Virus record (IMG/VR): IMGVR_UViG_3300032242_002041 | Coordinates: 62,001-126,000 of that record | Length of the DNA: 64,000 nucleotides | Direction: 5' to 3' (one strand) | Shown: piece after piece, positions 1 through 64,000 of the stretch | Numbering within the stretch: position 1 is the stretch's first letter | Layout of the letters: each line of letters opens with the position of its first letter | The notes under the pieces: generated by a model | What the model was told of the DNA's origin: nothing | Databases searched by the model: none | Seen by the model: the letters and a program-made list of their open reading frames with translations, nothing else | Program-made: the position numbers and the translations under genes

Positions 1-1222
1 GTGCCCAGTTGTATACTTGATCAATGTAATACACGTTCATAATACTGATGGTAGGCATAATACTGATAGAAAGATTTGGTAAATTTAATTCTTTGATTCT
101 GAGAATATTTGCCTCAACATCTTTCCAACTGCCGCCTCGTTGTAACTCAAACTGTTTTTCAACAGCATCAATACTAAAATGTATATCAACCAATTTAAAA
201 TCTGGCCAGTAAGGTAATAACTGTTCGGGCCATATAGACCCGTTACTGTTATAGTGCAATCTGATATGCGTGGAGTGCCCTTGATCAACAGCTAGCTCTA
301 GCACTTTTTTAAATTTTTTTATTAAAAATGGTTCGCCGCCAAACATGTCAATGTTTTGAATTCTTGGAAGCAACTCAACCATTTGATTAATAAAACTATC
401 ACTTTCACTCCAGTTGTCTTGTAAAACCAGCGGGATTCCTTGATACTTGTGTTCCTCTAATGCAAACAGTGAGCTGCTCTCGCCGTTGCATACACGACAT
501 TTAAAATTGCAAGTGTTATTAAACTTAAGATCAATGGTTGATATTTCAGGATCATCCAAAAACTTAGTTAAAAAATCTTTTTTTGTACGTTTTATATTAT
601 GCATACGTATTGAAGTTAAGTTTTTATCTTCAACTTTCCAACAGGAGCTACATTCTGCTGGTTTCCTGCCAGCTAAGAATTCTGCCCGCAATTGTGTTGC
701 AACCTCACTGTGAAATGCCTGTTCCAGCGTTGTAGTTTTAATATTGCCCAAACTTAAATTTTTGATCATACAACAAGGTGTAATATCACCAGTTGAACGG
801 ATTTCTAAATTGGTCCAGGGTATTGAGCAAATAGTATCGGGCAGCATATTTGAATCAACCACTTTGTGGGTAGGACCAAGAGCAACTTCTTGAAATCCAA
901 CAGGAATTGGATCTGTTGAAAACTGCCGGCACGATGATGCCACTAGATCCTTTAATTCAGCAGGACCGCAGATTAATATAAACCAGTTGCTAATATCAAT
1001 AAAGTTAATTGTTTCATACAGATTTTGCAAGAACTGCTCAGATAGGTGTTGCGAAGTGTAAAATACAATACGATCGTCGGCATTGTAACTCTCTTGATAT
1101 ACACTGTCTAGTGCTTTAAACAATCCATTAGGAGTGGCTGATAGCTTTCCTAAATCGTGTATCAGCTTGACATTAAATTTTTCTTTCAGTTGACTTTCGA
1201 GATCATCCGGCGAAATAATCAT
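1..1222 (-). CDS. Radical SAM protein with N-terminal twitch-like domain; 3' end runs off the window; absent from the ORF track
   Basis: Manual translation from ATG 1222 (ATGA overlap with the gp47 stop) is open to base 1: MIISPDDLESQLKEKF...CSIPW...TPCC...ECSSCW...FNNTCNFKCRVC...MFGGEPF...YNSNG...FSID. Confidence 0.9.
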   Translation of the reverse strand, partial: MIISPDDLESQLKEKFNVKLIHDLGKLSATPNGLFKALDSVYQESYNADDRIVFYTSQHLSEQFLQNLYETINFIDISNWFILICGPAELKDLVASSCRQFSTDPIPVGFQEVALGPTHKVVDSNMLPDTICSIPWTNLEIRSTGDITPCCMIKNLSLGNIKTTTLEQAFHSEVATQLRAEFLAGRKPAECSSCWKVEDKNLTSIRMHNIKRTKKDFLTKFLDDPEISTIDLKFNNTCNFKCRVCNGESSSLFALEEHKYQGIPLVLQDNWSESDSFINQMVELLPRIQNIDMFGGEPFLIKKFKKVLELAVDQGHSTHIRLHYNSNGSIWPEQLLPYWPDFKLVDIHFSIDAVEKQFELQRGGSWKDVEANILRIKELNLPNLSISIMPTISIMNVYYIDQVYNWA

Positions 1223-2235
1223 AGGCTCTGATATATTTTTAACAGTAGTTTAGGATCGTAAAACTCTGATTCAATGTTGGTAATCTGATCTGTGACAATC
1301 TGATCCACACTTTCAAACTTAATTTCGCCAGGCGCAAGATCTAAATCCACAGCGGTGCTCTTAATAGGCAACAGGGCCATTTCACGTAGGTTATAGTCTT
1401 TGATGAATGTTTCTTTGATAAAGTTGGCTTCTTCATAGCTGATATCAATGTCTAGTTCTACACGCACATGCATATTGGGTCGAAATATATTGGCACCGTT
1501 GTCAATGGCTTCACTTAACTTCATAACTCGATACAATGGTTGTCCTGGCCAAGCAAAGTATTGCTGTTCTTGCCCCCACTCCAGAACCATCATACCACGA
1601 TTAGCATCGCCAGCATCGGCAAAGTTGTGTGGAAAGCAGTTGCCAATATAGTTGATGTTCTTTTTCTGTTGACGCAAATGGAAGTGCCCGGAGTACACAC
1701 TTTCGACTCCGGTAAAGTTTTCTACTTTGATCTCACCGTGGTCTGGCATTTCTACCATGGCATTCATCTTAAAGTGCGGTAGCTCAAAGTGTCCAAACAT
1801 ATATTTTGCTGACATTTTAGCTAATTTTTTATGATCATCTCCAACCAACCAAGGAGCAATGATAACATCATCCTGTTTAAACCAGTCGTTGACCACAGTA
1901 ATATTGGGCAAGTGTTGTGCCCATTCTGCGCCGTGAATATCACGTTTATCTCTATAGTAAAGATCGTGATTGCCCGGAATAAAGTAAAATTGTTCAAACG
2001 CGGCACTTAACTTCTGTAGACTACGCAGGCTAAAGTGTAAGGTCTGTAGATTAATAGCGGCTCTGTGATGATGCCAATCGCCCAGGAACATGCCAGTTTC
2101 ACACCCTTGCTCCTTGGCAGTGGCAATAAACCAATCAATAAATGCTTCACAGTCTTGATTATGGGTTAAGCTATTTGATTTAAGTCCAAAGTGTATGTCT
2201 GTGCAGACAGCAGTCTTACGGAATAGATTTGTCAT
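1219..2235 (-). CDS. gp47: Recombination endonuclease subunit, T4 gp47/Mre11/SbcD-like metallophosphoesterase
   Basis: DIH, GDWHH, GNHD and GHFH motifs; adjacent to a gp55-like gene as in T4-like phages. Confidence 0.9.
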   Translation of the reverse strand: MTNLFRKTAVCTDIHFGLKSNSLTHNQDCEAFIDWFIATAKEQGCETGMFLGDWHHHRAAINLQTLHFSLRSLQKLSAAFEQFYFIPGNHDLYYRDKRDIHGAEWAQHLPNITVVNDWFKQDDVIIAPWLVGDDHKKLAKMSAKYMFGHFELPHFKMNAMVEMPDHGEIKVENFTGVESVYSGHFHLRQQKKNINYIGNCFPHNFADAGDANRGMMVLEWGQEQQYFAWPGQPLYRVMKLSEAIDNGANIFRPNMHVRVELDIDISYEEANFIKETFIKDYNLREMALLPIKSTAVDLDLAPGEIKFESVDQIVTDQITNIESEFYDPKLLLKIYQSL

Positions 2236-2242
2236 AGATTAA

Positions 2243-2271
2243 AGTATAAACTGATTGCAACAGGATTGCAA
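2243..2271 (-). promoter_or_regulatory. Sigma70-type promoter for gp47
   Basis: TTGCAA-N17-TATACT on the minus strand, 7 nt before the ATG, with no Shine-Dalgarno in between. Confidence 0.6.
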
Positions 2272-2280
2272 CCAGTATGG

Positions 2281-3192
2281 TTAAGTCTCGTCGTTGTATT
2301 CGGCGATGTCAATGTTTGTGACCACAGCCCCTGAGTTGGGATTCTTTTTACCTGCGTTCTGACGAGTCCAACTAGGATTAAGACCTGCTTGTTCCAGCAT
2401 GTCGTCGCGAATATTTTGATTTTTCTTTTCTAAATTCAAGATACGAGTAAAACTGTTAGTAATAGCAGCAGTGTAATAAGCAAATGGATTTTGACTTTTA
2501 GACTCATCAAATTGAAGGCCGATTTGACTTAATTGTAGTAAGGCTTGACCGCGCATTTCTTCATTGTAAGTGTATCCTCTCCAGTTAGAGCGAGTAGCAT
2601 ACCTCTCGCACAATTTCATATACATTGTTGCTAGTGTGCGTGTGGCCTGCCCGTGATCTTTTGAAAACTCTCCGTGCTCTAAATCACCTTTCCAGTGGCT
2701 TTTACCCACCAGGTACGGTTCTTTGTTTTCGTCTAGACGGTAATGATAAAATGGAGGAAAGTTTAGGCGAACATGCTTTTCGTCTAAGACCGGAATGTCA
2801 AGCAGCTCAGCCAACGGATCATCTTCGGGCATGTCCAATTCAAAAATATCTTCAATTTTCTTTTTCTTTTGTTGACTTTTTGGTATCTTTTTGGGTGCCA
2901 TGGGTATGTGTTCCCAGCAAGTAATACGGAATACTAAGTCGGTATTTGCAATCTTTTTTGGGTCTACAATCGTACCTTCACGCTTTAAACGATCGGCCTT
3001 GTTGCGACGAGCTTCGGCAATGGTACGCTGATTGATTTTAACCAGGGTAGGCAAAATGATATCATACTGATGATCGTTTACAGGATCTTGGTATGTACAG
3101 TAGGTGTTTTTGCTAAGGTGTATTTGTTTTAAGATATCTCTGTTGTTGAGATAATTGGTTTTTGCTGGTGTTCTTGTGGGTGTAGTTGACAC
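2281..3192 (-). CDS. gp55: Late-transcription sigma factor, T4 gp55-like (303 aa from GTG 3192)
   Basis: NYLNNRDIL, RGYTYNEEM and FDESKSQNPFAYYT..ITNSFTRILNLEKK match gp55 motifs. AGGAG precedes the in-frame GTG at 3192. The track's longer start overlaps the divergent gene. Confidence 0.85.
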   Translation of the reverse strand: MSTTPTRTPAKTNYLNNRDILKQIHLSKNTYCTYQDPVNDHQYDIILPTLVKINQRTIAEARRNKADRLKREGTIVDPKKIANTDLVFRITCWEHIPMAPKKIPKSQQKKKKIEDIFELDMPEDDPLAELLDIPVLDEKHVRLNFPPFYHYRLDENKEPYLVGKSHWKGDLEHGEFSKDHGQATRTLATMYMKLCERYATRSNWRGYTYNEEMRGQALLQLSQIGLQFDESKSQNPFAYYTAAITNSFTRILNLEKKNQNIRDDMLEQAGLNPSWTRQNAGKKNPNSGAVVTNIDIAEYNDET

Positions 3193-3212
3193 TAAGAAAT
3201 CTCCTAATAATG

Positions 3213-3245
3213 TATTTATTGTAGCATAAAAACCACACATGTCAA
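3213..3245 (-). promoter_or_regulatory. Overlapping sigma70-type and late-type promoters for gp55
   Basis: TTGACA-N16-TACAAT with extended -10 TG; TAAATA (3213-3218) overlaps the -10 box. Confidence 0.65.
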
Positions 3246-3279
3246 CCTCTAGATCATTATCTGGGTGGTTTATTTTCAC

Positions 3280-3287
3280 GGTAAATA
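3280..3287 (+). promoter_or_regulatory. Late promoter GGTAAATA for the baseplate operon
   Basis: Variant of the T4 late consensus TATAAATA; the same octamer recurs before several structural genes. Confidence 0.65.
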
Positions 3288-3308
3288 TATGATAGGGAAA
3301 AGTAAAGA

Positions 3309-4583
3309 ATGGCACAAACTCCACAAGAAGCAGCGCAGGCAGTAGCCGACACCACAGGCTATGTGCCCACACCTCTTACCGCTGAACAACAGGCAATTAA
3401 AGATTTATATAGTAAACCATTGCCTGTGTCAGGCGATCCTCAAACAAATTCCGAGGCTGCCGCTGCTACTGCAGCTGCAGAAGTTCCGGGTAGCAAAGTT
3501 GATAGATCGCCGGCACCTGTAGACCCTTACGTAGCACAAGATTTAGAAAATGGGCCTGGCACTAATGTTGCAGTTCCAACTGCTGACGTTCAAACAAGCG
3601 CAACAGCAGTTCAACCTAGCCCGGCTAGTGGACAAGTTGCCTATGATGATAATGGATATTTGTTACCAGGGTATACCTTAGATGAAAATAACAATCCAGT
3701 GTATCTAGGTAACGGGTTTGTGGAACCAGCAACACAGGCATCTGCAGATGAAACCCGTGCTAGCTTAGTTCAAGTAGGAACCGCGCAGGCTCAAAATCAA
3801 GAAACCAATTCCAGCCTATCACAACAGCCACGCAACACTGATTGGCGTGTGACATTAAGATTAGCACCCGGTGCTACCTATCTGTACAATGCTGCTGATG
3901 CTGGCCTATTGACACCCTTAAAAGTTACCAATGGAGTAATATTCCCTTACACTCCAAGTATTAGCACAGCCTATAAAGCCAACTATAGTCACTATGATTT
4001 AACACATTCAAACTATCGTGGATATTTTTATCAGAATAGTTATACTGATGTTATTACGTTGACCGCCAGCTTCACAGCACAAAGTACCGCTGATGCCTCT
4101 TACGTCTTGGCTGTGATTCACTTTTTCCGCTCAGTGACCAAAATGTTTTATGGTCAAGACGCACAACGTGGATCGCCTCCGCCTCTGGTATTTCTTAGCG
4201 GCCTAGGTGATTATCAATTTAACAATCATCCTTGTTTGGTTAGCCAATTTAACTATACCTTGCCGCCCGATGTGGACTATATAAGTTCTGGATCGCCTAA
4301 TAACTTGGGATTGAATTTGCAACCCTTACAAAATTTATACTCCACTACACTAAATGCTCTGTCACCAACCGTGACTCGATTGTCAGCGGCATTCTTGCCG
4401 CCTGGCGCAGAAAATGCCTTGCCTGCACCCTTAAAGGGGTTATTAAACAATCCTACCTATGTACCTAGTAAGATAGACATTACACTAAACTTGCTACCAG
4501 TGCAGAGTCGTCAACAGGTTAGCCAACAGTTTAGCCTCAAAGGCTTTGCTAATGGTCAGCTACTCAAAGGAGGGTTCTGGTAA
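3309..4583 (+). CDS. Baseplate/tail-tube initiator protein, gp48/gp54-like, with low-complexity N-terminus
   Basis: GVIFPYTPSI, LTHSNY and FFRSVTKMFYG..GSPPPLVFLSG tube-fold motifs; directly upstream of gp53-like gene. Confidence 0.6.
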   Translation: MAQTPQEAAQAVADTTGYVPTPLTAEQQAIKDLYSKPLPVSGDPQTNSEAAAATAAAEVPGSKVDRSPAPVDPYVAQDLENGPGTNVAVPTADVQTSATAVQPSPASGQVAYDDNGYLLPGYTLDENNNPVYLGNGFVEPATQASADETRASLVQVGTAQAQNQETNSSLSQQPRNTDWRVTLRLAPGATYLYNAADAGLLTPLKVTNGVIFPYTPSISTAYKANYSHYDLTHSNYRGYFYQNSYTDVITLTASFTAQSTADASYVLAVIHFFRSVTKMFYGQDAQRGSPPPLVFLSGLGDYQFNNHPCLVSQFNYTLPPDVDYISSGSPNNLGLNLQPLQNLYSTTLNALSPTVTRLSAAFLPPGAENALPAPLKGLLNNPTYVPSKIDITLNLLPVQSRQQVSQQFSLKGFANGQLLKGGFW

Positions 4584-4885
4584 TGGCCGGCCTATACACC
4601 AGCACTAGTCCCTATTACTTAACGGGCTATAGTCAATTTTTCCTAGATGTTATGGTCAACAGATCTATACCTAAATTTACTGATGATCTGCTGTTTACAA
4701 TTAATACTACCTTTCAGTATCGTCCTGATTTGTTAGCCTATGACTTGTATGGCGATGCTGGTCTTTGGTGGGTATTTTATCAACGCAATCCTAATACATT
4801 GACTGCCCCGCCAATGGACTTTTCTGCAGGGACAGCAATCTATCTTCCTAAATTAGATACATTACAAACAGTGTTAGGATTCTAA
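4583..4885 (+). CDS. gp53: Baseplate wedge protein gp53-like (LysM-like)
   Basis: YRPDLLAYDLYGDAGLWWVF motif, 100 aa, gene context. Confidence 0.8.
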   Translation: MAGLYTSTSPYYLTGYSQFFLDVMVNRSIPKFTDDLLFTINTTFQYRPDLLAYDLYGDAGLWWVFYQRNPNTLTAPPMDFSAGTAIYLPKLDTLQTVLGF

Positions 4886-4886
4886 C

Positions 4887-6227
4887 ATGGCTGCTACCGA
4901 TCAAGCACATTATTCTGGACCTTCGCCCACTGGCAAGTATTACTATACTAATTTAGCTACAGGTGATATCAATGAATCTGATACCCCACCAACTCCAAAT
5001 CAGCGAGCAACTTGGGCAGCAGACAATCCACAGTCAACATCGGGTACAGTAGGACAAACACAAGCTACATCGGAGCCAAATCAAACAATAGGCGGCCCTG
5101 TGCCAGTTTATAGACAAGATCAAATTAATCAAAGTCTTGCCGTCCAGGACAATGCTGTGCAACCGGCACCTACATCTGATGGGGTTGGAGCAGGTACAAC
5201 TGGCAATTCTGCCACCAGCGTAGACCCAGACGATAGTCCAAGGGTAACAGCCAGTAGCATACAATCCTCGGTTAATACGTCAGTGGCGGCACTTAATCAA
5301 CTTATCACAACACAGCCTAATCAGCTAGATCAATATACCAGCTATACCTATAATATTGGTTGGTATCTGCTTAGTCAAACACAGTATACCGCAATGGTTG
5401 ACTCACAAAAAGCTGATACTGCTGGCTGGCAATTACTCATGCAAAGCGGTGGAGCACCTGTTAAGGGTCGTAGCCCTGCTTTTCCGGTTGACTACTACAT
5501 GGATGATCTTGAAATTAACTCTAGAACTCCAGGCGGCGGCACAAATAGATCTAACTCGGCACTCGATCTACGATTCAAAGTTACTGAGCCAAATGGAATC
5601 ACACTATTAGAAAGTATTTTTACTGCATTGAAAAGTGTTTATAAAAATGATAAACAGTCACAAACTAATACTAGCAATAACGGAGCACCTGTTGCCACGG
5701 TATCCGACAACACAGGCACGCCAAATTATCTAGCGGCACAATATTGTTTAGTTATTGAGTTTTTTGGCTATGATCAAAATGGTAAGTTAGTTGCACCAGC
5801 TAAAGGTACCTTTAGCAGCACCGGTGGGTACGGCCAAGAAGCTGTTATTAAAAAATATTATCCATTTCGCATAATGGACATAAAGTTTCAGGTTGCTAAT
5901 AGAGCTATCGAATATCAAATTACCGGCATGTCGTTACCGCAATCTTATGCCAGCACTACCGATCGTGGCACCATACCGTTTCCGTTTACTCTGACTGGGC
6001 AGACAGTAGAACAACTGTTAAATGGTAGCCCTGCAGCATCTGGAAAAACCAGTGCCAGTTCTGGCACCAGCACTGCTGATAAAGGTGCCAGAAAGACTAC
6101 TCCAGAACCAATTAAGGTTGGTGATTTACCAATAAAACAACAAGCGGCCATTGCCGCTGGCACTGATCCTAACGCAGTTAATGACCAAGGCATGGCCTTT
6201 GGTGGCGGTGGACTCTCAGGAGCATAA
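4887..6227 (+). CDS. Putative baseplate hub protein, N-terminal part
   Basis: 446-aa ORF between gp53-like and gp5-like genes; NQLDQYTSYTYNI and FKVTEPNG core with low-complexity ends. Confidence 0.5.
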   Translation: MAATDQAHYSGPSPTGKYYYTNLATGDINESDTPPTPNQRATWAADNPQSTSGTVGQTQATSEPNQTIGGPVPVYRQDQINQSLAVQDNAVQPAPTSDGVGAGTTGNSATSVDPDDSPRVTASSIQSSVNTSVAALNQLITTQPNQLDQYTSYTYNIGWYLLSQTQYTAMVDSQKADTAGWQLLMQSGGAPVKGRSPAFPVDYYMDDLEINSRTPGGGTNRSNSALDLRFKVTEPNGITLLESIFTALKSVYKNDKQSQTNTSNNGAPVATVSDNTGTPNYLAAQYCLVIEFFGYDQNGKLVAPAKGTFSSTGGYGQEAVIKKYYPFRIMDIKFQVANRAIEYQITGMSLPQSYASTTDRGTIPFPFTLTGQTVEQLLNGSPAASGKTSASSGTSTADKGARKTTPEPIKVGDLPIKQQAAIAAGTDPNAVNDQGMAFGGGGLSGA

Positions 6228-6228
6228 T

Positions 6229-7947
6229 ATGCCAGCTAACCGACAAAATAATCCAAGTTTTTTTGGCAACGTAAATCTGTTTAATAACATAACAGGTGTT
6301 CCTAGTTTTGCTCAGCGTGTGTCAGAAACCAATGCCGCCAAAAGCGACCAAGCCCCGGCTAATGCGGCAGGCGCACCAGTTGCTGGTAAAGAAAATATTT
6401 TCACAGGACTTTGCGAAGCACTCAACCAAAATCAACGTGAGTTGGTTAAATTAAAGAAACGTGCGATTGCAGACGAATATGTGATTGAATTTGCACCTCC
6501 GGCAATTGGTGCGTCAACGGTCAGTCGTCCTGGTCCACAAGACGCAACTACCGCGCCTATGCAGACACCAGATTCTGCAGCCAGAATTTCCAATGAAACT
6601 AACAAAGTAAATCGTGCGGCCCGCACCTGGCCGGTAGAAGCAGGCACACAGATTATAAAACTTATCGATGATGTCATGCGAAATAGTAGCTATGTTACGG
6701 ATCAGCAAAATGTAGAAATCACTACAACTACAGATCCAGTTACTGGTATACAAGTGCAAAAACTTAATGCCAAAAAAGGCACTGGAAATTTTCAATGGTA
6801 TAAAATTACTGTGGCTACTCGACCGCTTGGCTATGATAAAATCATACGTGATTATGCCTATCGCATGACTTTTATCATTACACCCTATGCTGTTGCTCAA
6901 ATGACTAGTCAATATTTTCCAGACAGTCGATATCGCGGAGTGCATAAATCATATCAATATTGGTTCACTGGAGCAAACACACAAATTTTGCACTATGAAC
7001 AAAAATATGATAATGCTTATCGTTTGTTATTATCTGGTATTGGTGCAGATGCTCAACAGACCTCAACTACAGATTTTCGAGATCAAAATCGTTACATATT
7101 CATGGCCACCAGTGAAGATCAATCCAAGGGTGCTAAAAATTATGCCAACGAGCCAGGAAACAATGCAGCTAGTTTTTTATATGATCCATCCTCATTAAGC
7201 CAGGTTAAGCTACGTATTGTTGGTGACCCTGCCTGGATGCAACAAGGCGAAACCGGGCTAGGTGTAAGTGCTAGATCATTTAGTTTTAGTCCATTTAACG
7301 CCGACGGCACTATCAACTATGACGCCCAGCAAATTATGTTTGATGTAAGTTTTAATCAACCTACAGACTATAATTTTAATACAGGGTTAATGAATGTAAA
7401 TGCAAATAATCGAAACGGATTACCGCAAGAACATTATACATTCACTGCCTTGTCAGTTAAAAATATCTTTAGTAAAGGTCGATTTGAACAAGAACTTGAA
7501 GGTAGATTGGTTATTGAAAAGAAAACCAATCGAAGTAATAATGGTAGACCAGCTGCTCCCGCTGCTCCTGCGTCTGCTGGCAGTCGAGACACCACAAACA
7601 GTCTTGCTGGGTCTGGCTATCAAAACGAAGATCAACAAGCAGCCGATGGTAATGGCTCTGCGTTGCCCACCGGATATCAAAACGAAGATCAACAAGCGGC
7701 CGATGGTAATGGTCCGCCAACACCACAACCTGCATCCCCGTCAAGCGATCCAACCTCCAACGGAGATATAGCGGCTATACAGTCTGTACAAGCTAATTAT
7801 AATACTGGCGGCGGAGGATTTACTCCGCCTGCAGATGCAGCGGCCGCTGTTGCAGCTGCCAATGGTCCGTTGACTCCGTTGACTGCAGAACAACAACAGA
7901 TTCAAAAATTAAATAAACCACAAGTTATAGCAAAGGATGACTCATAA
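6229..7947 (+). CDS. Putative baseplate hub protein (gp27-like), C-terminal part; start revised to ATG 6229
   Basis: In-frame ATG just after the upstream stop; LRIVGDPAW and KNIFSKGRFEQEL hub-like motifs; precedes the spike gene. Confidence 0.55.
   Translation: MPANRQNNPSFFGNVNLFNNITGVPSFAQRVSETNAAKSDQAPANAAGAPVAGKENIFTGLCEALNQNQRELVKLKKRAIADEYVIEFAPPAIGASTVSRPGPQDATTAPMQTPDSAARISNETNKVNRAARTWPVEAGTQIIKLIDDVMRNSSYVTDQQNVEITTTTDPVTGIQVQKLNAKKGTGNFQWYKITVATRPLGYDKIIRDYAYRMTFIITPYAVAQMTSQYFPDSRYRGVHKSYQYWFTGANTQILHYEQKYDNAYRLLLSGIGADAQQTSTTDFRDQNRYIFMATSEDQSKGAKNYANEPGNNAASFLYDPSSLSQVKLRIVGDPAWMQQGETGLGVSARSFSFSPFNADGTINYDAQQIMFDVSFNQPTDYNFNTGLMNVNANNRNGLPQEHYTFTALSVKNIFSKGRFEQELEGRLVIEKKTNRSNNGRPAAPAAPASAGSRDTTNSLAGSGYQNEDQQAADGNGSALPTGYQNEDQQAADGNGPPTPQPASPSSDPTSNGDIAAIQSVQANYNTGGGGFTPPADAAAAVAAANGPLTPLTAEQQQIQKLNKPQVIAKDDS
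7615..7713 (+). repeat. Intragenic direct repeat, 57-nt period (GYQNEDQQAADGNG x2)
   Basis: Two near-identical 42-nt copies starting at 7615 and 7672. Confidence 0.9.
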
Positions 7948-9713
7948 TGTCTGAAATGACCGAATCAACGTCGGCAAAGCCACGGAACTATAAAGACGCA
8001 CTACCCCCTGGCGCCTACATTGGCGTAGTAAAAAATAACGTCGACTCCACTCGTAGTGGTCGACTACAGGTGTATATTCAACATCGTGGTTCGTCTGATC
8101 CTAAAAATCCTAACAGTTGGCAGACTGTAGTTTATTGTCCGCCATTCTACGGAACGACTCCTACTGGCGCACAAGCTGGTACTGGAGCATTTGAACAAGG
8201 CAACCCACAAAGCTACGGCATGTGGTTCACTCCGCCTGATATTGGCACACAGGTATTGTGCGTATATGTGGCAGGCGAAGCCATGGGTTACTATGTAGGT
8301 TGTATTCCTACGCTGTATGCTTCTCATATGATTCCAGCCATTGGATCTGTTCCTAAGGCACAAGCAGTTACACAGAATAAAAATCAAGCCAGCTACTTTG
8401 CGGGCTCAGAAAGATTACCGGTCACAGAAATCAACGTAACCGATGAAAAAATTAGTCAAAACCCTAAATTCTTTGATCAACCTAAACCAGTTCATAGTTA
8501 TCTAGCTGGTATACTGTTTCAACAAGGCTTGATCAACGATCAAGTACGTGGCAGTATTGGAAGTTCCAGTCAACGTGAAACTCCTAGTAACTGTTATGGT
8601 ATCAGCACACCGGGTCGTGCAATTTATCTAGGCGGTATCGGTGCCGATGCTGGTGGTGAAGCCGGCATTAATAACAAAGATTTAAAATCTAAACAACCAA
8701 GTGCAGCCAACGTTATTGCTCGTCGAGGTGGACATACCTTTGTCATGGATGATGGCGATTTACAAGGCAAAGATAGTTTGGTCCGCATACGCACTGCCAA
8801 AGGTCATCAAATCACCATGAGTGATGATGGTGATTGCTTGTATATTTGTCATGCCAATGGACAGGCCTGGATTGAACTAGGACAAGAAGGCACACTAGAT
8901 GTATATACTACCAACAGTGTAAACCTACGCAGTCAAGGAACTATCAATTTACATGCCGACGAAGATATCAACATGTTTGCTGGCGGCAAAATCAATATGA
9001 AAAGTGCCAAAGGAACTACCATGCAAAGTGACGCAGATATGACTGTGTCAAACAAAGGTAAATTGACCCTGTTCAGCCAAGGATCTATTGGAATTAAAAG
9101 TCCTGGAACTGTGGCCATAAGCAGTCAATTAGGCAGCTGGGCTTCCAGCTCAGAACTAACGTTTAATGGTAGTAAAATACAGCTCAATGGCGGACACCGT
9201 ATCGAAGTTGAGACACCAATTGGGTTGACCAAATACTTGCATCCTAAAGTTGAGTTTAATGCTAGTACTGGTTGGGTAGCTACACCTTCGGCTACAGAAA
9301 GTATAGTGACCCGGGCACCTACACACGAACCATATCCTTATCATAACGATGGAGTAAAGGTATCAGTTAAATTAGGTAGTGCAGCACCAACACCGCCACC
9401 AGATGCTCCACCGGTGCCCAAGGATGTTAAGATTACCAAGACAGCCGACACTCCGCCTAAAAAAGAAACTGCTCCAAATCCTCCAGCTGTTAATCCGTCT
9501 GCAGTCAGCTGGGATCCAAACAATATAGCCAGTATGCAAACAGCTAGAACGCAATTAGGCAATATGTCAGATCAATTAAAAGCATGGTTTACCCAATATC
9601 GCGATACGGCAACCGCAGAGCAAAGAACTATTGTTGGTAATTATATGGATATTATTAACTCCAAATTGGCACAAATACTTGCTGATATTACTGCATTAAA
9701 TAGCAGAGGATAG
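7947..9713 (+). CDS. gp5: Central spike protein, gp5/VgrG-like, without an internal lysozyme domain
   Basis: OB-fold motifs GVVKNNVD..RSGRLQVYI and GMWFTPPDIGTQV; GHTFVMDD and RTAKGHQI; beta-helix-like repeats; PTHEPYPYH near the C-terminus. Confidence 0.8.
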   Translation: MSEMTESTSAKPRNYKDALPPGAYIGVVKNNVDSTRSGRLQVYIQHRGSSDPKNPNSWQTVVYCPPFYGTTPTGAQAGTGAFEQGNPQSYGMWFTPPDIGTQVLCVYVAGEAMGYYVGCIPTLYASHMIPAIGSVPKAQAVTQNKNQASYFAGSERLPVTEINVTDEKISQNPKFFDQPKPVHSYLAGILFQQGLINDQVRGSIGSSSQRETPSNCYGISTPGRAIYLGGIGADAGGEAGINNKDLKSKQPSAANVIARRGGHTFVMDDGDLQGKDSLVRIRTAKGHQITMSDDGDCLYICHANGQAWIELGQEGTLDVYTTNSVNLRSQGTINLHADEDINMFAGGKINMKSAKGTTMQSDADMTVSNKGKLTLFSQGSIGIKSPGTVAISSQLGSWASSSELTFNGSKIQLNGGHRIEVETPIGLTKYLHPKVEFNASTGWVATPSATESIVTRAPTHEPYPYHNDGVKVSVKLGSAAPTPPPDAPPVPKDVKITKTADTPPKKETAPNPPAVNPSAVSWDPNNIASMQTARTQLGNMSDQLKAWFTQYRDTATAEQRTIVGNYMDIINSKLAQILADITALNSRG

Positions 9714-9720
9714 AGTATCA

Positions 9721-11292
9721 ATGGCACAATTTAACTATACCCTTCCTTCTGGTGCACAATTTACCATGGAAGCTCCTGCGGGCACCACCCAAGATCGAGC
9801 TGATTATATTTTCTATAGTCAGGTGGCCGCCGGTGCATTAGTAGGATTTGTACCAGGACAAAGTATTCAAGGCGGCACAGCTACTTTAGTCAAATTTGAA
9901 CTGAGTAGATTAGATCGTGGTACTGCTGGAGTAGACGACTCAGTAATTTTGTCTATTGTTAACGGATTGGCCACAGTTAATACCGCAACAAATACAATTC
10001 CGTCTTTGATTAATACCCCGTTAACTAATCCTGTAACACGTGCCAGCATATCTGCTGTTGTCAGCGGCAGCCGCACTGCTGGATCTGGATTTACAGCACC
10101 AGCTATAGGAGCATTATCTTCCGACCAAACACTGGCACTTATGGCTCAGGTAGCCGACTTAGTCAATCAACCTGCTTGTCAAATGACCAATGAGAAAGGA
10201 GTTGGCCAATATGGACTCAATTGCCAACAGTTAGAACAGGCTGGATATGTTAAACCTAACACTTATCAACAATTTTTACAAAATGGTTCTAGCACATTAG
10301 TTGATGCGTTGAGTGCTCCTGGTATATGGACAGGACTCGGCGGTATAAGTTCGTCAGACGATTTTCTTAATAATCCTTCTGCGCAGAATACAGCACAAGC
10401 CGCATTAATGAATAATAGTTATAATAGTTTACAAGCAGCTGGAGTAATTACAACTCCTACAGCACAAGGTCTTTCTGCAGTTGTTGGTCAAGTATATACA
10501 GGAACTACTGCAACACAAACAGCCGCAACAGTGACCAATATTGTTAATAGTCAAGTTGCAGCCTTGGTTACAAATTCAAGCCAATACGGAACACAACTTG
10601 CGTCACAATGGGCCAGTGGACTGCCACCGGTGACTAACCTTACTTCTAATTTAACTGGAATAGTAGGACAGCTAGGTACAGTCAGTCTAGCTTCAGCTCA
10701 AGATGCTATGAACGTTTTAGGAAAAGCTTCGCAATTTGCGTCGAGTGCTGCTAGTCCATTATCTAATTTAAGTTTGTCTAGTTTATCTAATCTTAGCGTT
10801 AGTGGCGTAGCTGACAAATTGGGAGCATCTGCTACAGCTCTAGCTGGACAAATTCAAGGACAAATAACAGGACAAGCTGCCGCATTAGCAGGACAAGCTA
10901 CCGCATTAGCCGGTCAGTTACAGGTCCAAGCAGGCGCATTAGTCAAACAAGCACAAGGTCAATTAAATTCGTTACTTGGCCAGGCCGATAGTTTGGTAGC
11001 AAGTGTGCAACAAGCTGCTGGATTTACTAACACAGTAAATCGTGCCACTGTGGACGTGGCCATGACTAAAATATTTGGTAGTGCAAAAATACCCACACCA
11101 AGTTTTGGAGTTCCAGATTCGGCCAGTATTGCTGCCGCACTTGATATTAGTAAAGCCCAAGCAATAGTAAAAAATCTCCAAGGCCAGGCCACAGGATTAG
11201 TTAACCAAGCACAAGGACTAGTTAATCAAGCACAAGGCCAGGCCAACAATTTAATAGACACAGCTAAAAATGCTGTAAATCTGAGAGTTTAA
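9721..11292 (+). CDS. Baseplate-associated protein with a possible lysozyme-like domain and A/Q-rich repeats
   Basis: Lies between gp5 and gp25; GVGQYGL..QQLEQAGY and WTGLGGI.S.DDFLNNP.AQ; 21-nt repeats near 10870 and 11190. Confidence 0.45.
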   Translation: MAQFNYTLPSGAQFTMEAPAGTTQDRADYIFYSQVAAGALVGFVPGQSIQGGTATLVKFELSRLDRGTAGVDDSVILSIVNGLATVNTATNTIPSLINTPLTNPVTRASISAVVSGSRTAGSGFTAPAIGALSSDQTLALMAQVADLVNQPACQMTNEKGVGQYGLNCQQLEQAGYVKPNTYQQFLQNGSSTLVDALSAPGIWTGLGGISSSDDFLNNPSAQNTAQAALMNNSYNSLQAAGVITTPTAQGLSAVVGQVYTGTTATQTAATVTNIVNSQVAALVTNSSQYGTQLASQWASGLPPVTNLTSNLTGIVGQLGTVSLASAQDAMNVLGKASQFASSAASPLSNLSLSSLSNLSVSGVADKLGASATALAGQIQGQITGQAAALAGQATALAGQLQVQAGALVKQAQGQLNSLLGQADSLVASVQQAAGFTNTVNRATVDVAMTKIFGSAKIPTPSFGVPDSASIAAALDISKAQAIVKNLQGQATGLVNQAQGLVNQAQGQANNLIDTAKNAVNLRV

Positions 11293-11295
11293 TAG

Positions 11296-11303
11296 AGTAA
11301 ATA
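11296..11303 (+). promoter_or_regulatory. Late promoter AGTAAATA
   Basis: TAAATA 4 nt before the gp25 ATG. Confidence 0.6.
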
Positions 11304-11307
11304 CAAG

Positions 11308-11682
11308 ATGCCTACATTTATTGGATTTAACACTATACGTCAAAATAAAAAATTTACTGCTGTAGATTTTGACCTAATTAAAATTGACCTGCTTAATGCC
11401 TTTAACATTAGGCAGGGCGAGTTACCTGGCCGTCCTGGGTATGGCACTGTGATTTGGAACTACTTGTTTGAAGGCCAGACAGTGGAAACACAAACAGTCA
11501 TAACTGAAGAAATACAACGTGTATGCGGCGGAGATCCTAGAATATTTGTCAGTGGCATGCAGATGTTTCCGCAACAAAATGGTATTTTAATACAGTTAGG
11601 AATAGCAGTAGTGCCTAGCACTCAGGCACAACAGTTGAGCATATTTTTTGATCAACAACAACGCTCAGCGTCCTACGTTTAA
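11308..11682 (+). CDS. gp25: Baseplate wedge subunit gp25-like
   Basis: DLLNAFNIRQGE.PGRPGYGT.IW.YLFE and DPRI motifs, 124 aa. Confidence 0.88.
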   Translation: MPTFIGFNTIRQNKKFTAVDFDLIKIDLLNAFNIRQGELPGRPGYGTVIWNYLFEGQTVETQTVITEEIQRVCGGDPRIFVSGMQMFPQQNGILIQLGIAVVPSTQAQQLSIFFDQQQRSASYV

Positions 11683-11701
11683 CTACCCAGTTTATTGTAT
11701 T

Positions 11702-11709
11702 GGTAAATA
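11702..11709 (+). promoter_or_regulatory. Late promoter GGTAAATA
   Basis: Intergenic, followed by AGGA and the gp6 ATG. Confidence 0.65.
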
Positions 11710-11727
11710 CTAAAACTAGGAACATTT

Positions 11728-14700
11728 ATGGCCACTACCTCAAGACAAACTGCAATTTTTGGAGTTGAAGATTGGAAACAGATCTATCAAACTTACCAAG
11801 AAGCCAACTTTCAAAGCTATGATTTTGAAACATTGCGTAAGAGTTTTGTGGACTATTTGCGCCTGTATTATCCAGAGACTTTTAATGATTACATTGAAAG
11901 TTCAGAATTTATTGCCCTGCTTGATGTTATGGCCTTTATGGGTCAGTCACTGGCTTTCCGTACCGACTTAAACACCAGAGAAAATTACTTAGATACCGCT
12001 GAACGACGTGACTCAGTTGTTCGTTTAGCTAACCTTGTTAGCTATACTCCCAGACGCAATACAGAAGCGTCAGGCTATCTTAAAGTTTTTAGCGTAAGCA
12101 CTACAGAAAACATCACAGACTATAACGGAGTTAATCTAGCTAATCTTACAGTAAACTGGGCTGACCCTACAAACCTTGATTGGCAAGAACAGTTTACTAC
12201 AATACTCAACGCAACACTTGTTAACACACAGAAGTTTGGTAATCCAGGCAACGATCAAGTTATCCTAGGAGTTGATACTCAAGAATATACTATTAATTTG
12301 GTTCCAGGATACTTGCCAGTAATTCCTTATACTTCTACAATCGACACAGTGAATATGCCATTTGAAGTGGTTAACAGTACTAGTGTAGGACAAAATTATG
12401 TTTACGAACCGCCACCGCTTCCAAACGGACAATTCAATATACTATTTAGAAATGATCAACAAGGGTACTTGAGTGCCAATACCGGATTTTTCTTTTTGTT
12501 CAAACAAGGTGTGTTACAAAATCAAGATTTTAATTTACCAGAGCGTATAACCAATCGTGCTGTGGCTGTTAACATCGAAGGCATCAACAACACCGATGTT
12601 TGGCTTTATCAGTTAGACAATCTAGGAAACGTTTCTAACTATTGGCAACGAGTTCAAAGTGTTTATTCAGCCGCGGTAGAGCAACTGGCACCAGGTACAA
12701 AAAATATTTACAGTGTAGCCAGTCGTACCAACGATCAGATCACTTTAAACTTTGGCGACGGAATATTCAGCACAATTCCTGTGGGCACTTTCCGTACTTA
12801 CGTTCGCGCCAGTAACGGTCTACAATATATTATTAATCCAGTGGAAATGCAAAGTATAACTGTACCTATTAGTTATGTAAGCCGTACTGGACAAATTGAA
12901 ACAATTACATTTACCTGCGGTATTACTCAGCCGGTAACAAATGCCCAGGCACGTGAAACTATTGCAGAAATCAAACAACGTGCCCCTGCGCAATACTACA
13001 CACAAAATCGTATGGTCAATGGCGAAGACTACAGCCAATTTCCGTTTACACAGTATAACAGTATTCTTAAAAGTACTGCTGTTAATCGTGCGTCAATTGG
13101 AACCAGCCGATATCTTGACCTAGTAGATGGCACTGGCAAATATTCTAGTACTGATATTTTTGCCAGCGACGGTGCTCTATGGAAATCCAATGATTTATAT
13201 ACATTCCAATTTAGTTGGTTAACCTCCAATGATATTAGTAATGCGGTGATTAATCAAATTAACCCATTGACCCAGAGAGCTGGACTACAACAGTTTTACT
13301 ATGCCAATTTTCCACGTCCTACGTTGGCATCGTTGAATTTGACCTGGCATCAAAGTACAGTAATTACTAATGAAACCACTGGATATTTTCAAAATGCGCA
13401 AGGTAATCCGGTGCCGGTCGGTAGTTATGCCAGCGACAATACCAAATATATTACACAAGGTAGCCTGGTACAATTTGCAGCTCCTAGTGGATATTATTTT
13501 AATAACGAAAATCAACTGGTAGTTGGCGCACCAACCAAAGCCGACGATAAACTTACTATCTGGGCAGCTCCTACTGCGGTTTATCTGTCAGGAACTGCAC
13601 AGGGCTTGGGCAACTTACCGTCGGGCATTGGCCCTGTGGTATTAAATGCATTTGTTCCAACAGGCGCCATACCCGTTCAGGTAATTCCACTGTTTGTTAC
13701 AGATATTCCTGTGAGCATTCAACAGAGTGTTGTTGAACAAATTGCTCTTAGTCAAAACTTTGGCTTAGGCTACAATAATCTTACTGCAACTTGGTATGTT
13801 ATTACCTCCAATAATCTTGCAGTAAATGCCACATTTAGTTTAACTAATGCACAAAGCACAGCCGGAACTAATAGTGATGCCAGCTGGTTAGTTCAGGCAA
13901 CCTTTGATGGTGCCGCCTATACTGTAGTTTCAAGAAGTTTAGACTACTTTTTTGGCAGTGTATTGCAAACAAGATTTTTCTTTTATACCAGTGATCCTAT
14001 CTACGACAGTAGAACAGGAACTGTGATACGTGACTATGTAAATGTATTAAAAATTAATAGTCTTCCTGACACGTCGGTTCCAATCGGCATAGACAATCGA
14101 TTAACCATTATTGATCAACCTGTACTCAGCGACGGCCTGGTAGACGATTTCCAAGTGGTAGTAAGTTTTGCCAAGTCGCCAGGCGACCTTACACCAATCA
14201 ATCCAGATTTCTTTGACGACATTGTGGCTCCTACAGTCAACGCCAATCACAAATACGTATTCTTCCAGGCCACAGTGGACTTTGATAATTTACAACGTTA
14301 CCTGCTGATAGAAGCTGGTATAGTCAACAGTGATTATCCAACTCTTGCAAGTATACAGGCAGTACAAACGCAATATGTTGTGGGTCAAGTTTTTTATGCC
14401 TACGCTCAAACAACCAACAGTGCGCTGACACCCACATTTTATGTTCTTGGCGTAGATAGTTTAGGCAACCCAACGTTAACTCCAAACAATAGTTATTTGG
14501 CCAAAACAGGCCGCCAGGACTTATATTTCCAATATCGTCACAACAGTCCATTGACCAGTCGGATTGATCCTGGATCTACAAACATTATTGACCTATATGT
14601 AGTAACCAATGCTTACCACACAGCTTATATCAATTGGTTGCAAGATACCACTGGCACTGTCGCAAAACCAGAACAGCCCACAATTGATCAATTGAACACC

Positions 14701-15153
14701 GCTTACCAAGGCTTACAAAACTATAAGATGATATCAGATAATATGATCCTTAACAGCGTAGATTTTCAACCCTTGTTTGGACAAAAAGCAGATCCAGCAT
14801 TGAGAGCTACAATCAAAGTGATCCGTGCTTCTGGCAGTACAGCCAGTACTAGCACTATTAAAAATTTAGTAGTGGCCAACATAAATGCTTATTTTGATAT
14901 TGCTAATTGGAACTTTGGAGACACTTTTTACTTTAGTGAATTAAGTGCTTACCTACACCAAAATATTGGTAATGTAGTTAGCTCTATAGTATTAGTTCCG
15001 TTGAACCAACAAAAGAGTTTTGGTGATCTATACGAAATTCGATGCGCACCAAATCAAATTTTTGTCAACGGCGCAACAGTTAATGACATTGAAGTGATTA
15101 CTGCCTTAACCAGTACCAATTTGCAAACTGCACCCGGTAGTGGAGTAATTTAA
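11728..15153 (+). CDS. gp6: Baseplate wedge subunit gp6-like (enlarged, 1141 aa)
   Basis: DFETLR, FNDYIESSEF..LLD..A, ENYLDTAERRDSV, FGDG, ETIAEIKQRAP and QNRMVNGEDY are gp6/baseplate J motifs. Confidence 0.88.
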   Translation: MATTSRQTAIFGVEDWKQIYQTYQEANFQSYDFETLRKSFVDYLRLYYPETFNDYIESSEFIALLDVMAFMGQSLAFRTDLNTRENYLDTAERRDSVVRLANLVSYTPRRNTEASGYLKVFSVSTTENITDYNGVNLANLTVNWADPTNLDWQEQFTTILNATLVNTQKFGNPGNDQVILGVDTQEYTINLVPGYLPVIPYTSTIDTVNMPFEVVNSTSVGQNYVYEPPPLPNGQFNILFRNDQQGYLSANTGFFFLFKQGVLQNQDFNLPERITNRAVAVNIEGINNTDVWLYQLDNLGNVSNYWQRVQSVYSAAVEQLAPGTKNIYSVASRTNDQITLNFGDGIFSTIPVGTFRTYVRASNGLQYIINPVEMQSITVPISYVSRTGQIETITFTCGITQPVTNAQARETIAEIKQRAPAQYYTQNRMVNGEDYSQFPFTQYNSILKSTAVNRASIGTSRYLDLVDGTGKYSSTDIFASDGALWKSNDLYTFQFSWLTSNDISNAVINQINPLTQRAGLQQFYYANFPRPTLASLNLTWHQSTVITNETTGYFQNAQGNPVPVGSYASDNTKYITQGSLVQFAAPSGYYFNNENQLVVGAPTKADDKLTIWAAPTAVYLSGTAQGLGNLPSGIGPVVLNAFVPTGAIPVQVIPLFVTDIPVSIQQSVVEQIALSQNFGLGYNNLTATWYVITSNNLAVNATFSLTNAQSTAGTNSDASWLVQATFDGAAYTVVSRSLDYFFGSVLQTRFFFYTSDPIYDSRTGTVIRDYVNVLKINSLPDTSVPIGIDNRLTIIDQPVLSDGLVDDFQVVVSFAKSPGDLTPINPDFFDDIVAPTVNANHKYVFFQATVDFDNLQRYLLIEAGIVNSDYPTLASIQAVQTQYVVGQVFYAYAQTTNSALTPTFYVLGVDSLGNPTLTPNNSYLAKTGRQDLYFQYRHNSPLTSRIDPGSTNIIDLYVVTNAYHTAYINWLQDTTGTVAKPEQPTIDQLNTAYQGLQNYKMISDNMILNSVDFQPLFGQKADPALRATIKVIRASGSTASTSTIKNLVVANINAYFDIANWNFGDTFYFSELSAYLHQNIGNVVSSIVLVPLNQQKSFGDLYEIRCAPNQIFVNGATVNDIEVITALTSTNLQTAPGSGVI

Positions 15154-18100
15154 TGGCCAAACAAGTTCGAAGTGTAGAGTTTTTACCGGCGATATTCCAA
15201 ACCCCAATCAACGATCAGTTTTTGTCGGCTACACTGGATCAGTTGATCCAGAATCCTCAGTTTACACAAACGCAAGGTTTTATTGGACGCCGAGTTGGCC
15301 CTGGAGTCAATGCCAATGACAAGTATGTCGTTGAACCAACTAAAATTCGCAACAATTATCAATTAGAACCCGGAGTAGCACAATTAAATCCCACAGATAG
15401 TCATCGAGTTGTAGATGTCATCACTTATCCTGGCATTAACGATGCACTAAAATTACAAGGTGCCTACACCGACAACGCCGACAGACTTTATAACAGTGAC
15501 TATTATACCTGGGATCCGTTTGTTGACTTTGATAAATTTGTAAACTACGCTCAATACTATTGGTTACCAGGCGGCCCATTGGCCGTGGATGTGTCGTCCG
15601 AAGGTGTCCCGTTTACAGACAGTTTTACGGTAACTCGAGCCAATGGAGCTTATACATTTTCGGGCGTTGAGGGTGATAATCCTACACTTACTTTAGCCCG
15701 TACGGGCAGATATACTTTTAATGTAGCGCAAAATCAACAAGAGACAGCTAATTTTCGTGTTACTAATAATGGAACAAGTAGTTGGAATATAAATTATTCT
15801 CCAAATCCTACCCTAACGTTAGTACGTGGTGGCACTTATAATTTTAATCTAATACAGACTTTTCCTTGGGCATTTTATTTTAAAACTAAACTCAGTCTTG
15901 GAACTACCAACATATATTCCAACGGCGTGTTTAACAACGGAGCCGGATCAAATTTAATTACATTCACTGTGCCACAAGATGCTCCGGATACCTTGTACTA
16001 TTGTAATGACTTAGAAATTAATCTGCGCGGACAAATCAATATTATTGATGGTACTCCTGGTACCGGCGACGGATTCTGGATTCAAACAGATCCAGGAGTC
16101 AATGGCCGTATCCCTACAACGCCCAATATCAGTAGCAGAAACGTACTTGGTGTTACCAATAACGGAATTGATTTGGGTACAGTTACTTTTAATGTACCAT
16201 CGGCCACAGCTCAGGATTTTTACTTTAATATGCCTAACATTGGCCAGGTAGATTTAATCACCACATTACAGTTTGATCAAATTAACAATCAGCTTGTAGA
16301 TATATTTTTAGAGAATAACCCTGATGGTATCGACGGAATTACAAATTTACAAAATCGTACCATAGCATTTATTACACAGAATTCAGATCCCGGCACTGGT
16401 GGATGGCAACAAGCTACATTCTTTGACCCATTACTTAATGCAGGTAATGTAGAAAGTGGCGCAGGATCTTATGATTCTACTACATTTGCCGAGACTACAT
16501 TTATCACTGATCCAGCAACACAGTATGGTGTGTGGCGCATACAATATCTGACTGCCGAAACTGGTGACATTTACATGTCCTTGCAATTTGTACAAAATGT
16601 AGAACTTGACAATAAGTTTACAGTTGGGTTTGGCAAAGAATACGCTAGTACCAGTTGGTACAAAGATAGCAGTGGATTCTTTAGTGAAATTCCTTTGCTT
16701 ACCGCTGACCGGAGTTTGTTATTTTATCAAGACGGCACAGATCCAAATATATTTGGGCGAATTCGCATAATCAATCAACAGACATCCACCACATTAAACG
16801 TTGACGAAATTATTGGATTGCCTACTTATACTAGTCCCAACGGTGTTATTTTTACCAATGGTATGAAGGTAGTGTTTCGCGGTGATGTTTACCCTGCGTC
16901 GTACCAAAATAATGAATACTATGTAGAAGGGGTAGGAACAGCAATTCGACTATTGCCTGTGGGTAATTTTGTAACTCCTGAGACTTATACCGTAGGAGCA
17001 AGTATACCCTATGACTCAACTCTTTACGACTCAGGAAACTTTGATGGTGACTTAAATCAACCTGTAGTTCCAGATTATCTTACAGTAAATCGCGCAAGTT
17101 TAGATCTTAATGCTTGGACTCGTAGTAATCGTTGGTTCCATATTGATGTAATCAATGCTAGTGCAGCATATAATAATACTACTCCAATTTTAGACAACAA
17201 TTTCCGTGCTCGCAGACCTATCTTAGAATTTCGTGCCGGCACAAGATTATTTGATTTTGGAACTGAGGGCCTACAACCGGTCAACATTATTGACTTTACA
17301 CAAACCGATGCCTTAAGCAATGTTGAAGGATCTGTTGGTTATAGTACCGATGGATACACGTTGTTAAATGGAAGTACAATTATTTTTGCTGCAGATCAAG
17401 ATCCTGAAGTACGCAAAACAGTTTACAGGGTTGAGTTTATTACTCCAGATACCGTGCCACCGTTGATTCCAGAACCTATAATTGTGCTAACTCCAATTGC
17501 AACAGCCGTGGCAGACCAGACTGTGGTTGTTTTAAGTGGCACCACTGAGCAAGGTATGTCTTGTTACTACAGTGGTGTTGATTGGTCACCGCCACCAAAG
17601 ATTTGGGTCACTACATCGGGTACCACACGTCTTGCAGGATCAACAGCAGTTGATAGTGCATACGCGACCAGAGTGATTCAAGAAGGCTTGGAAGCAGCTC
17701 AACAAAAGATCAGCGTAAATCAACCTCCTTTGTTTAATATCTATGATAGTAATGGAATTAGCTTTGGTAACCGACTGGTATACTCTAGTTCAAACTTCAA
17801 CGGCAGTCCTTTGTTCAGCTATGCCATTGGTAATGCCGCTCCTGATCTTGTATTAGGATTTCCATTAACATATTTGAGTTTGACTAATCTTGGTGATATT
17901 GTTTTTGACAATAATTTTTACAAAGATTCTTTTACCTATACCATTAACAGTACAGGAAAAACTGTTGAACTTAGTACTGGGTTTGTACGTCAATACAGCA
18001 CTAGAGTCATATCTAAACGAGAGATTGGCTGGCAAACTGCCGTTACAACCAGCTTAGTTCGTCAACAGTTTCAGTTTACCTATGACGGAAGTCCTTTACA

Positions 18101-21100
18101 ATTAGATGTAGCAGTTAATAATAATACTACCGTTCCTGCTGTACAAATATTTGCCAATGGTCAGTTCCAAGAAGCCTACAACTATCAGTACACTGTTGGC
18201 ACCAACACCACTACTATCAATCTATTAACTACCTATGTGCCGGGTGATTTGATTGAAGTTGTAGTACTCAGTGATCAAGTTAGTGCAACAGGTTTTTACC
18301 AAGTGCCTATGAACTTGTCTAATAATCCATTGAATGGCAACAGTAATCAATTTACTCTGGGTACCATACGCAATCATTACACCAGCATAGCTGAAAATTT
18401 AATAAACTTGTCAGGTCCTGTCATTGGTGCCAACAATACTAGAGACCTAGGTAATATTGTACCTTATGGTTTACAAATCCTACAACAAAGTTCGCCTGCA
18501 ACCCTGACCGGTTACTTCATGCGCGATGCCAACTATGATATTTTTGCCGCGTTGGCCTATAACAGCACAGAATACATTAAATTTAAATCACAGTTGTTAA
18601 ATGCTGTGACCACATTTGGCATTGCTGATTATGATAACTGGACAGTGGCTCAACTATTAGATGCTAGTATTGCTCAAATAACCGCAGGCAGAACCAACCT
18701 CAATTCGTTCTACTGGAGCGACATGTTGCCCACCGGTACAGCGTTTATCTCCAATAGTTACACAGTTAATCCTATAACTACCAATAAATTTAATACGGTA
18801 CAAACTTACAATTTTACAGAATCAAATTATCTAGGATTGTGCGTATATGTTAACAATCGATTATTGACTCGCGAATACGAATATGTAGTTTCTACAGAAG
18901 GTCCTACCCTGACTGTTACTATACCGTTGTCAGTGACTGATGTAGTTACAATCAATGAGTACTCTGACACCGCTGGCAATTTTGTACCTAACACTCCTAC
19001 CAAGCTAGGACTATATCCCAAGTATGAACCTAAGATTTTCTTAGATGTAGACTATGTTAATCCTACTCCTGTAATTCAAGGACACGACGGATCAATCACA
19101 GTAGCATTTGGTGATATACGTGACCAAGTATTATTAGAATTTGAACAACGTATTTTTAGTAATCTTAAAAATGATGGCAATCCTCCTCCACTGGTTGCAG
19201 AAGATGTAATCCCAGGTCAGTTCCGCACTACAGATTATACCCAAGCAGAAGTTAATCAAATTCTTGGAGAAAACTTTTTGGCCTGGGCTGGTGCAAATAA
19301 AATAGATTATACTGCACAAACTTACATAGCCAATAACGAATTCACTTATAATTACAGTCAATCTAGTAATCGTCTTGATACCGGTACTCCATTACTGGGT
19401 GCATGGCGTGGAATTTATCGTTGGTTCTACGATACATTGACTCCTAATCTCACACCTTGGGAAATGTTGGGATTTAGTGAAATGCCCGTGTGGTGGACTG
19501 ATCGTTATGGTCCTGTACCTTATACCGCTGATAACTTAGTACTGTGGGGAGATCTTGAGCTAGGGCTGGTTGCAGATCCTGTGGCACCTTACATTATACC
19601 TAAGTATCGTCGCCCTGGATTAACTTCGGTGATCCCTGTTGACAGCCAAGGTCAGCTAATCGCACCTTTCTACAGTGTAATGGGCGCATACAATCCTCAA
19701 GGTTTTCAGAAGAGCTGGCAAGTAGGCGACGGTGGACCGGTTGAAGCTTCGTGGTGGTCAAGTTCCAGTTACCCATTTGCTGTCATGCGCTTACTGGTCT
19801 TAACACGTCCGGCAGAATTCTTTAGCCTATTTGCTGATCGCGACTTGTATCGTTATAGTGCCGAGTTTGATCAATATCTATATAACGGTCGTTATAGAAT
19901 ACAACCACAGAACATTGAAGTTTATGGTAATGGTGTTAGTAAAGCCAGTTATATTAACTGGATTGTAGATTACAATCAACAATTGGCAATGAACAGTACT
20001 GATGCACTGACCACAGACTTGGCCAATCTTGACGTTAGACTATGCTATCGTGCTGCATCATTTGTAGCACAACAAAATTTGAAATTATATTTAGAAAAAA
20101 GCGCCCCACAGAGTCAAAACGATAGTTTACTAATTCCTCCAGAAAGTTATAACCTATTACTGTACAAAAATCAACCGTTCAATCGAATTGATTATAGTGC
20201 TGTTATTGTAGAAGTGGTCGACGGTGGATATAGCATATATGGGTACAGCACCACAAATCCTTATTTTAATATCTCGGTCAGTAAAGTAGCTGGCCTCACA
20301 CAAACAATCACGGCTGGAAATATTAGTGTTACAGTTCCAAGTCAATATAGTGGACAAGTAGCACAAATACCTTATGGTTATACATTTACTAGTCTGGCCA
20401 GTGTGGTTGATTTTCTGTTAAGTTATGGCGATTATCTTAAAAATCAAGGCCTTACATTTATTACCCAAGAAAATGGCTATACCTTAAACTGGCTACAAAT
20501 GGCACAAGAGTTTGTGTACTTTGCCAATCAAGGTTGGGCCAACGGTACTATTATCAATTTGAATCCATCAGCCACTCAGGCTATTGCACTGAGGCCAGGT
20601 TCTGTTGTAGATTCTATTGTAACCTATACTCCAGAAAATTTAATTAAAGATCAAAATCGTCAGGCACTTAACACTAGAGATTTAATTGTGTTTAGACAAG
20701 GAAACTTATTCAGGGTGAATCCGGCACCAGGTGGCAATCAAACCATCAGTTACTTACAATTAAAATTTACTGACTATGAAGACATAGTAGTTTTAGATAA
20801 TCGTACTATTTTCAATGATTTAATTTATAATACTGTAACTGCTGAAAGACAAAATCGCCTTCGATTAAATGCTGCTACAAGTACTCAATGGAATGGTACA
20901 TTAAATGCTCAAGGATTTATTTTAAATCAAAATAATGTAGTAGCCTGGAAATCCAATACCAACTACACCAAGGGTGATATTGTTATCTATAAAAATAATT
21001 ATTGGCAAGCGTCAAACATTGTACAACCCAAAGAAACATTTGACTACACAGATTGGTATAAGAGCAATTACGACCGCATTGAGCAAGGCTTATTACAAAA

Positions 21101-24100
21101 CTTGGCAACTAAAGCTGACCAATTGGCCAACAGCTACAATACACAAACAGCCAACCTCAACAGAGATAATGACTTGTTAGCATTTGGGCTTATCGGGTTC
21201 CGCCCAAGACAATACATGGTTGATTTAAATTTAACAGACACCAGCCAGGTTCAATTGTATCAACAATTTGTTAAGACCATGGGTAGCAAAAATGCTACAA
21301 ATTTGTTTACCGAAGTTAATTTTAATAATTTAACAAGTCAATACAACATTTATGAAACCTGGGGGATTCAAATTGGAACCTACGGCGCTCAAGCTAATCG
21401 TAGTTGGTTTGAAGTAGCCCTCAACGAAGCAGTGCTAAACGGTAATCCTAGTACATTCCAAATTATTCAACCAGGACAGACTAGCGAAGCTGACCAAACT
21501 ATTCTGTTGAGCAATTTGTGGGCAGAAAGTTATGCTATACCCAATACTGACATATTACCTACAACCTATACTAGAAATTTAGACACAGCCTTACCAACGG
21601 CTGGGTATGTTAATCTTAACGATGTCGACATTACAGTGTTTAATCTTAACGACCCAAGTGCTATCGCGGCACAGTTGTCAACCGTTGGCAACGGTACTAC
21701 AATTTGGGTAGCGCAAGATAACAGCTACGATTGGAACATTTATGAATGTGTTCAAGTTACTGGGCGTTTAATCCAACTGTCGGACAATCTCAACGGAACC
21801 AGCGTTGCACAATTCAGTGGCACTATTGATCTAGCCATTGGCGACTTAATAATTGTTCGTTATTTTGACACCGCAGTTGATGGAGTATATCGTGTATTAA
21901 GCAGGCCTGCCGTTGACTCGGTAGTTATCCAATATGCATTTGTTAACTCTAATCAAACTACAATTTCTGGCACCGGCATTGTGTTCCGTTTACAAACCAT
22001 GCGAGTAAGGCAGGCCAGCGATATTATTAATTTGCCTTATGCTAATCAACTTATACCCGGGGCACAAGCCTGGGTCGACAACAACGGTTCCGGACACTGG
22101 GAAGTTCTAAAGAAAACTGATCCATTTGCTGCTATAGAATCCATAACAACCAACAGCCCAGAAGTTAATTCGTTGTTTGGCTCTAGTCTGGCTCAGAGTT
22201 CAGATCATTATGTTATGATAGTAGGTGCACCTGGTGCTGTCGGCGGCGCCGGAGCAGTTTGCACATATCGTGCATATCAAAATCAATACATAGAAAATAC
22301 AAAATTATTATTGTCTGCTACCGCTGCCGCAGGGTATGGTAACAGCGTAGATTTTGGCAACAGAACTTGGGCAGTAGCCGGAGCAAGTGCTAGTAATTCA
22401 GGCGCTGGCTATGCCACTGTATTATACTTGATTCCGGGATCAGGTGACTACATTCAAACGCAATTGTTGGTGGCACCGGACCAAGATTTTAGTGCAACAG
22501 GATTTGGATCAGCAGTACAAATCAGCGACGACGAGCGATGGATGTATATTAGTGCTCCGGGTGCTAACAAAATTTACGCATACGGTCGCGTTGACGTGCC
22601 AGAACAATCGGTTTCCTACGTAGCCAACGGCACAACTTCCGCGTTTAATTACAGCAACAGCATTATGATTAACTCTGCTTATCCAGAACAATTGTTGGTA
22701 ACTGTAAATAACGTCTTGAAAACAGCAGGAGTCGATTATACCGTGTCAGGAACATCGGTTAATTTTACATCAGCTCCTGTAGCTAACAATAAGATTTTTA
22801 TTAGCCGTCGGACAACACTACAGATAAGAAATTTTAATGACTCAACTCTTTCTCTGGTAACTTACTTGTCTACAGTTACAACCTACGATTCTTTTACTGT
22901 TACAGTAAACGGGGTGTTACAACGACCCTATATCGATTACACCTTTAGCAGTGGTGTTGTTACATTTATTGTTTCGTTGCCAAGTAACGCTACCGTTGCA
23001 GTATCATCTGCTGTAGCTGGTGCATATTGGCAATATGTCAACGTTATTACAGCGGCTGGCATTGATAGCGATGCTCGTCTTGGTACCAGTTTAACCACAG
23101 ATCAACTGGGCCTGCAACTTTTAGCCGGCGCACCTTACGATAGTGCTACGGATGCCATTGGAAATATTATTAATAATCCTGGTACTGTATATGCGTTTGA
23201 TCGAAGTAACATCAGATATATCATAACCGATGCTAGTCAATTAACTTATGCAATTCCTGGGACCTATACTAGCCCACTAGCAGTAATGTTGAATAATCAA
23301 TATTTGACCAACACTGCTCAATATGTTAATGGACAGTTTACAGTCAGTGGCAGTAACATTATACTATCTAGTTCTGTTGCATTGACAATAGGTGACACCT
23401 TGGAAATTGAAACTAATCAGTTTCAATTTGTACAAAAATTTGCAAGCAAGGTTGTAATTGATGAAGCTAAATTTGGCCAAAGTATAGATATCTGTTCAAA
23501 CAATTGCAGTGTATATGTTGGTGCACCACAAGATACTTACGCTACCGGCGTATTTAAAGCTGGACTGGTTCAACGTCAAGTTAACCAGTCTCGAATATAT
23601 GGTGTAACTACAAGCACTGTGGCTAATCCTACACTGACACCAGGCGATACTATACGCATTAACCTTCAACAGGTTGCTGTTCCGGCAGTTCCTAACAATA
23701 CTGTTGCTGGCCTAGCTAGTGCCATTAACGCTTCCGGTATACCCAATGTTGCAGCATCCGCAAGTGCCGCTGGCTTTTTAACAATCAACGTAATTAACAG
23801 CGCAGCAGCTGTGGAGTTTAACAGACTTACAGTATTGCCTGGTGTGACCGGAACGGCGTTTGCTGATCTTGGATTTACAACTTACCTGTACACACAAACT
23901 ATTACAAGTCCAAATCCTACAGCCTATGCACAATTTGGCTCTAGCGTAAACGTGAATACCGGCGCTGTAAACTTGGTGGTAGGATCGCCCAATGGTGATG
24001 TCTATGAACCAACTACATTTGATGCTGGTAAAACATATTTTGATGAGCATAGCACTACAGTATTTGGCTATATTACCAATTCTGGAGTAGTATACACTTA

Positions 24101-27100
24101 CGATTACCTGCCAAGTTCTAGTGTCAGTGCCGCTAATCCTGGAAACTTTGTATTTGGACAACAGGTCTATGTAACCACTTTAAATACCGGAGATCAATTT
24201 GGTTCTGCTGTTAACTATCGCAATGGTAGATTAGTAGTAGGTGCTCCAGGAACTGACCTTCCTGGCGGCAATCAAAATTATGGAAGTATATCGATCTTAG
24301 ACAACCCAGCTGATGCCGCAGTATGGCAGGTACTTTATAAACAACTACCAATGGTTGATGTAAATCTTATCAACAGTGTCTATTCATACAACAAGTTATT
24401 AAACAGTGTCCAAACTTATTTTGATTATATTGATCCATTGCAAGGAAAAATATTAGGAATAGCCCGTAGAAATATTGATTACATTGGCGCGGTCGATCCA
24501 GCTAGTTACAACGCCGGCACAGTGCATAATACCGGCACCAGTTGGGGTGCTGCACATGAAGGCGAAATCTGGTGGGATACCAATAGTGTTAGATTCATTG
24601 ACGCTAACCAAGATAATTTAACCTACGCTAGTCGTCGTTGGGGCCAGGCATTTCCTGGTAGTCGCATAGACATTTATCAATGGATTGCAAGTTCAGTTCT
24701 TCCAGCTAACTATACCGGTTCCGGAACGCCATTGAGCACAACTAGTTATACCACACATTCTACGGTTAACAATCAAGGCTTGATAACTACTACGTATTAT
24801 TTCTGGGTTCGTGGCATTGCCACAACCGCTACCCAGTTTGGAAAAACTCTAAGTGCTACAGCTATTGCTAGTTATATTCTTGATCCTTCTAGTAGTGGAT
24901 TGCCTTACATAGCAGCCTTAACAGCCAACGCTGTAGCCATTTATAATTCTGCTAGTTTGTTATCAGCCAATAATACTATATTACATGTTGAATACGATAG
25001 ACAGGCCGTCGGCAGTACCAGTGACATACACACAGAATATGAATTCATTGCCGACGGAAAAGCCGAGGCTTTCTTAAATCCTAACCTATACCGTAAATTG
25101 CTAGACAGTTTCTGCGGTACAACTACAACCGGTGCTGCAGTGCCAGATCCTCTGTTAAGTCCTGGCATGCAGTACGGAGTTGAGTTCCGTCCACGCCAGA
25201 GCATGTTTGTCAATCGCTATAAGGCATTAGAAAACTATCTAACTCATGTTAACAACATATTAGTACAATATCCTATTACTGAAACTCGCAGTTTACATTT
25301 ATTAAACAGTGCAGAACCCACACCAACACAGTTTGTGCAAATTAATGCTGGCAAGTTTGTTGTAGGCACTCAATATACCATTTATACAGTAGGAACTACA
25401 GACTTTACTCTTATTGGTGCTGCCAATAACAACATAGGCACAACATTCGTTGCTACTGGTGCAGGAATAGGAACAGGTTCAGCATCATATTATAGTTGGA
25501 ACTACGAAGTTGCTAATCTTGAAATTTTAGCCTACCAAGATCTTACATTAGTTCCGGTTGGTTATCGATATCTGGTACAGACCGATGCTAGTCAACATGG
25601 CCGCTGGACCATATACCAAGTAATTCAAATCAGTGAAACAGGACAACCAGCATTGGAATTGGCGCAGGTACAAAGCTATGATACTCCTTTGTATTGGAAT
25701 TATATTGATTGGTATCTACCTGGATACAACAGCAGTATACAACCTGCAGCCACAGTGGCCAATACTGCTGAACTACAAACTTTAAGTTTGGATACTGCAC
25801 CCATTGGAAGCAGTGTTAAAGTTAGCAATATCAACAGCACTGGCAAATTTGAAATTTATCTCCGCGCTGGAATAAATCCGGTAACTGGCTGGCAACGAGT
25901 AGGACTTCAAGACGGAACAATAGCATTCAGCGAAGTGCTTTGGAACTATCCATTGGGCGGTTTTGGATTTGATGCAGAAGTATTTGACGCACTGTATTTT
26001 GACCAAGAGCCTGTGGTTGAAACTCGTTATATTATAGAGGCAATTAATAAAGAATTATTCATCGACGATTTGTTAATTTACCGTAATCAAAGTTTGATGT
26101 TGATGTTCCAATTTATCTACAGTGAGCTTACTAGTCCAAGTTGGTTAATCAAAACCAGTTACATTGATGTGGATCATGTTGTTGGCGGATTGTATCCTTA
26201 CCAACTATATCAACCTGACAATCAAACATTTGTACTAGATTATCTCAATGAGGTCAAACCTTATCACGTACAAACTTTGGCATTTAACTTGATCTATGAA
26301 GGGCTGGATCTTTATTCTGGATCCTTAACTGATTATGATGTGCCATCCTATTGGGACTTAGCGTTAGAATCACCACAGTTTGTTAGTCCAATACTAACCC
26401 CTTACACTTACTCCAACAGTGTAGACCAGTCGTTTGCTAGCGATGCAGCCAGTAACGCACAAATTTGGCTACAACAGCCCTGGAGTAATTGGTTTAACAA
26501 TCACACATTGAGTGTAGATAGCATCAATGTTGTTGATACTACAACTGTATATAATGATGTGCCAGTTATAACCATTGGATATAAATGGGAAAGCGAAACT
26601 GCATACTCTGCAGGCGCCCAAATATTCTACGGTAATAATTTATACACAGTTACCGTGGCCGGAACTACCGGAACCTCAGCTCCAACATTTACTTCTGGAA
26701 GCTCAGTTGACGGCACAGCAACTCTGACCTATACAGGAATAGCAGCCAAAGCTACAGTAATTTTAAGATCCAACGGCACTATATATTCAGTTACAGTTAC
26801 AACTCCAGGATCTGGATATCTGACCACGCCTGTAATAGCCATTAATGGCGTTTATCCTATTTTTGATCCAGAATTGCCGCCATCAAAGGTAAAATTAGTA
26901 CCTGTAATGGGCAATAGCCTGGTTAGAGATAGTAAGACCACAATCAAATACGATCGTTGCCAATATGCCAGTACTATTTTTGAGTGGCAACCTGATGTAG
27001 TTTATGCCGAGGGTGATCGAGTGCGCTGGCACAATCGTGTATGGTCTGCCAACTCTACTCAACGCTCTCCAACATTTGTTGTATTTGATTGGACTATAGT

Positions 27101-28517
27101 ATCAGCCAGCGATCTTGACTGTGCAGATCGTACCATGGGGTATTACACACCTACAATTGACATGCCAGGCCTTAGTTTACCATTGTTAATTGATGGTATT
27201 ACATATCCTGGAGTGCAAGTCTCTGCACCAGGATTCAATCAGAATACTGGATTTGATGTTGGTAATTTTGATATTAATCCCTTTGATAACTTAGCTTACG
27301 GTGCCGAAGGTCAACCTACCTATGACCCAGCAATACTAGATGCACGGTACAGCAGTGCTTATTTAGATACCTATTTAGGAACTAGACCCACAGACATCAA
27401 TGTTGATGGCGGCGGCTATATTGATGCATTCAGTAGTTATGCTCCAGAAGAATTAGTTCCGGGCAGCGAGTTTGATACCATGGACTTCCGTGTGTACACA
27501 CGCCCGGTCTCTGTTTATGTTGGCAACGGATCTACTACTGCATTTGCCGCACCTGTTGGAGCAACAGAGGTTGTGGTTACGGTCAATAATTTAGTGCTAA
27601 CACCCGGAGTAGATTATACCTATGCCAGCGGAATTGCTACATTAACTAGTCCTCCTGCCAATGGATCCCAAACTGTCGTACTTGAAAGCAATCCAGAAAG
27701 TGCTGGCTTAGCATTTCGCATATTTCAAGACATGAGGGGAGTGCAGGCTACATATCGTATAACTCCTGAAACAACTACAACATTGGTTCGGCCCCTATTA
27801 ATTACTGACGAAGTAATCTATGTTAACAATGCCGATACATTACTACAACCAAATTTATCTGCTAATGTCTGGGGAGTGTTAACGGTAAATGCTGAACGTA
27901 TTATGTATCGTGAAATAGATCTTGATAACAACACAGTAAGTGGGTTGTTAAGAGGCACCGCCGGTACAGGCATTGCTACACACTCTAATGGCGCTGTAGT
28001 TTATAACATGGGCCGAGATAATTTATTACCACTACCATATCAAAACTATGTGGTCAGTAATAGTCAATTAGGCAATGGAACCAATACTGTATTTGTGGCT
28101 GACAATATATCGCTAGAATACAGCGAAAACTTTGATATATTGCCATATGATTTTGGTAACATAACTGGAGAATCTGGTTCATATGATTTTAGTGAAACTG
28201 TTACTCCAGACAGTGCTGTGGAAGTGTATGTAGGCGGAACACGAGTTCAAACCGGCTATACAATAATTCAAACAGCAGGATTTGACACTAGCGGCTATGC
28301 TAGTTATCCATTTGATACAAGTGCATACAGACCGAATAATACTCAGATTGTTGTTGTAGAGTTTGATATTGCTCCGCCCGCGGGTGTTGATGTTACTATT
28401 TTGGTACGTAGAGGGGTTGATTGGTATCAACCAGGAATAAATCCAATATCACCTAGCAACGGTCAACCCTTACAAGTAACCCAAACGGTGCCTGCACAGT
28501 TTTTCCGGGGCGAATAA
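15153..28517 (+). CDS. Giant (4454 aa) baseplate wedge/adhesion protein in the gp7 position
   Basis: Coupled to gp6; DKFVNYAQYYWLP N-terminus; YLNEVKPYH motif; FG-GAP-like blades, CBM-like, cupredoxin-like and Ig-like modules. Confidence 0.7.
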   Translation: MAKQVRSVEFLPAIFQTPINDQFLSATLDQLIQNPQFTQTQGFIGRRVGPGVNANDKYVVEPTKIRNNYQLEPGVAQLNPTDSHRVVDVITYPGINDALKLQGAYTDNADRLYNSDYYTWDPFVDFDKFVNYAQYYWLPGGPLAVDVSSEGVPFTDSFTVTRANGAYTFSGVEGDNPTLTLARTGRYTFNVAQNQQETANFRVTNNGTSSWNINYSPNPTLTLVRGGTYNFNLIQTFPWAFYFKTKLSLGTTNIYSNGVFNNGAGSNLITFTVPQDAPDTLYYCNDLEINLRGQINIIDGTPGTGDGFWIQTDPGVNGRIPTTPNISSRNVLGVTNNGIDLGTVTFNVPSATAQDFYFNMPNIGQVDLITTLQFDQINNQLVDIFLENNPDGIDGITNLQNRTIAFITQNSDPGTGGWQQATFFDPLLNAGNVESGAGSYDSTTFAETTFITDPATQYGVWRIQYLTAETGDIYMSLQFVQNVELDNKFTVGFGKEYASTSWYKDSSGFFSEIPLLTADRSLLFYQDGTDPNIFGRIRIINQQTSTTLNVDEIIGLPTYTSPNGVIFTNGMKVVFRGDVYPASYQNNEYYVEGVGTAIRLLPVGNFVTPETYTVGASIPYDSTLYDSGNFDGDLNQPVVPDYLTVNRASLDLNAWTRSNRWFHIDVINASAAYNNTTPILDNNFRARRPILEFRAGTRLFDFGTEGLQPVNIIDFTQTDALSNVEGSVGYSTDGYTLLNGSTIIFAADQDPEVRKTVYRVEFITPDTVPPLIPEPIIVLTPIATAVADQTVVVLSGTTEQGMSCYYSGVDWSPPPKIWVTTSGTTRLAGSTAVDSAYATRVIQEGLEAAQQKISVNQPPLFNIYDSNGISFGNRLVYSSSNFNGSPLFSYAIGNAAPDLVLGFPLTYLSLTNLGDIVFDNNFYKDSFTYTINSTGKTVELSTGFVRQYSTRVISKREIGWQTAVTTSLVRQQFQFTYDGSPLQLDVAVNNNTTVPAVQIFANGQFQEAYNYQYTVGTNTTTINLLTTYVPGDLIEVVVLSDQVSATGFYQVPMNLSNNPLNGNSNQFTLGTIRNHYTSIAENLINLSGPVIGANNTRDLGNIVPYGLQILQQSSPATLTGYFMRDANYDIFAALAYNSTEYIKFKSQLLNAVTTFGIADYDNWTVAQLLDASIAQITAGRTNLNSFYWSDMLPTGTAFISNSYTVNPITTNKFNTVQTYNFTESNYLGLCVYVNNRLLTREYEYVVSTEGPTLTVTIPLSVTDVVTINEYSDTAGNFVPNTPTKLGLYPKYEPKIFLDVDYVNPTPVIQGHDGSITVAFGDIRDQVLLEFEQRIFSNLKNDGNPPPLVAEDVIPGQFRTTDYTQAEVNQILGENFLAWAGANKIDYTAQTYIANNEFTYNYSQSSNRLDTGTPLLGAWRGIYRWFYDTLTPNLTPWEMLGFSEMPVWWTDRYGPVPYTADNLVLWGDLELGLVADPVAPYIIPKYRRPGLTSVIPVDSQGQLIAPFYSVMGAYNPQGFQKSWQVGDGGPVEASWWSSSSYPFAVMRLLVLTRPAEFFSLFADRDLYRYSAEFDQYLYNGRYRIQPQNIEVYGNGVSKASYINWIVDYNQQLAMNSTDALTTDLANLDVRLCYRAASFVAQQNLKLYLEKSAPQSQNDSLLIPPESYNLLLYKNQPFNRIDYSAVIVEVVDGGYSIYGYSTTNPYFNISVSKVAGLTQTITAGNISVTVPSQYSGQVAQIPYGYTFTSLASVVDFLLSYGDYLKNQGLTFITQENGYTLNWLQMAQEFVYFANQGWANGTIINLNPSATQAIALRPGSVVDSIVTYTPENLIKDQNRQALNTRDLIVFRQGNLFRVNPAPGGNQTISYLQLKFTDYEDIVVLDNRTIFNDLIYNTVTAERQNRLRLNAATSTQWNGTLNAQGFILNQNNVVAWKSNTNYTKGDIVIYKNNYWQASNIVQPKETFDYTDWYKSNYDRIEQGLLQNLATKADQLANSYNTQTANLNRDNDLLAFGLIGFRPRQYMVDLNLTDTSQVQLYQQFVKTMGSKNATNLFTEVNFNNLTSQYNIYETWGIQIGTYGAQANRSWFEVALNEAVLNGNPSTFQIIQPGQTSEADQTILLSNLWAESYAIPNTDILPTTYTRNLDTALPTAGYVNLNDVDITVFNLNDPSAIAAQLSTVGNGTTIWVAQDNSYDWNIYECVQVTGRLIQLSDNLNGTSVAQFSGTIDLAIGDLIIVRYFDTAVDGVYRVLSRPAVDSVVIQYAFVNSNQTTISGTGIVFRLQTMRVRQASDIINLPYANQLIPGAQAWVDNNGSGHWEVLKKTDPFAAIESITTNSPEVNSLFGSSLAQSSDHYVMIVGAPGAVGGAGAVCTYRAYQNQYIENTKLLLSATAAAGYGNSVDFGNRTWAVAGASASNSGAGYATVLYLIPGSGDYIQTQLLVAPDQDFSATGFGSAVQISDDERWMYISAPGANKIYAYGRVDVPEQSVSYVANGTTSAFNYSNSIMINSAYPEQLLVTVNNVLKTAGVDYTVSGTSVNFTSAPVANNKIFISRRTTLQIRNFNDSTLSLVTYLSTVTTYDSFTVTVNGVLQRPYIDYTFSSGVVTFIVSLPSNATVAVSSAVAGAYWQYVNVITAAGIDSDARLGTSLTTDQLGLQLLAGAPYDSATDAIGNIINNPGTVYAFDRSNIRYIITDASQLTYAIPGTYTSPLAVMLNNQYLTNTAQYVNGQFTVSGSNIILSSSVALTIGDTLEIETNQFQFVQKFASKVVIDEAKFGQSIDICSNNCSVYVGAPQDTYATGVFKAGLVQRQVNQSRIYGVTTSTVANPTLTPGDTIRINLQQVAVPAVPNNTVAGLASAINASGIPNVAASASAAGFLTINVINSAAAVEFNRLTVLPGVTGTAFADLGFTTYLYTQTITSPNPTAYAQFGSSVNVNTGAVNLVVGSPNGDVYEPTTFDAGKTYFDEHSTTVFGYITNSGVVYTYDYLPSSSVSAANPGNFVFGQQVYVTTLNTGDQFGSAVNYRNGRLVVGAPGTDLPGGNQNYGSISILDNPADAAVWQVLYKQLPMVDVNLINSVYSYNKLLNSVQTYFDYIDPLQGKILGIARRNIDYIGAVDPASYNAGTVHNTGTSWGAAHEGEIWWDTNSVRFIDANQDNLTYASRRWGQAFPGSRIDIYQWIASSVLPANYTGSGTPLSTTSYTTHSTVNNQGLITTTYYFWVRGIATTATQFGKTLSATAIASYILDPSSSGLPYIAALTANAVAIYNSASLLSANNTILHVEYDRQAVGSTSDIHTEYEFIADGKAEAFLNPNLYRKLLDSFCGTTTTGAAVPDPLLSPGMQYGVEFRPRQSMFVNRYKALENYLTHVNNILVQYPITETRSLHLLNSAEPTPTQFVQINAGKFVVGTQYTIYTVGTTDFTLIGAANNNIGTTFVATGAGIGTGSASYYSWNYEVANLEILAYQDLTLVPVGYRYLVQTDASQHGRWTIYQVIQISETGQPALELAQVQSYDTPLYWNYIDWYLPGYNSSIQPAATVANTAELQTLSLDTAPIGSSVKVSNINSTGKFEIYLRAGINPVTGWQRVGLQDGTIAFSEVLWNYPLGGFGFDAEVFDALYFDQEPVVETRYIIEAINKELFIDDLLIYRNQSLMLMFQFIYSELTSPSWLIKTSYIDVDHVVGGLYPYQLYQPDNQTFVLDYLNEVKPYHVQTLAFNLIYEGLDLYSGSLTDYDVPSYWDLALESPQFVSPILTPYTYSNSVDQSFASDAASNAQIWLQQPWSNWFNNHTLSVDSINVVDTTTVYNDVPVITIGYKWESETAYSAGAQIFYGNNLYTVTVAGTTGTSAPTFTSGSSVDGTATLTYTGIAAKATVILRSNGTIYSVTVTTPGSGYLTTPVIAINGVYPIFDPELPPSKVKLVPVMGNSLVRDSKTTIKYDRCQYASTIFEWQPDVVYAEGDRVRWHNRVWSANSTQRSPTFVVFDWTIVSASDLDCADRTMGYYTPTIDMPGLSLPLLIDGITYPGVQVSAPGFNQNTGFDVGNFDINPFDNLAYGAEGQPTYDPAILDARYSSAYLDTYLGTRPTDINVDGGGYIDAFSSYAPEELVPGSEFDTMDFRVYTRPVSVYVGNGSTTAFAAPVGATEVVVTVNNLVLTPGVDYTYASGIATLTSPPANGSQTVVLESNPESAGLAFRIFQDMRGVQATYRITPETTTTLVRPLLITDEVIYVNNADTLLQPNLSANVWGVLTVNAERIMYREIDLDNNTVSGLLRGTAGTGIATHSNGAVVYNMGRDNLLPLPYQNYVVSNSQLGNGTNTVFVADNISLEYSENFDILPYDFGNITGESGSYDFSETVTPDSAVEVYVGGTRVQTGYTIIQTAGFDTSGYASYPFDTSAYRPNNTQIVVVEFDIAPPAGVDVTILVRRGVDWYQPGINPISPSNGQPLQVTQTVPAQFFRGE

Positions 28518-28521
28518 TCAA

Positions 28522-28529
28522 GGTAAATA
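28522..28529 (+). promoter_or_regulatory. Late promoter GGTAAATA
   Basis: 4 nt before ATG 28534. Confidence 0.65.
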
Positions 28530-28533
28530 ATGT

Positions 28534-28671
28534 ATGACTGAAAATAAACAACCAAATCAGACACAAACTCCTACAAAACGACCCAACGAAACTGGCTCAA
28601 TAAAGGTAGAAGGTTTTGTACGAATACACGATCCAAAAACAAAAGAAGTTTTTGTGGAGAAGCGAGCATGA
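28534..28671 (+). CDS. 45-aa protein duplicating the N-terminus of the next gene; absent from the ORF track
   Basis: MTENKQPNQTQTPTKRPNETGSIKVEGFVRIHDPKTKEVFVEKRA*; fills the gap; ATGA overlap with 28668. Confidence 0.8.
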   Translation: MTENKQPNQTQTPTKRPNETGSIKVEGFVRIHDPKTKEVFVEKRA

Positions 28672-29285
28672 TAACTCCAGGTTTATGCAAAATTGAAGGA
28701 TTTGTAAAAATCCACGATCCAAAAACAAAAGAAGTTTTTGTAGATAAAAGAAATGCCATTCACTACGAAAACATCAGTATTGCCATGGCCGAAACACTAA
28801 GCAATCGTACCAGCGCACAAGGTGGCGGTTGGATTTATGGTATGGCCTTTGGTAACGGCGGAAGTGCCGTAGACCCAACAGGTGTTATTACCTATTTGCC
28901 GCCAAACACAACTGGTCAAAATGCTAATTTGTATAATCCAACTTATTTTAAAGTAGTAGACGATAATTCAGCGGCCAATACTGACCCTGCTAATAATTAC
29001 ATGACTGTAGTACATACTTCAGGCCAGGCCTACACTGATATTATAACCACTTGTCTACTTGACTATGGTGAACCTGCAGGACAACAGGCCTTTGATAATT
29101 CAACTAATTTCAATGGTCAGTATGTATTTGACGAACTAGGGCTAAAATGTTGGAACGGTAGTGCTAGTAATTTGCTATTAATTACCCATGTGATTTTTCA
29201 TCCAGTGCAAAAAAGTTTAAATCGTCAAATCCAAATAGATTATACTTTGCGTATTCAAACATTAACTAACTTGAGTGCGGCATAA
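28668..29285 (+). CDS. Virion structural protein (baseplate/fibre attachment)
   Basis: MAFGNGG, FDELGL and HVIFHPVQKSLNRQIQIDYTLRI; lies between baseplate and fibre genes. Confidence 0.55.
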   Translation: MITPGLCKIEGFVKIHDPKTKEVFVDKRNAIHYENISIAMAETLSNRTSAQGGGWIYGMAFGNGGSAVDPTGVITYLPPNTTGQNANLYNPTYFKVVDDNSAANTDPANNYMTVVHTSGQAYTDIITTCLLDYGEPAGQQAFDNSTNFNGQYVFDELGLKCWNGSASNLLLITHVIFHPVQKSLNRQIQIDYTLRIQTLTNLSAA

Positions 29286-29313
29286 ATACGAGCATATTAA
29301 AATGCGGTAAATA
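29283..29313 (+). promoter_or_regulatory. Two late-type TAAATA boxes
   Basis: TAAATA at 29283 and GGTAAATA at 29306, then GGAG before ATG 29332. Confidence 0.6.
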
Positions 29314-29331
29314 TACGAAACGGAGCAATAA

Positions 29332-30351
29332 ATGTCATATACAATTAATTTAACAGATGGTGCGTTATTCGCTACTATTCCAGACGGTACCATTAATACT
29401 ACCAGCTCAATGACCCTAGTAGGTAAAAACTACGCTGGTTATGGTCAGTTTTTAGATACCAACTTTATCCATCTGCTTGAAAATGCATCAAATACCACTG
29501 CACCGAGTGCTCCGCTAACAGGCCAACTTTGGTGGAACTCCGGCTCTGGTATCCTTAATGTTTACAACGGAACTGCATGGAAAGTTATCGGAAGTGCTAC
29601 TGCTAGTACTACTGCCCCGAGTGGCAGTGTTAGTGTTGCTGGCGACCTATGGTACGACAGTGTTAATGCACAACTAAATGTTTATACCGGTACTTCCTGG
29701 TTGTTAGTGGGCCCACAGGCCAGTGCAGGACAAGGTGTTACTGGCGCTATTGCAGCTACAATCACAGACACCTTAAGCACAGCTCACGTTGTTCTTGAAT
29801 TATATACTGCCAACACCATTGTTGGAATGGTTAGCAAAGATTCTACATTTACTCCTGGAACCTCTGTACCAGGCGGGTGGGGAATACAACCGATCTCACC
29901 TGGAATTACATTGTCCACAAATGTGGCTAATTCGGCATTTCAAGGAACATCCATCAAAGCCCTATATGCTGACGTTGCAGAAAGATTTGCCGCAGACGTA
30001 GAAATGCCAGCTGGTACTGTAGTTGAACTTGGCGGATCCGCAGAAATTACTCTTTCTAATAATGAATTAAGTGAAAATGTATTCGGGGTCATAAGTACAC
30101 AAGCAGCATATTTAATGAATAGTGCCGCCGGAACAGACGCTACACATCCCCCAGTTGCAATGACTGGACGTGTTCCGGTTCGCGCAATTGGTCAGATCCG
30201 CAAAGGCGACAGATTAGTTTCTGCTGGTAACGGACTAGCAAGATCGGCTGCTGCAGGAGAGGCCAATGCGTTTAATGTTATTGGCCGAGCTCTTAAAGAT
30301 AAACTAGACACAAACATTGGCACCGTAGAAGCTATAGTGACAATCAAATAA
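29332..30351 (+). CDS. Tail fibre-like protein with C-terminal peptidase G2-type intramolecular chaperone
   Basis: Repeated G(Q/D)LW(W/Y)..LNVY.GT.W fibre motifs; ADVAERF, FGVIST, PVAMTGRVPV, KGDRLVS and VIGRAL. Confidence 0.7.
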   Translation: MSYTINLTDGALFATIPDGTINTTSSMTLVGKNYAGYGQFLDTNFIHLLENASNTTAPSAPLTGQLWWNSGSGILNVYNGTAWKVIGSATASTTAPSGSVSVAGDLWYDSVNAQLNVYTGTSWLLVGPQASAGQGVTGAIAATITDTLSTAHVVLELYTANTIVGMVSKDSTFTPGTSVPGGWGIQPISPGITLSTNVANSAFQGTSIKALYADVAERFAADVEMPAGTVVELGGSAEITLSNNELSENVFGVISTQAAYLMNSAAGTDATHPPVAMTGRVPVRAIGQIRKGDRLVSAGNGLARSAAAGEANAFNVIGRALKDKLDTNIGTVEAIVTIK

Positions 30352-30367
30352 TATCAAGGATTAAGTA

Positions 30368-31351
30368 ATGACATATTCATCAGGTGGATTAATTCAAGCA
30401 ACAGACTATAATGGGTTTGTTAGCACAACAGCAGGTGCCAACGTTAATGCAACCTGGAGTACTGGTACTACCAATGCTGGTTGGGGACAAACAGCGTTAG
30501 GTACCGTTGCTGCAGGCGGAACCGTAACAGCAGCACAATGGGCTAGCTTGGTTAACACACTTGCTAGTATGGGTAGCCAAACAGGCACAACAATTACAGC
30601 AAGAACAGCCCCAACCGCAGGTCAAACTATTAGTGTATTAGCCGCGGTTAATACTGACTTAACAAACTGCTATAACAATCGTGGTAATGCATCGTCATCT
30701 GGAACAGCTTACGGTACATTCTCAGGAACAACTAGTAAAACTACAGCCACTGGTTCTGGGCAGACAACTTGGACTATTACATTTACACACACTGTAACAT
30801 TTCCAAGTGCTGACCAAGCACGTTATTTCTTCAACGCAGGCGGCATTGTAAAAATTCAATACGGTAAATCCTCGACCGGTACAGACATTGACCCAGATTG
30901 GAATACCTTTGCAGGCTATTGCGGATCAATTAACATCACTGGCGGCGCACAAACTATTGCTGGCCAGGCCTATACAGGAACTACACGTTTAGGCGGTACA
31001 GGTGGCACACAAACTACTTTAGCCACCACAACAGGATGGTATGCACTTACTGGAACGCCGGTTACTATATTCCAATTAAACAATACCAACTCACCGTACA
31101 CCGGTGAATACATCCGTACACAAGCATCTGCATCTGCTACTGTGTTAACATTAACAACAACTTGGGTTCAACCGGCAGTTAGTGGAGCTGGTACAACCTG
31201 CAACATTTCGGGCGGTACAGCAGTGGCAAGTCCAGCAACCACAATTGGTGCCGCAACAGCGCCGACCACTTTGGTCACATACGTTCCACCAAGTACAACT
31301 TACCTAACTAATAGTTGGGGAACACCAACTATTGCCGCATCTGTAGCCTAA
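30368..31351 (+). CDS. Thr/Ala/Gly-rich virion structural protein
   Basis: Very T/S-rich 327 aa; TF.SADQARYFFNAGG motif; last gene before a terminator. Confidence 0.55.
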   Translation: MTYSSGGLIQATDYNGFVSTTAGANVNATWSTGTTNAGWGQTALGTVAAGGTVTAAQWASLVNTLASMGSQTGTTITARTAPTAGQTISVLAAVNTDLTNCYNNRGNASSSGTAYGTFSGTTSKTTATGSGQTTWTITFTHTVTFPSADQARYFFNAGGIVKIQYGKSSTGTDIDPDWNTFAGYCGSINITGGAQTIAGQAYTGTTRLGGTGGTQTTLATTTGWYALTGTPVTIFQLNNTNSPYTGEYIRTQASASATVLTLTTTWVQPAVSGAGTTCNISGGTAVASPATTIGAATAPTTLVTYVPPSTTYLTNSWGTPTIAASVA

Positions 31352-31370
31352 CGGCACTGTAGCTTTACCA

Positions 31371-31390
31371 AAAGCCCCGCAAGGGGCTTT
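31371..31390 (+). terminator. Intrinsic terminator hairpin ending the structural operon
   Basis: AAAGCCCC-GCAA-GGGGCTTT, perfect stem with GNRA loop. Confidence 0.75.
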
Positions 31391-31416
31391 ACCTTATCCG
31401 CTTTTTGTAGTATAAT
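31388..31416 (+). promoter_or_regulatory. Sigma70-type promoter at the head of the modification island
   Basis: TTTACC-N17-TATAAT, 6 nt before ATG 31423. Confidence 0.6.
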
Positions 31417-31422
31417 AAACAC

Positions 31423-31737
31423 ATGAATACTGACGAACTTATTGCTCACGGCCGCGCCCGTTTTGAACATGCGGCTGCACGACGCACCCTTAAAGAAAAA
31501 TACCAAGCCAAGCTGACATTTGCTTATAATGGTGGAATGTGGCGAGCTGGTCCAGAATTAATTAATATTTTAGCCGCTTCGTTAGAGCACGGGCAACAAG
31601 GTCTGGTACTACTTGACCTGTATGAAACTCCAATCATGGTTGATTACAAAGAACTATTAAAGTTAGCACACGAACGTTGGCAAGAACAAATGACGGCCTG
31701 GCTTGTAGAACACGAAGAACTAAACAAAAATAGATGA
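31423..31737 (+). CDS. Hypothetical protein
   Basis: 104-aa ORF coupled to the next gene by ATGA. Confidence 0.7.
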   Translation: MNTDELIAHGRARFEHAAARRTLKEKYQAKLTFAYNGGMWRAGPELINILAASLEHGQQGLVLLDLYETPIMVDYKELLKLAHERWQEQMTAWLVEHEELNKNR

Positions 31738-32486
31738 GGACAGGCGCTGTAATCTTTGCCCGCAACAATGAACAAATTGATTATGTTGCTATGGCTCGTT
31801 GGTCTGCCCGTAATATTGAGCGACATCTTGGCATTCCAACGCATATTATTACAGATGATGAACCCAACAAGAATACAAGACACTTTACAGATGTCGGAAA
31901 TGTAACCTGGCATAATCATAACCGTATGGATGCTTATCGTTTGACCCCATGGGACCGTACACTAGTGTTAGATGCTGATTATGTTGTAGCTACAGATCAA
32001 TTAAAGTCATTGCTCGAAGTAGACCAAGATTTTTTAGCACCGCGGTGGGCATATGATGTTACAGGGTGTGATGCCTTTGAAGGATTGAATTCATTTGGTG
32101 CCAATCGTATGCCCATGTGGTGGGCAACTGTGATGATGTTCCGCCGGAGTCGGCAAGCAGAATTAATTTTTAATTCAATGCAGATGATTAGAGATAACTG
32201 GACACACTATAGAAATTTGTACAAAAATACAACAACAACTTATCGCAATGATCATGCACTCAGTGTTGCATTAGGTATTGTCAACGGACATACATTAGAG
32301 CACAATAGTATTCCTTGGGCATTGGCCAGCTTAACGCCAGCACATAAGTTAACACAACTGAGCCAAGATCGATATAGGGTTGATTTTGTGAACACAGAAA
32401 ATCAAACTCGGTGGATAGAACTACGTCAAGACTTCCATGCCATGGGTAAACAACAACTGGGAGAGATCGTTGCCAATCCTTGCTGA
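31734..32486 (+). CDS. Glycosyltransferase, GT-A fold (GT8-like)
   Basis: TPWDRTLVLDADY DxD motif, RND, C-terminal H.MGK. Confidence 0.65.
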   Translation: MRTGAVIFARNNEQIDYVAMARWSARNIERHLGIPTHIITDDEPNKNTRHFTDVGNVTWHNHNRMDAYRLTPWDRTLVLDADYVVATDQLKSLLEVDQDFLAPRWAYDVTGCDAFEGLNSFGANRMPMWWATVMMFRRSRQAELIFNSMQMIRDNWTHYRNLYKNTTTTYRNDHALSVALGIVNGHTLEHNSIPWALASLTPAHKLTQLSQDRYRVDFVNTENQTRWIELRQDFHAMGKQQLGEIVANPC

Positions 32487-33198
32487 ACGTGGCTACTTAA
32501 TTCCTGCTATAGGCGACGCTTATGTAGCCTGTGCCGAACAATTGAAACAGAGTATTTTACAGTTTCATCCCAAGGCACACATAACTATCTTGACCAAAGA
32601 AATGTTACCCTATGGCGACTTGGGCGGGTTTGCCAATGACTGGCAATGTTTTGCCGCTAGTCCATATAGGCAAACTATCAAACTAGAAGCCGATATGATC
32701 TGTGCTAGCGCAATTGATCATTGGTGGACCATGTTTGAACGGCGTGACCTAGTTGTTAGCCAAGGAGCAAGAACATTTTATGATGACCCTGCTGAATCCA
32801 GATACTATAGAAAAATATTTGATACCAACAACTTGCCAGATGTTTATAATGCCATTACCTATTGGCGATTAAGTAATACAGCTAAAGAGTTTTTTGATTT
32901 GGTGCGTCAAATATTTGAACAATGGAATAGTTATCGACAATTATTAAAATTTCCAGATAATGAGCCAACTACTGATGTAGTCTACGCTATTGCCGCTGTT
33001 ATCATAGGAGTAGAAACGGTTACCTTACCTGCAGGACTAGGACTAACTATAGTACATATGAAACGCCATATCAATCCTATACAAACAGACAACTGGACAC
33101 GAGAATTAGTTTGGGAAAATAATCCATTAAGGATTAATACTGTGGCCCAGTGGGGCCTAGTGCATTATCACGTTAAGGAGTGGAACTATGAGCAATGA
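32470..33198 (+). CDS. Glycosyltransferase-like paralog (GT8-like); probable TTG start at 32470
   Basis: SPYRQTIKLEADM, TTD, VHMK and VHYH; GGAGAG before the in-frame TTG. Confidence 0.6.
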   Translation: MPILAERGYLIPAIGDAYVACAEQLKQSILQFHPKAHITILTKEMLPYGDLGGFANDWQCFAASPYRQTIKLEADMICASAIDHWWTMFERRDLVVSQGARTFYDDPAESRYYRKIFDTNNLPDVYNAITYWRLSNTAKEFFDLVRQIFEQWNSYRQLLKFPDNEPTTDVVYAIAAVIIGVETVTLPAGLGLTIVHMKRHINPIQTDNWTRELVWENNPLRINTVAQWGLVHYHVKEWNYEQ

Positions 33199-33472
33199 TC
33201 AAGATAAAACAAAACACAATACACGAATGCATCGTGCGTGGCGAGCTATTAAGAAACAACTGAATATCATTAAACAACGAAAATATTTTGGTGAGGCATC
33301 AAAACGCATCGACGAAGCACAGCCACATCGGCTTGCTAAAAAACACGCAATGGATTGCGGCCAGCCTGGTTGCGTAATATGTGGTAATCCTCGACATAAT
33401 AAATTCCACAAAGGCAAAGACAAGTTAACCACGCAAGAGCGTCGCAATAATCAAAAAAGCAATGATGAGTGA
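33188..33472 (+). CDS. Small basic Cys-motif protein
   Basis: K/R-rich; HAMDCGQPGCVICGNPR may bind Zn. Confidence 0.65.
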   Translation: MSNDQDKTKHNTRMHRAWRAIKKQLNIIKQRKYFGEASKRIDEAQPHRLAKKHAMDCGQPGCVICGNPRHNKFHKGKDKLTTQERRNNQKSNDE

Positions 33473-33821
33473 TACGCTGTTAACCGAACAAGATTTTTGG
33501 GCAATCCTACAGGCTACGCCAGAACCTAAGCCAATATTCTATAGACTGTATTACAACAACGACGGTACTCCTATTATCTACAGCATGGAGGTGTTGCCTG
33601 GTAATTACATAGACGTTGATCAGCCGACTTATGTACTAGCACCGTTTAATGTTCGGGTAGTTGACGGCAAAATCACTTATATCAAACCAGTAATTACCGT
33701 TAAAAAATTACAGCCCAATGAATCAAATGGAACTGCGTGTGATCCCAGTGATGTATGCATAGTAGTCAATGCAGATCAACCACATACAAAATGGACGATA
33801 GTAACTAATGAAATTGATTGA
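33462..33821 (+). CDS. Hypothetical protein
   Basis: 119-aa ORF overlapping both neighbours by a few nt. Confidence 0.7.
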   Translation: MMSDTLLTEQDFWAILQATPEPKPIFYRLYYNNDGTPIIYSMEVLPGNYIDVDQPTYVLAPFNVRVVDGKITYIKPVITVKKLQPNESNGTACDPSDVCIVVNADQPHTKWTIVTNEID

Positions 33822-34725
33822 CACAGCAGACTTAGACTGCATTTACCTAACATATGATGAGCCAAACGCTGAAGAAAATTGGGTTAAGATTAAGAACATG
33901 GTACCATGGGCCCGCCGTGTGGATGGTGTTAAAGGGTCAGACGCCGCCCACAAAGCAGCCGCGGATGCTAGTGATACTGATCGATTTGTGCTTGTCGATG
34001 GCGACAACATTCCAGATCCTGCGTTCTTTAATCTTACGTTAACAGTAAACGAAGTATGCGTATATCGTTGGCGTGCCAAGAATCATATCAACGGCTTAAT
34101 GTACGGCAATGGTGGCTTAAGCGTATGGTCAAAAGAATTTGTTTATGCCATGCGTACACACGAAGCAACAGATGGCTCGGTAGAAAATGATGTAGAGTTT
34201 TGTTTCTATCCCAACTACTATGCCATGCATGACTGCTATTCAACAACATACCCTAACGGGTCGGCATTCCAGGCCTGGCGAGCAGGGTTCCGCGAAGGTG
34301 TTAAGATGTGCTTAAACAAAGGAGCACGTCCTACCTTGCAAGAGTTTAAGAACCGTGTACATCAACGCAACTTAGACCATTTGACCATATGGCATAACAT
34401 AGGACGCGATGTAGACAATGGCATCTGGGCAATAGCCGGCGCTCGTATGGGCACCTATATGACCATGATTACCCCACAGTGGGACTATCGTACTGTACAA
34501 GACTTTGCTGCATTAGAAGAACTTTGGGCAACAGTCAAAGATACTAATCCTGAGTTGTTGGCTGGACGTGTAGCCGAAGACCTAGCCACACAATTAGATT
34601 TACCAATGACCACTATACTAGGACCAGAGAGTACGTTCTTTAAACAACACTACCGTTCCAACTGGCACAACCAAGGTGTTATGATTAAAGAAATTGATGT
34701 GATTAGGAATCAAGAAGGATGGTAA
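33808..34725 (+). CDS. Glycosyltransferase, GT-A fold
   Basis: YDEPNAEENW, AHKAAA, VLVDGDN (DxD), NGLMYGNGG and AWRAGFREG. Confidence 0.65.
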   Translation: MKLIDTADLDCIYLTYDEPNAEENWVKIKNMVPWARRVDGVKGSDAAHKAAADASDTDRFVLVDGDNIPDPAFFNLTLTVNEVCVYRWRAKNHINGLMYGNGGLSVWSKEFVYAMRTHEATDGSVENDVEFCFYPNYYAMHDCYSTTYPNGSAFQAWRAGFREGVKMCLNKGARPTLQEFKNRVHQRNLDHLTIWHNIGRDVDNGIWAIAGARMGTYMTMITPQWDYRTVQDFAALEELWATVKDTNPELLAGRVAEDLATQLDLPMTTILGPESTFFKQHYRSNWHNQGVMIKEIDVIRNQEGW

Positions 34726-35627
34726 GTAAAAAGATATTAATTACAGGGAGCACCGGATTTATCGGAGCCCATGTTGCAAAGTATCTTTCCAATTGTGGAT
34801 ACACAGTAATCGGTGTAGACAAAAATTTACCAAACACACCAGTTAACTTTGAGTTTATTCAATTTGACTTAACTAATCTCTGCAATAATTTACCAGATGT
34901 TGATGTTGTGTTACACCTGGCTGCATTTAATGGAACAAAATATTTTTACACAGATTCTTTTAGTGTTATTAAACAAAATATAATTCCAACTATAAATTTA
35001 CTTGAACGCTATCAAGGAAACGTTGAAAGGTTTGTGTATGCTGGATCTCCAGAAAGTACTGCTGGAGCCACCGATTTTTTTAACTATCCAATTCCAACCG
35101 ATGAACACTGTCCTCTAGTAGTAGAAGATCCAACAAATCTACGATGGAGTTATGCAGGATCAAAAGCACTCGGCGAGCAAGCAACCATTGCCTCTAAAGT
35201 GCCGTACACAATAATTAGATATAACAATATTTTTGGCCCAGGACAAGTTGATCATTTTATATCAGAATTTTATGACAGAACTCAGCAAGGAGTGTATGAA
35301 TTGTACGGTTGGGAAAATACTAGAACTTTTATGTATGTCAGCGATGCTGTTGAAGCTACCAGACAATTAATTGAGTCTAACAATGCAATGAATCAAATTG
35401 TCAATGTAGGCGGAGATCAAGAAGTTACAATATTAGAAGTAGCAAAATTTATGTTAGACAGTCTGGGAATAACAGACCAGCCGATTATTTGTAAAGATGC
35501 AGCAACCGGAAGCGCCAAACGCCGTTGTCCTGATGTTTCTAAATTAAAATTATTACTTAATTTCCAAACGCAGGTAACCTGGCAAGAAGGAATTATTAAA
35601 ACGCTCAAGGAGTTTACATGCACATAG
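34719..35627 (+). CDS. NAD-dependent nucleotide-sugar epimerase/dehydratase (extended SDR)
   Basis: ITGSTGFIG, HLAA, YAGSK (YxxxK), RYNNIFGP and TRTFMYVSDAV. Confidence 0.9.
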   Translation: MVSKKILITGSTGFIGAHVAKYLSNCGYTVIGVDKNLPNTPVNFEFIQFDLTNLCNNLPDVDVVLHLAAFNGTKYFYTDSFSVIKQNIIPTINLLERYQGNVERFVYAGSPESTAGATDFFNYPIPTDEHCPLVVEDPTNLRWSYAGSKALGEQATIASKVPYTIIRYNNIFGPGQVDHFISEFYDRTQQGVYELYGWENTRTFMYVSDAVEATRQLIESNNAMNQIVNVGGDQEVTILEVAKFMLDSLGITDQPIICKDAATGSAKRRCPDVSKLKLLLNFQTQVTWQEGIIKTLKEFTCT

Positions 35628-36421
35628 GAATCATAGGAATGGGCTGTATAGGTTCCGCTAATCAAGCTGGATTTGAATTTCTTGGGCATACTGTTGTAGG
35701 ACATGATCCTAAACTTAATACCACTATTGATATTGTAAAAAATACAGAGATTGTTTTTGTTTGTGTTCCTACTCCGAGCTATGACGATGGTGGTTGCGAT
35801 CTATCTATTATTGAAGCTGTGTTAAAAGATCTTAACAGTATCAATTACAAAGGAATTATTGCCATTCGAAGTACAGTAATTCCAGGGTTTACCCAACAGG
35901 TAATTAATAGATATACAAATTTATCTATTTGTTTTGTGCCAGAATTTTTAAGAGAACGATGTGCGGTTAATGATTTTATTAAAAATCAAAAGTTACTGGC
36001 AGTAGGAACAAATGACCGTTATATCTATCAACAAATTAAATTAGCATTTGGAACTTTGCCCGACCAAACTATACATTTAACCCCTAACGAAGCAGAGATA
36101 CTAAAGTACTTTAACAATTCGTATGCCGCATTGCGAGTGACCTTTGCCAACATCATGTATGAACTTTGTAAAAAATTTGAAGCGGACTATACAGTGGTAA
36201 AAAATGCATACATTAGCACAGGTAAAGCCGGCGATATGTACCTTGATGTTGCTCCACATTTACGAGGCTACGGAGGTAAATGTTTACCAAAAGATATTAA
36301 AGCATTGTCGTTGTTGATAAAGGAACACGGTTTACCATTTGACTTAATATCGGCTATTGATCATGACAATGATCAAATTGATACTACAGTGTTCAATGGA
36401 ATGAGGAAAGCCAATGACTAA
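35618..36421 (+). CDS. ugd: UDP-glucose/GDP-mannose dehydrogenase family protein, short form
   Basis: GIIGMG.IG, FVCVPTP, IRSTVIPG, PEFLRE, K.FNN and GYGGKCLPKD; only 267 aa. Confidence 0.85.
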   Translation: MHIGIIGMGCIGSANQAGFEFLGHTVVGHDPKLNTTIDIVKNTEIVFVCVPTPSYDDGGCDLSIIEAVLKDLNSINYKGIIAIRSTVIPGFTQQVINRYTNLSICFVPEFLRERCAVNDFIKNQKLLAVGTNDRYIYQQIKLAFGTLPDQTIHLTPNEAEILKYFNNSYAALRVTFANIMYELCKKFEADYTVVKNAYISTGKAGDMYLDVAPHLRGYGGKCLPKDIKALSLLIKEHGLPFDLISAIDHDNDQIDTTVFNGMRKAND

Positions 36422-37364
36422 CAACTATTGCGTTATCTGCACAAACGATCGACTATGGAAGCTCACGGAATTGCTGTCATTTCTTAAAGAGAATCAGGGG
36501 CAGTCGATTATACTAGATATTAATCCAGAAGCCATTGATCTTGAAAAGATCGGACTGTATAAAATACTAGATTTATTTGATTTTGAGTCAGTAATAATTT
36601 TTACATATAACCCGTTCGAGTGTCATAACAAGTACACTATAGTTTGTAAAAACACAACTGTTTTTTTAGAAGAAGCGGCAGTAGTTGATCCTTTGCTGCA
36701 CCAATGGACCAAAGATAAAATATTTTTAACTATGTATCGTCGCCCTACTGCCGGTCGCCTTGGGTTAGCAGGTCATCTGTTTGCTAACCATAATGACATT
36801 AGTCATATACATTTTTCTGCTAGTACATCAACAGATGAGCTGGAACTTTACGAAATGAATAAGTTATTAACTTACGATTTACCTTCTATCATCGATGCTG
36901 GCAAAATGATTCCTAACATGCCGTTGGAACTTGCTAGCAGTCAGTACTATTCAAAATTTGGGCTCATGTCAAATTTTGATTCTGCTCTGAGAGAGTACTA
37001 TCGACAAATATTAATTGATATTGTTGGAGAAACACATGTGTCAGGAGATACCTTTTTTCCTACAGAAAAAACCACAAGACCCATGTGGCTTAAAAAACCA
37101 TTTATAGTATTTGCTTCTAAAAACTATCTTGATTACCTACGGCAGATGGGGTTCAGAACATTTAGTGATTTTTGGCCCGAGGATTATGATGGATTTGACG
37201 GACGAGATCGTTACATTAAAATACTAGAGTTAATTGACAACTTAGCTCAAAAATCAATTGATGAACTAGAAAAAATGTACTGGGACATGCAATACACACT
37301 TGATCATAATTATAATCTTTTATTGAATCAAAACTACAACACTACCATTAGCTATCTACTATGA
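36414..37364 (+). CDS. Putative glycosyltransferase (GT10-like TEK motif), paralog 1
   Basis: DIVGET..FFPTEKTTRP..KKPFIV..LRQMGFRTF..EDYD..R. Confidence 0.5.
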   Translation: MTNNYCVICTNDRLWKLTELLSFLKENQGQSIILDINPEAIDLEKIGLYKILDLFDFESVIIFTYNPFECHNKYTIVCKNTTVFLEEAAVVDPLLHQWTKDKIFLTMYRRPTAGRLGLAGHLFANHNDISHIHFSASTSTDELELYEMNKLLTYDLPSIIDAGKMIPNMPLELASSQYYSKFGLMSNFDSALREYYRQILIDIVGETHVSGDTFFPTEKTTRPMWLKKPFIVFASKNYLDYLRQMGFRTFSDFWPEDYDGFDGRDRYIKILELIDNLAQKSIDELEKMYWDMQYTLDHNYNLLLNQNYNTTISYLL

Positions 37365-38776
37365 CAAACAAAGGCGACGAAGTCACACAGGATTTTAAAT
37401 CAAAGTTCTTAGGTGATGCAGAATTTATGAAGGAGAATCTCGGTCCAGCACTCTGCTTGGCCAAATGGAAGCAAGTTAGTCTACACTTGCCCACAGGACT
37501 TAATAACAGTTGCTATCATCCTCCCTTACATCCAATCGATGCTACCCTATTAGCAGACAATCCCAGCGCACTGCATAATACTCCGCACAAGAAAGAACAG
37601 CGTAAAATTATGCTCAAACAAGAACGCCCTGCAGAGTGTAGTTACTGCTGGGCTATGGAAGACAATAATAAACTAAGTGATCGTCACTACCGTTCTGGCG
37701 AGCCATGGGCTGCTAAAGACTTTAATATTGTTGTAAATTCAATAGGAGATGAAGATGTTATACCTAGCTATGTGGAAGTTAATTTTAATCATGCTTGTAA
37801 CTTGGCTTGTAGTTATTGTAGTCCTCAATTCAGTAGCACATGGCAGCAAGAGGTCACTAAATGGGGAGGGTATCCTACTAGTACTATTCATAACGATCCT
37901 AGTCATTTCCGTGGTCGTAATTTACCGATTCCTAACTCACAGCCTAATCCTTATGTAGATGCATTTTGGGAGTGGTGGCCTACCTTATACCCAGAATTAG
38001 AACACTTCCGTATGACCGGTGGCGAACCCATGTTGGACCGGAATACCTATAGAGTATTTGACTATGTGCTGGCCAATCCTAAACCCAACTTACATCTTAA
38101 TGTAACTAGTAACTTCAGTGTGGATGAAAAGACCTGGCAAAAGTATTTAGGCTACACAAAAGAATTATGCCAAGAAGGTCGTCTTGAACACTTTATGCAA
38201 TATATTAGTCTTGATTCATTTGGTCCACAAGCAGAATATATCCGCTACGGCTTAGACTTTGACCTACTATGGGATCGCGTTAATCAATTCCTTACAGAAG
38301 TTCCTAGTTACAATAGTGTGACGTTTATTGTCACTATGAATAATTTGAGCGTAACAGGCCTGCCTAACTTGATGGCTGGTATCTTAGGCCTACGTAAGCT
38401 GTACTCAACAACATACCAACGTGTATGGTTTGATACTCCTGTACTACGTCAGCCCGCATGGCAGAGCTTGCAGATACTACCGGAAAGCTATGCTGAACAG
38501 TTAGAATACTTGTGGGCCTGGATGCTACGTCAAATTGAAACAGAAGACACACGCTTCCAAGGATTCAAGGACTATGAAATAGCCAGACTTGACCGCGATA
38601 TTGCCTGGATGCGTGATGGACAGACGCTAGATCCTGCGTATATTAATCAATGTAAAGCAGACTTCTTTCGTTTCTTTAACGAAGCTGATCGCAGGCACGG
38701 TACAGATTTTCTTGCAACCTTTCCAGAAATGACTACCTGGTGGAAGGAGTGCGAATATCATGCTAGGCAGTCGTAA
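37361..38776 (+). CDS. Radical SAM protein with N-terminal twitch-like domain
   Basis: CLAKW..SCYHP..CSYCW; CNLACSYC; TGGEP. Confidence 0.9.
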   Translation: MTNKGDEVTQDFKSKFLGDAEFMKENLGPALCLAKWKQVSLHLPTGLNNSCYHPPLHPIDATLLADNPSALHNTPHKKEQRKIMLKQERPAECSYCWAMEDNNKLSDRHYRSGEPWAAKDFNIVVNSIGDEDVIPSYVEVNFNHACNLACSYCSPQFSSTWQQEVTKWGGYPTSTIHNDPSHFRGRNLPIPNSQPNPYVDAFWEWWPTLYPELEHFRMTGGEPMLDRNTYRVFDYVLANPKPNLHLNVTSNFSVDEKTWQKYLGYTKELCQEGRLEHFMQYISLDSFGPQAEYIRYGLDFDLLWDRVNQFLTEVPSYNSVTFIVTMNNLSVTGLPNLMAGILGLRKLYSTTYQRVWFDTPVLRQPAWQSLQILPESYAEQLEYLWAWMLRQIETEDTRFQGFKDYEIARLDRDIAWMRDGQTLDPAYINQCKADFFRFFNEADRRHGTDFLATFPEMTTWWKECEYHARQS

Positions 38777-39842
38777 GTTAATTGTAGACACACACAGTGA
38801 AATTTACAGCATGATTCGTAATTGTGCTGATGGTATATTTTGGAATCTGGAACAGCATATTCAAAAAAATGAACTGGTGCCTGATGCAATTTATGTAATT
38901 GGTCGAGAACAAACACGCCTGTATAACAAACAACTGCGTACACTGATTGAAACCGCTGGCATAAAAGTTATCTTTAGTAATCCACACGAAGGGTCTGAAA
39001 CTTTAAAAAATCACTGTTATCAGTATGGCATTGCAGATTTGGTCTTGTCGGGTAAAATTTTATTAGTTGGTGGCGGTGATATGGAAAGCTTTTGGCCTCA
39101 TTTGCAGTATGATAGTTTTTTACCTAAAATTTTAAATTATGATGAAAATCTTTTGGCCATTGCAGATTACAAAGAAAAGTTTACAACACAACGTCCTTAT
39201 AAATTTTTGTTGCTGAATGGTCGAGCACGAGAACATAGAATACAACTGCTGGCTAAACTTGAAGGCATATTGGATCAAGCAATCTGGACCAATTTAGATT
39301 CTTCTGCTGGTCCTATACGACCGCTGGATCCAAGGTATGAATACAGCCATGTGATCAGCAACACACCACTGCCAGTTTCTGGATTTGTCAAACATCAGTT
39401 GTTTGATAACAAATGGGGCGATGTTTATATCAAACCAGAACTATATCAAGATACCTATTTTAGTATAGTTACCGAAACTGTGTTTGATTACCCGTACAGT
39501 TTTAGAACAGAAAAAATTTGGAAACCCATAGCAATTGGGCATCCTTGGATAGCAGTAGCCAACGCAGGCTTTTACAGAGACATGCACAATTTAGGATTTC
39601 AAACATTTAAAAACACAATCGATGAGTCATTTGATCAAATTGAAAACAATGCGGATCGTCTGGATCGCATCGCTCAAGTTGTTCTGGACTTATGTCAACA
39701 AGACCTTGTGACTTTTATAAAAGAGTGTTATAATGTATGTAAATACAATCAGCAACACCTTGCTGAACTAAGTCAAAAAGTTCCGCAAGAGTTCCCCAAC
39801 CGTTTTTTCCAATTTATTAAGAAATATCAATTCAATGAATGA
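38760..39842 (+). CDS. Putative glycosyltransferase (GT10-like TEK motif), paralog 2
   Basis: FLLLNGRAREHR; SIVTET..RTEKIWKP..HPWI..GFQTF..DESFD. Confidence 0.5.
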   Translation: MLGSRKLIVDTHSEIYSMIRNCADGIFWNLEQHIQKNELVPDAIYVIGREQTRLYNKQLRTLIETAGIKVIFSNPHEGSETLKNHCYQYGIADLVLSGKILLVGGGDMESFWPHLQYDSFLPKILNYDENLLAIADYKEKFTTQRPYKFLLLNGRAREHRIQLLAKLEGILDQAIWTNLDSSAGPIRPLDPRYEYSHVISNTPLPVSGFVKHQLFDNKWGDVYIKPELYQDTYFSIVTETVFDYPYSFRTEKIWKPIAIGHPWIAVANAGFYRDMHNLGFQTFKNTIDESFDQIENNADRLDRIAQVVLDLCQQDLVTFIKECYNVCKYNQQHLAELSQKVPQEFPNRFFQFIKKYQFNE

Positions 39843-41172
39843 CTTAGAGTTTCGTAAGCAGGTTCTTGACACTAAAAGTGCCAGCTTTTGTGCGGCCAAA
39901 TGGTACAATGCAACTATTTGGCTAGGTAGTGGTATGACTACAAGCTGTCATCATCCACCTGCACACAAGATTGATCTAGAGGAAATTAAAACTCGTCCTA
40001 GTGCTATACACAACACAGTAGAAAAGAAGATAGATCGACTAAACATGCAGTTAGGCAATCGTCCCAGAGGTTGTGAGTATTGTTGGAAGATCGAAGACAT
40101 GGGTCGCGATGCCATTAGCGACCGTGTATATAAAAGTAAAATTTACCCTATAGAGGCTTTAGATGAAGCAAATAACACCCCACACCAAGCGGACATCAAT
40201 CTTCGTACACTTGAAATCGCATTCGATCGCACTTGCCAATTTGCTTGTAGCTATTGTAACCCTGCTTTCAGTAGTACATGGGTTCGAGACATACAACGCA
40301 ACGGCCCCTATGAGCGTCTGGTGTCTGATGGGCGTAATCACTTTACTCACAGTCACGATAGTGCTCAACTATACCGGTTTGGTGAAGTTAATCCATATAG
40401 CGAAGCGTTCTTTAAGTGGTGGGAAACAGACCTACACAAGACTCTTCAAGAACTAAGAATCACCGGTGGTGAGCCGTTAATGAGCGGTGAAACGTGGAAG
40501 CTGATTGATTGGTTTAAAAATAATCCTGGACGTAGTCAAACACGCTTGGCTATTAATAGTAATCTAGGCAACGAAGTTGATGTAGATAGATTACTAGACG
40601 CAACTCAAAATATTAGTTTAGATTTGTATACCAGTATGGAAAGTGTTGGCCAACCAGCAGAGTATATCCGTGATGGCTTGAACTATTCAGCTTGGGTTAT
40701 GAACATGATCAAGTTGATGGATAGTAAGCGTCTGCGTGGCCTGCACGTTATGTGTACTATTAATGCATTATGCTTAGATACACTTCCAAAACTGCTGACA
40801 GTGTTCATGCGCTGGAAACACCAGTACGGACCGGACTTTCCTAATTTTACTTTAAATATTTTAAGGTTTCCTAGTTTTCAAAGCCCGCTAGTTTTACCAG
40901 ATGATATGCGTACACGTCACAAAGAACAATTGCAAGCCTGGCTTGACACCAATACTACCGATCCTATGTTACAAGAGCACGAACGCAACCATGTACAACG
41001 CCTGATTGATTATTTAGACGTAGTTAAAACTCCGCACAGTGATGCTTTTGAAATGCCCAAGCTACACAACGATTTTAAACAATTTTATCAACAATATGAT
41101 CAACGTCGTGGCAAGAACTTTACACAAACATTCTCTAACTTAGCAAAGTGGTATGACTCAATACAAATATAA
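39835..41172 (+). CDS. Radical SAM protein with N-terminal twitch-like domain
   Basis: CAAKW..SCHHP..CEYCW; CQFACSYC; TGGEP. Confidence 0.9.
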   Translation: MNDLEFRKQVLDTKSASFCAAKWYNATIWLGSGMTTSCHHPPAHKIDLEEIKTRPSAIHNTVEKKIDRLNMQLGNRPRGCEYCWKIEDMGRDAISDRVYKSKIYPIEALDEANNTPHQADINLRTLEIAFDRTCQFACSYCNPAFSSTWVRDIQRNGPYERLVSDGRNHFTHSHDSAQLYRFGEVNPYSEAFFKWWETDLHKTLQELRITGGEPLMSGETWKLIDWFKNNPGRSQTRLAINSNLGNEVDVDRLLDATQNISLDLYTSMESVGQPAEYIRDGLNYSAWVMNMIKLMDSKRLRGLHVMCTINALCLDTLPKLLTVFMRWKHQYGPDFPNFTLNILRFPSFQSPLVLPDDMRTRHKEQLQAWLDTNTTDPMLQEHERNHVQRLIDYLDVVKTPHSDAFEMPKLHNDFKQFYQQYDQRRGKNFTQTFSNLAKWYDSIQI

Positions 41173-42412
41173 CTCCGCCGATCTAGTACAGCCTGTAGAG
41201 CTGACAGAACGTGAAGAATTCTTATTAAAAGATTCAAAAACGTTTTGCATCTATCCATGGATACACTTACACGCTTACCCAACAGGCGAAGCATATCCTT
41301 GCTGTCATGCTGAAATGGCATACCCTGTGGGCAATGCTCGTTATAAAACACTAGAAGAAATTTATCGTGACGCACCTATGCGCAGCCTACGTGATGATAT
41401 GTTAAACGAGCGTCCTAATCCTGCTTGTGGTCGTTGCTATGAGCAAGAAGAGTCTGGATTTTTTAGTGGCCGCCGATCGGCCAACAAGCACCACGGGCAT
41501 CATATCAAGCGCATCGATGATGACAAATTTCAAATGAGCTACTGGGACATACGCTTCAGTAACCTGTGTAACCTAAGTTGTCGTAGCTGTGGACATATAT
41601 TCAGTTCAAGCTGGTATCAGGATCAGGCCAAATTAGCCGGTGGCACATGGAAGGAACAGAATCAGGCATTAAACTATGCCGGACGCACAGAAACAGACAT
41701 GTGGGAACAGTTGATTCCGCACTTGGACTATGTAGAACAAATATATTTTGCTGGCGGCGAGCCATTAATGATGAAAGAGCACTATAATATTTTAGATGAA
41801 CTAGAACGTAGAGGTCGCTTTGATGTGCGTTTAATTTACAATACTAACTTTACACAAACTAAGTTAAAAGATCGCACAGTGTTTGATTATTGGAAGAAGT
41901 TTAAAAGTGTAGCGGTTGGCGCAAGTTTAGACGATCAACACGGTCGTGCTGAATATATTCGCCGCGGCACAGAATGGCATAAAGTACTAGCTAATCGTGC
42001 TGAAATGATTCGTACTTGTCCAAATGTAGATTTTTATATAAGCCCTACATTAAGTATAATGAATGCTTGGAGTCTGACAGATTTTCATCGCCAGTGGACC
42101 GAAACAGGGCTAATACGGGCACAGGATCTTAATGTAAATATTCTTCAGGACCCAGCATACTATAGAATAGATATTGCCACACCGGATTATAAACAAAAAC
42201 TAATTGCTCGTTATCAAGAGCATCTTGAATGGTTACGTCCGCAAGACCCCTTACAACGTGCAACAGTGGGATTTGAAAGTGCTATTAATTTTTTACAAAC
42301 CACAGATAATACTGCACTGCTACCAAAGTTTTGGGCAAAGACGCACGAACTTGATGCAATACGTAACGAGAACATACTAGAAGTAATACCCGAATTGAAA
42401 GAATTACTATGA
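41153..42412 (+). CDS. Radical SAM protein with N-terminal twitch-like domain
   Basis: CIYPW..YPCC..CGRC; CNLSCRSC; AGGEP. Confidence 0.9.
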   Translation: MTQYKYNSADLVQPVELTEREEFLLKDSKTFCIYPWIHLHAYPTGEAYPCCHAEMAYPVGNARYKTLEEIYRDAPMRSLRDDMLNERPNPACGRCYEQEESGFFSGRRSANKHHGHHIKRIDDDKFQMSYWDIRFSNLCNLSCRSCGHIFSSSWYQDQAKLAGGTWKEQNQALNYAGRTETDMWEQLIPHLDYVEQIYFAGGEPLMMKEHYNILDELERRGRFDVRLIYNTNFTQTKLKDRTVFDYWKKFKSVAVGASLDDQHGRAEYIRRGTEWHKVLANRAEMIRTCPNVDFYISPTLSIMNAWSLTDFHRQWTETGLIRAQDLNVNILQDPAYYRIDIATPDYKQKLIARYQEHLEWLRPQDPLQRATVGFESAINFLQTTDNTALLPKFWAKTHELDAIRNENILEVIPELKELL

Positions 42413-43626
42413 ACATTCCACACGATAAATTTTGCGTACTACCTTGGGTCAGTTTAGAAACCAGCCCAATTGGCACAGTACGTCCTTGTTGTCTAGCCGA
42501 GGATGAACTGGTAGACAATGATGGCAATAAATTTGATTTGTCTACTGCTAGTTTTAGTAGCATACAAACAAGTAACAGTATGCAACGCTTGCGACAAGAG
42601 TTTATAGATAAAAAACAACCACAGACTTGTCGTAAATGTTTTCGTGAAGAACGTGCAGGCCGTACCAGTAAACGTATGCATACCTTGGATAGACTTAAAC
42701 ACATGCTACCCGATCAAGAGTGGACAGCAGATGCCAAGCCTTTGATGTTTTTAGATTTAAAATTAGGAAACATTTGCAATTTAAAATGTCGTATCTGCGG
42801 GTCATGGAGCTCCAGTACCTTTGCTACGGAAGAACTACAGTGGTTAAGATATAACGAAGATCGCAAAGATAATCATCACTATCGGATGTTACAGCAAGGC
42901 GCATGGCCTAGAGAAAATCCTACATTTTGGACTGAAATAGAAAAAGTCAGCGAGCAAATACAGTATATAGAATTTACCGGCGGCGAACCCTTTATGATTC
43001 GGGAGCATTTTAACATGCTACAAGGGTTAGTTGATCGTGGAATTGCCAGTGGGATAGAAATACACTATAATACCAACGGCACACAATGGCCAGAACATGC
43101 AGAAGCTATATGGCAGCATTTTAAAGCAGTTGAAATAGCATTTAGTATTGACGATGTGGGTGAGCGTTTTGAGTATCAACGCTCAAATGCCGTATGGACA
43201 GAAGTAGAGGCAAATATAGCTCGCTTTAAAGAATTAAAAAATCGTAATACAAATATACAATTACAGGTATGTAGTACTGTTAATGTGTTCAATGTTTACT
43301 ATCTTGAAACCCTGGCTAACTGGATTGGCCAACAAGGATTTGATTTTGTTTACTGGAATATGATGCACGAAGCATATTATTTTAGTATTAATACTCTGCC
43401 TGAAACAGCTAAACAAGCCATTGCTGAACATTTGATAACAGCTCAAGTTGACGGTCGCACAAGAGTAGAATTTGACCGCATCATAGATTTTATGAATAAC
43501 GGCGTTAGTCTTGATGGTAATATTCTGCGTATGCGTATAGCCGATTTAGATCGCAAACGAGAACAAAACTTAGCTCAAGTCAAGCCAGAGTTCGCTAAAC
43601 TTATAGATTATAATGGACCAGACTGA
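42409..43626 (+). CDS. Radical SAM protein with N-terminal twitch-like domain
   Basis: CVLPW..RPCC..CRKC; CNLKCRIC; TGGEP; NTNG. Confidence 0.9.
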   Translation: MNIPHDKFCVLPWVSLETSPIGTVRPCCLAEDELVDNDGNKFDLSTASFSSIQTSNSMQRLRQEFIDKKQPQTCRKCFREERAGRTSKRMHTLDRLKHMLPDQEWTADAKPLMFLDLKLGNICNLKCRICGSWSSSTFATEELQWLRYNEDRKDNHHYRMLQQGAWPRENPTFWTEIEKVSEQIQYIEFTGGEPFMIREHFNMLQGLVDRGIASGIEIHYNTNGTQWPEHAEAIWQHFKAVEIAFSIDDVGERFEYQRSNAVWTEVEANIARFKELKNRNTNIQLQVCSTVNVFNVYYLETLANWIGQQGFDFVYWNMMHEAYYFSINTLPETAKQAIAEHLITAQVDGRTRVEFDRIIDFMNNGVSLDGNILRMRIADLDRKREQNLAQVKPEFAKLIDYNGPD

Positions 43627-44908
43627 TACCCTGTGCATGGCACCGTGGACACACACTTATCTAAGTCCACAAACAGAACGCCGTATGTGCTGTGCTAGCC
43701 GCGAACCTGCACAGAGCTTTGAACAGTATATAGATACTGGTTCTGGAACAGGCCAATACCATCCACTAACTCTTGAAGAACACTGGAATTCAGAGCATAT
43801 GCGTTCGGTCAGACGCAGAATGATGGCTGGGGAAACTTTACCCGAGTGCGACGTGTGTAACAGTAAACTATTAAACACAGACGTTTACCGCAGTTATTTT
43901 AATCAATTATTTGCTCACAAGCGTGATGAAGTTATAGCCAACACAGACGCCACTGGTTATACTACTGTAAAACCGGTTAGTTGGGATTATCGTTTTAGTA
44001 ATCTCTGCAACTTTAAATGTCGTACATGCGGGGACATGTTGTCTAGCAGTTGGGAAGTTGAACAACGCACCAACAATATGATTGACTGGACAAATAGTAA
44101 AAACAATTGGATGCGCCCAGCGGTACGAAAAGAAATTAGTCAGTTCCAAGATACTCAAATTGAGCAAGAGTTCGCCCAAGCAGTAGAACAACATCGTGTA
44201 GAAGAAGTATATTGGGTCGGCGGCGAACCTTTGATGTATGAACAACACTGGCGCTATATGCGTCGTATAATTGAATTAGGAGATGGACCACGTGTTTACG
44301 CTAGATACAATACTAACCTTAGTCGTGTTAATTACAGGGGTGTCAGCTTGTATGCTGATATTCTTGCCCACATTCGTGACTGGCAAATCTGCGCAAGTCT
44401 TGACGGAACAGGAGCCACAGGAGAATACATCCGTACAGGACTGGACTACCCTGCTTGGCTAGAAAATTTTAAACAAGGACTTGACTATGCACAGCATCGT
44501 AGACAGATGCGTATAGACTTTACGCTGACCTTACCAGGCTTGTTTGAAGTAGCACGTATACAGCAACTAGCAGATGAGTTGGGAGTAGACATATTGGCCA
44601 AAGTAGTATTCAGCTTTTCGCCAGATATTATCTTAAGCCCGTTAGCATTGCCTAGAGAGTTACTGGACAAAACGATAGATAGTCTAGTAACCAATTTGCC
44701 TGCAGGTGCATTACAGGACGTGTTGCTACAGTTAAAGCATCGTCCTACATTTAGTGAACAATGGCCAGATACACATCAAGCTGGATTAGTTCGAGGCAAA
44801 CAACGTATGCTAAAATTAGAAGCCATACGCGGCGATGCTTATCGACTTGCGGATATATTAAATAATGATAAAGATATAGGAGCATGGTATGAATCAATTG
44901 TTACTTGA
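43613..44908 (+). CDS. Radical SAM protein with N-terminal twitch-like domain
   Basis: CMAPW..RMCC..CDVC; CNFKCRTC; VGGEP; SLDG. Confidence 0.9.
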   Translation: MDQTDTLCMAPWTHTYLSPQTERRMCCASREPAQSFEQYIDTGSGTGQYHPLTLEEHWNSEHMRSVRRRMMAGETLPECDVCNSKLLNTDVYRSYFNQLFAHKRDEVIANTDATGYTTVKPVSWDYRFSNLCNFKCRTCGDMLSSSWEVEQRTNNMIDWTNSKNNWMRPAVRKEISQFQDTQIEQEFAQAVEQHRVEEVYWVGGEPLMYEQHWRYMRRIIELGDGPRVYARYNTNLSRVNYRGVSLYADILAHIRDWQICASLDGTGATGEYIRTGLDYPAWLENFKQGLDYAQHRRQMRIDFTLTLPGLFEVARIQQLADELGVDILAKVVFSFSPDIILSPLALPRELLDKTIDSLVTNLPAGALQDVLLQLKHRPTFSEQWPDTHQAGLVRGKQRMLKLEAIRGDAYRLADILNNDKDIGAWYESIVT

Positions 44909-45944
44909 CGTAATAGAAATGGATCTTGGGACTCCAGGCAATTTGTTCACGGTTTACATCGATGTACACAATAGCAGTTTAGGTCGCAAATGGTTAACAG
45001 CACTGAATGAGTTAATTCGTAAAGATTATCATTTAGAAAAGAACTATTGTTTCTTTGGGTTTGCTGATAGCGAGCGCGACGGTGCTTATCTAATAACACA
45101 AATTAATACCAGCATAGCAGAAATCAATGCGGCCAAACTTGGCTATATAATCAATGATGTATTCACATTGGAATCTGTCGTGGATTCAGAATATCAATTA
45201 AATCACGAGCGGTTTAATCAGTTGCATCGTTACTTTGAAGACTTACAGGGCGTAAGTGGTCGCATGAGCCCTTACTATAATGATGCTGACACAGCCACAC
45301 GCTGGCATATTCGCCAGCTAAATTTGCTGTGTCATGAGTTTGAATCCTGGGCATTAAGCTATCGCAAAAAACATACAGCTCCCGAATGGCAACGGCCCAG
45401 TCAACTCATGTGCTGGTTAAACAGTCCACGCTTTATATTAGATGATGAAGACTATGAACTATTTGGCATAGAAAGCATTAATCGCCCAATGGGTGGAGTA
45501 TTTGTTGGAGTTAATAAAGCTGTGGGCAAGCATCATTGGGAAGTATTTGTTGATGAAGCTGGCTACGATCCAGAACATCGTACTGACTCATTAACCACAA
45601 CAACGCTAAAACCACAAACTGAAGCTGCTGGCGATTTTGATATAGAGTGGGCACAAAATCCAGCAGGTAACCCGTGGCAAACCAAACACTTGGCAGACTT
45701 TAGAACTTGGTTAATAAACAACGGATTTGATCCAGATGATAAATCATTGACCATTGGGCATCCACAGGTAGGACAAGTGGATTTAGCTCGTAGCTTTGGT
45801 ACAGAAGATTACCGCTACGTATGGGCCAAGTTAAATACACATCTAAATGTATATGCTATTAGAACTAGTAACGCCACAGTAGTATATGAATACAGCTGGA
45901 ATGACGTAGATTATAAGGAGCACCAAATAAAATGTCTTGGATAA
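44889..45944 (+). CDS. Hypothetical protein with His/Glu motifs
   Basis: 351 aa; AGGAG RBS; NQLHRYFE and LNLLCHEFE. Confidence 0.7.
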   Translation: MNQLLLDVIEMDLGTPGNLFTVYIDVHNSSLGRKWLTALNELIRKDYHLEKNYCFFGFADSERDGAYLITQINTSIAEINAAKLGYIINDVFTLESVVDSEYQLNHERFNQLHRYFEDLQGVSGRMSPYYNDADTATRWHIRQLNLLCHEFESWALSYRKKHTAPEWQRPSQLMCWLNSPRFILDDEDYELFGIESINRPMGGVFVGVNKAVGKHHWEVFVDEAGYDPEHRTDSLTTTTLKPQTEAAGDFDIEWAQNPAGNPWQTKHLADFRTWLINNGFDPDDKSLTIGHPQVGQVDLARSFGTEDYRYVWAKLNTHLNVYAIRTSNATVVYEYSWNDVDYKEHQIKCLG

Positions 45945-46033
45945 AAAATATTATCAATCGTATTAAGTTAGAAATTCGTTATCGTAAAAAATTAAAAAAA
46001 ATGTACGACGAAGATCCTTTTATTTACTTTTAA
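45932..46033 (+). CDS. 33-aa basic peptide, copy 1; absent from the ORF track
   Basis: MSWIKNIINRIKLEIRYRKKLKKMYDEDPFIYF*; fills the gap; paralog at 46555. Confidence 0.75.
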   Translation: MSWIKNIINRIKLEIRYRKKLKKMYDEDPFIYF

Positions 46034-46034
46034 T

Positions 46035-46568
46035 ATGAACATAACTATTCAAAAAGACATTTGTACTTGGATTACAGAATTTGTTGAGGTGAACCATAAA
46101 TTTTATAATTACAAATTCCCACCGTGTCCTTATGCTAAATCGGCTAGATTAAAAAATTTAGTCGATGTACAAGCATATGAACAAAATCCTATCACCTTTA
46201 CCTTAGATCAAATTGACAATTTATTACAACATAAAAAATTTAATGTAAGAGTGTTAGTGTACCCTTACTATATGCGATGGAATTATTTGTTGCGATGGAA
46301 AATAGATAAACTAAATCAAACATTAATAAAAGATGATTACTACGCACAATATGGAGCAGCAATTAGTACAAAAAGCCAATACCCTGGACTGTTTAAAAAT
46401 AAACCGTATTTTATTATTATAATTAATAAATTATCAGATGTGTTGGCAGCACAGGAATCACTAGACAAGACAGATTATTATCAAAATTGGACTCCTCAAC
46501 ATTATCATAATGTAGTTGTAAAAAGAAAAAACATATTTAGGAAAGTAAAACAAAATGTCATGGATTAA
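46035..46568 (+). CDS. Hypothetical AT-rich gene with a PPCPYA motif
   Basis: 177-aa ORF flanked by the two peptide genes. Confidence 0.7.
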   Translation: MNITIQKDICTWITEFVEVNHKFYNYKFPPCPYAKSARLKNLVDVQAYEQNPITFTLDQIDNLLQHKKFNVRVLVYPYYMRWNYLLRWKIDKLNQTLIKDDYYAQYGAAISTKSQYPGLFKNKPYFIIIINKLSDVLAAQESLDKTDYYQNWTPQHYHNVVVKRKNIFRKVKQNVMD

Positions 46569-46656
46569 AAATATTTACAATCGTATTACACTTGAAATTC
46601 GTTATCGCAAAAAGTTAAAAGAATTGCGCAAAAGAGATCCCTTTATCTACAAATGA
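46555..46656 (+). CDS. 33-aa basic peptide, copy 2; absent from the ORF track
   Basis: MSWIKNIYNRITLEIRYRKKLKELRKRDPFIYK*; ATGA overlap with the carbamoyltransferase start. Confidence 0.8.
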   Translation: MSWIKNIYNRITLEIRYRKKLKELRKRDPFIYK

Positions 46657-48107
46657 ATATTCTAGGTATTAGTGCAGGGTTTCATGACGCCTCTGCTACA
46701 GTAATCGACAGTGCAGGTAATATAGCGTATGCTGGACACGCAGAACGTTATAGCAAACGTAAGAATGACCCAGATTTACACCCAGCAATGTTTTGGGAAT
46801 TAGCCTGCGGACGTCATATTGATCATATTGCCTATTACGAAACTCCTTGGAAGAAACAGTTACGTCAACTATATTCAGGACAAGGTGTAGAGTGGTCAAA
46901 GTTAACTACTCATCAGATACTGAAGAAGCAACTGCAGGGATTCTTCAGCCATGTTCCTACTACAACATACAATCATCATTTAAGTCACGCAGCCGCAGGC
47001 TTTCAAACAAGTCCGTTTGATCAGGCCACAGTAGTTGTTATTGATGCCATTGGAGAGTGGGATACTATTAGTATTTTTGGAGCAGAATATAGTAGTGCAG
47101 GCCGCGCAACATACAAGCGGCTTTGGAGACAACGTTATCCTCAAAGCCTTGGATTATTTTATAGTGCTATTACAGAACGTATCGGTTTACGCCCAATGGA
47201 AGATGAATATATTACCATGGGCATGAGTGCTTGGGGTAAGCCTGCATATACCGATACCATGAGTATCCTGCTCAAAGAAAACTTGCACGTGGGCATTGAT
47301 CACATGTTCTTGCCTTTGGCACGAGACGTAGACATTGCCGCAAGTGCGCAGGCCATCATTGAACAAGAGATATATAGTGTAATGCAACGAGCCCGTGACT
47401 TTGGGTGGAGCTCAAATTTAGTATATCAAGGCGGAGTTGCACTTAACTGTCTTGCAAATAGATATCTTGGTGAATATTTTGAAGAAATATGGATTATGCC
47501 TAACCCTGGCGATGCTGGTAGCAGTCTTGGAGCTGCTGCCCTCGCCTATGGTGGGCCAATTAAGTTTGATCATGCATTCCTGGGTACAGAAATCAGCGGC
47601 GACTATCCTGTTGATGCCATCATCCGTAGCTTACTCAGGGATAAGATCGTTGGAGTTGCTTCAGGACGAGCCGAATTCGGTCCTAGGGCACTGGGTAATA
47701 GAAGTCTCCTCGCCGACCCCAGAGGACCGGATATAAAGGATCGAGTAAATGAAATCAAGCGTAGACAGCAATTTAGGCCATTTGCGCCGGTTATTCTGGA
47801 GGAATATGCTGATCAGTATTTTGATATCCCTAGTGGTTTCTGTGACACTAGGTATATGCAGGTCGTCGGTCGTTGTAGGCATCCTGACCTATTTCCTGCT
47901 ATTACCCACATTGACGGTACTAGTAGGATACAGACTGTGCCTAAAGACAGAAGTGGAATCAGACAGTTACTAGAAGCCTGGCATGACAGAACCAATTGCC
48001 CTATGTTATTAAACACCAGCCTTAACATACGCGGCGAGCCAATGGTAAACGATCGTCGAGATGCCGACCGTTTTGAACAGCTATACGGAGTCAAGGTACA
48101 TAGCTAA
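46653..48107 (+). CDS. O-carbamoyltransferase, NodU/CmcH/TobZ family
   Basis: HDASA, ERYSKRK, HHLSHAA, DAIGE, GGVALNC, GDAG, EFGPRALGNRS, RPFAP and NTSLNIRGEP. Confidence 0.95.
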   Translation: MNILGISAGFHDASATVIDSAGNIAYAGHAERYSKRKNDPDLHPAMFWELACGRHIDHIAYYETPWKKQLRQLYSGQGVEWSKLTTHQILKKQLQGFFSHVPTTTYNHHLSHAAAGFQTSPFDQATVVVIDAIGEWDTISIFGAEYSSAGRATYKRLWRQRYPQSLGLFYSAITERIGLRPMEDEYITMGMSAWGKPAYTDTMSILLKENLHVGIDHMFLPLARDVDIAASAQAIIEQEIYSVMQRARDFGWSSNLVYQGGVALNCLANRYLGEYFEEIWIMPNPGDAGSSLGAAALAYGGPIKFDHAFLGTEISGDYPVDAIIRSLLRDKIVGVASGRAEFGPRALGNRSLLADPRGPDIKDRVNEIKRRQQFRPFAPVILEEYADQYFDIPSGFCDTRYMQVVGRCRHPDLFPAITHIDGTSRIQTVPKDRSGIRQLLEAWHDRTNCPMLLNTSLNIRGEPMVNDRRDADRFEQLYGVKVHS

Positions 48108-48886
48108 TGAATAAAAATATTATATTTTGTGGAGATAGTTTTGCCGCCAGTTATAAGGAAGTCGGTGTGTGTTTTTATTATCCTGGTTGCCAAAATAATC
48201 CACTCAATAATAATCAAGACCGCGGTCGCGGTCCAATCAAGTGGTCCATAGCGCACCCTAGTCAAGTAGCCAGCCACTATGGATATAATTTGTATAATTT
48301 TGCATATGGTGGTAAAAGTTGGTGGTACAGTAGATGTGTAATGTTTAATTATTTGCGTGATTTTCCGGAGCTACTGGAAAATACTCAAGCCATGGTATTC
48401 TTTCATACTGACTCGCACCGTTTAAATATCAGTTCAAAATTTGAGTCTGACAACAACACCTGGAAGACCGTACAGAAATTGTGGAAAATGGATCTAATAG
48501 ACGAGGATTTTCAACCTTGGGCTCAAATGCAATGGTTTAAAGAAATTGATCAACATTTCGGTTCAGTACCTAGCATACATTTTCACTGTTTTCCAGAAAC
48601 TGTACAATACGATTCTTTTTTGCCAGGTATGAGGTTTACTACACCATTGATACACTTATCTGTAGGCGAACTCACTGGATCTGATTCAGAAATAAGTACC
48701 CAATTAAGTGACAACGAAACTCGTGTCAATCATTTAAATGCACACAATAACCAAGCATTAGCTGATGTAATTATCAATGCGTTAGATAACTATCAACCGG
48801 GTAGTTATCCTATAGACACTTCAAAGTTTGATCTGATCAATCCCAATGCCAGTAAATGGCCCACACTGGGTTATGGAACTAAGTAA
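48107..48886 (+). CDS. SGNH/GDSL-like protein (possible esterase or acyltransferase)
   Basis: FCGDSFA, N.AYGGKS and NHLN motifs. Confidence 0.55.
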   Translation: MNKNIIFCGDSFAASYKEVGVCFYYPGCQNNPLNNNQDRGRGPIKWSIAHPSQVASHYGYNLYNFAYGGKSWWYSRCVMFNYLRDFPELLENTQAMVFFHTDSHRLNISSKFESDNNTWKTVQKLWKMDLIDEDFQPWAQMQWFKEIDQHFGSVPSIHFHCFPETVQYDSFLPGMRFTTPLIHLSVGELTGSDSEISTQLSDNETRVNHLNAHNNQALADVIINALDNYQPGSYPIDTSKFDLINPNASKWPTLGYGTK

Positions 48887-48891
48887 ACATA

Positions 48892-50178
48892 ATGAATCCA
48901 CCAATATTTCCAATACAAACAGAAACAGGGTGTCTGCTTAAATGGGCCTGGAGTACTATATATCTAGGGCAGGGCAAGACAGCAAGTTGTCATAGAGTTG
49001 ATCAACATACAATAGATCCCAATAATGTTGGTAATTTTCATAATCAACCTGAAAAGATACTGGCCAGAGAATTAATGCTCGACGGTAAATGGCCTGGCAA
49101 AGGATGCGAATACTGTAAAAAAATTGAAGATGCCGGCGGCATGAGCGATCGTATATATCAGCTAGAACAAGTTGAAAACAATAAAAATTATGAAATAATT
49201 CCCAAGGCATTGGTAAACAATCCACAGGCCACTCATGTGGTTCCTACCATATTAGAGATATACTTTAACAATACTTGCAACATGAGCTGTTTATATTGTG
49301 GCAGTCATTTTAGCTCCAAGTGGGAAGAAGAAAATCGTCGATTTGGGGAATATCGTAGTGAACGCTTGCGCTTTGGCTACAACTTGGCACAGAATCCCAA
49401 TTATGAACAAATGCTAGCCGACTTCTGGACCTGGTTAGCAAAAGACAATAATTATTTACATATTAGACAATATCAAATAGCCGGAGGTGAACCCTTTTAT
49501 CAGAAAGAATTTGATCAGAGCATTGAATTTTGGGAACAGCATCCCAATCCTGATCTTACTTTCAATATGATAACTAATCTTAAAGTGGCACCCAAAAAGT
49601 TTCGCAGCTACATAGACAAGTTTGGTGACATGGTTCGCGATGGAAAGCTAAGGAAATTACAAATCAGCAGCAGCTTAGACTGCTGGGGCCCCGAACAAGA
49701 ATATGTGCGTTGGGGATTAGATCTCAGTGAATGGCAGGAAAATTTTGAATATCTATTAGATAAACCCTGGGTGCAACAGTGCATCAACAGTGCTGTTAGC
49801 GCACTTACTATAAAGACACTGCCAGAGTTAATTAAAAATATAATACAATGGAATAGTCAGGCAGAAGGAATAAAAAAAATATACTATAGTTTTATGAGTA
49901 TCATGTATCCTAAACAAATGGATCCTGCTATATTTGGCGCTGGCGTGTTTGACGATGACTTTGCACTGGTATTAGAATTAATGGATCAAATTCCTAATCC
50001 TTCGCCTGCTGATCGGTCCAGTAGAGCACACATGCAAGGTATAGCACAACAAATAGCACAAGCACCTAGAGATGTAAACAGCATTGAGTGTTTACAAGAA
50101 TATCTTACTGAACTAGATCGTCGCCGCGATACCAATTGGCGCGAGTTATTTCCCTGGTTAGATCGAGACTGGCGCTAA
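48892..50178 (+). CDS. Radical SAM protein with N-terminal twitch-like domain
   Basis: CLLKW..SCHR..CEYC; CNMSCLYC; AGGEP. Confidence 0.9.
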   Translation: MNPPIFPIQTETGCLLKWAWSTIYLGQGKTASCHRVDQHTIDPNNVGNFHNQPEKILARELMLDGKWPGKGCEYCKKIEDAGGMSDRIYQLEQVENNKNYEIIPKALVNNPQATHVVPTILEIYFNNTCNMSCLYCGSHFSSKWEEENRRFGEYRSERLRFGYNLAQNPNYEQMLADFWTWLAKDNNYLHIRQYQIAGGEPFYQKEFDQSIEFWEQHPNPDLTFNMITNLKVAPKKFRSYIDKFGDMVRDGKLRKLQISSSLDCWGPEQEYVRWGLDLSEWQENFEYLLDKPWVQQCINSAVSALTIKTLPELIKNIIQWNSQAEGIKKIYYSFMSIMYPKQMDPAIFGAGVFDDDFALVLELMDQIPNPSPADRSSRAHMQGIAQQIAQAPRDVNSIECLQEYLTELDRRRDTNWRELFPWLDRDWR

Positions 50179-51458
50179 AACCAAGGTGCCCATTCTGGCA
50201 CTACTTCAACTAGTGGTTTTTTACTCACTGAATCTTCCTTGCGAATGTGTCTAACAAATTGAGGTATAAACTCTGGACAATGCTCTGTGTATTCTATAAC
50301 ACTAATATAGCGATCAACTAATTCTCTATAATAGTTATCGTAAATAGTATCTGCAGAAAATCTAAGGCGCCCATTGGCAAGTCTTGATAACGCTAATTGT
50401 CTTAGTTCTGGTGGCAATGCGCCCACGCCTAAATGATCTACTCTAAACACCGGACTCACGTTAATATAACTACGCGGTAAATGTATAGGATAAGTGGGTC
50501 CAATTTTATTATCATATGCCCAATTAATAAAATCCATAATACTAGTAGCATTAATGGCAGACAATACGTAGTTAATAACTGTAGATATGCTAGGATGAAA
50601 CATCAGCTCTAAACTGTTGGCCTCAACGTCAGACCATCGACATCCTCTACGCTGATACTCTATAACTGATTCAGTGCCATCGATACTGACATTGTATATT
50701 ACTTGTTTAAAATGTTTGAACTTGTCCATCAGCTCGTTGGCACTGCTGCTAGCATTGGTCAGCAAAGTTATCATGATGTTTTTAGCTAGATCTTTTTCAA
50801 TCAAGTAATCCATTATTTTATGAACTTGTTTTTGTAGCGCAGTTTCGCCACCGGTAAAGTTAATAATTTCCACACGATCCAACACTGAATAAAAATCTGG
50901 GTCTGTAGGATTTAACACTATTTTTTCTTTACGTCCTAATACCTGAACTTCAAAGGTCTGTCGCTGACTACTGGCACCTCCGGCACACATAACACAACTA
51001 TAATTACAGTAATTACTTGGATAGTAATCTAAAGTAAGTATATCTTTAACTGTGTTATTATTGGAAACAATTTCTTGAACCTCTTTAACAATATCTACAC
51101 TAAGAAATTCACTGTAAAATTTGTTGTTCATTTGTCTAGGACTGGTTGCGCCCGCCTGTTCGTTGCGAGAACAACTTGCACAATCGGATATTTGTTCCAA
51201 TTGACCGTCGATCATGGCCTGACGTATACTGCGCCAATTTTCACTGTTTCTAGAATCTACAACACTGTTATTAATTACATCCCATTTATTGCGATTATTG
51301 CTCATCACAATACTACAAGGACGAACACTGTTAGGCAGGCTATCCACAGATGTAGGAACTACATTATTAGTTTGATAGAAAGCTCCGAAGAATGGGTACA
51401 AGCATATTTTTTCTCCTAGCTCGTTATATATGTGATCAAGTTGATTAATTGGATTCAT
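50175..51458 (-). CDS. Radical SAM protein with N-terminal twitch-like domain (start 51458 or 51482)
   Basis: CLYPF..RPCS..CASC; CNYSCVMC; TGGET; SIDG. Confidence 0.88.
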   Translation of the reverse strand: MNPINQLDHIYNELGEKICLYPFFGAFYQTNNVVPTSVDSLPNSVRPCSIVMSNNRNKWDVINNSVVDSRNSENWRSIRQAMIDGQLEQISDCASCSRNEQAGATSPRQMNNKFYSEFLSVDIVKEVQEIVSNNNTVKDILTLDYYPSNYCNYSCVMCAGGASSQRQTFEVQVLGRKEKIVLNPTDPDFYSVLDRVEIINFTGGETALQKQVHKIMDYLIEKDLAKNIMITLLTNASSSANELMDKFKHFKQVIYNVSIDGTESVIEYQRRGCRWSDVEANSLELMFHPSISTVINYVLSAINATSIMDFINWAYDNKIGPTYPIHLPRSYINVSPVFRVDHLGVGALPPELRQLALSRLANGRLRFSADTIYDNYYRELVDRYISVIEYTEHCPEFIPQFVRHIRKEDSVSKKPLVEVVPEWAPWF

Positions 51459-52545
51459 GGCATATTTCTTTAAGACTTGCATTGTATATTATGTTTAAGC
51501 CTTGGCTAGTTACACGATTATATACTTGTTTTAGTTCAGCTATGGCTTGTTGGTGTTCAGGGTGAGCAGAGTTGCCCACAACATCGTGATTTAAATAGTC
51601 ATCCCAGGTTCCCCAATCTTCTAATCTATTAATAATACCTTGAAATCCATAGTGTGTACATAAATCAACAAATTGTTGTTGATCATTCCAATTGCCTTTT
51701 TGCAAGACAAATTTAAGTAACACATGTGCATTAGTCTGTCGAACTAGGTCCTGCAAAAAATCTAAATTTTTAATTAATTGATCAAAGCGACCCGGTTGTC
51801 GCACTTGTTCGTATACGTCGGCTGACCCGGCATCTATACTAATATAATATTGTGTAATATTGTTAACAATAGAATTGTTGTCCAATTGCTTGGATAATAA
51901 TAATCCATTGGTAAACAAACGCAAACTATGATTACTTTTGGGCTGATAGTTATGTAATAATGGACGCATAATGTTGCTGGCCAGTGGATCACCGTTGCCC
52001 GTCATTATTATGTGTGTAGGAGCATCAAATTTTTCTAATAACTCAATCACGTGATTTACCATGGCCAATCGACGGTCGTAATCAGCTCCAGAATTAGACA
52101 TGATCGGATGAGCCCTACAACTAGGACAAGCTAAATTGCAACTGTCGTCAATATTGATACTAATATAGTAGCAACGATAACTTTTGTCTATAGTCTTACT
52201 AGGACTGACAGCAGCATAATTGTTGGTCAATCGATCAGAATTTAATATTCCACAACGATCTACCGCACAATGAGTAAACTTGCGATCATCAATATCTTTT
52301 TGTAAACTACGAGCTACAGGACTAAGCCAAATGTCTTCTAGTCTAGAAAAGTTCATGATATTGCCCACTGACATGGGTAACCAAGCTTCGCATGCACAGA
52401 CAAAACATTCGCCTTTTCGGTCAATGACTAGGGTATATGATGGAAAATCACAGTGATTGGTAATGTTGAGTTTTAAATCTTTATTACGTGGTATATTAGT
52501 ATAACTGTGTTGATTGTCAATGGGAATTATTGGGTATGTATACAT
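51445..52545 (-). CDS. Radical SAM protein, divergent subtype with N-terminal Cys domain
   Basis: CDFP..CFVCAC..HCAVDRC; CNLACPSC; GNGDPL; FTNG; SIDAG. Confidence 0.88.
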   Translation of the reverse strand: MYTYPIIPIDNQHSYTNIPRNKDLKLNITNHCDFPSYTLVIDRKGECFVCACEAWLPMSVGNIMNFSRLEDIWLSPVARSLQKDIDDRKFTHCAVDRCGILNSDRLTNNYAAVSPSKTIDKSYRCYYISINIDDSCNLACPSCRAHPIMSNSGADYDRRLAMVNHVIELLEKFDAPTHIIMTGNGDPLASNIMRPLLHNYQPKSNHSLRLFTNGLLLSKQLDNNSIVNNITQYYISIDAGSADVYEQVRQPGRFDQLIKNLDFLQDLVRQTNAHVLLKFVLQKGNWNDQQQFVDLCTHYGFQGIINRLEDWGTWDDYLNHDVVGNSAHPEHQQAIAELKQVYNRVTSQGLNIIYNASLKEICHESN

Positions 52546-52551
52546 GGCAAC

Positions 52552-52557
52552 TATTTA
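52552..52557 (-). promoter_or_regulatory. Late-type TAAATA box
   Basis: Intergenic, 6 nt before ATG 52545. Confidence 0.5.
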
Positions 52558-52581
52558 TTGACCTGTTGTGCTCTTGGACAT

Positions 52582-53607
52582 TTACAAGTAGCTTTCTAGG
52601 CCGCCGCGACGACGTAAATCTTGTGTGCAGCAGGATATGCCACCATCCCAAAAGTAACTATGCCGTAGTTCTGAAATAATAGGATTAATCCTGTGCTTTT
52701 TACAAAAATCAAATACATCTTTGTTGTAGGCACTAAAGATTACATTTTCTTCATCTAGTACTAAGCAGTTAACATCAAATACTGTTTCAGCAACAAAGCC
52801 GGTCCACTTATTTAGATATGTGTCTACAAAGTTAGTAAACTCTGCGGTAGGTGTTTGCCCTTGAACATACCAGGCTCCTGGATTTGATTCCCACTTAAAC
52901 TTGCCCACTTCCATGGCAGCCCAAATACTACTATCCCAAATTTTCATTACATCCCAGCCGGGAAAGTCTTCAGCTAAATGCAAGTGCATATCATGTTTAC
53001 TACTTAAGATAACACCAGGCTTGAGAATGGCAAACACAGCATCACCATGCCCATCGGTTACAGCTTCGTGTATGCGATACTCGGGCCCCAAACAGTTTTC
53101 TACTATCCATTGTGTTTGCTCTGGTCTTAGGTAATCACTGTTATCAAAGAATACATCACGTCCTACACGCACGATACAACTAGCACTGGCACCATTCAAA
53201 ATACAATTTTCGTCCCAGTGTTTGCCGTGTGGATTAACAACTTGATCCGCATAGTTGGCACAGATGTCATTTAACTCGTCCATTGGCAAAACACGTAATA
53301 GTTTTTGCCCTAGGCTAATTTGCCAATCTCTAGGTGTAAGCGGGGGTAGTGGTGCTCCTTGCCCATTTATTTGTGCCTTTTGAAATTGATCTTTGTCAAT
53401 AAGTGTAGGACGACAAACTTTGGCCCCATACTGCTCGATAGTCTGTTGTAAATTGTTTAAATCTTCTTCGGTTTCTGACAATATTTGCTGTAATTGATTA
53501 CGCACTTGTGCGTCGTCGATAAAGTCAAAATAATCAGGGCTATATGCTCGCCCTACTATAACTTCTTCAAGTGGTTGCCAGGATGTATAACTATTAATCA
53601 TTGTCAT
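52582..53607 (-). CDS. Amidinotransferase (glycine/inosamine-phosphate amidinotransferase family)
   Basis: NSYTSWQPLEEVIVG, PRD, GHGD, DVN and GGISCCTQDLRR with the catalytic Cys. Confidence 0.85.
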   Translation of the reverse strand: MTMINSYTSWQPLEEVIVGRAYSPDYFDFIDDAQVRNQLQQILSETEEDLNNLQQTIEQYGAKVCRPTLIDKDQFQKAQINGQGAPLPPLTPRDWQISLGQKLLRVLPMDELNDICANYADQVVNPHGKHWDENCILNGASASCIVRVGRDVFFDNSDYLRPEQTQWIVENCLGPEYRIHEAVTDGHGDAVFAILKPGVILSSKHDMHLHLAEDFPGWDVMKIWDSSIWAAMEVGKFKWESNPGAWYVQGQTPTAEFTNFVDTYLNKWTGFVAETVFDVNCLVLDEENVIFSAYNKDVFDFCKKHRINPIISELRHSYFWDGGISCCTQDLRRRGGLESYL

Positions 53608-53657
53608 TCTTTCTTTGTACGATATTTAAACTAAAATTATGTTGGGAGTATTTTTTA

Positions 53658-54809
53658 TCATCGCATGCTAGGATTAAAAATCTTGTCATAGTTTGTGCCT
53701 CTTGACTGATCTAAAGCAGACACATATTCTCTAAATTGTCGAAATAACTCGTTACTAAACACAGTATTTTTTAAATTCAAAACAGCAGACTTTACAGAGT
53801 CTGAAATATACGTATTATTTTTGGCCCATAAAATAAATCTATCTAAATCTTCTGGAGGAATAGATTCAGGAACAAGACATTGATTTCCTTGTACATAGGT
53901 CAAAGTCAACTCCATGCTATTTTTTTCACACCAATCTATCAGTGGAGGAAGAGAGTATGCGCTGGTATGCTGTAGCACATGATGAACACGATTTAACCGT
54001 ATGTTGGTAGTGTTTTTAATACGCTGAATATTATTTTCAATTTCTGCCCAGCAACTTGGATATCTTAGATAATCATTCATTGCTCCTGTTCCTTCTAAAC
54101 TTATAATCAAGTCTAAATTTTCAAATGGTTCTAGTTTAGCTATTAACCGGTTTGGAATCTTGCTAAAGTTGGTAGTACTCTGAAGAGTAACATCAGTGCG
54201 ATTTAAATTAACTAATTCGTCAAGTAAATTTAAAGTGCCTGGCATGGTCAATGGCTCGCCACCTGACAGATTTATTCTACGGGCTGTAGCCAAATGTGGA
54301 CGTATAAATTTTAAAAATTCAGGATCTTCCCAGGTATTGGCAACTGGCGCAACCAGTGTATGCTCTTTTATTGCAGTTACATTTTTAAATATATCTTGGT
54401 GTTTAACTAGCTCAGTATACCAGGTTGAACTGGCTGAGCTAGAACACATTATACAAGCAAGATTACAATGGGTTCCCATTCTGAATTCTAAATCATAGGT
54501 ATCAAACGAATCATTATTGTAGCCATCTCGATTGTTGGAAACGTTTCTCAGACTAGTATATCCAATATTTTCTTCATTCCAGCAATGAGAACATTCTTTA
54601 ACTCTATTTCCTTGTACAAGTTCGTTGATTAATTTGGGCTTAAATTCAGTCTGATATCGATCAAACTCTTGCCAACTTATTGAGGATTCATAATATGTTT
54701 TGTACTGGCAACATGGTGATAATGATTTACCGTCATGAGATATAGCCAGCCCATGATTAATTAAAGAACAAGTTATTTTTTCAGATTGAGTCATTGATTT
54801 AAAATTCAC
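53658..54809 (-). CDS. Radical SAM protein with N-terminal twitch-like domain
   Basis: CSLI..SPCC..CSHCW; CNLACIMC; SGGEP. Confidence 0.9.
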   Translation of the reverse strand: MNFKSMTQSEKITCSLINHGLAISHDGKSLSPCCQYKTYYESSISWQEFDRYQTEFKPKLINELVQGNRVKECSHCWNEENIGYTSLRNVSNNRDGYNNDSFDTYDLEFRMGTHCNLACIMCSSSASSTWYTELVKHQDIFKNVTAIKEHTLVAPVANTWEDPEFLKFIRPHLATARRINLSGGEPLTMPGTLNLLDELVNLNRTDVTLQSTTNFSKIPNRLIAKLEPFENLDLIISLEGTGAMNDYLRYPSCWAEIENNIQRIKNTTNIRLNRVHHVLQHTSAYSLPPLIDWCEKNSMELTLTYVQGNQCLVPESIPPEDLDRFILWAKNNTYISDSVKSAVLNLKNTVFSNELFRQFREYVSALDQSRGTNYDKIFNPSMR

Positions 54810-55890
54810 GGAGCATGGCCTGAAGTTCTTGCCATAATACGTCAGTTAGACCACCATTATAAAAATGATTAAAGTTATGCTCTACTATGGGCAAACAAGC
54901 GCGGTGTATCGCTCGACGTTCTTTTACGCTTAATGTATCTAATTCTTTTAACAATTTAGTAACACGTTCTATTCTGAGTATATCATCTGTTTCTGTATCG
55001 TAGCTTTCATCAAATATGCCTGCAAAAGTTTGAAATCCATATTCACGCATATACTCTAAACTGCCAGCAGGTGCTACTAGAACAAATGGCATTTCTAAGG
55101 CAATTGCTTTAAATGTCTTTTCGGTTATGTGCTGTCTGCGTCCAAAGTAAACAGTTTCAGTAGGAACATATACTAGACTATCCTGCGCTTCAGTAAAGTT
55201 ACTCAGCCAGCAACTTGTCATTTCCTGTTGCTCTTCGCCACGAAATAGTCTTGGCAGTTTGGCCTGCTCAAACACATCGGTTATATCCTGGTATACATGT
55301 TGATACTTTTGTGCTATAATAGATATATCCACATTCTCATATTGGCAAGTTCTGGGCGCACTAATATGATTATGTTCTAATTGATTTTTGAATACGTTAT
55401 ATAAGAACAACACACGATGATCACGCTTGCCTGCTACAATACGATTGGGACTCATGAAGGTTTGAGTAGGAGTTCTTTCACTGGCTCTGGGAATCAAGAA
55501 AGTTTTATCATATCCACGAAACCAGTCTTGACAAGCCCAACCATGAAAGAAATAGTAGTGTGTGCGCCAACCGTATTGGGCAGAAAGTTGTTCAACATAT
55601 TCTCCACGCTCACTAACTACAATATGTCCAGGTGGATTATTGGGCCAATTGATATCTTTGTTGCGTTCAAGCACCTCCGTAAACAACGGTTTGTGTAGAT
55701 CCAAATGAACAGGTTCTTGATCATGCAAATACACATAGTCGTTTTCTGTGATATCGTCACGCCCTAGATTAAATAAGTGATCACTGTCAGTATGCCCAAA
55801 CGGATCACAAAAGAATACTCTTGTGCCCGGCCTATGTTGATTAAACCAAGGCCAAAATGTATTGTTGTAAATTTCATCTATTCTAATCAT
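54799..55890 (-). CDS. Putative glycosyltransferase (GT10-like TEK motif), paralog 3
   Basis: FMSPNR..RDHR; VPTET..ITEKTFK..MPFV..YGFQTF..DESYD..R. Confidence 0.5.
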   Translation of the reverse strand: MIRIDEIYNNTFWPWFNQHRPGTRVFFCDPFGHTDSDHLFNLGRDDITENDYVYLHDQEPVHLDLHKPLFTEVLERNKDINWPNNPPGHIVVSERGEYVEQLSAQYGWRTHYYFFHGWACQDWFRGYDKTFLIPRASERTPTQTFMSPNRIVAGKRDHRVLFLYNVFKNQLEHNHISAPRTCQYENVDISIIAQKYQHVYQDITDVFEQAKLPRLFRGEEQQEMTSCWLSNFTEAQDSLVYVPTETVYFGRRQHITEKTFKAIALEMPFVLVAPAGSLEYMREYGFQTFAGIFDESYDTETDDILRIERVTKLLKELDTLSVKERRAIHRACLPIVEHNFNHFYNGGLTDVLWQELQAMLREF

Positions 55891-58800
55891 GTTTGACGTA
55901 TTTTATTCTGGAACAAAACCTAACTTATTTGCACACGAGCGCGAAGCACGTGATATTCAACACGCACAAGAATTAAGTCGGACTCGTTACTTTTGGTGGG
56001 TAAACTATTTAACTGACTACTCGAGCTTTGACTTTTTATTTGAGCCAGTTCCTTGGGAAGCAGACTATACACACACTTGGCCCAGTCGGTGGCATGAGTA
56101 TTCTGGAACCTTTTTAGTTCCTAAGCATAACACGAATATAGATTATAAGTTCCATAAGGAAATACTTCCTTTAAAAGAATTAAAAGAACATTACTTGATT
56201 AATCATCCCTGCGAGTTTGATTGGACTTGGCATCCACATCCGATGGATCCGCCATATAATTATGTATTTGGTAATCAGTGGTATCCGGCTAATCGTATGT
56301 CTACTGTTGAATACCGTCTGCCAGGCGCAACAGAAACAAAGTATATTTTTACTCCTAGAGCACAACTATTACCCAAACTGGGCAGTCAATGGCAAACTCT
56401 AGCAGACTGTGAGTTTGATTATTCATGGAGACCAGATCCGGGCGACGCACCTTACATTTATGTATTTGGTAATCAGTGGTATCGTGCAGAGATCATGTCC
56501 ACAGTGGAATATCATGTTCCTGGTGCTACTGAGCGTAAGTACATTCCTTATCCTCGAGCTCGGCTAGTAGAAAATACCGCTAATTGGTCGGTGCCCACAG
56601 GTGTTGACAGCGTAGATTATACTTGGGTTCCGGATCCAGGAGATCCGCCATATATCTATCAATTTGGTACGCAACATCAAGCTACTGGTGGCCCGCAATA
56701 TTGTGTACCTGGAGCAACTGACATAAAGTATGTTAGTGTGTTTAGAGCAACAATTAATAGTGTTAACATGGACATGTGGACAACTTCAGATGACGTCACT
56801 GACTTTGATTATACCTGGCATCCTGATGATCGCGACCCTGCTTACATATATCAATTTGGTACACAACATCAAGCTACCGGTGGCCCCGAATACCGTGTCA
56901 CGGGCGCAACAGAAATGAAGTATGTTAGTGCTCCTAGAGCCAGTATTAGTAGTGTTGATATGACTAATTGGACAACACCCAATGATGTCACTGACTTTGA
57001 TTATACCTGGCATCCTGATGATCGCGACCCTGCTTACATATATCAATTTGGTACACAACATCAAGCTACCGGCGGTCCTAGATACGTTGTGCCTGGTGCT
57101 ACAGAAATAAAGTATGTTAGTGCTCCTAGAGCCAGACGTACTCGAGTAGACGATTGTTGGACTATTCCCAAAAATACTAATCTTGAAGCATTTGATTTAA
57201 CATGGCATCCAGACAGCCGCGAGTCTGCCTACATATATCAGTTTGCTACACAATGGAATCGTGCAGGCGGCCCTACATATCGTGCGCCAGGCGCCACTGA
57301 GATAAAATATGTTACAGCACAGGTAGCCAAGATGCTACCCACTGATCTGAACTGGGTAATACCTGCAGGTATAGACGTTAACAGTTTTGACTTTAGCTGG
57401 ACTCCTGACACTACAGAAGCTCCGTACATATACGAGTTTGGTACACAGTGGCAAAAAACTGGTGGTCCAAGATATATAGTTCCGGGCGCAACAGAAATAA
57501 AATACGTTACAGAACCTAGAGCACATAAAAACGTTAAAGATGCGTGTTGGACTGTGCCCGATGGTGCTGATGTAGACAGCTTTGATTGGACCTGGCATCC
57601 TGATGCTACTGAACAGCCTTACATATATCAGTTTGGCACACAGCATCAACGCACAGGAGGCCCACAGTACCGTGTTCCTGGAGCAACAGATACAAAGTAT
57701 GTAGATCAAATACGCATTAAGACTGATCGTGTTGCCACAGCTATCTATGAAATAGATCACATGGATGGCAACGCTGGACAAATATTGGATGCTGTTAAAA
57801 CAGTACGCTACTTTGACAATTACCTGGATACACTAAAGCGCATAGCCAAGAACATTCCTGACGACCAGGAGTTTGTTTGGATTTGTTCAAGTGTATGTGA
57901 CTACTCTGACTTTGACTTTACCTGGCATCCTGAGGTATGGCAAGCAGGTATGTTGCACGTATTTCCTAGCGACGGACAAAAGTTTGGTGATACATTCTTT
58001 ATGCATGTTCCTACATTTAAGTATCGTAGTGAAAAGCTACAATTACTTGATTGGTACGATATAAACTTTATGGATAAGAATGTGCCGCGTCGCCCTTTGC
58101 CTGTTGTTAACCATACATATGATACACACGTAGACGCAGTTAAGAGCTTGGACTTTAAAGGACCGTTGGCTATTTTTACTACCCAAGATTCAACCTACTG
58201 CAACATAAATCACTTGCTCACTGATAATACACCAGCTGTTCCGTTATGGCGTGAAAAGACCAAGACTGTTGTTCCGTTAAGTGCAGGCGCCAGTATTTGT
58301 ATTGTGCCCAAGGTCTCAGTTCCTTATATTAAACATCAGTTATACGACTATCCTAACGTACTCCGCACCCAGCGTCATCTGTTTAAAGATCAACTGTTAG
58401 ATATAGTGTTTATCGACAACGGCGAACCCAACGCAGAAGAAAATTATCAACACTTAAAATGGACAGCTGAACGTGCCAATGACATTAAGATACATCGTAG
58501 TAGTGGTGTCACAGGTCGTGTGGCTGCTTATCAAGCTGCCGCAGAGTTAAGCACAACACCTTGGTTCTTTGCTGTATTTGCCAAGTTAAGAGTCGACGAA
58601 GGGTTTGACTGGGCATGGCAACCAGATCGTCTACAAGAATCCAAGCACTATATCTTTCATGCACGTAATCCTGTTAACGGATTAGAATACGGACATCAAG
58701 CCATGATTGCCTACAACAAGAAACTAGTGTTGGCAAACGCCGGGGACGGACTAGACTTTACCCTAGATCAAGCGCACGAAGTAGTTCCTATCTTGTCCGG

Positions 58801-59086
58801 TACAGCAGAATATGCGTACACACCTTGGATGGCCTGGCGCACTGCTTTCCGCGAATGTATTAAGCTACGAGCCAGTGCGGATGTAGAAAGCAAGTATCGC
58901 TTGGACAAATGGTTAACAGTTGATCTAACGCATTCCAACGGTGAATATAGTATATTCGGGGCCCAAGATGCTGTGGAGTACTACGAAGCGGTTGCGGGAG
59001 ATTTTGCGGAGCTAAAGCGGAGCTATGATTGGGCTTGGCTAGCTAGTTACGCATTGATAAAGCGGAATCTAATACCGAGTCAATGA
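55889..59086 (+). CDS. 1065-aa protein with eight ~64-aa repeats and a C-terminal GT-A-like domain
   Basis: Repeat FDxTWHPD..YIYQFGTQ..TGGPxYxVPGATExKYV; C-terminus matches 33808 (EPNAEEN, NGLEYG, AWRTAFRE). Confidence 0.75.
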   Translation: MFDVFYSGTKPNLFAHEREARDIQHAQELSRTRYFWWVNYLTDYSSFDFLFEPVPWEADYTHTWPSRWHEYSGTFLVPKHNTNIDYKFHKEILPLKELKEHYLINHPCEFDWTWHPHPMDPPYNYVFGNQWYPANRMSTVEYRLPGATETKYIFTPRAQLLPKLGSQWQTLADCEFDYSWRPDPGDAPYIYVFGNQWYRAEIMSTVEYHVPGATERKYIPYPRARLVENTANWSVPTGVDSVDYTWVPDPGDPPYIYQFGTQHQATGGPQYCVPGATDIKYVSVFRATINSVNMDMWTTSDDVTDFDYTWHPDDRDPAYIYQFGTQHQATGGPEYRVTGATEMKYVSAPRASISSVDMTNWTTPNDVTDFDYTWHPDDRDPAYIYQFGTQHQATGGPRYVVPGATEIKYVSAPRARRTRVDDCWTIPKNTNLEAFDLTWHPDSRESAYIYQFATQWNRAGGPTYRAPGATEIKYVTAQVAKMLPTDLNWVIPAGIDVNSFDFSWTPDTTEAPYIYEFGTQWQKTGGPRYIVPGATEIKYVTEPRAHKNVKDACWTVPDGADVDSFDWTWHPDATEQPYIYQFGTQHQRTGGPQYRVPGATDTKYVDQIRIKTDRVATAIYEIDHMDGNAGQILDAVKTVRYFDNYLDTLKRIAKNIPDDQEFVWICSSVCDYSDFDFTWHPEVWQAGMLHVFPSDGQKFGDTFFMHVPTFKYRSEKLQLLDWYDINFMDKNVPRRPLPVVNHTYDTHVDAVKSLDFKGPLAIFTTQDSTYCNINHLLTDNTPAVPLWREKTKTVVPLSAGASICIVPKVSVPYIKHQLYDYPNVLRTQRHLFKDQLLDIVFIDNGEPNAEENYQHLKWTAERANDIKIHRSSGVTGRVAAYQAAAELSTTPWFFAVFAKLRVDEGFDWAWQPDRLQESKHYIFHARNPVNGLEYGHQAMIAYNKKLVLANAGDGLDFTLDQAHEVVPILSGTAEYAYTPWMAWRTAFRECIKLRASADVESKYRLDKWLTVDLTHSNGEYSIFGAQDAVEYYEAVAGDFAELKRSYDWAWLASYALIKRNLIPSQ
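56795..57072 (+). repeat. Exact 86-nt direct repeat at a 192-nt period within the coding repeat array
   Basis: 56795-56880 is identical to 56987-57072. Confidence 0.9.
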
Positions 59087-60128
59087 TATACTCAACTTCC
59101 AAGTCGGTAAGTTCAGGATGAATAGGTAAACTTAATACTCTACGTGATAGTGCGCTAGCAACACTTAGGATATCGGGGCCAGCAAACTCACTATAAGCAG
59201 GCAACTCGTGTAGGGGTTCTCGATAGTGAATCCTAGTTTCGATTCCTTTGATAGCCAAGTTTCGAGCAAGTATATCTCTACCGTCTACATCAATAACAAA
59301 CTTGTGACACGAATGTGTTTCAAAGTTTTGTGCTGTAATTAAACTTCTAATGCCGGTATTCTTTAACCGACCAATCCAGTACAAGGCAATGTTCTTACGG
59401 CGGTCCTGCCATTGATCAATATACCGTGTTTTAATCATCATTTGGGCGCATTCTACCTCGCTCATACGACTGTTAGTTCCTATGGTTGAATGATTGGGCT
59501 TGCCGTTGTTAGTCCATTCTCTAGCAAATTCTAATAGATCTATGTCGTCTGTGACCACTGCACCCCCGTTACCGTAGGCATTTAAGTTTTTCATTGGATC
59601 AAAACTAATAGCAGTAGCGTTGCCTACTCTATTACAATTGTTGCTTAACCAATGCTGAGCACCGTCTTCTATGATCAAGTCCGTTCCCCAGAAACGGTCT
59701 GCATTGACAGCCGCACCGTATAAGCCAACCAACACTGTTGCCTGTACACTTAGTTCTTGTGGTATTTTTTTCTTATCTAACAGGCCGTGTGTATCTGTGT
59801 CAGCAATATATACTTCCCAACCAGCACGGACAAATGCACTAGCAGTGGCCACATAAGTCATTGCGGGTACAACTACCCTGGGCGGGTTTACACTAGTTTG
59901 TAATCGATAGTATTCAGCAATTATTTCTAATGCTTGACTACCCGAGTGACAAGTTACAGCATATTTGCTATGATTTTTCTTGGCCAACCAGTTTTCAAAT
60001 TCAGCTGTATAGTTACCAGCCATGAGTTGACCACTACGAAGGACTTCGTCGGTAGCATCTAATATCTCTGTGCGGAGATTATTATACTGCTTTTTTAATC
60101 CCGTAAAAGGAATCTTTAAGCCATTCAT
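59043..60128 (-). CDS. DegT/DnrJ/EryC1/StrS PLP-dependent sugar aminotransferase
   Basis: SGSQAL, EDGAQ, SFDPMKNL.AYGNGG, GTNSRM and LSLPIHP. Confidence 0.93.
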   Translation of the reverse strand: MNGLKIPFTGLKKQYNNLRTEILDATDEVLRSGQLMAGNYTAEFENWLAKKNHSKYAVTCHSGSQALEIIAEYYRLQTSVNPPRVVVPAMTYVATASAFVRAGWEVYIADTDTHGLLDKKKIPQELSVQATVLVGLYGAAVNADRFWGTDLIIEDGAQHWLSNNCNRVGNATAISFDPMKNLNAYGNGGAVVTDDIDLLEFAREWTNNGKPNHSTIGTNSRMSEVECAQMMIKTRYIDQWQDRRKNIALYWIGRLKNTGIRSLITAQNFETHSCHKFVIDVDGRDILARNLAIKGIETRIHYREPLHELPAYSEFAGPDILSVASALSRRVLSLPIHPELTDLEVEYIIDSVLDSALSMRN

Positions 60129-61062
60129 AGTATTCTTGGAACCCTTGTTCTATATCAATTTCTGGAGTATAACCAAAGTCCTGGTGTGCTCTTTGTGTAT
60201 TTAACTGACCACGGTTAGGAAAGTTTTCGTCAGGATCACGCACTTCAATTGTGCCTTGCCCTGCTATACTGACTGCCAGTTTAGCTGCTTCTAATAGAGT
60301 TTTAGAGTTCCCACGAGTTATGTTGTAGGTGGTGTTATAGGTATCTTCACTAATGGCGGCTTCAGCAATACCTTCGGCTGCATCAGAAACATAAGTAAAA
60401 TCTAGTTCCTGATTACCACCACGCACCTGTATAGCGTGGCCGCGCATGGCATCTAATAGGAATTTTGATACTACACGATCTTCTACATCAAGTGGGCCAT
60501 ATACTGCACTGGGTCTTATAATAGTGTGTGCCATGTTGGTACGCCTGCTGTAATCACGGACTAGCCATTCTCCGGCCAACTTCATTATACCATACTGCCC
60601 AATTGGATTGGTTGGATGACTTTCGTTGACGCCATCAAAGTAGGTATCATTGAAATTGCCATAGACCATACTTGAGCTAACATAAACAAATTTTTGTACA
60701 CGATGTTTAACGCTGGCTTCTAACAGGTTAAGCAAGCCCTCACTCATGGACCGTGAGCCCAGCTGTGGGTCGGCATTGACTACTTTTTGTCTAGGGAAAC
60801 TGGCTAGGTGTACAACAATATCAGGACGATGCTCACCAATTAGCCAGGCAATACCGTCGCGGTCCGTGATGTCAATGCCGTAGATTCTATCAGTTTTAAT
60901 TTTTTTCTTACGTTCACAAATTAGATAATCTAGCTCGTCTTGAGGTATAATGCCATAGGTTGTCTGCGTATCAGTGATGATGCAGGTGTGTCCTTGACTT
61001 TCTAACAAGGCCACAACATTATGCCCTATAAAGCCAAGTCCACCAGTTACAAGTATTTTCAT
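60082..61062 (-). CDS. NAD-dependent nucleotide-sugar epimerase/dehydratase; start revised to 61062
   Basis: ILVTGGLGFIG, SSSMVYG, YGIMK, RPSAVYGP and DFTYVSD; ATGA overlap with the upstream stop. Confidence 0.92.
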   Translation of the reverse strand: MKILVTGGLGFIGHNVVALLESQGHTCIITDTQTTYGIIPQDELDYLICERKKKIKTDRIYGIDITDRDGIAWLIGEHRPDIVVHLASFPRQKVVNADPQLGSRSMSEGLLNLLEASVKHRVQKFVYVSSSMVYGNFNDTYFDGVNESHPTNPIGQYGIMKLAGEWLVRDYSRRTNMAHTIIRPSAVYGPLDVEDRVVSKFLLDAMRGHAIQVRGGNQELDFTYVSDAAEGIAEAAISEDTYNTTYNITRGNSKTLLEAAKLAVSIAGQGTIEVRDPDENFPNRGQLNTQRAHQDFGYTPEIDIEQGFQEYYEWLKDSFYGIKKAV

Positions 61063-61298
61063 TTGCCCCACCGTAGTAAATATTCTGTTGCTAATCGATC
61101 TTCAAGTTGACCGTAGACAATAATTCTATGTCCCCAACGATGATCGTCTGGCCGTACAATGTATTGTGGATCTGGACAATTGGCTTTAATCCACTGTCCT
61201 TGTTCTGTCTGCATAAACTTGTACAATGGTTCCGCGGCATAGAGCTCTGGATCCTCTACATCGCCCATGGTAAAGGAGTGGAATGTAATCTTCTGCAT
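61059..61298 (-). CDS. Hypothetical protein
   Basis: 79 aa with its own promoter; coupled to the epimerase. Confidence 0.7.
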   Translation of the reverse strand: MQKITFHSFTMGDVEDPELYAAEPLYKFMQTEQGQWIKANCPDPQYIVRPDDHRWGHRIIVYGQLEDRLATEYLLRWGK

Positions 61299-61304
61299 AC
61301 TGTT

Positions 61305-61333
61305 ATTATAGCAAAAAACTCTAGATTTTGCAA
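61305..61333 (-). promoter_or_regulatory. Sigma70-type promoter for the epimerase/aminotransferase operon
   Basis: TTGCAA-N17-TATAAT, 6 nt before ATG 61298. Confidence 0.65.
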
Positions 61334-61343
61334 TCTAGAGTTT
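61313..61343 (-). terminator. Intrinsic terminator
   Basis: Minus strand reads AAACTCTAGATT-GCAA-AATCTAGAGTTT-TTT; contains the upstream stop codon. Confidence 0.7.
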
Positions 61344-61637
61344 GCCTAACAGCTTATCAGTTTCTGGTTGTACCAAATTGGCTACAGCGGTAACGTCTAC
61401 TACAAAGTCTACATCGCGAATTACATGATCATTCTCACTAAAATATCTTGTGAGCATCTGTTCAACTTCTGGCAAGTCTAGGCCTTGTTTAAGTAGAGTA
61501 TGAACGTTGATGGTTTTTTGCTTGCCGCCGTCTAGTTTGATCACTACCTTTTTGATACATTCTAGAGGTACATCAGTTTTGTTTACGTCGGCAAGTATGT
61601 GTTCCCATCTGGTTAAAAAATCATCATTGTGCAGCAT
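61335..61637 (-). CDS. Hypothetical protein (probable start 61637)
   Basis: ATG 61637 minimises overlap with the upstream gene; KTDVPLECIKK core. Confidence 0.65.
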   Translation of the reverse strand: MLHNDDFLTRWEHILADVNKTDVPLECIKKVVIKLDGGKQKTINVHTLLKQGLDLPEVEQMLTRYFSENDHVIRDVDFVVDVTAVANLVQPETDKLLGKL

Positions 61638-62364
61638 CAGCCACCGCAGTCTTTGGTTTGTTAGGACCACGAGTACGCTTCTTAGGTGCTTCTACGCTCT
61701 CGGTAACTGGGGCTACTGCTCTAGCTGTAACAGTTGGATCCATGCGCTCTGCTTCTTTTTTCATACGAGCAGCTTCTGCAACCATACTTCTAGCACTAAC
61801 TTCCATAGCTTTAGCTTGTGCCAACATATTAGCGGCAATGTCACGATCTGACAGTGCGCCATCTTGTCCGGCTTTAAGAGGAGGAGGTGTAAATGCATCT
61901 ACCTTAGGTGCTTGGCTAGCTTTATATTCTGCTTCAGCTTTGCGTTTAACTTCTGGAGCAACCATACCACGACTAGCATCATTCTCGGCCATCTTCTTGA
62001 TAGCAGCTTCGCCTTGCTTCATTTCGTTAAGCATCTTATTAAGTTCATCTAAACGAATCTTGGCATCTGGAGTTGGAGTTACAATGATATCACTAGTACG
62101 CAACTTCTTGATCATGCGCTCTTGGTGCAGTGTTTCCAACACAGGACGACCGTCTGGCAAGTAACTACGATGTAATGCGTCAGCAAGTTCTTCGCTTTGC
62201 TGTGCTACATCACTTTCCAGGGCCTTTTGAATTGAATCTTGCCAGTGTGCGTGTAAGGTGTCTGGATAGATGACCAAACACATGTGATCTTCACCGGGTA
62301 CCTGACGGAACAGGATGCAAACCTTACGGTCTCCATGTTTTCCTACGTGTTTCATAAATGCCAT
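61624..62364 (-). CDS. Hypothetical protein with helical, low-complexity C-terminus
   Basis: 246 aa; AGGAG RBS. Confidence 0.75.
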   Translation of the reverse strand: MAFMKHVGKHGDRKVCILFRQVPGEDHMCLVIYPDTLHAHWQDSIQKALESDVAQQSEELADALHRSYLPDGRPVLETLHQERMIKKLRTSDIIVTPTPDAKIRLDELNKMLNEMKQGEAAIKKMAENDASRGMVAPEVKRKAEAEYKASQAPKVDAFTPPPLKAGQDGALSDRDIAANMLAQAKAMEVSARSMVAEAARMKKEAERMDPTVTARAVAPVTESVEAPKKRTRGPNKPKTAVADAAQ

Positions 62365-62365
62365 T

Positions 62366-62581
62366 TTATTCTCCTTGAGTTTCGCCGGCTTCAGCGTTTG
62401 CTGCTTCTTCGTTGGCTTTCGCCTGAGCTATTACTGCTTCTAAAAATGAGTTGAGCTTGTCAAAGACAGCGCCCACCTGACTAACTTCTGCACCACGGAA
62501 TGCACCACGGGTGCAGGCCAGGTCAATAATGTTCTTGATAGTATCAAGATCTGCGACTGTAATTTGTGTAGTATTTTCCAT
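62366..62581 (-). CDS. Hypothetical protein
   Basis: 71 aa, with TAAATA (62587-62592) just upstream. Confidence 0.75.
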   Translation of the reverse strand: MENTTQITVADLDTIKNIIDLACTRGAFRGAEVSQVGAVFDKLNSFLEAVIAQAKANEEAANAEAGETQGE

Positions 62582-62625
62582 ATAGATATTTACGACTAAT
62601 ATATGCCGTTAATTTATTTTTACAA

Positions 62626-62652
62626 AGAAAAACACCCCATTTAGGGGTGTTT
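62626..62652 (-). terminator. Intrinsic terminator
   Basis: Minus strand reads AAACACCCC-TAAAT-GGGGTGTTT then TTCTTT. Confidence 0.75.
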
Positions 62653-62668
62653 CGGTAAAACTGACCTG

Positions 62669-62836
62669 CTACTTTTTGTTTAGATAGTAGTTGGCAAAGG
62701 CCAGCACCGATGAAAACACAGCATCGGTATAATCACCTTTGCCCAGGCTGTCTAGTGCAGTCGCAATTAAAAAACCAATAATAAACCAAGCAATTTCTAC
62801 GGTATTATTTAAATACCATTGTCTAAATTTATTCAT
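62669..62836 (-). CDS. 55-aa small membrane protein; absent from the ORF track
   Basis: MNKFRQWYLNNTVEIAWFIIGFLIATALDSLGKGDYTDAVFSSVLAFANYYLNKK*; GGAG upstream. Confidence 0.7.
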   Translation of the reverse strand: MNKFRQWYLNNTVEIAWFIIGFLIATALDSLGKGDYTDAVFSSVLAFANYYLNKK

Positions 62837-63020
62837 CTTCTTCTCCATTTAATTCTAAATCTTGCCCAACCATATCTACCATACAACTGTAGCAGGTAGG
62901 GCAAAATGCTACAGGTAATATTCCAAAGTGTCCTTGTATGCCGCCTTCATCGTCTGAAAAATCACAGGCACATACATTACACTTGTGGTCGGTACCCACA
63001 TGTTCAAATCCTATAATCAT
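62829..63020 (-). CDS. Small Zn-finger-like protein
   Basis: CNVC...CPTC in 63 aa. Confidence 0.65.
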   Translation of the reverse strand: MIIGFEHVGTDHKCNVCACDFSDDEGGIQGHFGILPVAFCPTCYSCMVDMVGQDLELNGEEDE

Positions 63021-63021
63021 G

Positions 63022-63141
63022 CTATATCTTTAAGCACTCGGCACGATAAATCACAGTATATTCTGGTATAGTGCGCCAACTAAGGAAACCAAGCCATACA
63101 ACCATGCATATTGTAAAACCATACCAAAATTGTTTGGTCAT
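63022..63141 (-). CDS. 39-aa membrane peptide; absent from the ORF track
   Basis: MTKQFWYGFTICMVVWLGFLSWRTIPEYTVIYRAECLKI*; ATGA overlap; GGAG upstream. Confidence 0.6.
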   Translation of the reverse strand: MTKQFWYGFTICMVVWLGFLSWRTIPEYTVIYRAECLKI

Positions 63142-63359
63142 TCTCCAACTCCAAAATATTCATGTAATTTAGTTCGTAATCCACCCTGGCCAAACTGTTG
63201 GTTGTAACCATTATATTCTGCTTGTTTAGCACACTCTTCTATAATTGACTCAGCAAACTTTTCTAGTGTGGTAGTGCTAACAGAATGAGTCCTGATATCC
63301 TTGTTATCTTCAAACCAAATACCAGATTGTTTGGCAAGTTCTTTAATGCGAGTGTTCAT
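63138..63359 (-). CDS. Hypothetical phage protein
   Basis: MNTRIKELAKQSG..LEKFAESIIEEC..FGV, a typical small phage ORF. Confidence 0.75.
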   Translation of the reverse strand: MNTRIKELAKQSGIWFEDNKDIRTHSVSTTTLEKFAESIIEECAKQAEYNGYNQQFGQGGLRTKLHEYFGVGE

Positions 63360-63526
63360 TAGTAATTTTCTTTTACAATATAGAAAGCAGGTTTCTTGTA
63401 TTCTTCTAAGATATTATTTTCTTTGATAAAACGATTCATATCGGGTGCTGTAAAAAACATCTTGTGAATAACCGGCTTGTGGGTTGCAGTATCTACTACA
63501 CTTAGGTACCAGGATTTAACTGCCAT
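63359..63526 (-). CDS. Hypothetical protein (55 aa, start revised to 63526)
   Basis: ATG just after the VWA gene stop; the track's longer version overlaps that gene. Confidence 0.65.
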   Translation of the reverse strand: MAVKSWYLSVVDTATHKPVIHKMFFTAPDMNRFIKENNILEEYKKPAFYIVKENY

Positions 63527-63527
63527 A

Positions 63528-64000
63528 TTAATGTTTACTTTCTTCTTCGTAGTAGGCATACTGTCCGAATGGTGGAACAATGGTCTTGGTACCGTGCATA
63601 ATAAACACAGTATCACAGTACTGTTCATCACCCCATGAACCGTTGGGATAACCGTCTGTGAACATGATGTGACGCTTGGGTTCGATTTCGTTGGCTTTAA
63701 AGTATTCAAATACACAATTAAAGTCTGTACCACCACCACCCGCAATTTCATAGCCTGTAATATCGTCTAAGTTTTCACTATCAAACTGCTGTGGATTGTA
63801 CACTTGTGTATCAAACGATAAGACATGAATACGATAGTTAGGGAACTGTTCCATGATACCTGCTACTTCTGCTAGGAAGTCTTTGAGCATGCTGTCTAGC
63901 ATCGAACCCGACGCATCGATACTGATAGCAATATCAATCATGGGATCCAACTTCATACCGGGCATGACCGCATCCATGTGCCACCCTCTACGACTGTTAC
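63528..64000 (-). CDS. VWA-domain protein (DUF2201-like C-terminus), 5'-partial
   Basis: MIDAS motif DASGSM, GGGGTDF and FTDGY; frame stays open to the window edge (NSRRGWHM...). Confidence 0.85.
   Translation of the reverse strand, partial: NSRRGWHMDAVMPGMKLDPMIDIAISIDASGSMLDSMLKDFLAEVAGIMEQFPNYRIHVLSFDTQVYNPQQFDSENLDDITGYEIAGGGGTDFNCVFEYFKANEIEPKRHIMFTDGYPNGSWGDEQYCDTVFIMHGTKTIVPPFGQYAYYEEESKH

What the first reader, a model, noticed from the sequence alone, without database searches (positions are those of the whole stretch)
31423..61298. ~30 kb phage-encoded radical SAM / glycosyltransferase island with an aminoglycoside-like tailoring toolkit
Seen: directly after the tail/fibre genes are nine radical SAM genes, about seven GT-like genes in three families, a UDP-sugar dehydrogenase, two SDR epimerases, a DegT aminotransferase, a NodU/TobZ-type carbamoyltransferase, an amidinotransferase and an SGNH-like protein, mostly translationally coupled. 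Known: these families build and decorate amino sugars in aminoglycoside and surface-glycan pathways (BtrN/NeoN radical SAM oxidation or epimerisation, StsC/BtrR transamination, StrB1 amidination, TobZ carbamoylation). Inference: the phage makes a complex carbamoylated/amidinated glycan. The adjacent Thr/Ser-rich virion proteins are the most natural acceptors; DNA hypermodification or host-surface remodelling are alternatives. No flippase, polymerase or membrane-anchored GT was recognised, which argues against a captured O-antigen locus.
Basis: partly seen in the sequence, partly recalled or inferred. Interest (0 to 1): 0.92.

Follow-up and report, generated by a model that had tools for sequence, protein, structure and literature searches.

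The report
Jumbo-phage radical-SAM glycan-tailoring island
An uncultivated freshwater jumbo phage carries, right after its tail-fibre genes, a conserved 30-kb block of soluble sugar-building and sugar-decorating enzymes, including nine radical SAM enzymes of an uncharacterised family; it most likely makes an unusual decorated glycan, but what carries that glycan is still unknown.

Summary
Window 31352-61106 is a compact, tightly overlapping gene block. It holds nine radical SAM (rSAM) genes, eight of them in NCBIfam NF033640 (twitch domain at the N-terminus). It also holds an amidinotransferase, a NodU/CmcH-type carbamoyltransferase, a DegT aminotransferase, two SDR enzymes, a short UDP-sugar-dehydrogenase-like ORF, and three paralogue families of seven GT-like genes.

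Only one of those three families (three genes) is shown to have a glycosyltransferase fold (GT-B). The other two show only a DxD-type motif.

The island is not a chimera or a captured bacterial locus. The same order recurs in 80 viral contigs and in two complete ~350-kb relatives. Its GC content matches the rest of the phage, and it has no membrane proteins.

Five rSAMs, the 305-aa 33808 protein, a cyclophilin-like protein and the carbamoyl- and amidino-transferases keep a fixed order, with variable cassettes between them.

The island has its own conserved hairpin plus a sigma-70-like promoter.

The usual entry enzymes for DNA hypermodification, a sugar nucleotidylyltransferase and a 2-deoxy-scyllo-inosose synthase were not found.

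Best reading: a cytoplasmic glycan-tailoring module that starts from host NDP-sugars. The Ser/Thr-rich fibre proteins are the most likely acceptors, but this is unproven.

The parts
31371..31390 (+). GC-rich hairpin (8 bp stem, 4 nt loop) just after the stop of fibre gene 30368-31351. It marks the left boundary of the island.
   Evidence: Conserved in relatives: 97.6% of cells are paired and 4 of 8 pairs show changes on both sides; 0 of 500 shuffles reach this.
31388..31416 (+). Sigma-70-like promoter TTTACC-17-TATAAT. The -10 element ends 6 nt before the ATG at 31423, so the mRNA may be leaderless.
   Evidence: The TAYAAT sits at a fixed distance in nearly all 43 relatives. Eleven other promoters of the same class occur in the genome.
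31423..31737 (+). 104-aa conserved protein of unknown function; first gene of the operon.
   Evidence: Found in 46 loci at a median 62% identity. No family hit.
31734..32486 (+). 250-aa protein of the phrog_1903 family. Possibly GT-A-like (LDADY motif), unverified.
32437..33198 (+). 253-aa paralogue of the previous gene (phrog_1903).
   Evidence: E 9e-11.
33188..33472 (+). 94-aa accessory ORF (phrog_4499).
33462..33821 (+). 119-aa conserved protein of unknown function.
   Evidence: Found in 65 loci. No family hit.
33808..34725 (+). 305-aa core protein. It has a GT-A-like motif (a YDEP strand and a nearly invariant D-G-D); the fold is unverified.
   Evidence: Found in 72 loci at 72% identity. 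Glyco_tranf_2_3 E 0.013 at the DxD region. hhalign puts it in register with WcaA, but at 0.5% probability. The family has 1354 clusters at 50% identity.
34719..35627 (+). SDR NDP-sugar epimerase/dehydratase (accessory).
   Evidence: Pfam Epimerase 2.9e-33. No ortholog at 50% identity or more in the loci.
35618..36421 (+). Short (267 aa) UDP-Glc/GDP-Man dehydrogenase-like ORF that lacks the C-terminal domain (accessory).
36414..37364 (+). GT-B-family paralogue (family A).
37361..38776 (+). Core rSAM 1 (N-terminal twitch).
   Evidence: NF033640 296 bits. Found in 78 loci at 74% identity.
38760..39842 (+). GT-B glycosyltransferase-fold protein (family A; the one modelled).
   Evidence: AF2 pLDDT 89.5. 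Foldseek hits EXT1/2, the H. pylori alpha1,3-FucT and WaaG at probability 0.96-1.0; MurG, GT4 and POGLUT1. Shares the TEK..KP..PF motif.
39835..41172 (+). Core rSAM 2.
   Evidence: NF033640 291 bits. Found in 79 loci at 71% identity.
41153..42412 (+). Core rSAM 3.
   Evidence: NF033640 381 bits. Found in 80 loci at 75% identity. At least 7393 homologues at E<=1e-10.
42409..43626 (+). Core rSAM 4.
   Evidence: NF033640 329 bits. Found in 77 loci at 67% identity.
43613..44908 (+). Core rSAM 5.
   Evidence: NF033640 285 bits. Found in 75 loci at 72% identity.
44889..45944 (+). 351-aa core protein: a cyclophilin-like barrel with a helical insert; function unknown.
   Evidence: AF2 pLDDT 83. No Foldseek match in the PDB. 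Cyclophilins at Z about 8. Uncharacterised AFDB clusters at TM 0.75-0.81. Cyclophil_like2.
46035..46568 (+). 177-aa ORF absent from the 80 IMG/VR relatives, flanked by 103-nt direct repeats (45925-46027 and 46548-46650). Probably an inserted cassette.
   Evidence: A weak homologue sits in L103.
46653..48107 (+). NodU/CmcH-type carbamoyltransferase (core).
   Evidence: Carbam_trans_C 7e-49 and Carbam_trans_N 1e-31. Found in 70 loci at 66% identity.
48107..48886 (+). 259-aa ORF with an N-terminal GDS motif (SGNH-like, unverified; accessory).
   Evidence: no family hit. GDSL families occur in relatives' islands.
48892..50178 (+). Accessory rSAM 6.
   Evidence: NF033640 231 bits. Found in 3 loci at 50% identity or more.
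50175..51482 (-). Accessory rSAM 7.
   Evidence: NF033640 222 bits.
51445..52545 (-). Accessory rSAM 8. It has an N-terminal SPASM hit but is below the NF033640 cut-off. A late-like AATAAATA motif lies 7 nt upstream.
52582..53607 (-). Amidinotransferase (core).
   Evidence: Profile versus AGAT 1.1e-23, SxtG, HsvA and StrB1, with the catalytic Cys and His aligned. Found in 46 loci at 81% identity.
53658..54809 (-). Accessory rSAM 9.
   Evidence: NF033640 216 bits.
54799..55890 (-). GT-B-family paralogue (family A).
   Evidence: Conserved in G001 and G002.
55889..59086 (+). 1065-aa protein with about nine tandem ~65-aa repeats (residues 110-630) and a C-terminal domain homologous to 33808-34725.
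   Evidence: Family lengths range from 850 to 1850 aa. Conserved in G001 and G002.
59043..60128 (-). DegT/DnrJ/EryC1 sugar aminotransferase.
   Evidence: Pfam 4.8e-55. Nearest solved structures: 7b0d, DesV, QdtB and WbpE. 62-65% identical in G001 and G002.
60082..61071 (-). SDR NDP-sugar epimerase/4,6-dehydratase-like enzyme; right end of the island.
   Evidence: Pfam 1.1e-44. Nearest solved structures: GalE and dTDP-glucose 4,6-dehydratases. 59% identical in G001 and G002.

Best explanation
The island is a phage-owned, cytoplasmic module for building and tailoring a glycan.

Shown:
- It encodes NDP-sugar-type enzymes: two SDRs and a DegT aminotransferase closest to C3-type sugar aminotransferases.
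- It encodes three GT-B-fold transferases, a carbamoyltransferase and an amidinotransferase.
- It encodes nine soluble rSAM enzymes, each with an auxiliary-cluster domain at the N-terminus.
- The gene order is kept across a widespread lineage of ~350-kb phages.
- The island starts at its own hairpin and sigma-70-like promoter.

Inferred:
- Host NDP-sugars are the input, because the phages encode no sugar nucleotidylyltransferase. They are oxidised or dehydrated and then transaminated to amino-deoxy sugars.
- The GT-B enzymes, and perhaps the four GT-A-like proteins, assemble an oligosaccharide on a soluble acceptor.
- The amidinotransferase turns a sugar amine into a guanidino group, and the carbamoyltransferase O-carbamoylates a hydroxyl.
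- The five core rSAMs are old, non-redundant paralogues. Each would carry out a different radical step on the sugar or glycan, such as oxidation, epimerisation, deoxygenation or C-C/C-methyl chemistry.
- Swappable cassettes between the core genes vary the product from phage to phage.
- The most likely acceptor is a virion surface protein, first of all the Ser/Thr-rich fibre proteins encoded just upstream.

Rough confidence: about 0.75 for 'glycan tailoring module' and about 0.4 for 'the acceptor is a virion protein'.
For: - Enzyme families.
- GT-B fold.
- Accessory genes in relatives' islands are sugar-pathway families: GDP-mannose dehydratase at 4e-73, other SDRs, FkbM and other methyltransferases, GDSL, a GHMP kinase, DegT and a cupin.
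- No NTP_transferase in 5 genomes, while 14 of 14 control genomes were positive.
- No membrane proteins in the island.
- Synteny and the core/variable layout.
- Orthologues are 62-81% identical but paralogues only 20-31%.
- Always downstream of the fibre genes.
- 30368-31351 is 31.5% Ser+Thr against a genome median of 11.7%, and this is conserved in 47 orthologues.
- The complete relatives each encode two A-type Fe-S carriers, which fits a heavy Fe-S load.
Against: - No glycan, acceptor or activity has been observed.
- Four of the seven GT-like genes are unverified.
- No rSAM matches any family of known function over its cut-off or any solved structure by sequence. Most SPASM/twitch rSAMs of known function modify peptides (my knowledge).
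- The island is not part of the late fibre operon. A terminator-like hairpin and an early-type promoter separate them. The known phage virion-glycosylation GTs sit inside structural operons (my knowledge of Freeman et al. 2023).
- In Vibrio phage K566, the same rSAM family sits away from the structural genes.
- Adjacency may only reflect a conserved genome order.
Confidence: 0.45

Rival explanations
1. DNA hypermodification. The GTs and tailoring enzymes build a charged (guanidino or carbamoyl) sugar on a base of the phage DNA to block host nucleases, as T-even phages do with glucosyl-hmC.
For: The enzymes are soluble and an early-type promoter heads the island. Early expression is typical of DNA-modification genes (my knowledge of T4). 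Phage GTs that hypermodify DNA with diverse glycans are known (Pyle et al. 2024, as cited in PMC12619734). Variable cassettes fit an arms race with restriction systems.
Against: There is no thymidylate-synthase-family hydroxymethylase in the window's genome or in four relatives 97-100% complete, and no TGT/DpdA. There is no TET/JBP either, although that control was silent, so this is weak evidence. No kinase or transferase typical of hm-pyrimidine pathways was seen.
Confidence: 0.13
2. Remodelling of the host envelope or a host polysaccharide during infection, for example to exclude superinfecting phages, using the host's lipid carrier and export machinery.
For: The sugar-pathway content resembles surface-glycan loci. 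The early-type promoter fits. A PagP-like lipid A gene lies near the rSAM cluster of Vibrio phage K566.
Against: The island has no initiating phosphoglycosyltransferase, flippase, polymerase, ligase or any polytopic membrane protein. It is a fixed feature of a lytic-type jumbo myophage lineage.
Confidence: 0.1
3. Synthesis of a free small molecule (a guanidino/carbamoyl pseudo-oligosaccharide or nucleoside-like metabolite) that acts on the host or on competitors.
For: The combination of aminotransferase, amidinotransferase, carbamoyltransferase and twitch rSAM recalls aminoglycoside and nucleoside-antibiotic clusters (my knowledge). DegT's best solved relative is a glutamine:scyllo-inositol transaminase. 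A distant version of the rSAM, carbamoyl- and amidino-transferase set lies on a 255-kb contig of a Bdellovibrionales MAG, where the window's baseplate protein found no match.
Against: There is no DHQ-synthase-type cyclase, and no exporter or resistance gene in the island. Up to seven GT-like genes and a 1065-aa repeat protein fit a polymer or a protein-linked product better.
Confidence: 0.1
4. Mainly a protein-modification system. The twitch rSAMs act directly on virion or other phage proteins (cross-links, epimerisation, hydroxylation-like chemistry), and sugars are only one of several decorations.
For: SPASM/twitch rSAMs are mostly peptide or protein maturases (my knowledge; the weak secondary hits are to such maturases). 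The genome holds 17 rSAM ORFs scattered well beyond the island. The distant L104 locus adds Asp/Arg-hydroxylase-family genes.
Against: No precursor-peptide-like gene or RiPP recognition element was recognised. The constant partners are sugar-type enzymes.
Confidence: 0.12

Closest known systems
Mycobacteriophage virion O-glycosylation (Freeman et al. 2023, Cell Host Microbe; cited in PMC12619734)
   Same: Phage-encoded soluble glycosyltransferases lie next to structural genes, and Ser/Thr-rich parts of virion proteins are the acceptors.
   Different: That system has a few GTs inside the structural operon and no rSAM, amidino- or carbamoyl-transferase (my knowledge). Here there are about 29 genes in a separate transcription unit, and the acceptor is unproven.
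Giant-virus glycosylation machineries (Mimivirus fibril glycans, chlorovirus capsid glycans) and the LPS-like gene clusters of cyanomyophages (my knowledge)
   Same: The virus encodes its own NDP-sugar tailoring enzymes plus GTs and works in the cytoplasm, independently of host membrane pathways.
   Different: To my knowledge, no multi-rSAM arrays have been reported in them. Those viruses usually also make the NDP-sugars themselves, whereas here no nucleotidylyltransferase was found.
Phage DNA glycosyl hypermodification (T4 alpha/beta-GT; Pyle et al. 2024, cited)
   Same: Soluble phage GTs, early expression and variation between related phages.
   Different: It needs a 5-hydroxymethylpyrimidine or similar entry enzyme, and none was found here.
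Aminoglycoside tailoring enzymes: BtrN-type twitch rSAM, StsC/BtrR aminotransferases, StrB1 amidinotransferase, TobZ carbamoyltransferase (my knowledge; StrB1 and AGAT hits)
   Same: The same enzyme superfamilies occur together in one cluster.
   Different: No aminocyclitol-forming cyclase is present. The twitch domain is at the N-terminus, not the C-terminus. No rSAM reaches the cut-off of BlsE, MoaA or other known families. The setting is a phage, with no resistance or export genes.
rSAM-rich marine T4-like environmental viral genomes (Nishimura et al. 2017, PMC5332604)
   Same: A phage genome with a dozen rSAM genes together with A-type Fe-S carrier genes.
   Different: That paper read them as part of Fe-S metabolism. 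It described no island structure and no link to sugar enzymes.

Membership tests
NCBIfam NF033640 (N_Twi_rSAM, twitch domain-containing radical SAM protein) | Whole-protein score at or above the curated cut-off of 170 bits | tested here: met
   Eight of nine ORFs score 216-381 bits; 51445-52545 scores only 39.5 bits and is not a member.
NCBIfam NF033640 (N_Twi_rSAM, twitch domain-containing radical SAM protein) | A CxxxCxxC radical SAM cluster motif preceded by an N-terminal Cys-rich auxiliary-cluster domain | tested here: met
   CxxxCxxC is present in all nine. In alignment A7, C32, C92 and C95 are invariant and C51 nearly so, upstream of C139/C143/C146. Pfam SPASM hits lie at residues 8-98, ahead of Radical_SAM.
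Amidinotransferase (AGAT/StrB1 family) | Sequence-profile match over the fold, with the C-terminal catalytic Cys and the active-site His | tested here: met
   E 1.1e-23 to AGAT and 5e-17 to StrB1. The Cys in GGISC aligns with the Cys in GGFHC of AGAT, and the His in DGHGDA aligns with NPHIDA.
NodU/CmcH/TobZ carbamoyltransferase | Both Carbam_trans_N and Carbam_trans_C domains over the Pfam cut-offs | tested here: met
   111 and 166 bits against cut-offs of 24 and 27. It is not a NodU equivalog: 132 bits against a cut-off of 1000.
GT-B fold glycosyltransferase (family A: 36414, 38760, 54799) | A two-Rossmann-domain GT-B fold matching solved glycosyltransferases | tested here: met
   Model pLDDT 89.5. 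The top Foldseek hits in the PDB and Swiss-Prot are almost all GT-B glycosyltransferases, at probability 0.9-1.0 but TM only 0.35-0.49.
CAZy GT10 fucosyltransferase | A sequence match to Pfam Glyco_transf_10 | tested here: not met
   No Pfam hit. There is only an Atlas feature lead at 0.80 and a TEK..KP motif that I recall resembling the GT10 motif.
GT-A glycosyltransferase (GT2/GT8-like) for the 33808/55889C family and the 31734/32437 family | A significant profile or fold match to GT-A enzymes that includes the DxD motif | tested here: inconclusive
   Glyco_tranf_2_3 E 0.013 in 4 of 15 members. NleB E 0.59 at the DxD region. hhalign against WaaJ/WaaO and WcaA/WcaE gives probability of 3% or less, although the DxD regions align in register.
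2-deoxystreptamine/aminocyclitol aminoglycoside pathway | A sugar-phosphate cyclase of the DHQ-synthase family (2-deoxy-scyllo-inosose synthase) | tested here: not met
   PF01761 is absent from the window's genome and four near-complete relatives; the control was positive in 11 genomes.
Wzx/Wzy-type O-antigen or capsule locus | An initiating phosphoglycosyltransferase, a flippase and a polymerase (polytopic membrane proteins) | tested here: not met
   The hydropathy scan finds no protein with two or more membrane-like segments in the island. No such Pfam families were hit.
Phage DNA glycosyl-hypermodification system | An enzyme that creates the attachment point (dCMP/dUMP hydroxymethylase, TET/JBP or DpdA/TGT) | tested here: not met
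   PF00303 and PF01702 are absent from 5 genomes with positive controls. PF12851 is also absent, but its control was silent.
Phage virion protein glycosylation | A glycan covalently bound to a virion protein | not testable with these tools
   Only context is available: the adjacent fibre genes and a conserved 27-37% Ser+Thr in the 30368 family.

The most novel reading that the evidence does not exclude
N-terminal-twitch rSAM enzymes are a virus-centred family of glycan-tailoring radical enzymes. In this lineage, five of them act in series with an amidinotransferase and a carbamoyltransferase to make a guanidinylated, carbamoylated, radically rearranged glycan coat on the fibres of ~350-kb phages. 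This would be glycan chemistry with no described counterpart, diversified by cassette exchange under selection from hosts.
Probability: 0.3. Interest if true: 0.85.

Novelty: new variant of a known kind. Interest (0 to 1): 0.68.

Why it matters
Virus-encoded glycosylation is known from giant viruses and a few phages. A conserved phage module that joins five to nine radical SAM enzymes of an uncharacterised family to sugar aminotransfer, amidination and carbamoylation has not been described in the literature I could search.

The lineage is common in metagenomes: at least 7393 homologues of one rSAM, on contigs up to 352 kb.

- If the product coats virions, it bears on phage host range, stability and immune or defence recognition.
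- If it decorates DNA, it would be a new route of hypermodification.
- Either way, it gives NF033640 its first testable substrate context and a compact set of about ten core genes to reconstitute.

Tried and rejected
- Near-identical DNA search against 50,697 phage records found no match.
- The T4 late promoter TATAAATA is absent from the window. A looser NATAAATA motif does mark late-type genes.
- The generic promoter/terminator scan gave no more hits than chance.
- Sequence-profile searches of the PDB for 44889, 33808 (both a thin and a 49-sequence alignment), 55889 and rSAM 3 found nothing significant.
- hhalign of the two putative GT-A families against E. coli GT8 (WaaJ/WaaO) and GT2 (WcaA/WcaE) references was not significant.
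- Only the source DNA sample holds the region and no RNA run does, so transcription could not be checked and read laying was not used.
- The 'moraphage' lineage paper (PMC12619734) mentions core glycosyltransferases but no radical SAM, so it could not be tied to this lineage.
- Assembly chimera and captured bacterial locus are rejected on synteny and GC content.
- The aminoglycoside-pathway reading is rejected as a membership claim.

Full report
**Where the window lies**

The window is bases 62001-126000 of a single 228,286-bp virus record. IMG/VR classes the record as linear, and CheckV rates it 66% complete.

Upstream of the finding lie:
- T4-type baseplate genes: hub, gp25-like and a 1141-aa wedge protein (PHROGs).
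- A 4454-aa virion structural protein.
- Fibre-like genes at 28668-31351.
- A late sigma factor at 2281-3372(-).

The wedge protein is only 32-35% identical to those of Rak2-like, Atu_ph07-like and SCTP-2-like giant phages. No deposited phage matches the island's DNA. This is therefore an uncultivated jumbo myophage.

Yes. ORF calling and Pfam give nine radical SAM ORFs, all with CxxxCxxC. They also give two SDR epimerase/dehydratases, a DegT aminotransferase, a carbamoyltransferase with both family domains, and a short UDP-glucose/GDP-mannose-dehydrogenase-like ORF.

The amidinotransferase has no Pfam hit. A profile built from 15 orthologues matches human AGAT at 1e-23, and SxtG, HsvA and StrB1 at 1e-18 to 5e-17. 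The catalytic Cys and the His align.

The rSAMs are paralogues at 20-31% identity. Eight pass the curated cut-off of NCBIfam NF033640, 'twitch domain-containing radical SAM protein'. Their Cys-rich auxiliary domain lies N-terminal to the radical SAM core (Pfam SPASM at residues 8-98; invariant Cys columns). None reaches the cut-off of any family of known function or matches a solved structure by sequence.

All 15 junctions between 31423 and 45944 overlap. A hydropathy scan finds no polytopic membrane protein in the island.

**The glycosyltransferase count**

- Family A (36414, 38760, 54799) shares a TEK..KP..PF..GF.TF..DESYD block. An AlphaFold model of 38760 (pLDDT 89.5) matches almost only GT-B glycosyltransferases: EXT1/EXT2, the H. 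pylori alpha1,3-fucosyltransferase, WaaG, MurG, trehalose-phosphate synthases and POGLUT1. TM-scores are modest (0.35-0.49), as expected for two-domain enzymes, but the probabilities are 0.9-1.0.
- For the 33808 family (which includes the C-terminus of 55889) and for the phrog_1903 pair (31734, 32437), I found only motif-level support. Each has a hydrophobic strand followed by an acidic patch, and a nearly invariant D-x-D. Supporting hits are weak: Glyco_tranf_2_3 at E 0.013 in 4 of 15 members and NleB at E 0.59. hhalign puts the DxD regions in register with E. coli WcaA, but at negligible probability.

So three GTs are supported and four remain candidates.

The dehydrogenase-like ORF lacks the C-terminal domain and is present in only 1 of 80 relatives. 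The 'SGNH-like' ORF has a GDS motif only.

**Not a chimera and not a recent capture**

A scan of IMG/VR with rSAM 3 found 207 related stretches. The 80 kept are 72-88% identical.

Within +/-10 kb, 46-80 of the 80 loci hold orthologues of 33808, rSAM 1-5, 44889, the carbamoyltransferase and the amidinotransferase, at 62-81% identity.

Two complete relatives have terminal repeats and 100% CheckV completeness (G001 at 352,754 bp and G002 at 346,856 bp). They carry the whole island in the same place and order, from the giant protein and fibres through to DegT and the SDR.

GC content in the island (0.37-0.45) matches the rest of the window. The big protein database holds at least 7393 homologues of rSAM 3 at E<=1e-10, on contigs up to 352 kb.

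**Core and cassettes**

The core genes keep a fixed order, while the spacing between some of them varies:
- 0-5.1 kb between 33808 and rSAM 1, in 15 size classes.
- 0-3.1 kb between the carbamoyl- and amidino-transferases in relatives, and 4.5 kb in the window.

In the window these slots hold an SDR, the short dehydrogenase, a GT-B paralogue, the GDS-motif ORF and rSAMs 6-8. rSAM 9, just beyond the amidinotransferase, also has no close orthologue in the relatives. So the window has five core and four accessory rSAMs.

A Pfam census of 39 accessory gene clusters from relatives' islands shows GDP-mannose 4,6-dehydratase (4e-73), other SDRs, several methyltransferases including FkbM-type, GDSL hydrolases, an AMP-binding enzyme, DegT, a GHMP kinase, a cupin and further rSAMs. 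This is the repertoire of nucleotide-sugar and glycan tailoring, and it supports the central inference.

None of five genomes encodes a sugar-1-phosphate nucleotidylyltransferase, so host NDP-sugars are the probable input. DegT is closest to 7b0d, DesV, QdtB and WbpE. The conserved SDR is closest to GalE and dTDP-glucose 4,6-dehydratases.

**Other core parts**

- 44889 folds confidently (pLDDT 83) as a cyclophilin-like barrel with a helical insert. Its only clear relatives are uncharacterised proteins.
- 55889 is a 1065-aa protein with about nine tandem ~65-aa repeats, followed by a domain homologous to 33808. Its family ranges from 850 to 1850 aa. Its role is open: a scaffold, a binding module or even an acceptor.

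**Transcription**

Between the fibre gene and the first island gene lies a GC hairpin (31371-31390). It is followed by TTTACC-17-TATAAT, with the -10 element ending 6 nt before the ATG.

The layout is conserved in the relatives. The hairpin shows compensatory changes at 4 of 8 pairs, and 97.6% of cells are paired; 0 of 500 shuffles reach this.

Promoters of the same class (TTGACC..GTAGTATAAT) precede eleven other genes, mostly small ORFs outside the structural block. A NATAAATA motif sits 5-44 nt upstream of 17 ORFs, including fibre gene 29332 and rSAM 8.

By analogy with T4 (my knowledge), the island is probably read by host sigma-70 RNA polymerase early or in the middle of infection, and not as part of the late fibre operon. 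This is an inference: no RNA data exist for this phage.

**Which acceptor?**

*DNA.* Complete relatives lack a thymidylate-synthase-family hydroxymethylase and a TGT/DpdA. TET/JBP was not found either, but that control did not ring. The known routes to glycosylated or deazaguanine DNA are therefore missing.

*Host envelope.* No lipid-carrier, flippase, polymerase or ligase functions are present.

*Free aminoglycoside-like metabolite.* There is no DHQ-synthase-type cyclase, and no exporter or resistance gene.

*Virion proteins.* The island always follows the fibre genes. The adjacent 30368 protein is 31.5% Ser+Thr against a genome median of 11.7%, which is conserved at 27-37% in 47 orthologues. 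Four other structural-region proteins of 830-1779 aa are 25-34% Ser+Thr.

This last evidence is circumstantial, and the separate early-type promoter argues mildly against it. I rank virion-protein glycosylation first at about 0.4, with the four rivals at about 0.1 each.

**Wider context**

- The genome holds 17 rSAM ORFs, including two B12-binding ones.
- The four near-complete relatives (97-100% complete) have about 8-17 NF033640 members each, while none of 14 control cellular genomes has one over the cut-off.
- Each of those four relatives encodes two A-type Fe-S carriers. This echoes the marine T4-like genome with 12 rSAM genes noted by Nishimura et al. 2017 (PMC5332604).
- Smaller NF033640-like arrays exist in Vibrio phages K566/K567 and Ralstonia phage RsoM2USA.
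- A distant version holding rSAMs, a carbamoyltransferase (33% identity), an amidinotransferase (32%) and Asp/Arg-hydroxylase-family genes lies on a 255-kb contig of a Bdellovibrionales MAG.
- Two phage contigs of this lineage are binned in a Haliscomenobacter MAG. This is a weak host hint.

**Verdict**

The 'complex decorated glycan' reading is the best available. 'Aminoglycoside-like' should be read as a resemblance of superfamilies only, and the acceptor remains open. It is a new variant of virus-encoded glycosylation machinery, built around an uncharacterised radical SAM family. The literature I could search holds no description of it.

Noticed in passing
window 1-1222 (-), running off the left end; genome 57190-58200, 143362-146387, 152716-154637, 179715-180890 and 188088-189161: Eight more rSAM ORFs lie outside the island, 17 in all. 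Among them are an NF033640 member with a 125-aa N-terminal extension next to the SbcCD-like genes, and two divergent B12-binding rSAM (methyltransferase-like) genes.
   Followed up: partly
whole genome; for example window 31388-31416 and 29281-29288: There are two promoter-like classes. The first is a sigma-70-like TTGACC-N17-GTAGTATAAT, often only 6-8 nt from the start codon, which suggests leaderless mRNAs. The second is a NATAAATA motif 5-44 nt upstream of 17 ORFs. The exact T4 late box TATAAATA occurs 0 times in the window against 6.5 expected.
   Followed up: partly
window 45925-46027 and 46548-46650: A 103-nt direct repeat (80% identity) brackets ORF 46035-46568. That ORF is absent from all 80 relatives, so it looks like a recently inserted cassette.
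   Followed up: partly
window 55889-59086 (+): About nine tandem ~65-aa repeats (FDxxWxPD..PYIYxFGxQ..GGPxYxVPGATxxKY). Family members range from 850 to 1850 aa, so the repeat number probably varies. The start codon overlaps, divergently, the start of 54799-55890(-).
   Followed up: partly
window 15153-28517 (+): A single 4454-aa ORF matches a PHROG virion structural protein (E 6e-262), directly after the baseplate wedge gene.
   Followed up: no
L101 and L102 (NZ_JBBAKG010000003.1 and NZ_JBBAKG010000001.1): Two contigs (148 kb and 183 kb) of a 'Haliscomenobacter sp.' MAG are phage genomes of this lineage: the island and the baseplate wedge are 67-74% identical. This is either mis-binning or a host hint.
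   Followed up: partly
L103/L104 (JANPLN010000015.1, 255,862 bp): A Bdellovibrionales MAG contig carries a distant version: at least six rSAM genes (four with N-terminal SPASM hits), a carbamoyltransferase, an amidinotransferase, a 46035 homologue and two Asp_Arg_Hydrox genes. I could not settle whether the contig is bacterial or another large phage.
   Followed up: partly
relatives G001-G004 (for example G001:C1:22998-23303): Each near-complete relative encodes two A-type Fe-S cluster carrier proteins (PF01521). None is present in the 228 kb recovered for the window's genome.
   Followed up: no
genome about 135.2-136.0 kb, 146.4 kb and 157.7 kb (outside the window): tRNA-like sequences are visible in intergenic stretches upstream of several ORFs. 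They were not scanned with ARAGORN.
   Followed up: no
L001 (Vibrio phage K566, record 160-171 kb and 177.9-178.9 kb): A KVP40-sized vibriophage has five NF033640-like rSAM genes (one of them an unannotated ORF) among hypothetical genes. They lie near NAD-salvage genes and a PagP-like gene, not near structural genes.
   Followed up: partly

What the first reader, a model, noticed from the sequence alone, without database searches (positions are those of the whole stretch)
37361..54809. Expansion of radical SAM paralogs with the auxiliary Fe-S domain at the N-terminus
Seen: all nine island enzymes, plus the one at 1-1222, place a Cys domain (C..PW/KW, C(C/H), CxxC) before an intact CxxxCxxC and a GGE(P)-type motif. 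They fall into at least three subtypes: CxxKW..SC(x)H (37361, 39835, 48892), CxxP(W/F)..CC-like (41153, 42409, 43613, 50175, 53658, 1-1222) and a GDP-type (51445). Known: SPASM/twitch domains are normally C-terminal. From memory, an N-terminal-twitch family of unknown function has been defined mostly from uncultured sources. Inference: these are divergent, maintained paralogs acting on different positions or substrates, and this phage context points to sugar chemistry for the family.
Basis: partly seen in the sequence, partly recalled or inferred. Interest (0 to 1): 0.8.

Follow-up and report, generated by a model that had tools for sequence, protein, structure and literature searches.

The report
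Twitch-first radical SAM set in phage
An uncultured giant phage carries ten divergent radical SAM enzymes whose extra iron-sulfur domain sits at the front rather than the back; five are kept in fixed order across the whole phage lineage among sugar-building genes, which makes glycan tailoring the best guess for this uncharacterised enzyme family.

Summary
All ten ORFs have an N-terminal four-Cys domain, then CX3CX2C and GGE. Nine score 216-380 bits on NCBIfam NF033640, "twitch domain-containing radical SAM protein" (cut-off 170). The tenth (51445-52545) has the same layout but is a different subfamily.

- **Old paralogues:** they are 13-31% identical and do not form one clade.
- **Conserved core:** five of them (37361, 39835, 41153, 42409, 43613) are orthologous groups in fixed order in about 80 related viral contigs. 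Every copy keeps CX3CX2C; 93-100% keep the N-terminal Cys pattern.
- **Phage context:** the neighbours are three GT-B-fold glycosyltransferase-like proteins, NDP-sugar epimerase/dehydratases, a UDP-glucose-dehydrogenase-like protein, a DegT aminotransferase, an amidinotransferase and an O-carbamoyltransferase.
- **Bacterial context:** homologues are also multi-copy, and the annotated loci look like polysaccharide loci.
- **The 33-aa peptides:** they are strongly conserved, but look more like a carbamoyltransferase-associated small protein (PFIY motif, as in DUF5989) than a RiPP precursor.

Best reading: each paralogue performs one radical tailoring step on a phage-made sugar or glycan. Family membership, conservation and context are shown. 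Substrate and chemistry are inferred. The family is already catalogued but has no characterised member.

The parts
2..1222 (-). R10. Outlying N_Twi radical SAM paralogue, 36 kb from the island. Its C-terminus runs off the window, and it has a 128-aa N-terminal extension.
   Evidence: NF033640 272 bits. C132..C150/151..C191xxC194, then C238x3Cx2C.
34719..35627 (+). NAD-dependent NDP-sugar epimerase/dehydratase (Epi1). Accessory: not present in most relatives.
   Evidence: Pfam Epimerase 2.9e-33; synteny.
35618..36421 (+). Short UDP-glucose/GDP-mannose dehydrogenase-like protein (267 aa). Accessory.
   Evidence: Pfam UDPG_MGDP_dh central domain 3.7e-20 and N-terminal domain 2.8e-17.
36414..37364 (+). 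T316. GT-B glycosyltransferase-like protein of the X360/U363 family.
   Evidence: hmmsearch against the U363 profile, E 3e-34.
37361..38776 (+). R1. Core N_Twi radical SAM paralogue, KW..SCxH subtype.
   Evidence: NF033640 296 bits. 46 unique orthologues at 60-87% identity, all with CX3CX2C.
38760..39842 (+). X360. Core GT-B glycosyltransferase-like protein.
   Evidence: hhalign to the U363 family, 99.6% probability. U363 fold. Conserved position.
39835..41172 (+). R2. Core N_Twi radical SAM paralogue, KW..SCxH subtype.
   Evidence: NF033640 291 bits. 59 orthologues, all motifs intact.
41153..42412 (+). R3. Core N_Twi radical SAM paralogue. Best match to the family model; structure modelled.
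   Evidence: NF033640 380 bits. Pfam SPASM at 32-96 before Radical_SAM at 134-260. AF2 pLDDT 93.3. Closest solved folds are anSME and BlsE.
42409..43626 (+). R4. Core N_Twi radical SAM paralogue.
   Evidence: NF033640 329 bits. Pfam SPASM at 9-77 and Radical_SAM at 119-279.
43613..44908 (+). R5. Core N_Twi radical SAM paralogue.
   Evidence: NF033640 285 bits. 59 orthologues at 61-80% identity.
44889..45944 (+). Y351. Core protein of unknown fold, always between R5 and the 33-aa peptide. Many invariant His, Cys, Glu and Asp residues.
   Evidence: Synteny; alignment A3. No hit in Pfam, PHROGs, PDB sequences or the Atlas.
45932..46033 (+). pepA. Divergent second copy of the 33-aa peptide.
46035..46568 (+). 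Z177. Accessory protein of unknown function lying between the two peptide copies.
   Evidence: Found in the same arrangement in only one other locus, L082.
46555..46656 (+). pepB. Core 33-aa peptide, consensus MxWIKNLxNRIxLEIRYRKKLKELRKRDPFIYK. Its stop overlaps the start of the carbamoyltransferase gene.
   Evidence: Present in nearly all related loci, with the C-terminal 21 aa almost invariant. Its PFIY C-terminus and N-terminus resemble DUF5989, which sits next to bacterial carbamoyltransferases. The homology is not statistically established.
46653..48107 (+). O-carbamoyltransferase of the NodU/CmcH/TobZ type. Core.
   Evidence: Pfam Carbam_trans_C 7e-49 and Carbam_trans_N 1e-31. Conserved position.
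48107..48886 (+). V259. Accessory protein of unknown function.
   Evidence: No hits.
48892..50178 (+). R6. Accessory N_Twi radical SAM paralogue, KW..SCxH subtype.
   Evidence: NF033640 231 bits. Present in a minority of relatives.
50175..51482 (-). R7. Accessory N_Twi radical SAM paralogue with a long hairpin loop.
   Evidence: NF033640 222 bits. C27..C56..C101xxC104.
51445..52545 (-). R8. Radical SAM enzyme with an N-terminal SPASM-like domain, but of a different subfamily (GNGDP, CX4C).
   Evidence: Pfam SPASM at 32-98 and Radical_SAM at 134-276. NF033640 only 39.5 bits.
52582..53607 (-). Amidinotransferase (AGAT/StrB1/SxtG-like). Core.
   Evidence: phmmer against PDB: AGAT 5.5e-16, StrB1 4e-12, SxtG 1e-10. 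The HMMER alignment to AGAT covers the N-terminal, His-containing and C-terminal Cys-containing blocks, with a His and a Cys aligned. 63-88% identical across the lineage.
53658..54809 (-). R9. Accessory, very divergent N_Twi radical SAM paralogue.
   Evidence: NF033640 216 bits. Long branch on the tree.
54799..55890 (-). U363. Core GT-B-fold glycosyltransferase-like protein.
   Evidence: AF2 pLDDT 94.7. The listed top 50 PDB matches are GT-B-fold glycosyltransferases or close relatives, such as OtsA, SenB, VldE, BshA and FucT.
55889..59086 (+). BIG1065. Core 1065-aa protein of unknown function flanking the module.
   Evidence: Synteny. No Pfam, PHROGs or PDB hit.
59043..60128 (-). DegT/DnrJ/EryC1 sugar aminotransferase. 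Core.
   Evidence: Pfam 4.8e-55; synteny.
60082..61071 (-). NDP-sugar epimerase/4,6-dehydratase (Epi2). Core.
   Evidence: Pfam Epimerase 1e-44 and GDP_Man_Dehyd 1e-35; synteny.

Best explanation
**What the proteins are.** The ten ORFs are working radical SAM enzymes of the 'twitch-first' family, NCBIfam NF033640. Each has three parts:
- an N-terminal domain of about 100 aa carrying the first four Cys of the SPASM/twitch motif (CX12-13GX4C...CX2C), expected to hold one fully ligated auxiliary [4Fe-4S] cluster;
- a partial TIM barrel with CX3CX2C and GGE, which binds and cleaves SAM;
- a C-terminal helical bundle that probably forms the substrate pocket.

**How they are organised.** Five paralogues (R1-R5) form an ancient gene set in fixed order, shared by an abundant uncultured jumbo-myovirus lineage. 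Their genes overlap with genes for GT-B glycosyltransferase-like proteins, an O-carbamoyltransferase with its small PFIY peptide, an amidinotransferase, a DegT aminotransferase and NDP-sugar dehydratase/epimerases. R6-R10 are accessory copies that come and go between relatives.

**Most likely mechanism (inferred).** The phage builds an unusual amino-, guanidino- or carbamoyl-bearing sugar or oligosaccharide during infection. Each paralogue abstracts a hydrogen from a different sugar carbon or a different intermediate. The auxiliary cluster then accepts the electron, as proposed for BtrN. The outcome would be an oxidation, epimerisation, deoxygenation or C-C linkage. The product probably decorates the virion, since the genes lie just downstream of the baseplate and fibre genes, or else the host envelope.

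**Shown:** family membership, motif conservation, fold, synteny and gene context. **Inferred:** cluster binding, substrate, reaction type and the destination of the product.
For: **Family and motifs.** NF033640 scores are 216-380 bits for nine of the ten proteins. Pfam places SPASM before Radical_SAM. The Cys are invariant across 56 phage and bacterial sequences, and each paralogue carries the motifs.

**Fold.** The R3 model has pLDDT 93.3. A beta-hairpin lies between the first two Cys, followed by the barrel and a helical bundle. The nearest solved folds are anSME, BlsE, SkfB, SuiB, viperin and MoaA.

**Conservation.** The order S305-R1-X360-R2-R3-R4-R5-Y351-pep33-carbamoyltransferase ... amidinotransferase-GT-like-U363-BIG1065-DegT-Epi2 recurs in about 80 IMG/VR loci. 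Every one of the 44-59 unique orthologues per group keeps CX3CX2C, and 93-100% keep the N-terminal Cys pattern.

**Sugar context in the phage.**
- U363 has a GT-B fold.
- T316 and X360 are homologous to U363.
- The carbamoyltransferase, DegT and the epimerases have strong Pfam matches.
- The amidinotransferase aligns to AGAT with a His and a Cys conserved in the matched blocks.

**Sugar context in bacteria.**
- An Acidobacteriota locus has the family interleaved with GT2, GT4, GT9-methyltransferase and YdjC genes.
- A Bacteroidota locus has the order rSAM, carbamoyltransferase, DUF5989, SxtJ-like, followed by GT4, epimerase, UGD and GNT-I, with an ABC transporter upstream.
- Of 36 bacterial loci of 18 kb or more, 16 carry homologues of the window's own sugar or carbamoyl enzymes.

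**Precedent.** The twitch enzymes BtrN and BlsE act on sugars (PMC9012708).
Against: - No member of NF033640 has been characterised, so no reaction can be transferred by homology.
- The similarity to BlsE is marginal by sequence (E 0.034), and the structural matches cover only the barrel (TM 0.3-0.45).
- Most characterised SPASM enzymes modify peptides. A highly conserved 33-aa peptide sits inside the module.
- One bacterial array (L163) sits next to Asp/Arg hydroxylase-like genes with no glycosyltransferase in view.
- Vibrio phage K566 has four paralogues but no U363-type glycosyltransferase nearby.
- The GT-B assignment of U363 rests on weak Foldseek E-values (2e-3 and above), and no Pfam family matches.
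- The bacterial co-occurrence counts have no background control.
- Y351, S305 and BIG1065 remain unexplained.
Confidence: 0.5

Rival explanations
1. The enzymes mature a peptide or protein, as RiPP enzymes do. The radical SAM set would act on the conserved 33-aa peptide, making cross-links or a peptide-derived cofactor as in PQQ or mycofactocin. Alternatively it would act on a virion structural protein encoded just upstream.
For: - Most characterised SPASM and twitch enzymes act on peptides (PMC9012708).
- The top structural matches include anSME, SkfB, SuiB and CteB.
- pep33 lies inside the core module. Its last 21 residues are almost invariant, while neighbouring proteins are only 60-70% identical. 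It carries conserved Trp, Tyr and Phe residues.
- The island directly follows baseplate and fibre genes and a 4454-aa ORF.
- A Bdellovibrionia array lies beside two Asp/Arg-hydroxylase-like genes.
Against: - No PqqD/RRE domain was detected in any paralogue. The modelled C-terminal region is all helical.
- BLAST found no pep33 homologue in the bacterial loci that hold the family.
- Where small PFIY proteins do occur in bacteria, they are DUF5989 proteins sitting next to the carbamoyltransferase, not the radical SAM genes.
- In the phage, the pep33 stop overlaps the carbamoyltransferase start.
- Five or more maturases for one 33-aa peptide with no Cys would be unusual.
Confidence: 0.18
2. The module makes a diffusible small molecule, an aminoglycoside-like or guanidino-sugar compound, rather than a surface glycan. 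The phage would use it against the host or against competing phages.
For: - The gene set mirrors aminoglycoside tailoring. It has a DegT aminotransferase, a StrB1-like amidinotransferase, a TobZ/NodU-type carbamoyltransferase, twitch radical SAMs (BtrN is one) and GT-B proteins whose fold matches include the pseudo-glycosyltransferase VldE.
- SxtG, the SxtJ-like protein and the DUF5989-type small protein echo the accessory genes of the saxitoxin cluster. That DUF5989 corresponds to the small saxitoxin protein SxtK is from my memory and was not tested.
Against: - No cyclitol synthase and no export or resistance gene was recognised in the island.
- The bacterial contexts look like polysaccharide loci, with several glycosyltransferases and an ABC transporter.
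- The module is placed with virion genes.
Confidence: 0.12
3. The enzymes modify nucleotides or the phage DNA as a hypermodification pathway, with the sugar and amidino or carbamoyl groups ending up on bases.
For: - Viperin, QueE and MoaA, which act on nucleotides, are among the weak sequence and fold matches.
- From general knowledge, phages are known to glycosylate and hypermodify DNA.
Against: - No hydroxymethylase, DNA glycosylase-type transferase (DpdA-like) or base-kinase genes appear in the module.
- The module sits with tail genes, not replication genes, apart from R10.
- The bacterial homologues sit in polysaccharide loci.
Confidence: 0.06
4. The paralogues are decaying duplicates or selfish filler with no maintained function.
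For: - The accessory copies R6-R10 vary between relatives.
- R9 sits on a very long branch.
Against: - R1-R5 are kept in order in about 80 contigs at 58-88% identity. Every copy keeps CX3CX2C and 93-100% keep the N-terminal Cys pattern.
- All ten ORFs in the window are intact, with complete motifs.
Confidence: 0.02

Closest known systems
NCBIfam NF033640, N_Twi_rSAM ('twitch domain-containing radical SAM protein')
   Same: Nine of the ten ORFs match end to end above the curated cut-off. They have the same domain order and the same Cys pattern.
   Different: The family is only a bioinformatic definition. The literature library held no characterised member and no mention of the accession. What this work adds is the fixed five-paralogue phage module, the link to glycan genes, and the finding that 51445-52545 is a separate subfamily with the same layout.
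BtrN, a twitch radical SAM dehydrogenase that acts on 2-deoxy-scyllo-inosamine
   Same: One auxiliary cluster site with four Cys taken from the first half of the SPASM motif: one Cys before the hairpin, one after it, and a CX2C after the helix. It has a carbohydrate-type substrate, and its auxiliary cluster is proposed to accept an electron (PMC6231123; PMC9012708).
   Different: In BtrN the twitch domain follows the barrel; here it precedes it. There is no detectable sequence match to BtrN, and the C-terminal helical bundle (residues 344-418 of R3) has no counterpart.
anSME (SPASM) and BlsE (twitch, cytosylglucuronate decarboxylase)
   Same: These are the best structural matches to the R3 model (E 2.5e-5 and 3.3e-5). 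BlsE is also the only PDB sequence match to R4 (E 0.034) and acts on a sugar nucleoside.
   Different: TM-scores are only 0.35-0.45, over roughly the 250 aligned columns of the match. anSME binds two auxiliary clusters and acts on a protein. Domain order differs.
Radical SAM/SPASM RiPP maturases (SkfB, SuiB, CteB, PqqE, MftC)
   Same: Same superfamily and auxiliary-cluster motif. A small conserved peptide gene lies in the module.
   Different: No RRE/PqqD domain. The auxiliary domain is N-terminal. The peptide resembles a carbamoyltransferase-associated small protein and has no detectable counterpart in the bacterial loci.
Marine T4-like environmental viral genome with 12 radical SAM genes (Nishimura et al. 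2017, PMC5332604)
   Same: An earlier report that some large uncultured phages carry a dozen radical SAM genes.
   Different: That paper discusses them as consumers of Fe-S clusters. It does not describe an N-terminal twitch domain, orthologous sets or a glycan context. It is a 183-kb T4-like genome, whereas this window belongs to a lineage with contigs of 320-350 kb.
Carbamoyltransferase with DUF5989 and SxtJ accessory proteins; StrB1/SxtG amidinotransferases
   Same: The module's carbamoyltransferase, its adjacent PFIY peptide and its amidinotransferase match these tailoring enzymes.
   Different: pep33 lacks the hydrophobic middle segment of DUF5989, lies upstream rather than downstream of the carbamoyltransferase, and is not matched by the Pfam model.

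Membership tests
NCBIfam NF033640 (N_Twi_rSAM) | Whole-protein HMM score at or above the curated cut-off of 170 bits | tested here: met
   Nine ORFs score 216-380 bits. The tenth, 51445-52545, scores 39.5 bits and is therefore not filed as a member.
NCBIfam NF033640 (N_Twi_rSAM) | Twitch/SPASM-like Cys domain placed N-terminal to the radical SAM core | tested here: met
   Pfam SPASM lies at residues 8-98, ahead of Radical_SAM, in four ORFs. The four aligned Cys lie upstream of CX3CX2C in all ten.
Radical SAM superfamily | CX3CX2C cluster motif, GGE SAM-binding motif and partial TIM-barrel fold | tested here: met
   CX3CX2C in 10/10 and GGE in 9/10, with GNGD in R8. The R3 model matches the barrels of anSME, BlsE, viperin, PFL-AE and MoaA.
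Radical SAM superfamily | Reductive cleavage of SAM to 5'-deoxyadenosine | not testable with these tools
   Needs anaerobic enzymology.
Twitch domain (truncated SPASM) | First four Cys of the motif CX9-15GX4C-gap-CX2C, flanking a beta-hairpin and a helix, with the CX5CX3C...C of the second cluster absent | tested here: met
   The motif is as defined in PMC6231123. It is strict in R1-R4, R6 and R10. Variants: GX5C in R9, no Gly in R5, a long loop in R7 and CX4C in R8. The hairpin at 38-48 lies between C32 and C50 in the model. No further conserved Cys are present.
Twitch domain (truncated SPASM) | C-terminal extension of the radical SAM core | tested here: not met
   The domain is N-terminal. 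The literature describes SPASM and twitch domains as C-terminal extensions (PMC9012708). This is the feature that makes the family a variant.
Twitch domain (truncated SPASM) | Binds one auxiliary Fe-S cluster | not testable with these tools
Needs Fe/S analysis, EPR or Mossbauer spectroscopy.
Radical SAM/SPASM RiPP maturases | RRE (PqqD-like) leader-binding domain, or a separate PqqD partner | tested here: not met
   Neither Pfam nor NCBIfam finds a PqqD/RRE domain in any paralogue or neighbour. The non-barrel regions of the model are the twitch domain and a helical bundle.
Radical SAM/SPASM RiPP maturases | Adjacent precursor peptide that co-occurs with the enzyme | tested here: inconclusive
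   pep33 is conserved in the phage lineage, but BLAST found no counterpart next to bacterial family members. It resembles DUF5989, which is linked to carbamoyltransferases.
GT-B glycosyltransferases (for T316, X360 and U363) | Two-Rossmann-domain GT-B fold | tested here: met
   The U363 model has pLDDT 94.7. The listed top 50 PDB matches are GT-B-fold enzymes aligned over about 350 columns, but E-values are only 2e-3 to 7e-2. X360 and T316 are linked to U363 by profile comparison.
GT-B glycosyltransferases (for T316, X360 and U363) | Membership of a curated GT family (Pfam/CAZy) | tested here: not met
   No Pfam family matches family members or distant homologues. The GT10 lead from the Atlas scores 0.80 and remains only a lead.
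Amidinotransferases (AGAT/StrB1/SxtG) | Sequence homology, with the His and the C-terminal Cys of the conserved AGAT blocks retained | tested here: met
   E 5.5e-16 to AGAT. The blocks 'GHGDAVF' and 'GGISCCT' align to 'MHIDATF' and 'GGFHCWT'. That these are the catalytic residues is from my memory of AGAT. Pfam itself gave no Amidinotransf hit.

The most novel reading that the evidence does not exclude
A widespread lineage of uncultured jumbo phages encodes a radical 'assembly line'. Five or more twitch-first radical SAM enzymes would successively functionalise unactivated C-H bonds of one sugar or oligosaccharide scaffold. That scaffold would also be aminated, amidinated and carbamoylated, giving a glycan or aminoglycoside-like molecule with no known counterpart. 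This would make NF033640 the first large radical SAM family dedicated to glycan tailoring.
Probability: 0.3. Interest if true: 0.85.

Novelty: new variant of a known kind. Interest (0 to 1): 0.6.

Why it matters
- **An uncharacterised family gets a testable context.** SPASM and twitch enzymes are mined intensively, mostly as peptide maturases. A family with a permuted domain order and no characterised member now appears tied to carbohydrate genes. It has thousands of close relatives in metagenomes and reaches nine or ten copies per locus. If the sugar link holds, it opens a new area of radical glycan chemistry.
- **Ready-made ortholog sets.** The five groups R1-R5 are natural sets for assigning one reaction to each enzyme.
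- **Phage biology.** An abundant jumbo-phage lineage would be devoting about 25 kb next to its tail genes to making an exotic glycoconjugate. That bears on host recognition, virion stability and defence evasion.
- **A side product.** The work also turned up a large GT-B-like family with no Pfam model (11,308 representative clusters) and a possible soluble relative of the DUF5989 (possibly SxtK-type) small proteins.

Tried and rejected
- **Similarity to known phages.** Megablast of the island and tblastn of a structural protein found nothing. Only distant jumbo phages (Atu_ph07, Rak2-like) match the baseplate wedge, at 33-35% identity.
- **Genome scan query.** A three-sequence alignment worked.
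- **Unknown neighbours.** Pfam, PHROGs, PDB-sequence and Atlas searches of X360, Y351, U363, S305, T316, V259, Z177 and BIG1065 were blank or gave only chance-level hits. Pfam on long distant homologues of U363 was also blank.
- **ATP-grasp reading of 52582-53607.** Rejected. It rested on a weak PylC_N hit. The protein is an amidinotransferase.
- **pep33 as DUF5989.** The Pfam model does not hit pep33, and hhalign aligns only PFIY at 18% probability. I keep this as a lead based on shared motifs and position, not as established homology.
- **GT2-radical SAM fusion.** The fusion protein in the Acidobacteriota locus is not a twitch-first protein, so I do not use it as a Rosetta-stone link.
- **A 33-aa ORF in a Bacteroidales locus.** It follows the tandem radical SAM genes but is unrelated to pep33.
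- **T4-type late promoter.** TATAAATA does not occur in the window, so expression timing could not be inferred.
- **Expression.** No RNA run holding the region was found.
- **Failed look-ups.** Two bacterial context look-ups failed, probably because of start-codon choice.
- **Literature.** Searches for NF033640, DUF5989 and 'N-terminal SPASM' found nothing.

Full report

Yes. ORF listing and translation recover the nine island ORFs and the partial ORF at the left edge. The latter is on the - strand, covers 2-1222, and loses its C-terminus to the window boundary.

The alignment of the ten proteins shows the following.
- An invariant first Cys.
- A second Cys 17-28 residues later.
- A CX2C about 40 residues further on (CX4C in 51445).
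- Then CX3CX2C, and GGE(P) (GNGDP in 51445).

In six proteins the first pair fits the canonical SPASM/twitch spacing CX9-15GX4C, and none has the second-cluster Cys. The motif definition is from PMC6231123. Pfam places SPASM ahead of Radical_SAM in four of them.

NCBIfam NF033640, 'twitch domain-containing radical SAM protein', matches nine end to end at 216-380 bits against a cut-off of 170. The ORF at 51445-52545 reaches only 39.5 bits, so it is a separate subfamily with the same layout. A profile built here finds exactly ten such genes in the window.

Pairwise identity to the first protein is 13-31%. The 'P(W/F)..CC' group is a loose collection and not one clade.

**2. What genome is this?**

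The window is 100% identical, over the fetched match, to IMG/VR contig IMGVR_UViG_3300032242_002041, which is 228 kb long.

It encodes an SbcD-like nuclease, a gp55-like late sigma factor, baseplate hub and wedge proteins and a 4454-aa ORF. The wedge protein is 33-35% identical to those of jumbo phages such as Atu_ph07 and the Rak2-like group. No catalogued phage is close.

Relatives are very common in metagenomes. R3 alone has more than 7,400 hits, the 120 best listed being 83-93% identical, and some lie on contigs of 300-350 kb. Several 'MAG' contigs (Haliscomenobacter EUL_031, Legionellales SP228, TMED41, MED606, MED657) carry the same phage synteny and are probably mis-binned phage DNA.

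**3. Comparative anatomy**

I compared the ORFs of 80 IMG/VR loci with the window's genes. This shows a conserved core, in this order:

S305 - R1 (37361) - X360 - R2 (39835) - R3 (41153) - R4 (42409) - [variable insert] - R5 (43613) - Y351 - a 33-aa peptide - carbamoyltransferase - [variable block] - amidinotransferase(-) - X360-like(-) - U363(-) - BIG1065(+) - DegT(-) - Epi2(-).

- R1-R5 are orthologous groups at 58-88% identity. Each has 44-59 unique sequences. All retain CX3CX2C and 93-100% retain the N-terminal Cys pattern.
- R6-R9, R10, Epi1, the UGD-like gene, T316, V259 and Z177 are accessory.
- Most loci of about 21 kb hold five full-length paralogues; the range is 1-8.
- Genes in the + strand block overlap by a few bases, which suggests a single translationally coupled unit.

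**4. Origin of the paralogues**

I built a maximum-likelihood tree of 56 phage and bacterial sequences.
- R1, R2 and R6 fall in a strongly supported phage-only clade.
- R3 nests with Bacteroidota sequences (95% SH-aLRT).
- R4 groups with Bdellovibrionota and Bacteroidota sequences.
- R5, R7 and R9 sit on long branches.

The set is therefore not the product of a recent burst inside the phage. It is a collection of old subfamilies, some shared with bacteria. The bacterial sample was biased by the search pattern (built from R3, R4 and R10), and long branches make deep placements unsafe.

**5. Structure**

AlphaFold2 on the 56-sequence alignment gives a confident R3 model, with pLDDT 93.3 and pTM 0.90. 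Its parts are:
- a beta-hairpin at residues 38-48, lying between C32 and C50/51;
- helices leading to C92xxC95;
- a beta/alpha barrel over roughly residues 130-300;
- an all-helical C-terminal bundle at 344-418.

Foldseek against the PDB returns anSME, BlsE, SkfB, GDGT-MAS, SuiB, CteB, viperin, NifB, PFL-AE, QueE and MoaA at E 2.5e-5 to 1e-3. TM-scores are only 0.3-0.45, over about 250 aligned columns. By this search, no solved structure matches the model over its whole length. Sequence search of the PDB gives only a marginal BlsE match, E 0.034.

The hairpin-plus-helix layout with four Cys is what is described for the fully ligated twitch site of BtrN (PMC6231123). In BtrN and the SPASM enzymes the domain is a C-terminal extension (PMC9012708). 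I could not read coordinates, so the clustering of the four Cys in space is untested.

**6. Neighbours**

Strong assignments:
- O-carbamoyltransferase at 46653-48107 (7e-49), DegT aminotransferase (5e-55) and two NDP-sugar epimerase/dehydratases.
- A short UDP-glucose-dehydrogenase-like protein.
- An amidinotransferase at 52582-53607. It matches AGAT at E 5.5e-16 and also StrB1, SxtG and HsvA. A His and a Cys align within the conserved AGAT blocks. The weak PylC_N hit from Pfam was misleading.

New assignments:
- U363 folds confidently (pLDDT 94.7). The listed top 50 PDB matches are GT-B-fold enzymes, including OtsA, SenB, VldE, BshA, MshA, SdgB and alpha-1,3-FucT. They align over the full length but with weak E-values of 2e-3 and above.
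- X360 and T316 belong to the same family (hhalign 99.6%; hmmsearch 3e-34 and 6e-32).
- This family has 11,308 representative clusters and no Pfam model.

Y351, S305, V259, Z177 and BIG1065 remain unassigned.

**7. The 33-aa peptides**

The two copies, at 45932-46033 and 46555-46656, are paralogues. One copy is present in nearly every related locus, always between Y351 and the carbamoyltransferase. The consensus is MxWIKNLxNRIxLEIRYRKKLKELRKRDPFIYK, and the C-terminal 21 residues are almost invariant. So it is a real, strongly constrained gene product.

In bacterial loci that hold the family, the carbamoyltransferase is followed by a 49-aa DUF5989 protein, for example MDFLKDIWGFIKERKKYWL-[hydrophobic segment]-APFIYSLF, and then an SxtJ-like protein. 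pep33 shares three features with DUF5989:
- the N-terminal pattern M-[DN]-[FW]-[IL]-K-[DN]-[IL]-W...RKK;
- the invariant PFIY at the C-terminus;
- a position next to a carbamoyltransferase.

pep33 lacks the hydrophobic middle segment. The Pfam model does not detect it, and hhalign aligns only PFIY. I therefore treat this as a good lead, not a demonstrated homology. It lowers, but does not remove, the chance that pep33 is a radical SAM substrate.

**8. Bacterial contexts of the family**

Homologues at 28-40% identity occur on large contigs, and in one case a complete chromosome, of Bacteroidota, Bdellovibrionota, Acidobacteriota and Gemmatimonadota, with single examples assigned to Pseudomonadota and Bacillota. 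They are often multi-copy.

Contexts with Pfam annotation:
- An Acidobacteriota locus has four twitch-first radical SAMs interleaved with GT2, GT4, a GT9-methyltransferase fusion and YdjC.
- A Bacteroidota locus runs rSAM, carbamoyltransferase, DUF5989, SxtJ-like, and then GT4, epimerase, UGD and GNT-I. An ABC transporter, five PhyH dioxygenases and a methyltransferase lie upstream.
- A Bacteroidales locus has four tandem copies beside a weak PMT_2-like GT-C protein.
- A Bdellovibrionia locus has nine full copies in 21 kb beside two Asp/Arg-hydroxylase-like genes, with no glycosyltransferase in view.

Of 36 bacterial loci of 18 kb or more, 16 carry BLAST-detectable homologues of the window's own epimerase, UGD, DegT or carbamoyltransferase. 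There is no background control for this count.

**9. Interpretation**

The evidence favours glycan or sugar tailoring, at roughly 0.5 confidence. The conserved phage core combines sugar activation and amination, amidino and carbamoyl transfer and GT-B proteins with five radical SAMs. Two independent bacterial lineages place the same family in polysaccharide loci. The two twitch enzymes closest in fold or logic, BlsE and BtrN, act on sugars.

By analogy with BtrN, each paralogue would abstract a hydrogen from a defined carbon, and the auxiliary cluster would take the second electron (PMC9012708). The fixed set of five then implies five distinct steps or positions. This step is inference.

The destination of the product is unknown. 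Its position downstream of the baseplate and fibre genes suggests virion decoration, and modification of the host envelope is equally possible.

Rivals: peptide or protein maturation (0.18), a diffusible aminoglycoside-like product (0.12), nucleotide or DNA modification (0.06) and decay (0.02).

**10. Novelty**

The family itself is already catalogued, so the domain order is not a discovery. The literature library held no characterised member and no discussion of it. One paper notes a marine T4-like genome with 12 radical SAM genes, without analysing them further (PMC5332604).

What is new here:
- the conserved five-gene orthologous set in an abundant jumbo-phage lineage;
- its consistent embedding in a glycan-type module with an amidinotransferase and a carbamoyltransferase;
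- the parallel bacterial contexts;
- the reassessment of the 33-aa peptide.

I rate it a new variant of a known kind, with interest 0.6.

Noticed in passing
window 45932-46033 and 46555-46656: Two paralogous 33-aa ORFs flank a 177-aa ORF. One copy is conserved in nearly all related phage loci, with an almost invariant C-terminus ...LEIRYRKKLKELRKRDPFIYK. It resembles bacterial DUF5989 small proteins, which sit next to carbamoyltransferases, at both ends, but it lacks their hydrophobic middle segment.
   Followed up: yes
window 52582-53607 (-): Pfam gave only a weak PylC_N (ATP-grasp) hit. The protein is in fact a clear amidinotransferase homologue (AGAT, StrB1, SxtG, HsvA), with a His and a Cys aligned in the conserved AGAT blocks. 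It is 63-88% identical across the phage lineage.
   Followed up: yes
window 36414-37364, 38760-39842 and 54799-55890: Three paralogues of a large GT-B-fold family that has no Pfam model. A profile of U363 finds 11,308 representative clusters at 50% identity, and the Atlas clusters nearest to X360 are almost all viral.
   Followed up: partly
window 15153-28517: A single 4454-aa ORF lies directly after the baseplate wedge gene. It is presumably a giant virion or fibre protein and was not analysed.
   Followed up: no
whole window: The T4 late-promoter core TATAAATA does not occur on either strand, against 6.5 +/- 2.2 expected from shuffles, even though a gp55-like late sigma factor is encoded at 2281-3372.
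   Followed up: no
window 55889-55890: The - strand gene U363 and the + strand gene BIG1065 diverge with start codons that overlap by two bases. That leaves no intergenic space for promoters.
   Followed up: no
L084, L085, L086, L087, L088, L147, L149 (GTDB genome contigs): Contigs binned as Haliscomenobacter, Legionellales, Betaproteobacteria TMED41 and Rickettsiales MED606/MED657 MAGs carry the phage's tail-gene and radical SAM synteny. They are probably mis-binned jumbo-phage DNA.
   Followed up: partly
L163 (Bdellovibrionia contig, 21 kb): Nine full-length twitch-first radical SAM genes, plus partial ones, lie in 21 kb next to two Asp/Arg-hydroxylase-like genes. This bacterial expansion is as large as the phage's.
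   Followed up: partly
L164 1134-3521: A 795-aa protein fuses a GT2 glycosyltransferase to a radical SAM domain, with a faint SPASM hit. It lies in the same Acidobacteriota locus as the twitch-first enzymes, but it is not itself a twitch-first protein.
   Followed up: partly
window 2-1222 (-), residues 9-52 of the protein: The N-terminal extension of R10 weakly matches the C-terminal helical region of the family profile (positions 326-364). This may be a remnant of a partial duplication or a fusion.
   Followed up: no
L166 (Vibrio phage K566, record positions about 161.5-168.3 kb): A cultured 255-kb Vibrio phage carries four clustered twitch-first radical SAM genes among hypothetical proteins. 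It could serve as an experimental system.
   Followed up: partly

What the first reader, a model, noticed from the sequence alone, without database searches (positions are those of the whole stretch)
45932..46656. Two unannotated paralogous 33-aa peptides bracket an AT-rich gene beside the carbamoyltransferase
Seen: MSWIKNIINRIKLEIRYRKKLKKMYDEDPFIYF and MSWIKNIYNRITLEIRYRKKLKELRKRDPFIYK share 25 of 33 residues with many synonymous changes. They differ mainly in a 5-residue patch that flips from acidic (KMYDE) to basic (ELRKR). Copy 2 is ATGA-coupled to the carbamoyltransferase. Inference, three options: (a) an accessory subunit of the carbamoyltransferase, duplicated when gene 46035 inserted; (b) RiPP-type precursor peptides for the neighbouring radical SAM enzymes, given the conserved W/Y/F residues; (c) homology arms for cassette exchange.
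Basis: partly seen in the sequence, partly recalled or inferred. Interest (0 to 1): 0.68.

Follow-up and report, generated by a model that had tools for sequence, protein, structure and literature searches.

The report
Conserved phage mini-protein heading enzyme genes
Two copies of a 33-residue, very basic peptide gene, kept almost unchanged by hundreds of giant phages, each sit directly in front of a tailoring-enzyme gene and pass ribosomes into it; the peptide is real and under extreme selection, but its biochemical role is still open.

Summary
Both 33-aa ORFs (45932-46033 and 46555-46656) exist, share 25/33 residues, and bracket an AT-rich 177-aa gene just upstream of a NodU/TobZ-type carbamoyltransferase (CT).

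The window is part of a jumbo myophage, in the enzyme island next to its baseplate and fibre genes.

The peptide belongs to a large undescribed family:
- 261 IMG/VR loci and 160 representative clusters contain it.
- There is no Pfam, PHROG, NCBIfam or PDB hit.
- Residues 14-33 are nearly invariant despite saturated synonymous change (dN/dS about 0.014), so it is translated.

Copy 2 is the consensus type. Copy 1 is a diverged but intact paralog that travels with the 177-aa gene in other phages too.

Most peptide genes carry a Shine-Dalgarno-like site. The gene behind them has none and starts on or beside the peptide's stop (ATGA in 60 of 73 junction contexts). This holds for at least nine unrelated downstream families.

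- The RiPP-for-radical-SAM reading fails its own test: divergent homologs mostly occur singly, next to a CT, with no radical SAM gene nearby.
- A CT-specific subunit is weakened by CT-less peptide loci and by CTs without the peptide.
- My best guess, at low confidence, is a coupled leader cistron whose conserved C-terminus acts at the ribosome.
- A free partner or scaffold peptide remains nearly as likely.

The parts
45915..45920 (+). Shine-Dalgarno-like AAGGAG, 11 nt before the ATG of peptide copy 1. It lies inside the 3' end of gene 44889-45944.
   Evidence: Read. 84 of 100 distinct peptide genes have such a site.
45932..46033 (+). Peptide copy 1 (33 aa, ends DPFIYF). This is the diverged 'F-type' paralog that precedes the 177-aa gene. 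Its start overlaps the stop of gene 44889-45944 by 13 nt.
   Evidence: The same type sits upstream of a 46035 homolog in L089 (P0028), and a comparable diverged copy in L014/L020. The ORF is intact in all of them. dN/dS is about 0.45 against the L089 copy, on only 33 codons.
46035..46568 (+). 177-aa basic protein (pI 9.4) of unknown function, called w46035 in this report. It is AT-rich here, has no Shine-Dalgarno-like site, and starts one base after copy 1's stop.
   Evidence: No Pfam or NCBIfam hit; weak PHROG hits of unknown function. 116 homolog clusters, all hypothetical. AF2 pLDDT 88.6 with no convincing PDB fold match: best Z 6.2; Atlas matches are viral hypotheticals. Homologs are usually preceded by a peptide copy. 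In P0174 and P0181 the peptide motif is fused to the C-terminus.
46539..46545 (+). Shine-Dalgarno-like AGGAAAG, 9 nt before the ATG of peptide copy 2. It lies inside the 3' end of gene 46035-46568.
46555..46656 (+). Peptide copy 2 (33 aa, ends DPFIYK). This is the consensus type of the family. Its start overlaps the end of gene 46035 by 14 nt.
   Evidence: Residues 14-33 are identical to nearly all 80 related loci. dN 0.020 and dS 1.39 over codons 14-33.
46653..46656 (+). ATGA stop/start overlap between copy 2 and the carbamoyltransferase.
   Evidence: The same -4 junction occurs in 60 of 73 distinct contexts. The last Lys codon is AAA in 60 of 65 sequences.
46653..48107 (+). NodU/CmcH/TobZ-family carbamoyltransferase (484 aa) with no Shine-Dalgarno-like site of its own.
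   Evidence: Pfam Carbam_trans_N and Carbam_trans_C; phrog_1601; PDB relatives NovN, GdmN and TobZ; upstream sequence read.
44889..45944 (+). 351-aa conserved gene of unknown family, called w44889 in this report. It is the usual upstream neighbour of the peptide in close relatives.
   Evidence: Upstream in 62 of 80 loci. No family hit. AF2 pLDDT 89.4. Cyclophilin-like barrel with a helical insert at borderline Z of about 8. Absent from RsoM2USA.

Best explanation
Shown or nearly so (my confidence about 0.9):
- Both ORFs are translated members of a large, undescribed family of 30-36-aa, strongly basic phage peptides. The consensus of the window's clade is MxWIKNLINRIKLEIRYRKKLKELRKRDPFIYK.
- Each peptide heads a two-cistron unit. 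The peptide gene usually carries the ribosome-binding site. The following tailoring-enzyme gene has none and starts on or next to the peptide's stop codon.
- The enzyme is therefore presumably made by ribosomes that have just finished the peptide (inferred from the sequence layout; not measured).
- The window holds two such units in tandem: copy 1 then the 177-aa gene w46035 (46035-46568), and copy 2 then the carbamoyltransferase (CT). The first unit is a cassette that is present or absent among close relatives.

Inferred (the confidence given below refers to this part):
- The conserved C-terminal 20 residues (basic stretch plus DPFIYK) act in cis, as a nascent chain that fills the exit tunnel when the ribosome reaches the overlapping stop/start.
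- There they set how efficiently ribosomes terminate and re-initiate on the enzyme gene, possibly in response to a pathway metabolite.
- On this reading the peptide is a portable, sequence-specific leader that can be placed in front of any tailoring gene.
For: Translation and selection:
- 65 distinct coding sequences keep residues 14-33 while using 2-6 codons per position, including CGN/AGA switches.
- dN/dS is about 0.014 for codons 14-33, against 0.22 for codons 2-13 and 0.16 for a conserved stretch of the CT.

Conservation pattern:
- Across 110 divergent representatives, conservation rises towards the C-terminus: DPFIYK 3.4-4.25 bits, YRKKLK 3.0-3.5 bits.
- The match ends at the protein's last residue in 104 of 153 matched stretches.
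- Length stays at 30-36 aa, about what the exit tunnel holds (own knowledge).

Coupling:
- A Shine-Dalgarno-like site precedes 84 of 100 peptide genes and 0 of 100 overlapping downstream starts. The baseline is 20 of 41 genes in the window.
- 60 of 73 junction contexts are ATGA and 6 more are within one base.
- About 4 of 32 gene junctions in the window are ATGA, counted by me.
- The tight junction recurs with unrelated downstream genes: CT, DUF6071, w46035, methyltransferase, SAM synthetase, Trp halogenase, a GIY-YIG endonuclease, a cupin and a beta-lactamase-fold gene.

Fusion lineage:
- Where the motif is fused to the end of a w46035 homolog, it still ends in ATGA on the next gene.

Spread:
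- No constant protein neighbour exists.
- The family occurs in a Ralstonia phage and in metagenomic phage contigs from many samples.
- A universal partner such as the ribosome would fit this.

Precedent (own knowledge):
- SpeFL (34 aa), TnaC, and the nascent-peptide signal of T4 gene 60.
Against: - Nothing here measures stalling or re-initiation.
- Tight overlaps are common in this compact genome. Because the DPFIYK codons cannot hold a Shine-Dalgarno site, the overlap could be a by-product of the constraint on the peptide.
- The very last residue varies (K, F, W, R, E, D or absent), which is unusual for a termination-arrest peptide.
- The N-terminal half keeps an i/i+3/i+4 hydrophobic pattern (p about 0.04), as a folded helix would.
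- Only one or two copies occur per roughly 340-kb genome, always in the tailoring island. That suggests a pathway-specific biochemical role.
- There is no intergenic region of the kind that known bacterial leader peptides use for Rho- or SD-based control.
- The recurring link to the CT and to w46035, and the w46035 fusion, can equally be read as protein-level partnership.
Confidence: 0.3

Rival explanations
1. The free peptide is a small partner (subunit or adaptor) of the carbamoyltransferase-centred tailoring module. Translational coupling makes it in a fixed ratio with the enzyme. The free DPFIYK end docks into the partner.
For: - The carbamoyltransferase (CT) is by far the commonest gene directly behind the peptide: 57 of 80 close loci and 18 of 34 divergent loci, at only about 37% CT identity.
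- RsoM2USA has peptide, then DUF6071, then CT.
- Homologs of w46035 (the 177-aa gene at 46035-46568) nearly always have a peptide next to them, and two clusters carry it fused.
- The Kae1/TsaD superfamily, to which these CTs are related, works with small accessory subunits (own knowledge).
Against: - Peptide loci without any CT in 10-16 kb exist: L087, L107-type, L120, L136.
- CT homologs of S-CAM1, Mosig and C48C1 lack the peptide.
- The downstream gene belongs to at least nine unrelated families.
- No peptide-CT fusion appears among 160 representative clusters. The two apparent ones are frameshifted reads.
- Every residue around the helix is invariant, not just one face.
Confidence: 0.2
2. 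The peptide is a substrate or recycled scaffold on which the island's variable tailoring enzymes act. This would be RiPP-like in the broad sense, comparable to PqqA, MftA or the scaffold peptides of pearlin and LysW pathways. The chemistry would centre on the invariant D-x3-Y near the free C-terminus.
For: - The neighbours are group-transfer or oxidative tailoring enzymes typical of natural-product clusters: carbamoyl- and methyltransferases, Trp halogenase, TauD, cupin, SGNH-like DUF6071, beta-lactamase fold, MOSC, ATP-grasp-like, Asn synthase and SAM synthetase.
- Position at the C-terminus is strict, and Y32, P29 and D28 are invariant.
- Several variant copies per island occur.
- A peptide visited by many enzymes would be constrained at every residue.
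- PqqA has E-x3-Y near its end, and HypF (same superfamily as these carbamoyltransferases) carbamoylates a protein C-terminus (own knowledge).
Against: - No RRE, leader peptidase or exporter was found.
- No modifying enzyme is constant across loci.
- The narrower version, a precursor for the neighbouring N-terminal-twitch radical SAM paralogs, fails: 9 of 11 well-flanked divergent loci have no CxxxCxxC protein, and only 5 of 48 loci have that radical SAM family. I give that narrow version about 0.05.
- The peptide does not vary with the enzyme set.
- A +8 to +10 helical peptide is atypical for a RiPP.
- Many neighbours (NodU/NodS-like enzymes, sugar-nucleotide enzymes) fit glycan decoration instead.
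Confidence: 0.2
3. The peptide is a cationic, membrane-binding amphipathic helix. It would tether or localise tailoring enzymes at the inner membrane, in the way the C-terminal helices of FtsA or MinD, or SpoVM, bind membranes.
For: - Net charge is +5 and +8 for the two window copies; the family mean is +7.3.
- Hydrophobic positions 3, 4, 7, 8, 11 and 15 have helical periodicity (p about 0.04).
- The N-terminus (SWIKNIYNRITLEI) resembles the E. coli FtsA membrane helix GSWIKRLNSWLRKEF.
- It occurs as a C-terminal tail on w46035 (the 177-aa gene family of 46035-46568) in one lineage.
Against: - The hydrophobic moment is not above shuffled sequences (z 0.49).
- Periodicity over the whole helix is not significant (p 0.12).
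- The most conserved part is the basic stretch plus DPFIYK, not the amphipathic half.
- Lipid binding would not require K-versus-R invariance.
- The FtsA likeness covers only four identical residues in a row.
Confidence: 0.08
4. The repeats are only homology arms for cassette exchange, and the peptide itself has no function.
For: - Direct repeats flank the w46035 cassette (the 177-aa gene family of 46035-46568) in four lineages.
- Cassette presence is scattered on the tree.
- Many different genes are inserted at exactly this junction.
Against: - Synonymous sites are saturated while the amino acids are invariant. DNA identity between the two window copies is only 85% and 61% in the two parts of the gene.
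- The ORF, its length, its start and its stop are kept in hundreds of single-copy loci.
Confidence: 0.02

Closest known systems
Ribosome-arresting leader peptides that act at their own stop codon (SpeFL, 34 aa; TnaC, 24 aa). Recalled from own knowledge.
   Same: A short ORF directly upstream of an enzyme gene. Similar length. Conservation concentrated in the part that lies in the exit tunnel. The position of the stop codon is conserved. Basic character.
   Different: Those peptides control Rho termination through an intergenic region; here the stop overlaps the next start. Stalling is untested. The last residue varies. The setting is a phage, with many different downstream genes.
Nascent-peptide signal of phage T4 gene 60 translational bypassing. 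Own knowledge.
   Same: A T4-like phage context. A basic nascent peptide that acts inside the ribosome at a stop codon. Association with a mobile cassette.
   Different: No take-off and landing codons and no 50-nt gap here. The two ORFs are in different frames and are separate products.
PqqA and MftA precursor peptides; scaffold or carrier peptides (LysW, TglA, AmmA). Own knowledge.
   Same: A 20-50-aa peptide encoded inside an enzyme cluster. An invariant acidic-x3-Tyr or C-terminal Tyr motif. A free C-terminus is needed. Tailoring enzymes, including a halogenase, lie nearby in some relatives.
   Different: No RRE/PqqD, no dedicated radical SAM or ligase that always co-occurs, and no peptidase. 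The peptide is strongly basic. The radical SAM genes are absent from most divergent loci.
Small accessory subunits of Kae1/TsaD-type enzymes (Gon7, Pcc1, TsaE). Own knowledge.
   Same: The carbamoyltransferase belongs to the same superfamily (Pfam and PDB hits). A small protein is co-encoded with it.
   Different: No sequence or fold relation is shown. The peptide also occurs without a carbamoyltransferase.
Membrane-targeting helices (FtsA C-terminus, MinD, SpoVM).
   Same: A cationic helix with a Trp near its start. Local likeness to the FtsA tail, read from E. coli K-12.
   Different: The amphipathicity is statistically weak. The conserved core lies elsewhere.
Promoter-early stem-loop cassettes (PeSLs) that shuffle genes in T4-type phages. 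Own knowledge.
   Same: Repeated elements at the borders of exchangeable gene cassettes in a hypervariable region.
   Different: PeSLs are non-coding DNA/RNA elements. Here the repeat is a protein-coding gene selected at the amino-acid level.

Membership tests
RiPP precursor of radical SAM/SPASM maturases | Co-occurs with its radical SAM maturase | tested here: not met
   The N-terminal-twitch radical SAM family is present in only 5 of 48 divergent loci. 9 of 11 loci with at least 3 kb on each side have no CxxxCxxC protein.
RiPP precursor of radical SAM/SPASM maturases | RRE/PqqD-like recognition domain, leader peptidase or exporter in the cluster | tested here: not met
   None appeared in Pfam or NCBIfam scans of about 30 island proteins. 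The radical SAM proteins are NF033640, with an N-terminal twitch domain and no RRE.
RiPP precursor of radical SAM/SPASM maturases | Conserved leader with a more variable core | tested here: not met
   The pattern is reversed: the N-terminus varies and the C-terminal 20 aa are invariant.
RiPP precursor or scaffold peptide, broad sense | The peptide is covalently modified | not testable with these tools
   Needs mass spectrometry.
Leader or arrest peptide (SpeFL/TnaC type) | Short translated ORF immediately upstream of the controlled gene | tested here: met
Leader or arrest peptide (SpeFL/TnaC type) | Conservation concentrated in the C-terminal tunnel-resident part, with a conserved stop position | tested here: met
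   One search gives the information content per position; 104 of 153 matched stretches end at the C-terminus.
Leader or arrest peptide (SpeFL/TnaC type) | Regulatory spacer (rut site or SD-sequestering hairpin) between the leader and the gene | tested here: not met
   There is no spacer: ATGA overlap in 60 of 73 contexts.
Leader or arrest peptide (SpeFL/TnaC type) | Ribosome stalling that depends on the amino-acid sequence | not testable with these tools
   Needs toeprinting, ribosome profiling or reporters.
Accessory subunit of the NodU/TobZ-type carbamoyltransferase | Strict co-occurrence with the enzyme | tested here: inconclusive
   The carbamoyltransferase is the commonest neighbour. But peptide loci without it exist, and carbamoyltransferases without the peptide exist.
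Accessory subunit of the NodU/TobZ-type carbamoyltransferase | Physical binding | tested here: inconclusive
   The complex prediction gave no verdict. This is not evidence either way.
Membrane-targeting amphipathic helix | Amphipathic helix beyond what composition alone gives | tested here: inconclusive
   Hydrophobic moment 0.41-0.56. z against shuffles is 0.49. Column periodicity p = 0.04 for the N-terminal half and 0.12 overall.
Non-coding recombination cassette borders (PeSL-like) | Conservation at the DNA level rather than the protein level | tested here: not met
   dS is saturated while dN is about 0.02.
Any described protein family | A profile match | tested here: not met
   Pfam gave only a PriX match at E 0.04, below the cut-off. 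PHROGs, NCBIfam, PDB sequences and named Atlas clusters gave none.

The most novel reading that the evidence does not exclude
Jumbo and T4-like phages carry a conserved scaffold or precursor peptide. On its invariant D-x3-Y C-terminus, a changing set of phage tailoring enzymes (carbamoyl-, methyl- and halogen-transferring, oxidative, ATP-grasp-like) would build a small molecule or cofactor. That would be a RiPP-like pathway spread across hundreds of phage genomes.
Probability: 0.15. Interest if true: 0.9.

Novelty: new variant of a known kind. Interest (0 to 1): 0.6.

Why it matters
A 33-residue ORF that gene annotation can miss turns out to be one of the most strongly constrained genes of a large group of giant phages. 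It is the translational entry point for carbamoyltransferases and other tailoring enzymes in their hypervariable island.

- If it acts in the ribosome, it would be a portable, sequence-specific translational coupler. That is a new kind of phage gene-expression device and a possible tool.
- If it acts as a free peptide, it points to an unknown cofactor, scaffold or partner of phage tailoring chemistry.

Either way it gives a handle on what these enigmatic enzyme islands do. A cultured phage, RsoM2USA, carries a homolog, so the question can be tested at the bench.

Tried and rejected
- Complex prediction of the peptide with the carbamoyltransferase (CT) and w44889 (the 351-aa gene at 44889-45944) scored 0.00: no verdict, not evidence either way.
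- tblastn of the 33-aa peptide against GenBank phages found nothing. The query is short and the low-complexity filter was on. An HMM over six-frame ORFs later found the RsoM2USA homolog.
- The word-based protein search refuses queries under 40 aa. I therefore used the single exhaustive profile search, because the family scans had left the peptide open.
- A locus search with an alignment of divergent peptides failed for lack of a conserved block. I replaced it with a degenerate DNA pattern for DPYIYK plus TGA.
- PDB sequence search and named Atlas clusters gave no hit.
- A literature search for the motif gave zero papers. Searches on twitch-domain radical SAM and on jumbo phages gave only general context.
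- No RNA run holds the region.
- Foldseek and VIA searches for w44889 and w46035 (the 177-aa gene at 46035-46568) gave only borderline matches.
- Ideas dropped:
  - A frameshift fusion of w44889 with the peptide: the overlap length varies among loci.
  - The peptide as a split-off piece of the CT: the CT aligns with NovN from about residue 10, so no N-terminal part appears to be missing.
  - A recombination breakpoint inside copy 1: copy 1 is as close to the upstream copy of L089 as to copy 2.
  - Electrostatic complementarity: the CT is near neutral and w46035 is itself basic.
- No alternative genetic code was used.
Full report
**What is there**

- The window belongs to a 228-kb IMG/VR phage record that CheckV rates 66% complete. 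Its relatives measure 315-345 kb.
- Upstream of the finding lie baseplate genes and a 4454-aa ORF.
- Next comes a long enzyme island:
  - sugar-nucleotide enzymes;
  - eight radical SAM paralogs of NCBIfam NF033640 (N-terminal twitch domain) above that family's cut-off, plus one weaker match;
  - an ATP-grasp-like protein;
  - several proteins without a family;
  - a NodU/TobZ-type carbamoyltransferase (CT).
- This matches what has been described as the hypervariable 'host recognition cluster' of T4-like marine myophages, where radical SAM cassettes come and go (PMC7029224).
- Gene order at the finding is: 44889-45944 (351 aa, unknown, here called w44889), copy 1 (45932-46033), 46035-46568 (177 aa, unknown, here called w46035), copy 2 (46555-46656), then the CT (46653-48107).

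- The two peptides share 25 of 33 residues.
- Seven codons differ synonymously. Of the eight replacements, five form the patch at residues 23-27.
- The own genome holds exactly these two copies.
- The bracketed gene has GC 0.285 against 0.40-0.45 for its neighbours. Its homologs in other phages are not AT-rich.

**The peptide is a real, widespread, unnamed gene family**

- A search of IMG/VR found 261 loci; 80 were fetched.
- In those 80 loci, residues 14-33 (LEIRYRKKLKELRKRDPFIYK) are nearly invariant.
- Yet the 65 distinct DNA sequences use up to six codons per position.
- dN/dS by region:

| Region | dN/dS |
|---|---|
| Peptide codons 14-33 (dN 0.020, dS 1.39) | about 0.014 |
| Peptide codons 2-13 | 0.22 |
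| A conserved 33-codon stretch of the CT | 0.16 |

- A caveat: the 80 loci are the best of 261, so they are biased towards close relatives.
- A profile search of 1.84 billion representative proteins found 160 clusters. Nearly all listed hits are 27-156 aa long.
- In that broader set the order of conservation is DPFIYK, then YRKKLK, then the N-terminus. The match ends at the last residue of the protein in 104 of 153 matched stretches.
- No Pfam, PHROG, NCBIfam, PDB or named Atlas family matches. The motif appears in no searchable paper.
- The cultured Ralstonia jumbo phage RsoM2USA carries an unannotated 36-aa homolog ending in DPFIYK. It lies between genes 201 and 200.

**Copy 2 is the standard form; copy 1 is an old, diverged but intact paralog**

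- Copy 2 matches the consensus throughout residues 14-33. Copy 1 departs from it at residues 23-27 and at residue 33.
- The same arrangement (diverged peptide, w46035 homolog, consensus peptide) occurs in L089, L014/L020 and L083.
- Copy 1 is about as close to the upstream copy of L089 (83% and 72% DNA identity in the two parts of the gene) as to its own copy 2 (85% and 61%).
- Upstream copies keep the 33-codon frame, the YRKKL core and PFIY, but evolve faster. dN/dS is about 0.45 on only 33 codons, so this is a rough figure.
- On a tree of the flanking gene w44889, the four carriers of the cassette need four changes. The window's sister L007 (support 100/98) has a single peptide and no w46035.
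- So the peptide-plus-w46035 unit is gained or lost repeatedly. Recombination between the flanking peptide genes is a plausible route.

**Neighbours**

- Close relatives:
  - the peptide follows w44889 in 62 of 80 loci;
  - it is ATGA-overlapped with the CT in 57 of 80.
- In the remaining loci other genes sit at the same junction:
  - DUF6071 (SGNH-like);
  - SAM synthetase;
  - a tryptophan-halogenase-family protein;
  - a GIY-YIG/NUMOD3 endonuclease;
  - a w46035-like domain fused to a methyltransferase.
- To sample divergent lineages I scanned IMG/VR for DNA encoding DPYIYK plus TGA. That gave 38 stretches, with 34 family-member peptide ORFs in 33 of them.
- Genes directly behind those 34 peptides:

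| Downstream gene | Count |
|---|---|
| CT, full length or only the N-domain | 18 |
| Class-I methyltransferases | 6 |
| w46035 homolog | 4 |
| DUF6071 | 3 |
| Cupin-like family | 2 |
| Unassigned 114-aa ORF | 1 |

- The CT is therefore the commonest partner even at about 37% CT identity, and w46035 is a recurrent second.
- However, the CT is absent from 10-16 kb around the peptide in several lineages: L087, L107-type, L120, L136.
- The CTs of S-CAM1, Mosig and C48C1 have no peptide.
- RsoM2USA lacks w44889, w46035 and the ATP-grasp-like protein, but keeps the peptide, DUF6071, a CT and two twitch radical SAM genes.

**The radical SAM link is not general**

- The twitch radical SAM family appears in only 5 of 48 divergent loci.
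- Of the 11 loci with at least 3 kb on both sides:
  - all hold a single peptide;
  - 9 have a CT;
  - 9 have no protein with a CxxxCxxC motif.
- The CxxxCxxC screen is crude, and flanks of 3-7 kb are short.

**Translational anatomy**

- 84 of 100 distinct peptide genes have a Shine-Dalgarno-like site 5-18 nt upstream.
- None of the overlapping downstream starts has one, because those bases encode DPFIYK.
- In the window as a whole, 20 of 41 genes have such a site.
- Of 73 distinct junction contexts, 60 are ATGA, 4 overlap by one base and 2 have a one-base gap.
- The final Lys codon is AAA in 60 of 65 sequences. Other Lys positions use AAA:AAG at about 46:19.
- About one junction in eight in the window is ATGA, counted by me.
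- The tight junction recurs with at least nine unrelated downstream families, including the endonuclease.
- Part of the divergent sample was selected with TGA in the pattern, so only the first 73 contexts are unbiased.
- I conclude that each peptide ORF is the ribosome entry for the enzyme gene behind it.

**A fusion**

- Two clusters of w46035 homologs (P0174 and P0181) carry the peptide's C-terminal half fused in frame, ending in DPYIYK.
- These fusions are still ATGA-overlapped with the next gene, a beta-lactamase-fold protein. No CT lies within 12.6 kb.
- The N-terminal half of the peptide is therefore dispensable there. What persists is the basic stretch plus DP[FY]IYK at the end of a translated frame that abuts another gene.

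**The flanking unknowns**

- w44889 folds confidently (pLDDT 89.4) but has no Foldseek match. VIA gives many cyclophilin-like hits at Z about 8 plus a helical insert, which is borderline by the tool's own calibration.
- w46035 folds confidently (pLDDT 88.6) and is the only strongly basic protein of the island (pI 9.4). It has no convincing solved relative: best Z 6.2, and its Atlas neighbours are viral hypotheticals.

**How it most likely works**

- Shown:
  - the peptide is translated and under purifying selection;
  - the coupling architecture is as described;
  - the cassette is polymorphic among relatives.
- Inferred: why the residues are conserved. No single protein neighbour is constant, which weakens any model with a specific encoded partner.
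- Features that fit a nascent chain acting in the exit tunnel at the overlapping stop/start:
  - the conservation gradient towards the C-terminus;
  - the fixed end position and the 30-36-aa length;
  - invariance of every residue rather than one helix face;
  - the spread across many phage lineages;
  - survival of the C-terminal half in the fusion lineage.
- I put this cis model at about 0.3.
- Points against it:
  - the varying last residue;
  - the helical hydrophobic pattern of the N-terminal half (p about 0.04);
  - the lack of any spacer;
  - the restriction to one pathway island.
- A free peptide acting as partner of CT-type enzymes (about 0.2), or as substrate or scaffold for the tailoring enzymes (about 0.2), is nearly as likely.
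- A membrane-binding helix is a weaker option (about 0.08). The FtsA tail resembles the peptide's N-terminus, but the amphipathicity is not above shuffled sequences.
- The complex prediction gave no verdict and counts for nothing.

**Novelty and limits**

- The family is undescribed in the libraries and papers searched.
- The kind of thing it is (a leader cistron or a small accessory peptide) is known. The overlap-coupled, hyper-conserved, portable form in phages is a new variant.
- All functional statements are inference from sequence.
- No RNA data were found.
- Neighbourhood counts come from capped samples of loci, not from a full census.

Noticed in passing
L135:923-1540 and L136:6001-6609 (proteins P0174, P0181): Homologs of w46035 (the 177-aa gene at 46035-46568) with the peptide's C-terminal half fused in frame (…DPYIYK). 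They are still ATGA-overlapped with the next gene, a beta-lactamase-fold protein. A MOSC-domain gene lies upstream, and no carbamoyltransferase is in the locus.
   Followed up: partly
L003:7026-7136 (Ralstonia phage RsoM2USA, MG752970.1, between genes 201 and 200): An unannotated 36-aa ORF ending in DPFIYK, with a Shine-Dalgarno site. It sits one base before a DUF6071 gene that is followed by the carbamoyltransferase. This is a cultured system in which the family could be tested.
   Followed up: partly
L059:6099-7673; L073:6099-7202; L021:1795-2592; L083:4820-6004: In relatives, the junction behind the peptide holds a tryptophan-halogenase-family gene, a SAM synthetase, a GIY-YIG/NUMOD3 homing endonuclease, or a w46035-like domain (the family of the 177-aa gene at 46035-46568) fused to a class-I methyltransferase.
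   Followed up: partly
window 44889-45944: A 351-aa protein with no sequence family and a confident model (pLDDT 89). It shows a cyclophilin-like barrel with an inserted helical bundle at borderline Z of about 8. Invariant Cys, His, Glu and Asp residues suggest an enzyme.
   Followed up: partly
window 37361-54809, and elsewhere in the 228-kb record: At least ten paralogs of the N-terminal-twitch radical SAM family NF033640 above its cut-off in one phage genome; RsoM2USA has two. Their substrate is unknown.
   Followed up: no
window 52582-53607 (- strand): An ATP-grasp-like protein (only a faint PylC-like N-domain hit). It is the best conserved enzyme of the island among relatives (63-88% identity, mostly 74-88%) but is absent from RsoM2USA.
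   Followed up: partly
window 15153-28517: A single 4454-aa ORF directly after the baseplate wedge gene, very acidic (net charge -164). Presumably a giant fibre or structural protein; not examined.
   Followed up: no
L097:7067-8008, L104:5895-6842 and similar loci: In divergent phages the gene behind the peptide is only the N-terminal (Kae1-like) domain of the carbamoyltransferase (about 314 aa). It is followed by a separate ORF of about 480-490 aa, so the enzyme may be split.
   Followed up: no
protein P0008 (75 aa, metagenomic): Two peptide units joined in one frame, with no stop between them (…DPFIYKQEKYM…DPFIYK).
   Followed up: no
window 35618-36421: The UDP-glucose/GDP-mannose dehydrogenase homolog is only 267 aa, with N-terminal and central domains but no C-terminal domain. 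The next ORF (36414-37364) has no family hit.
   Followed up: no
own record G000:C1:55067-55522 (outside the window): A distant second paralog of the 177-aa gene at 46035-46568 (E 6e-12), with no peptide copy detected next to it.
   Followed up: no
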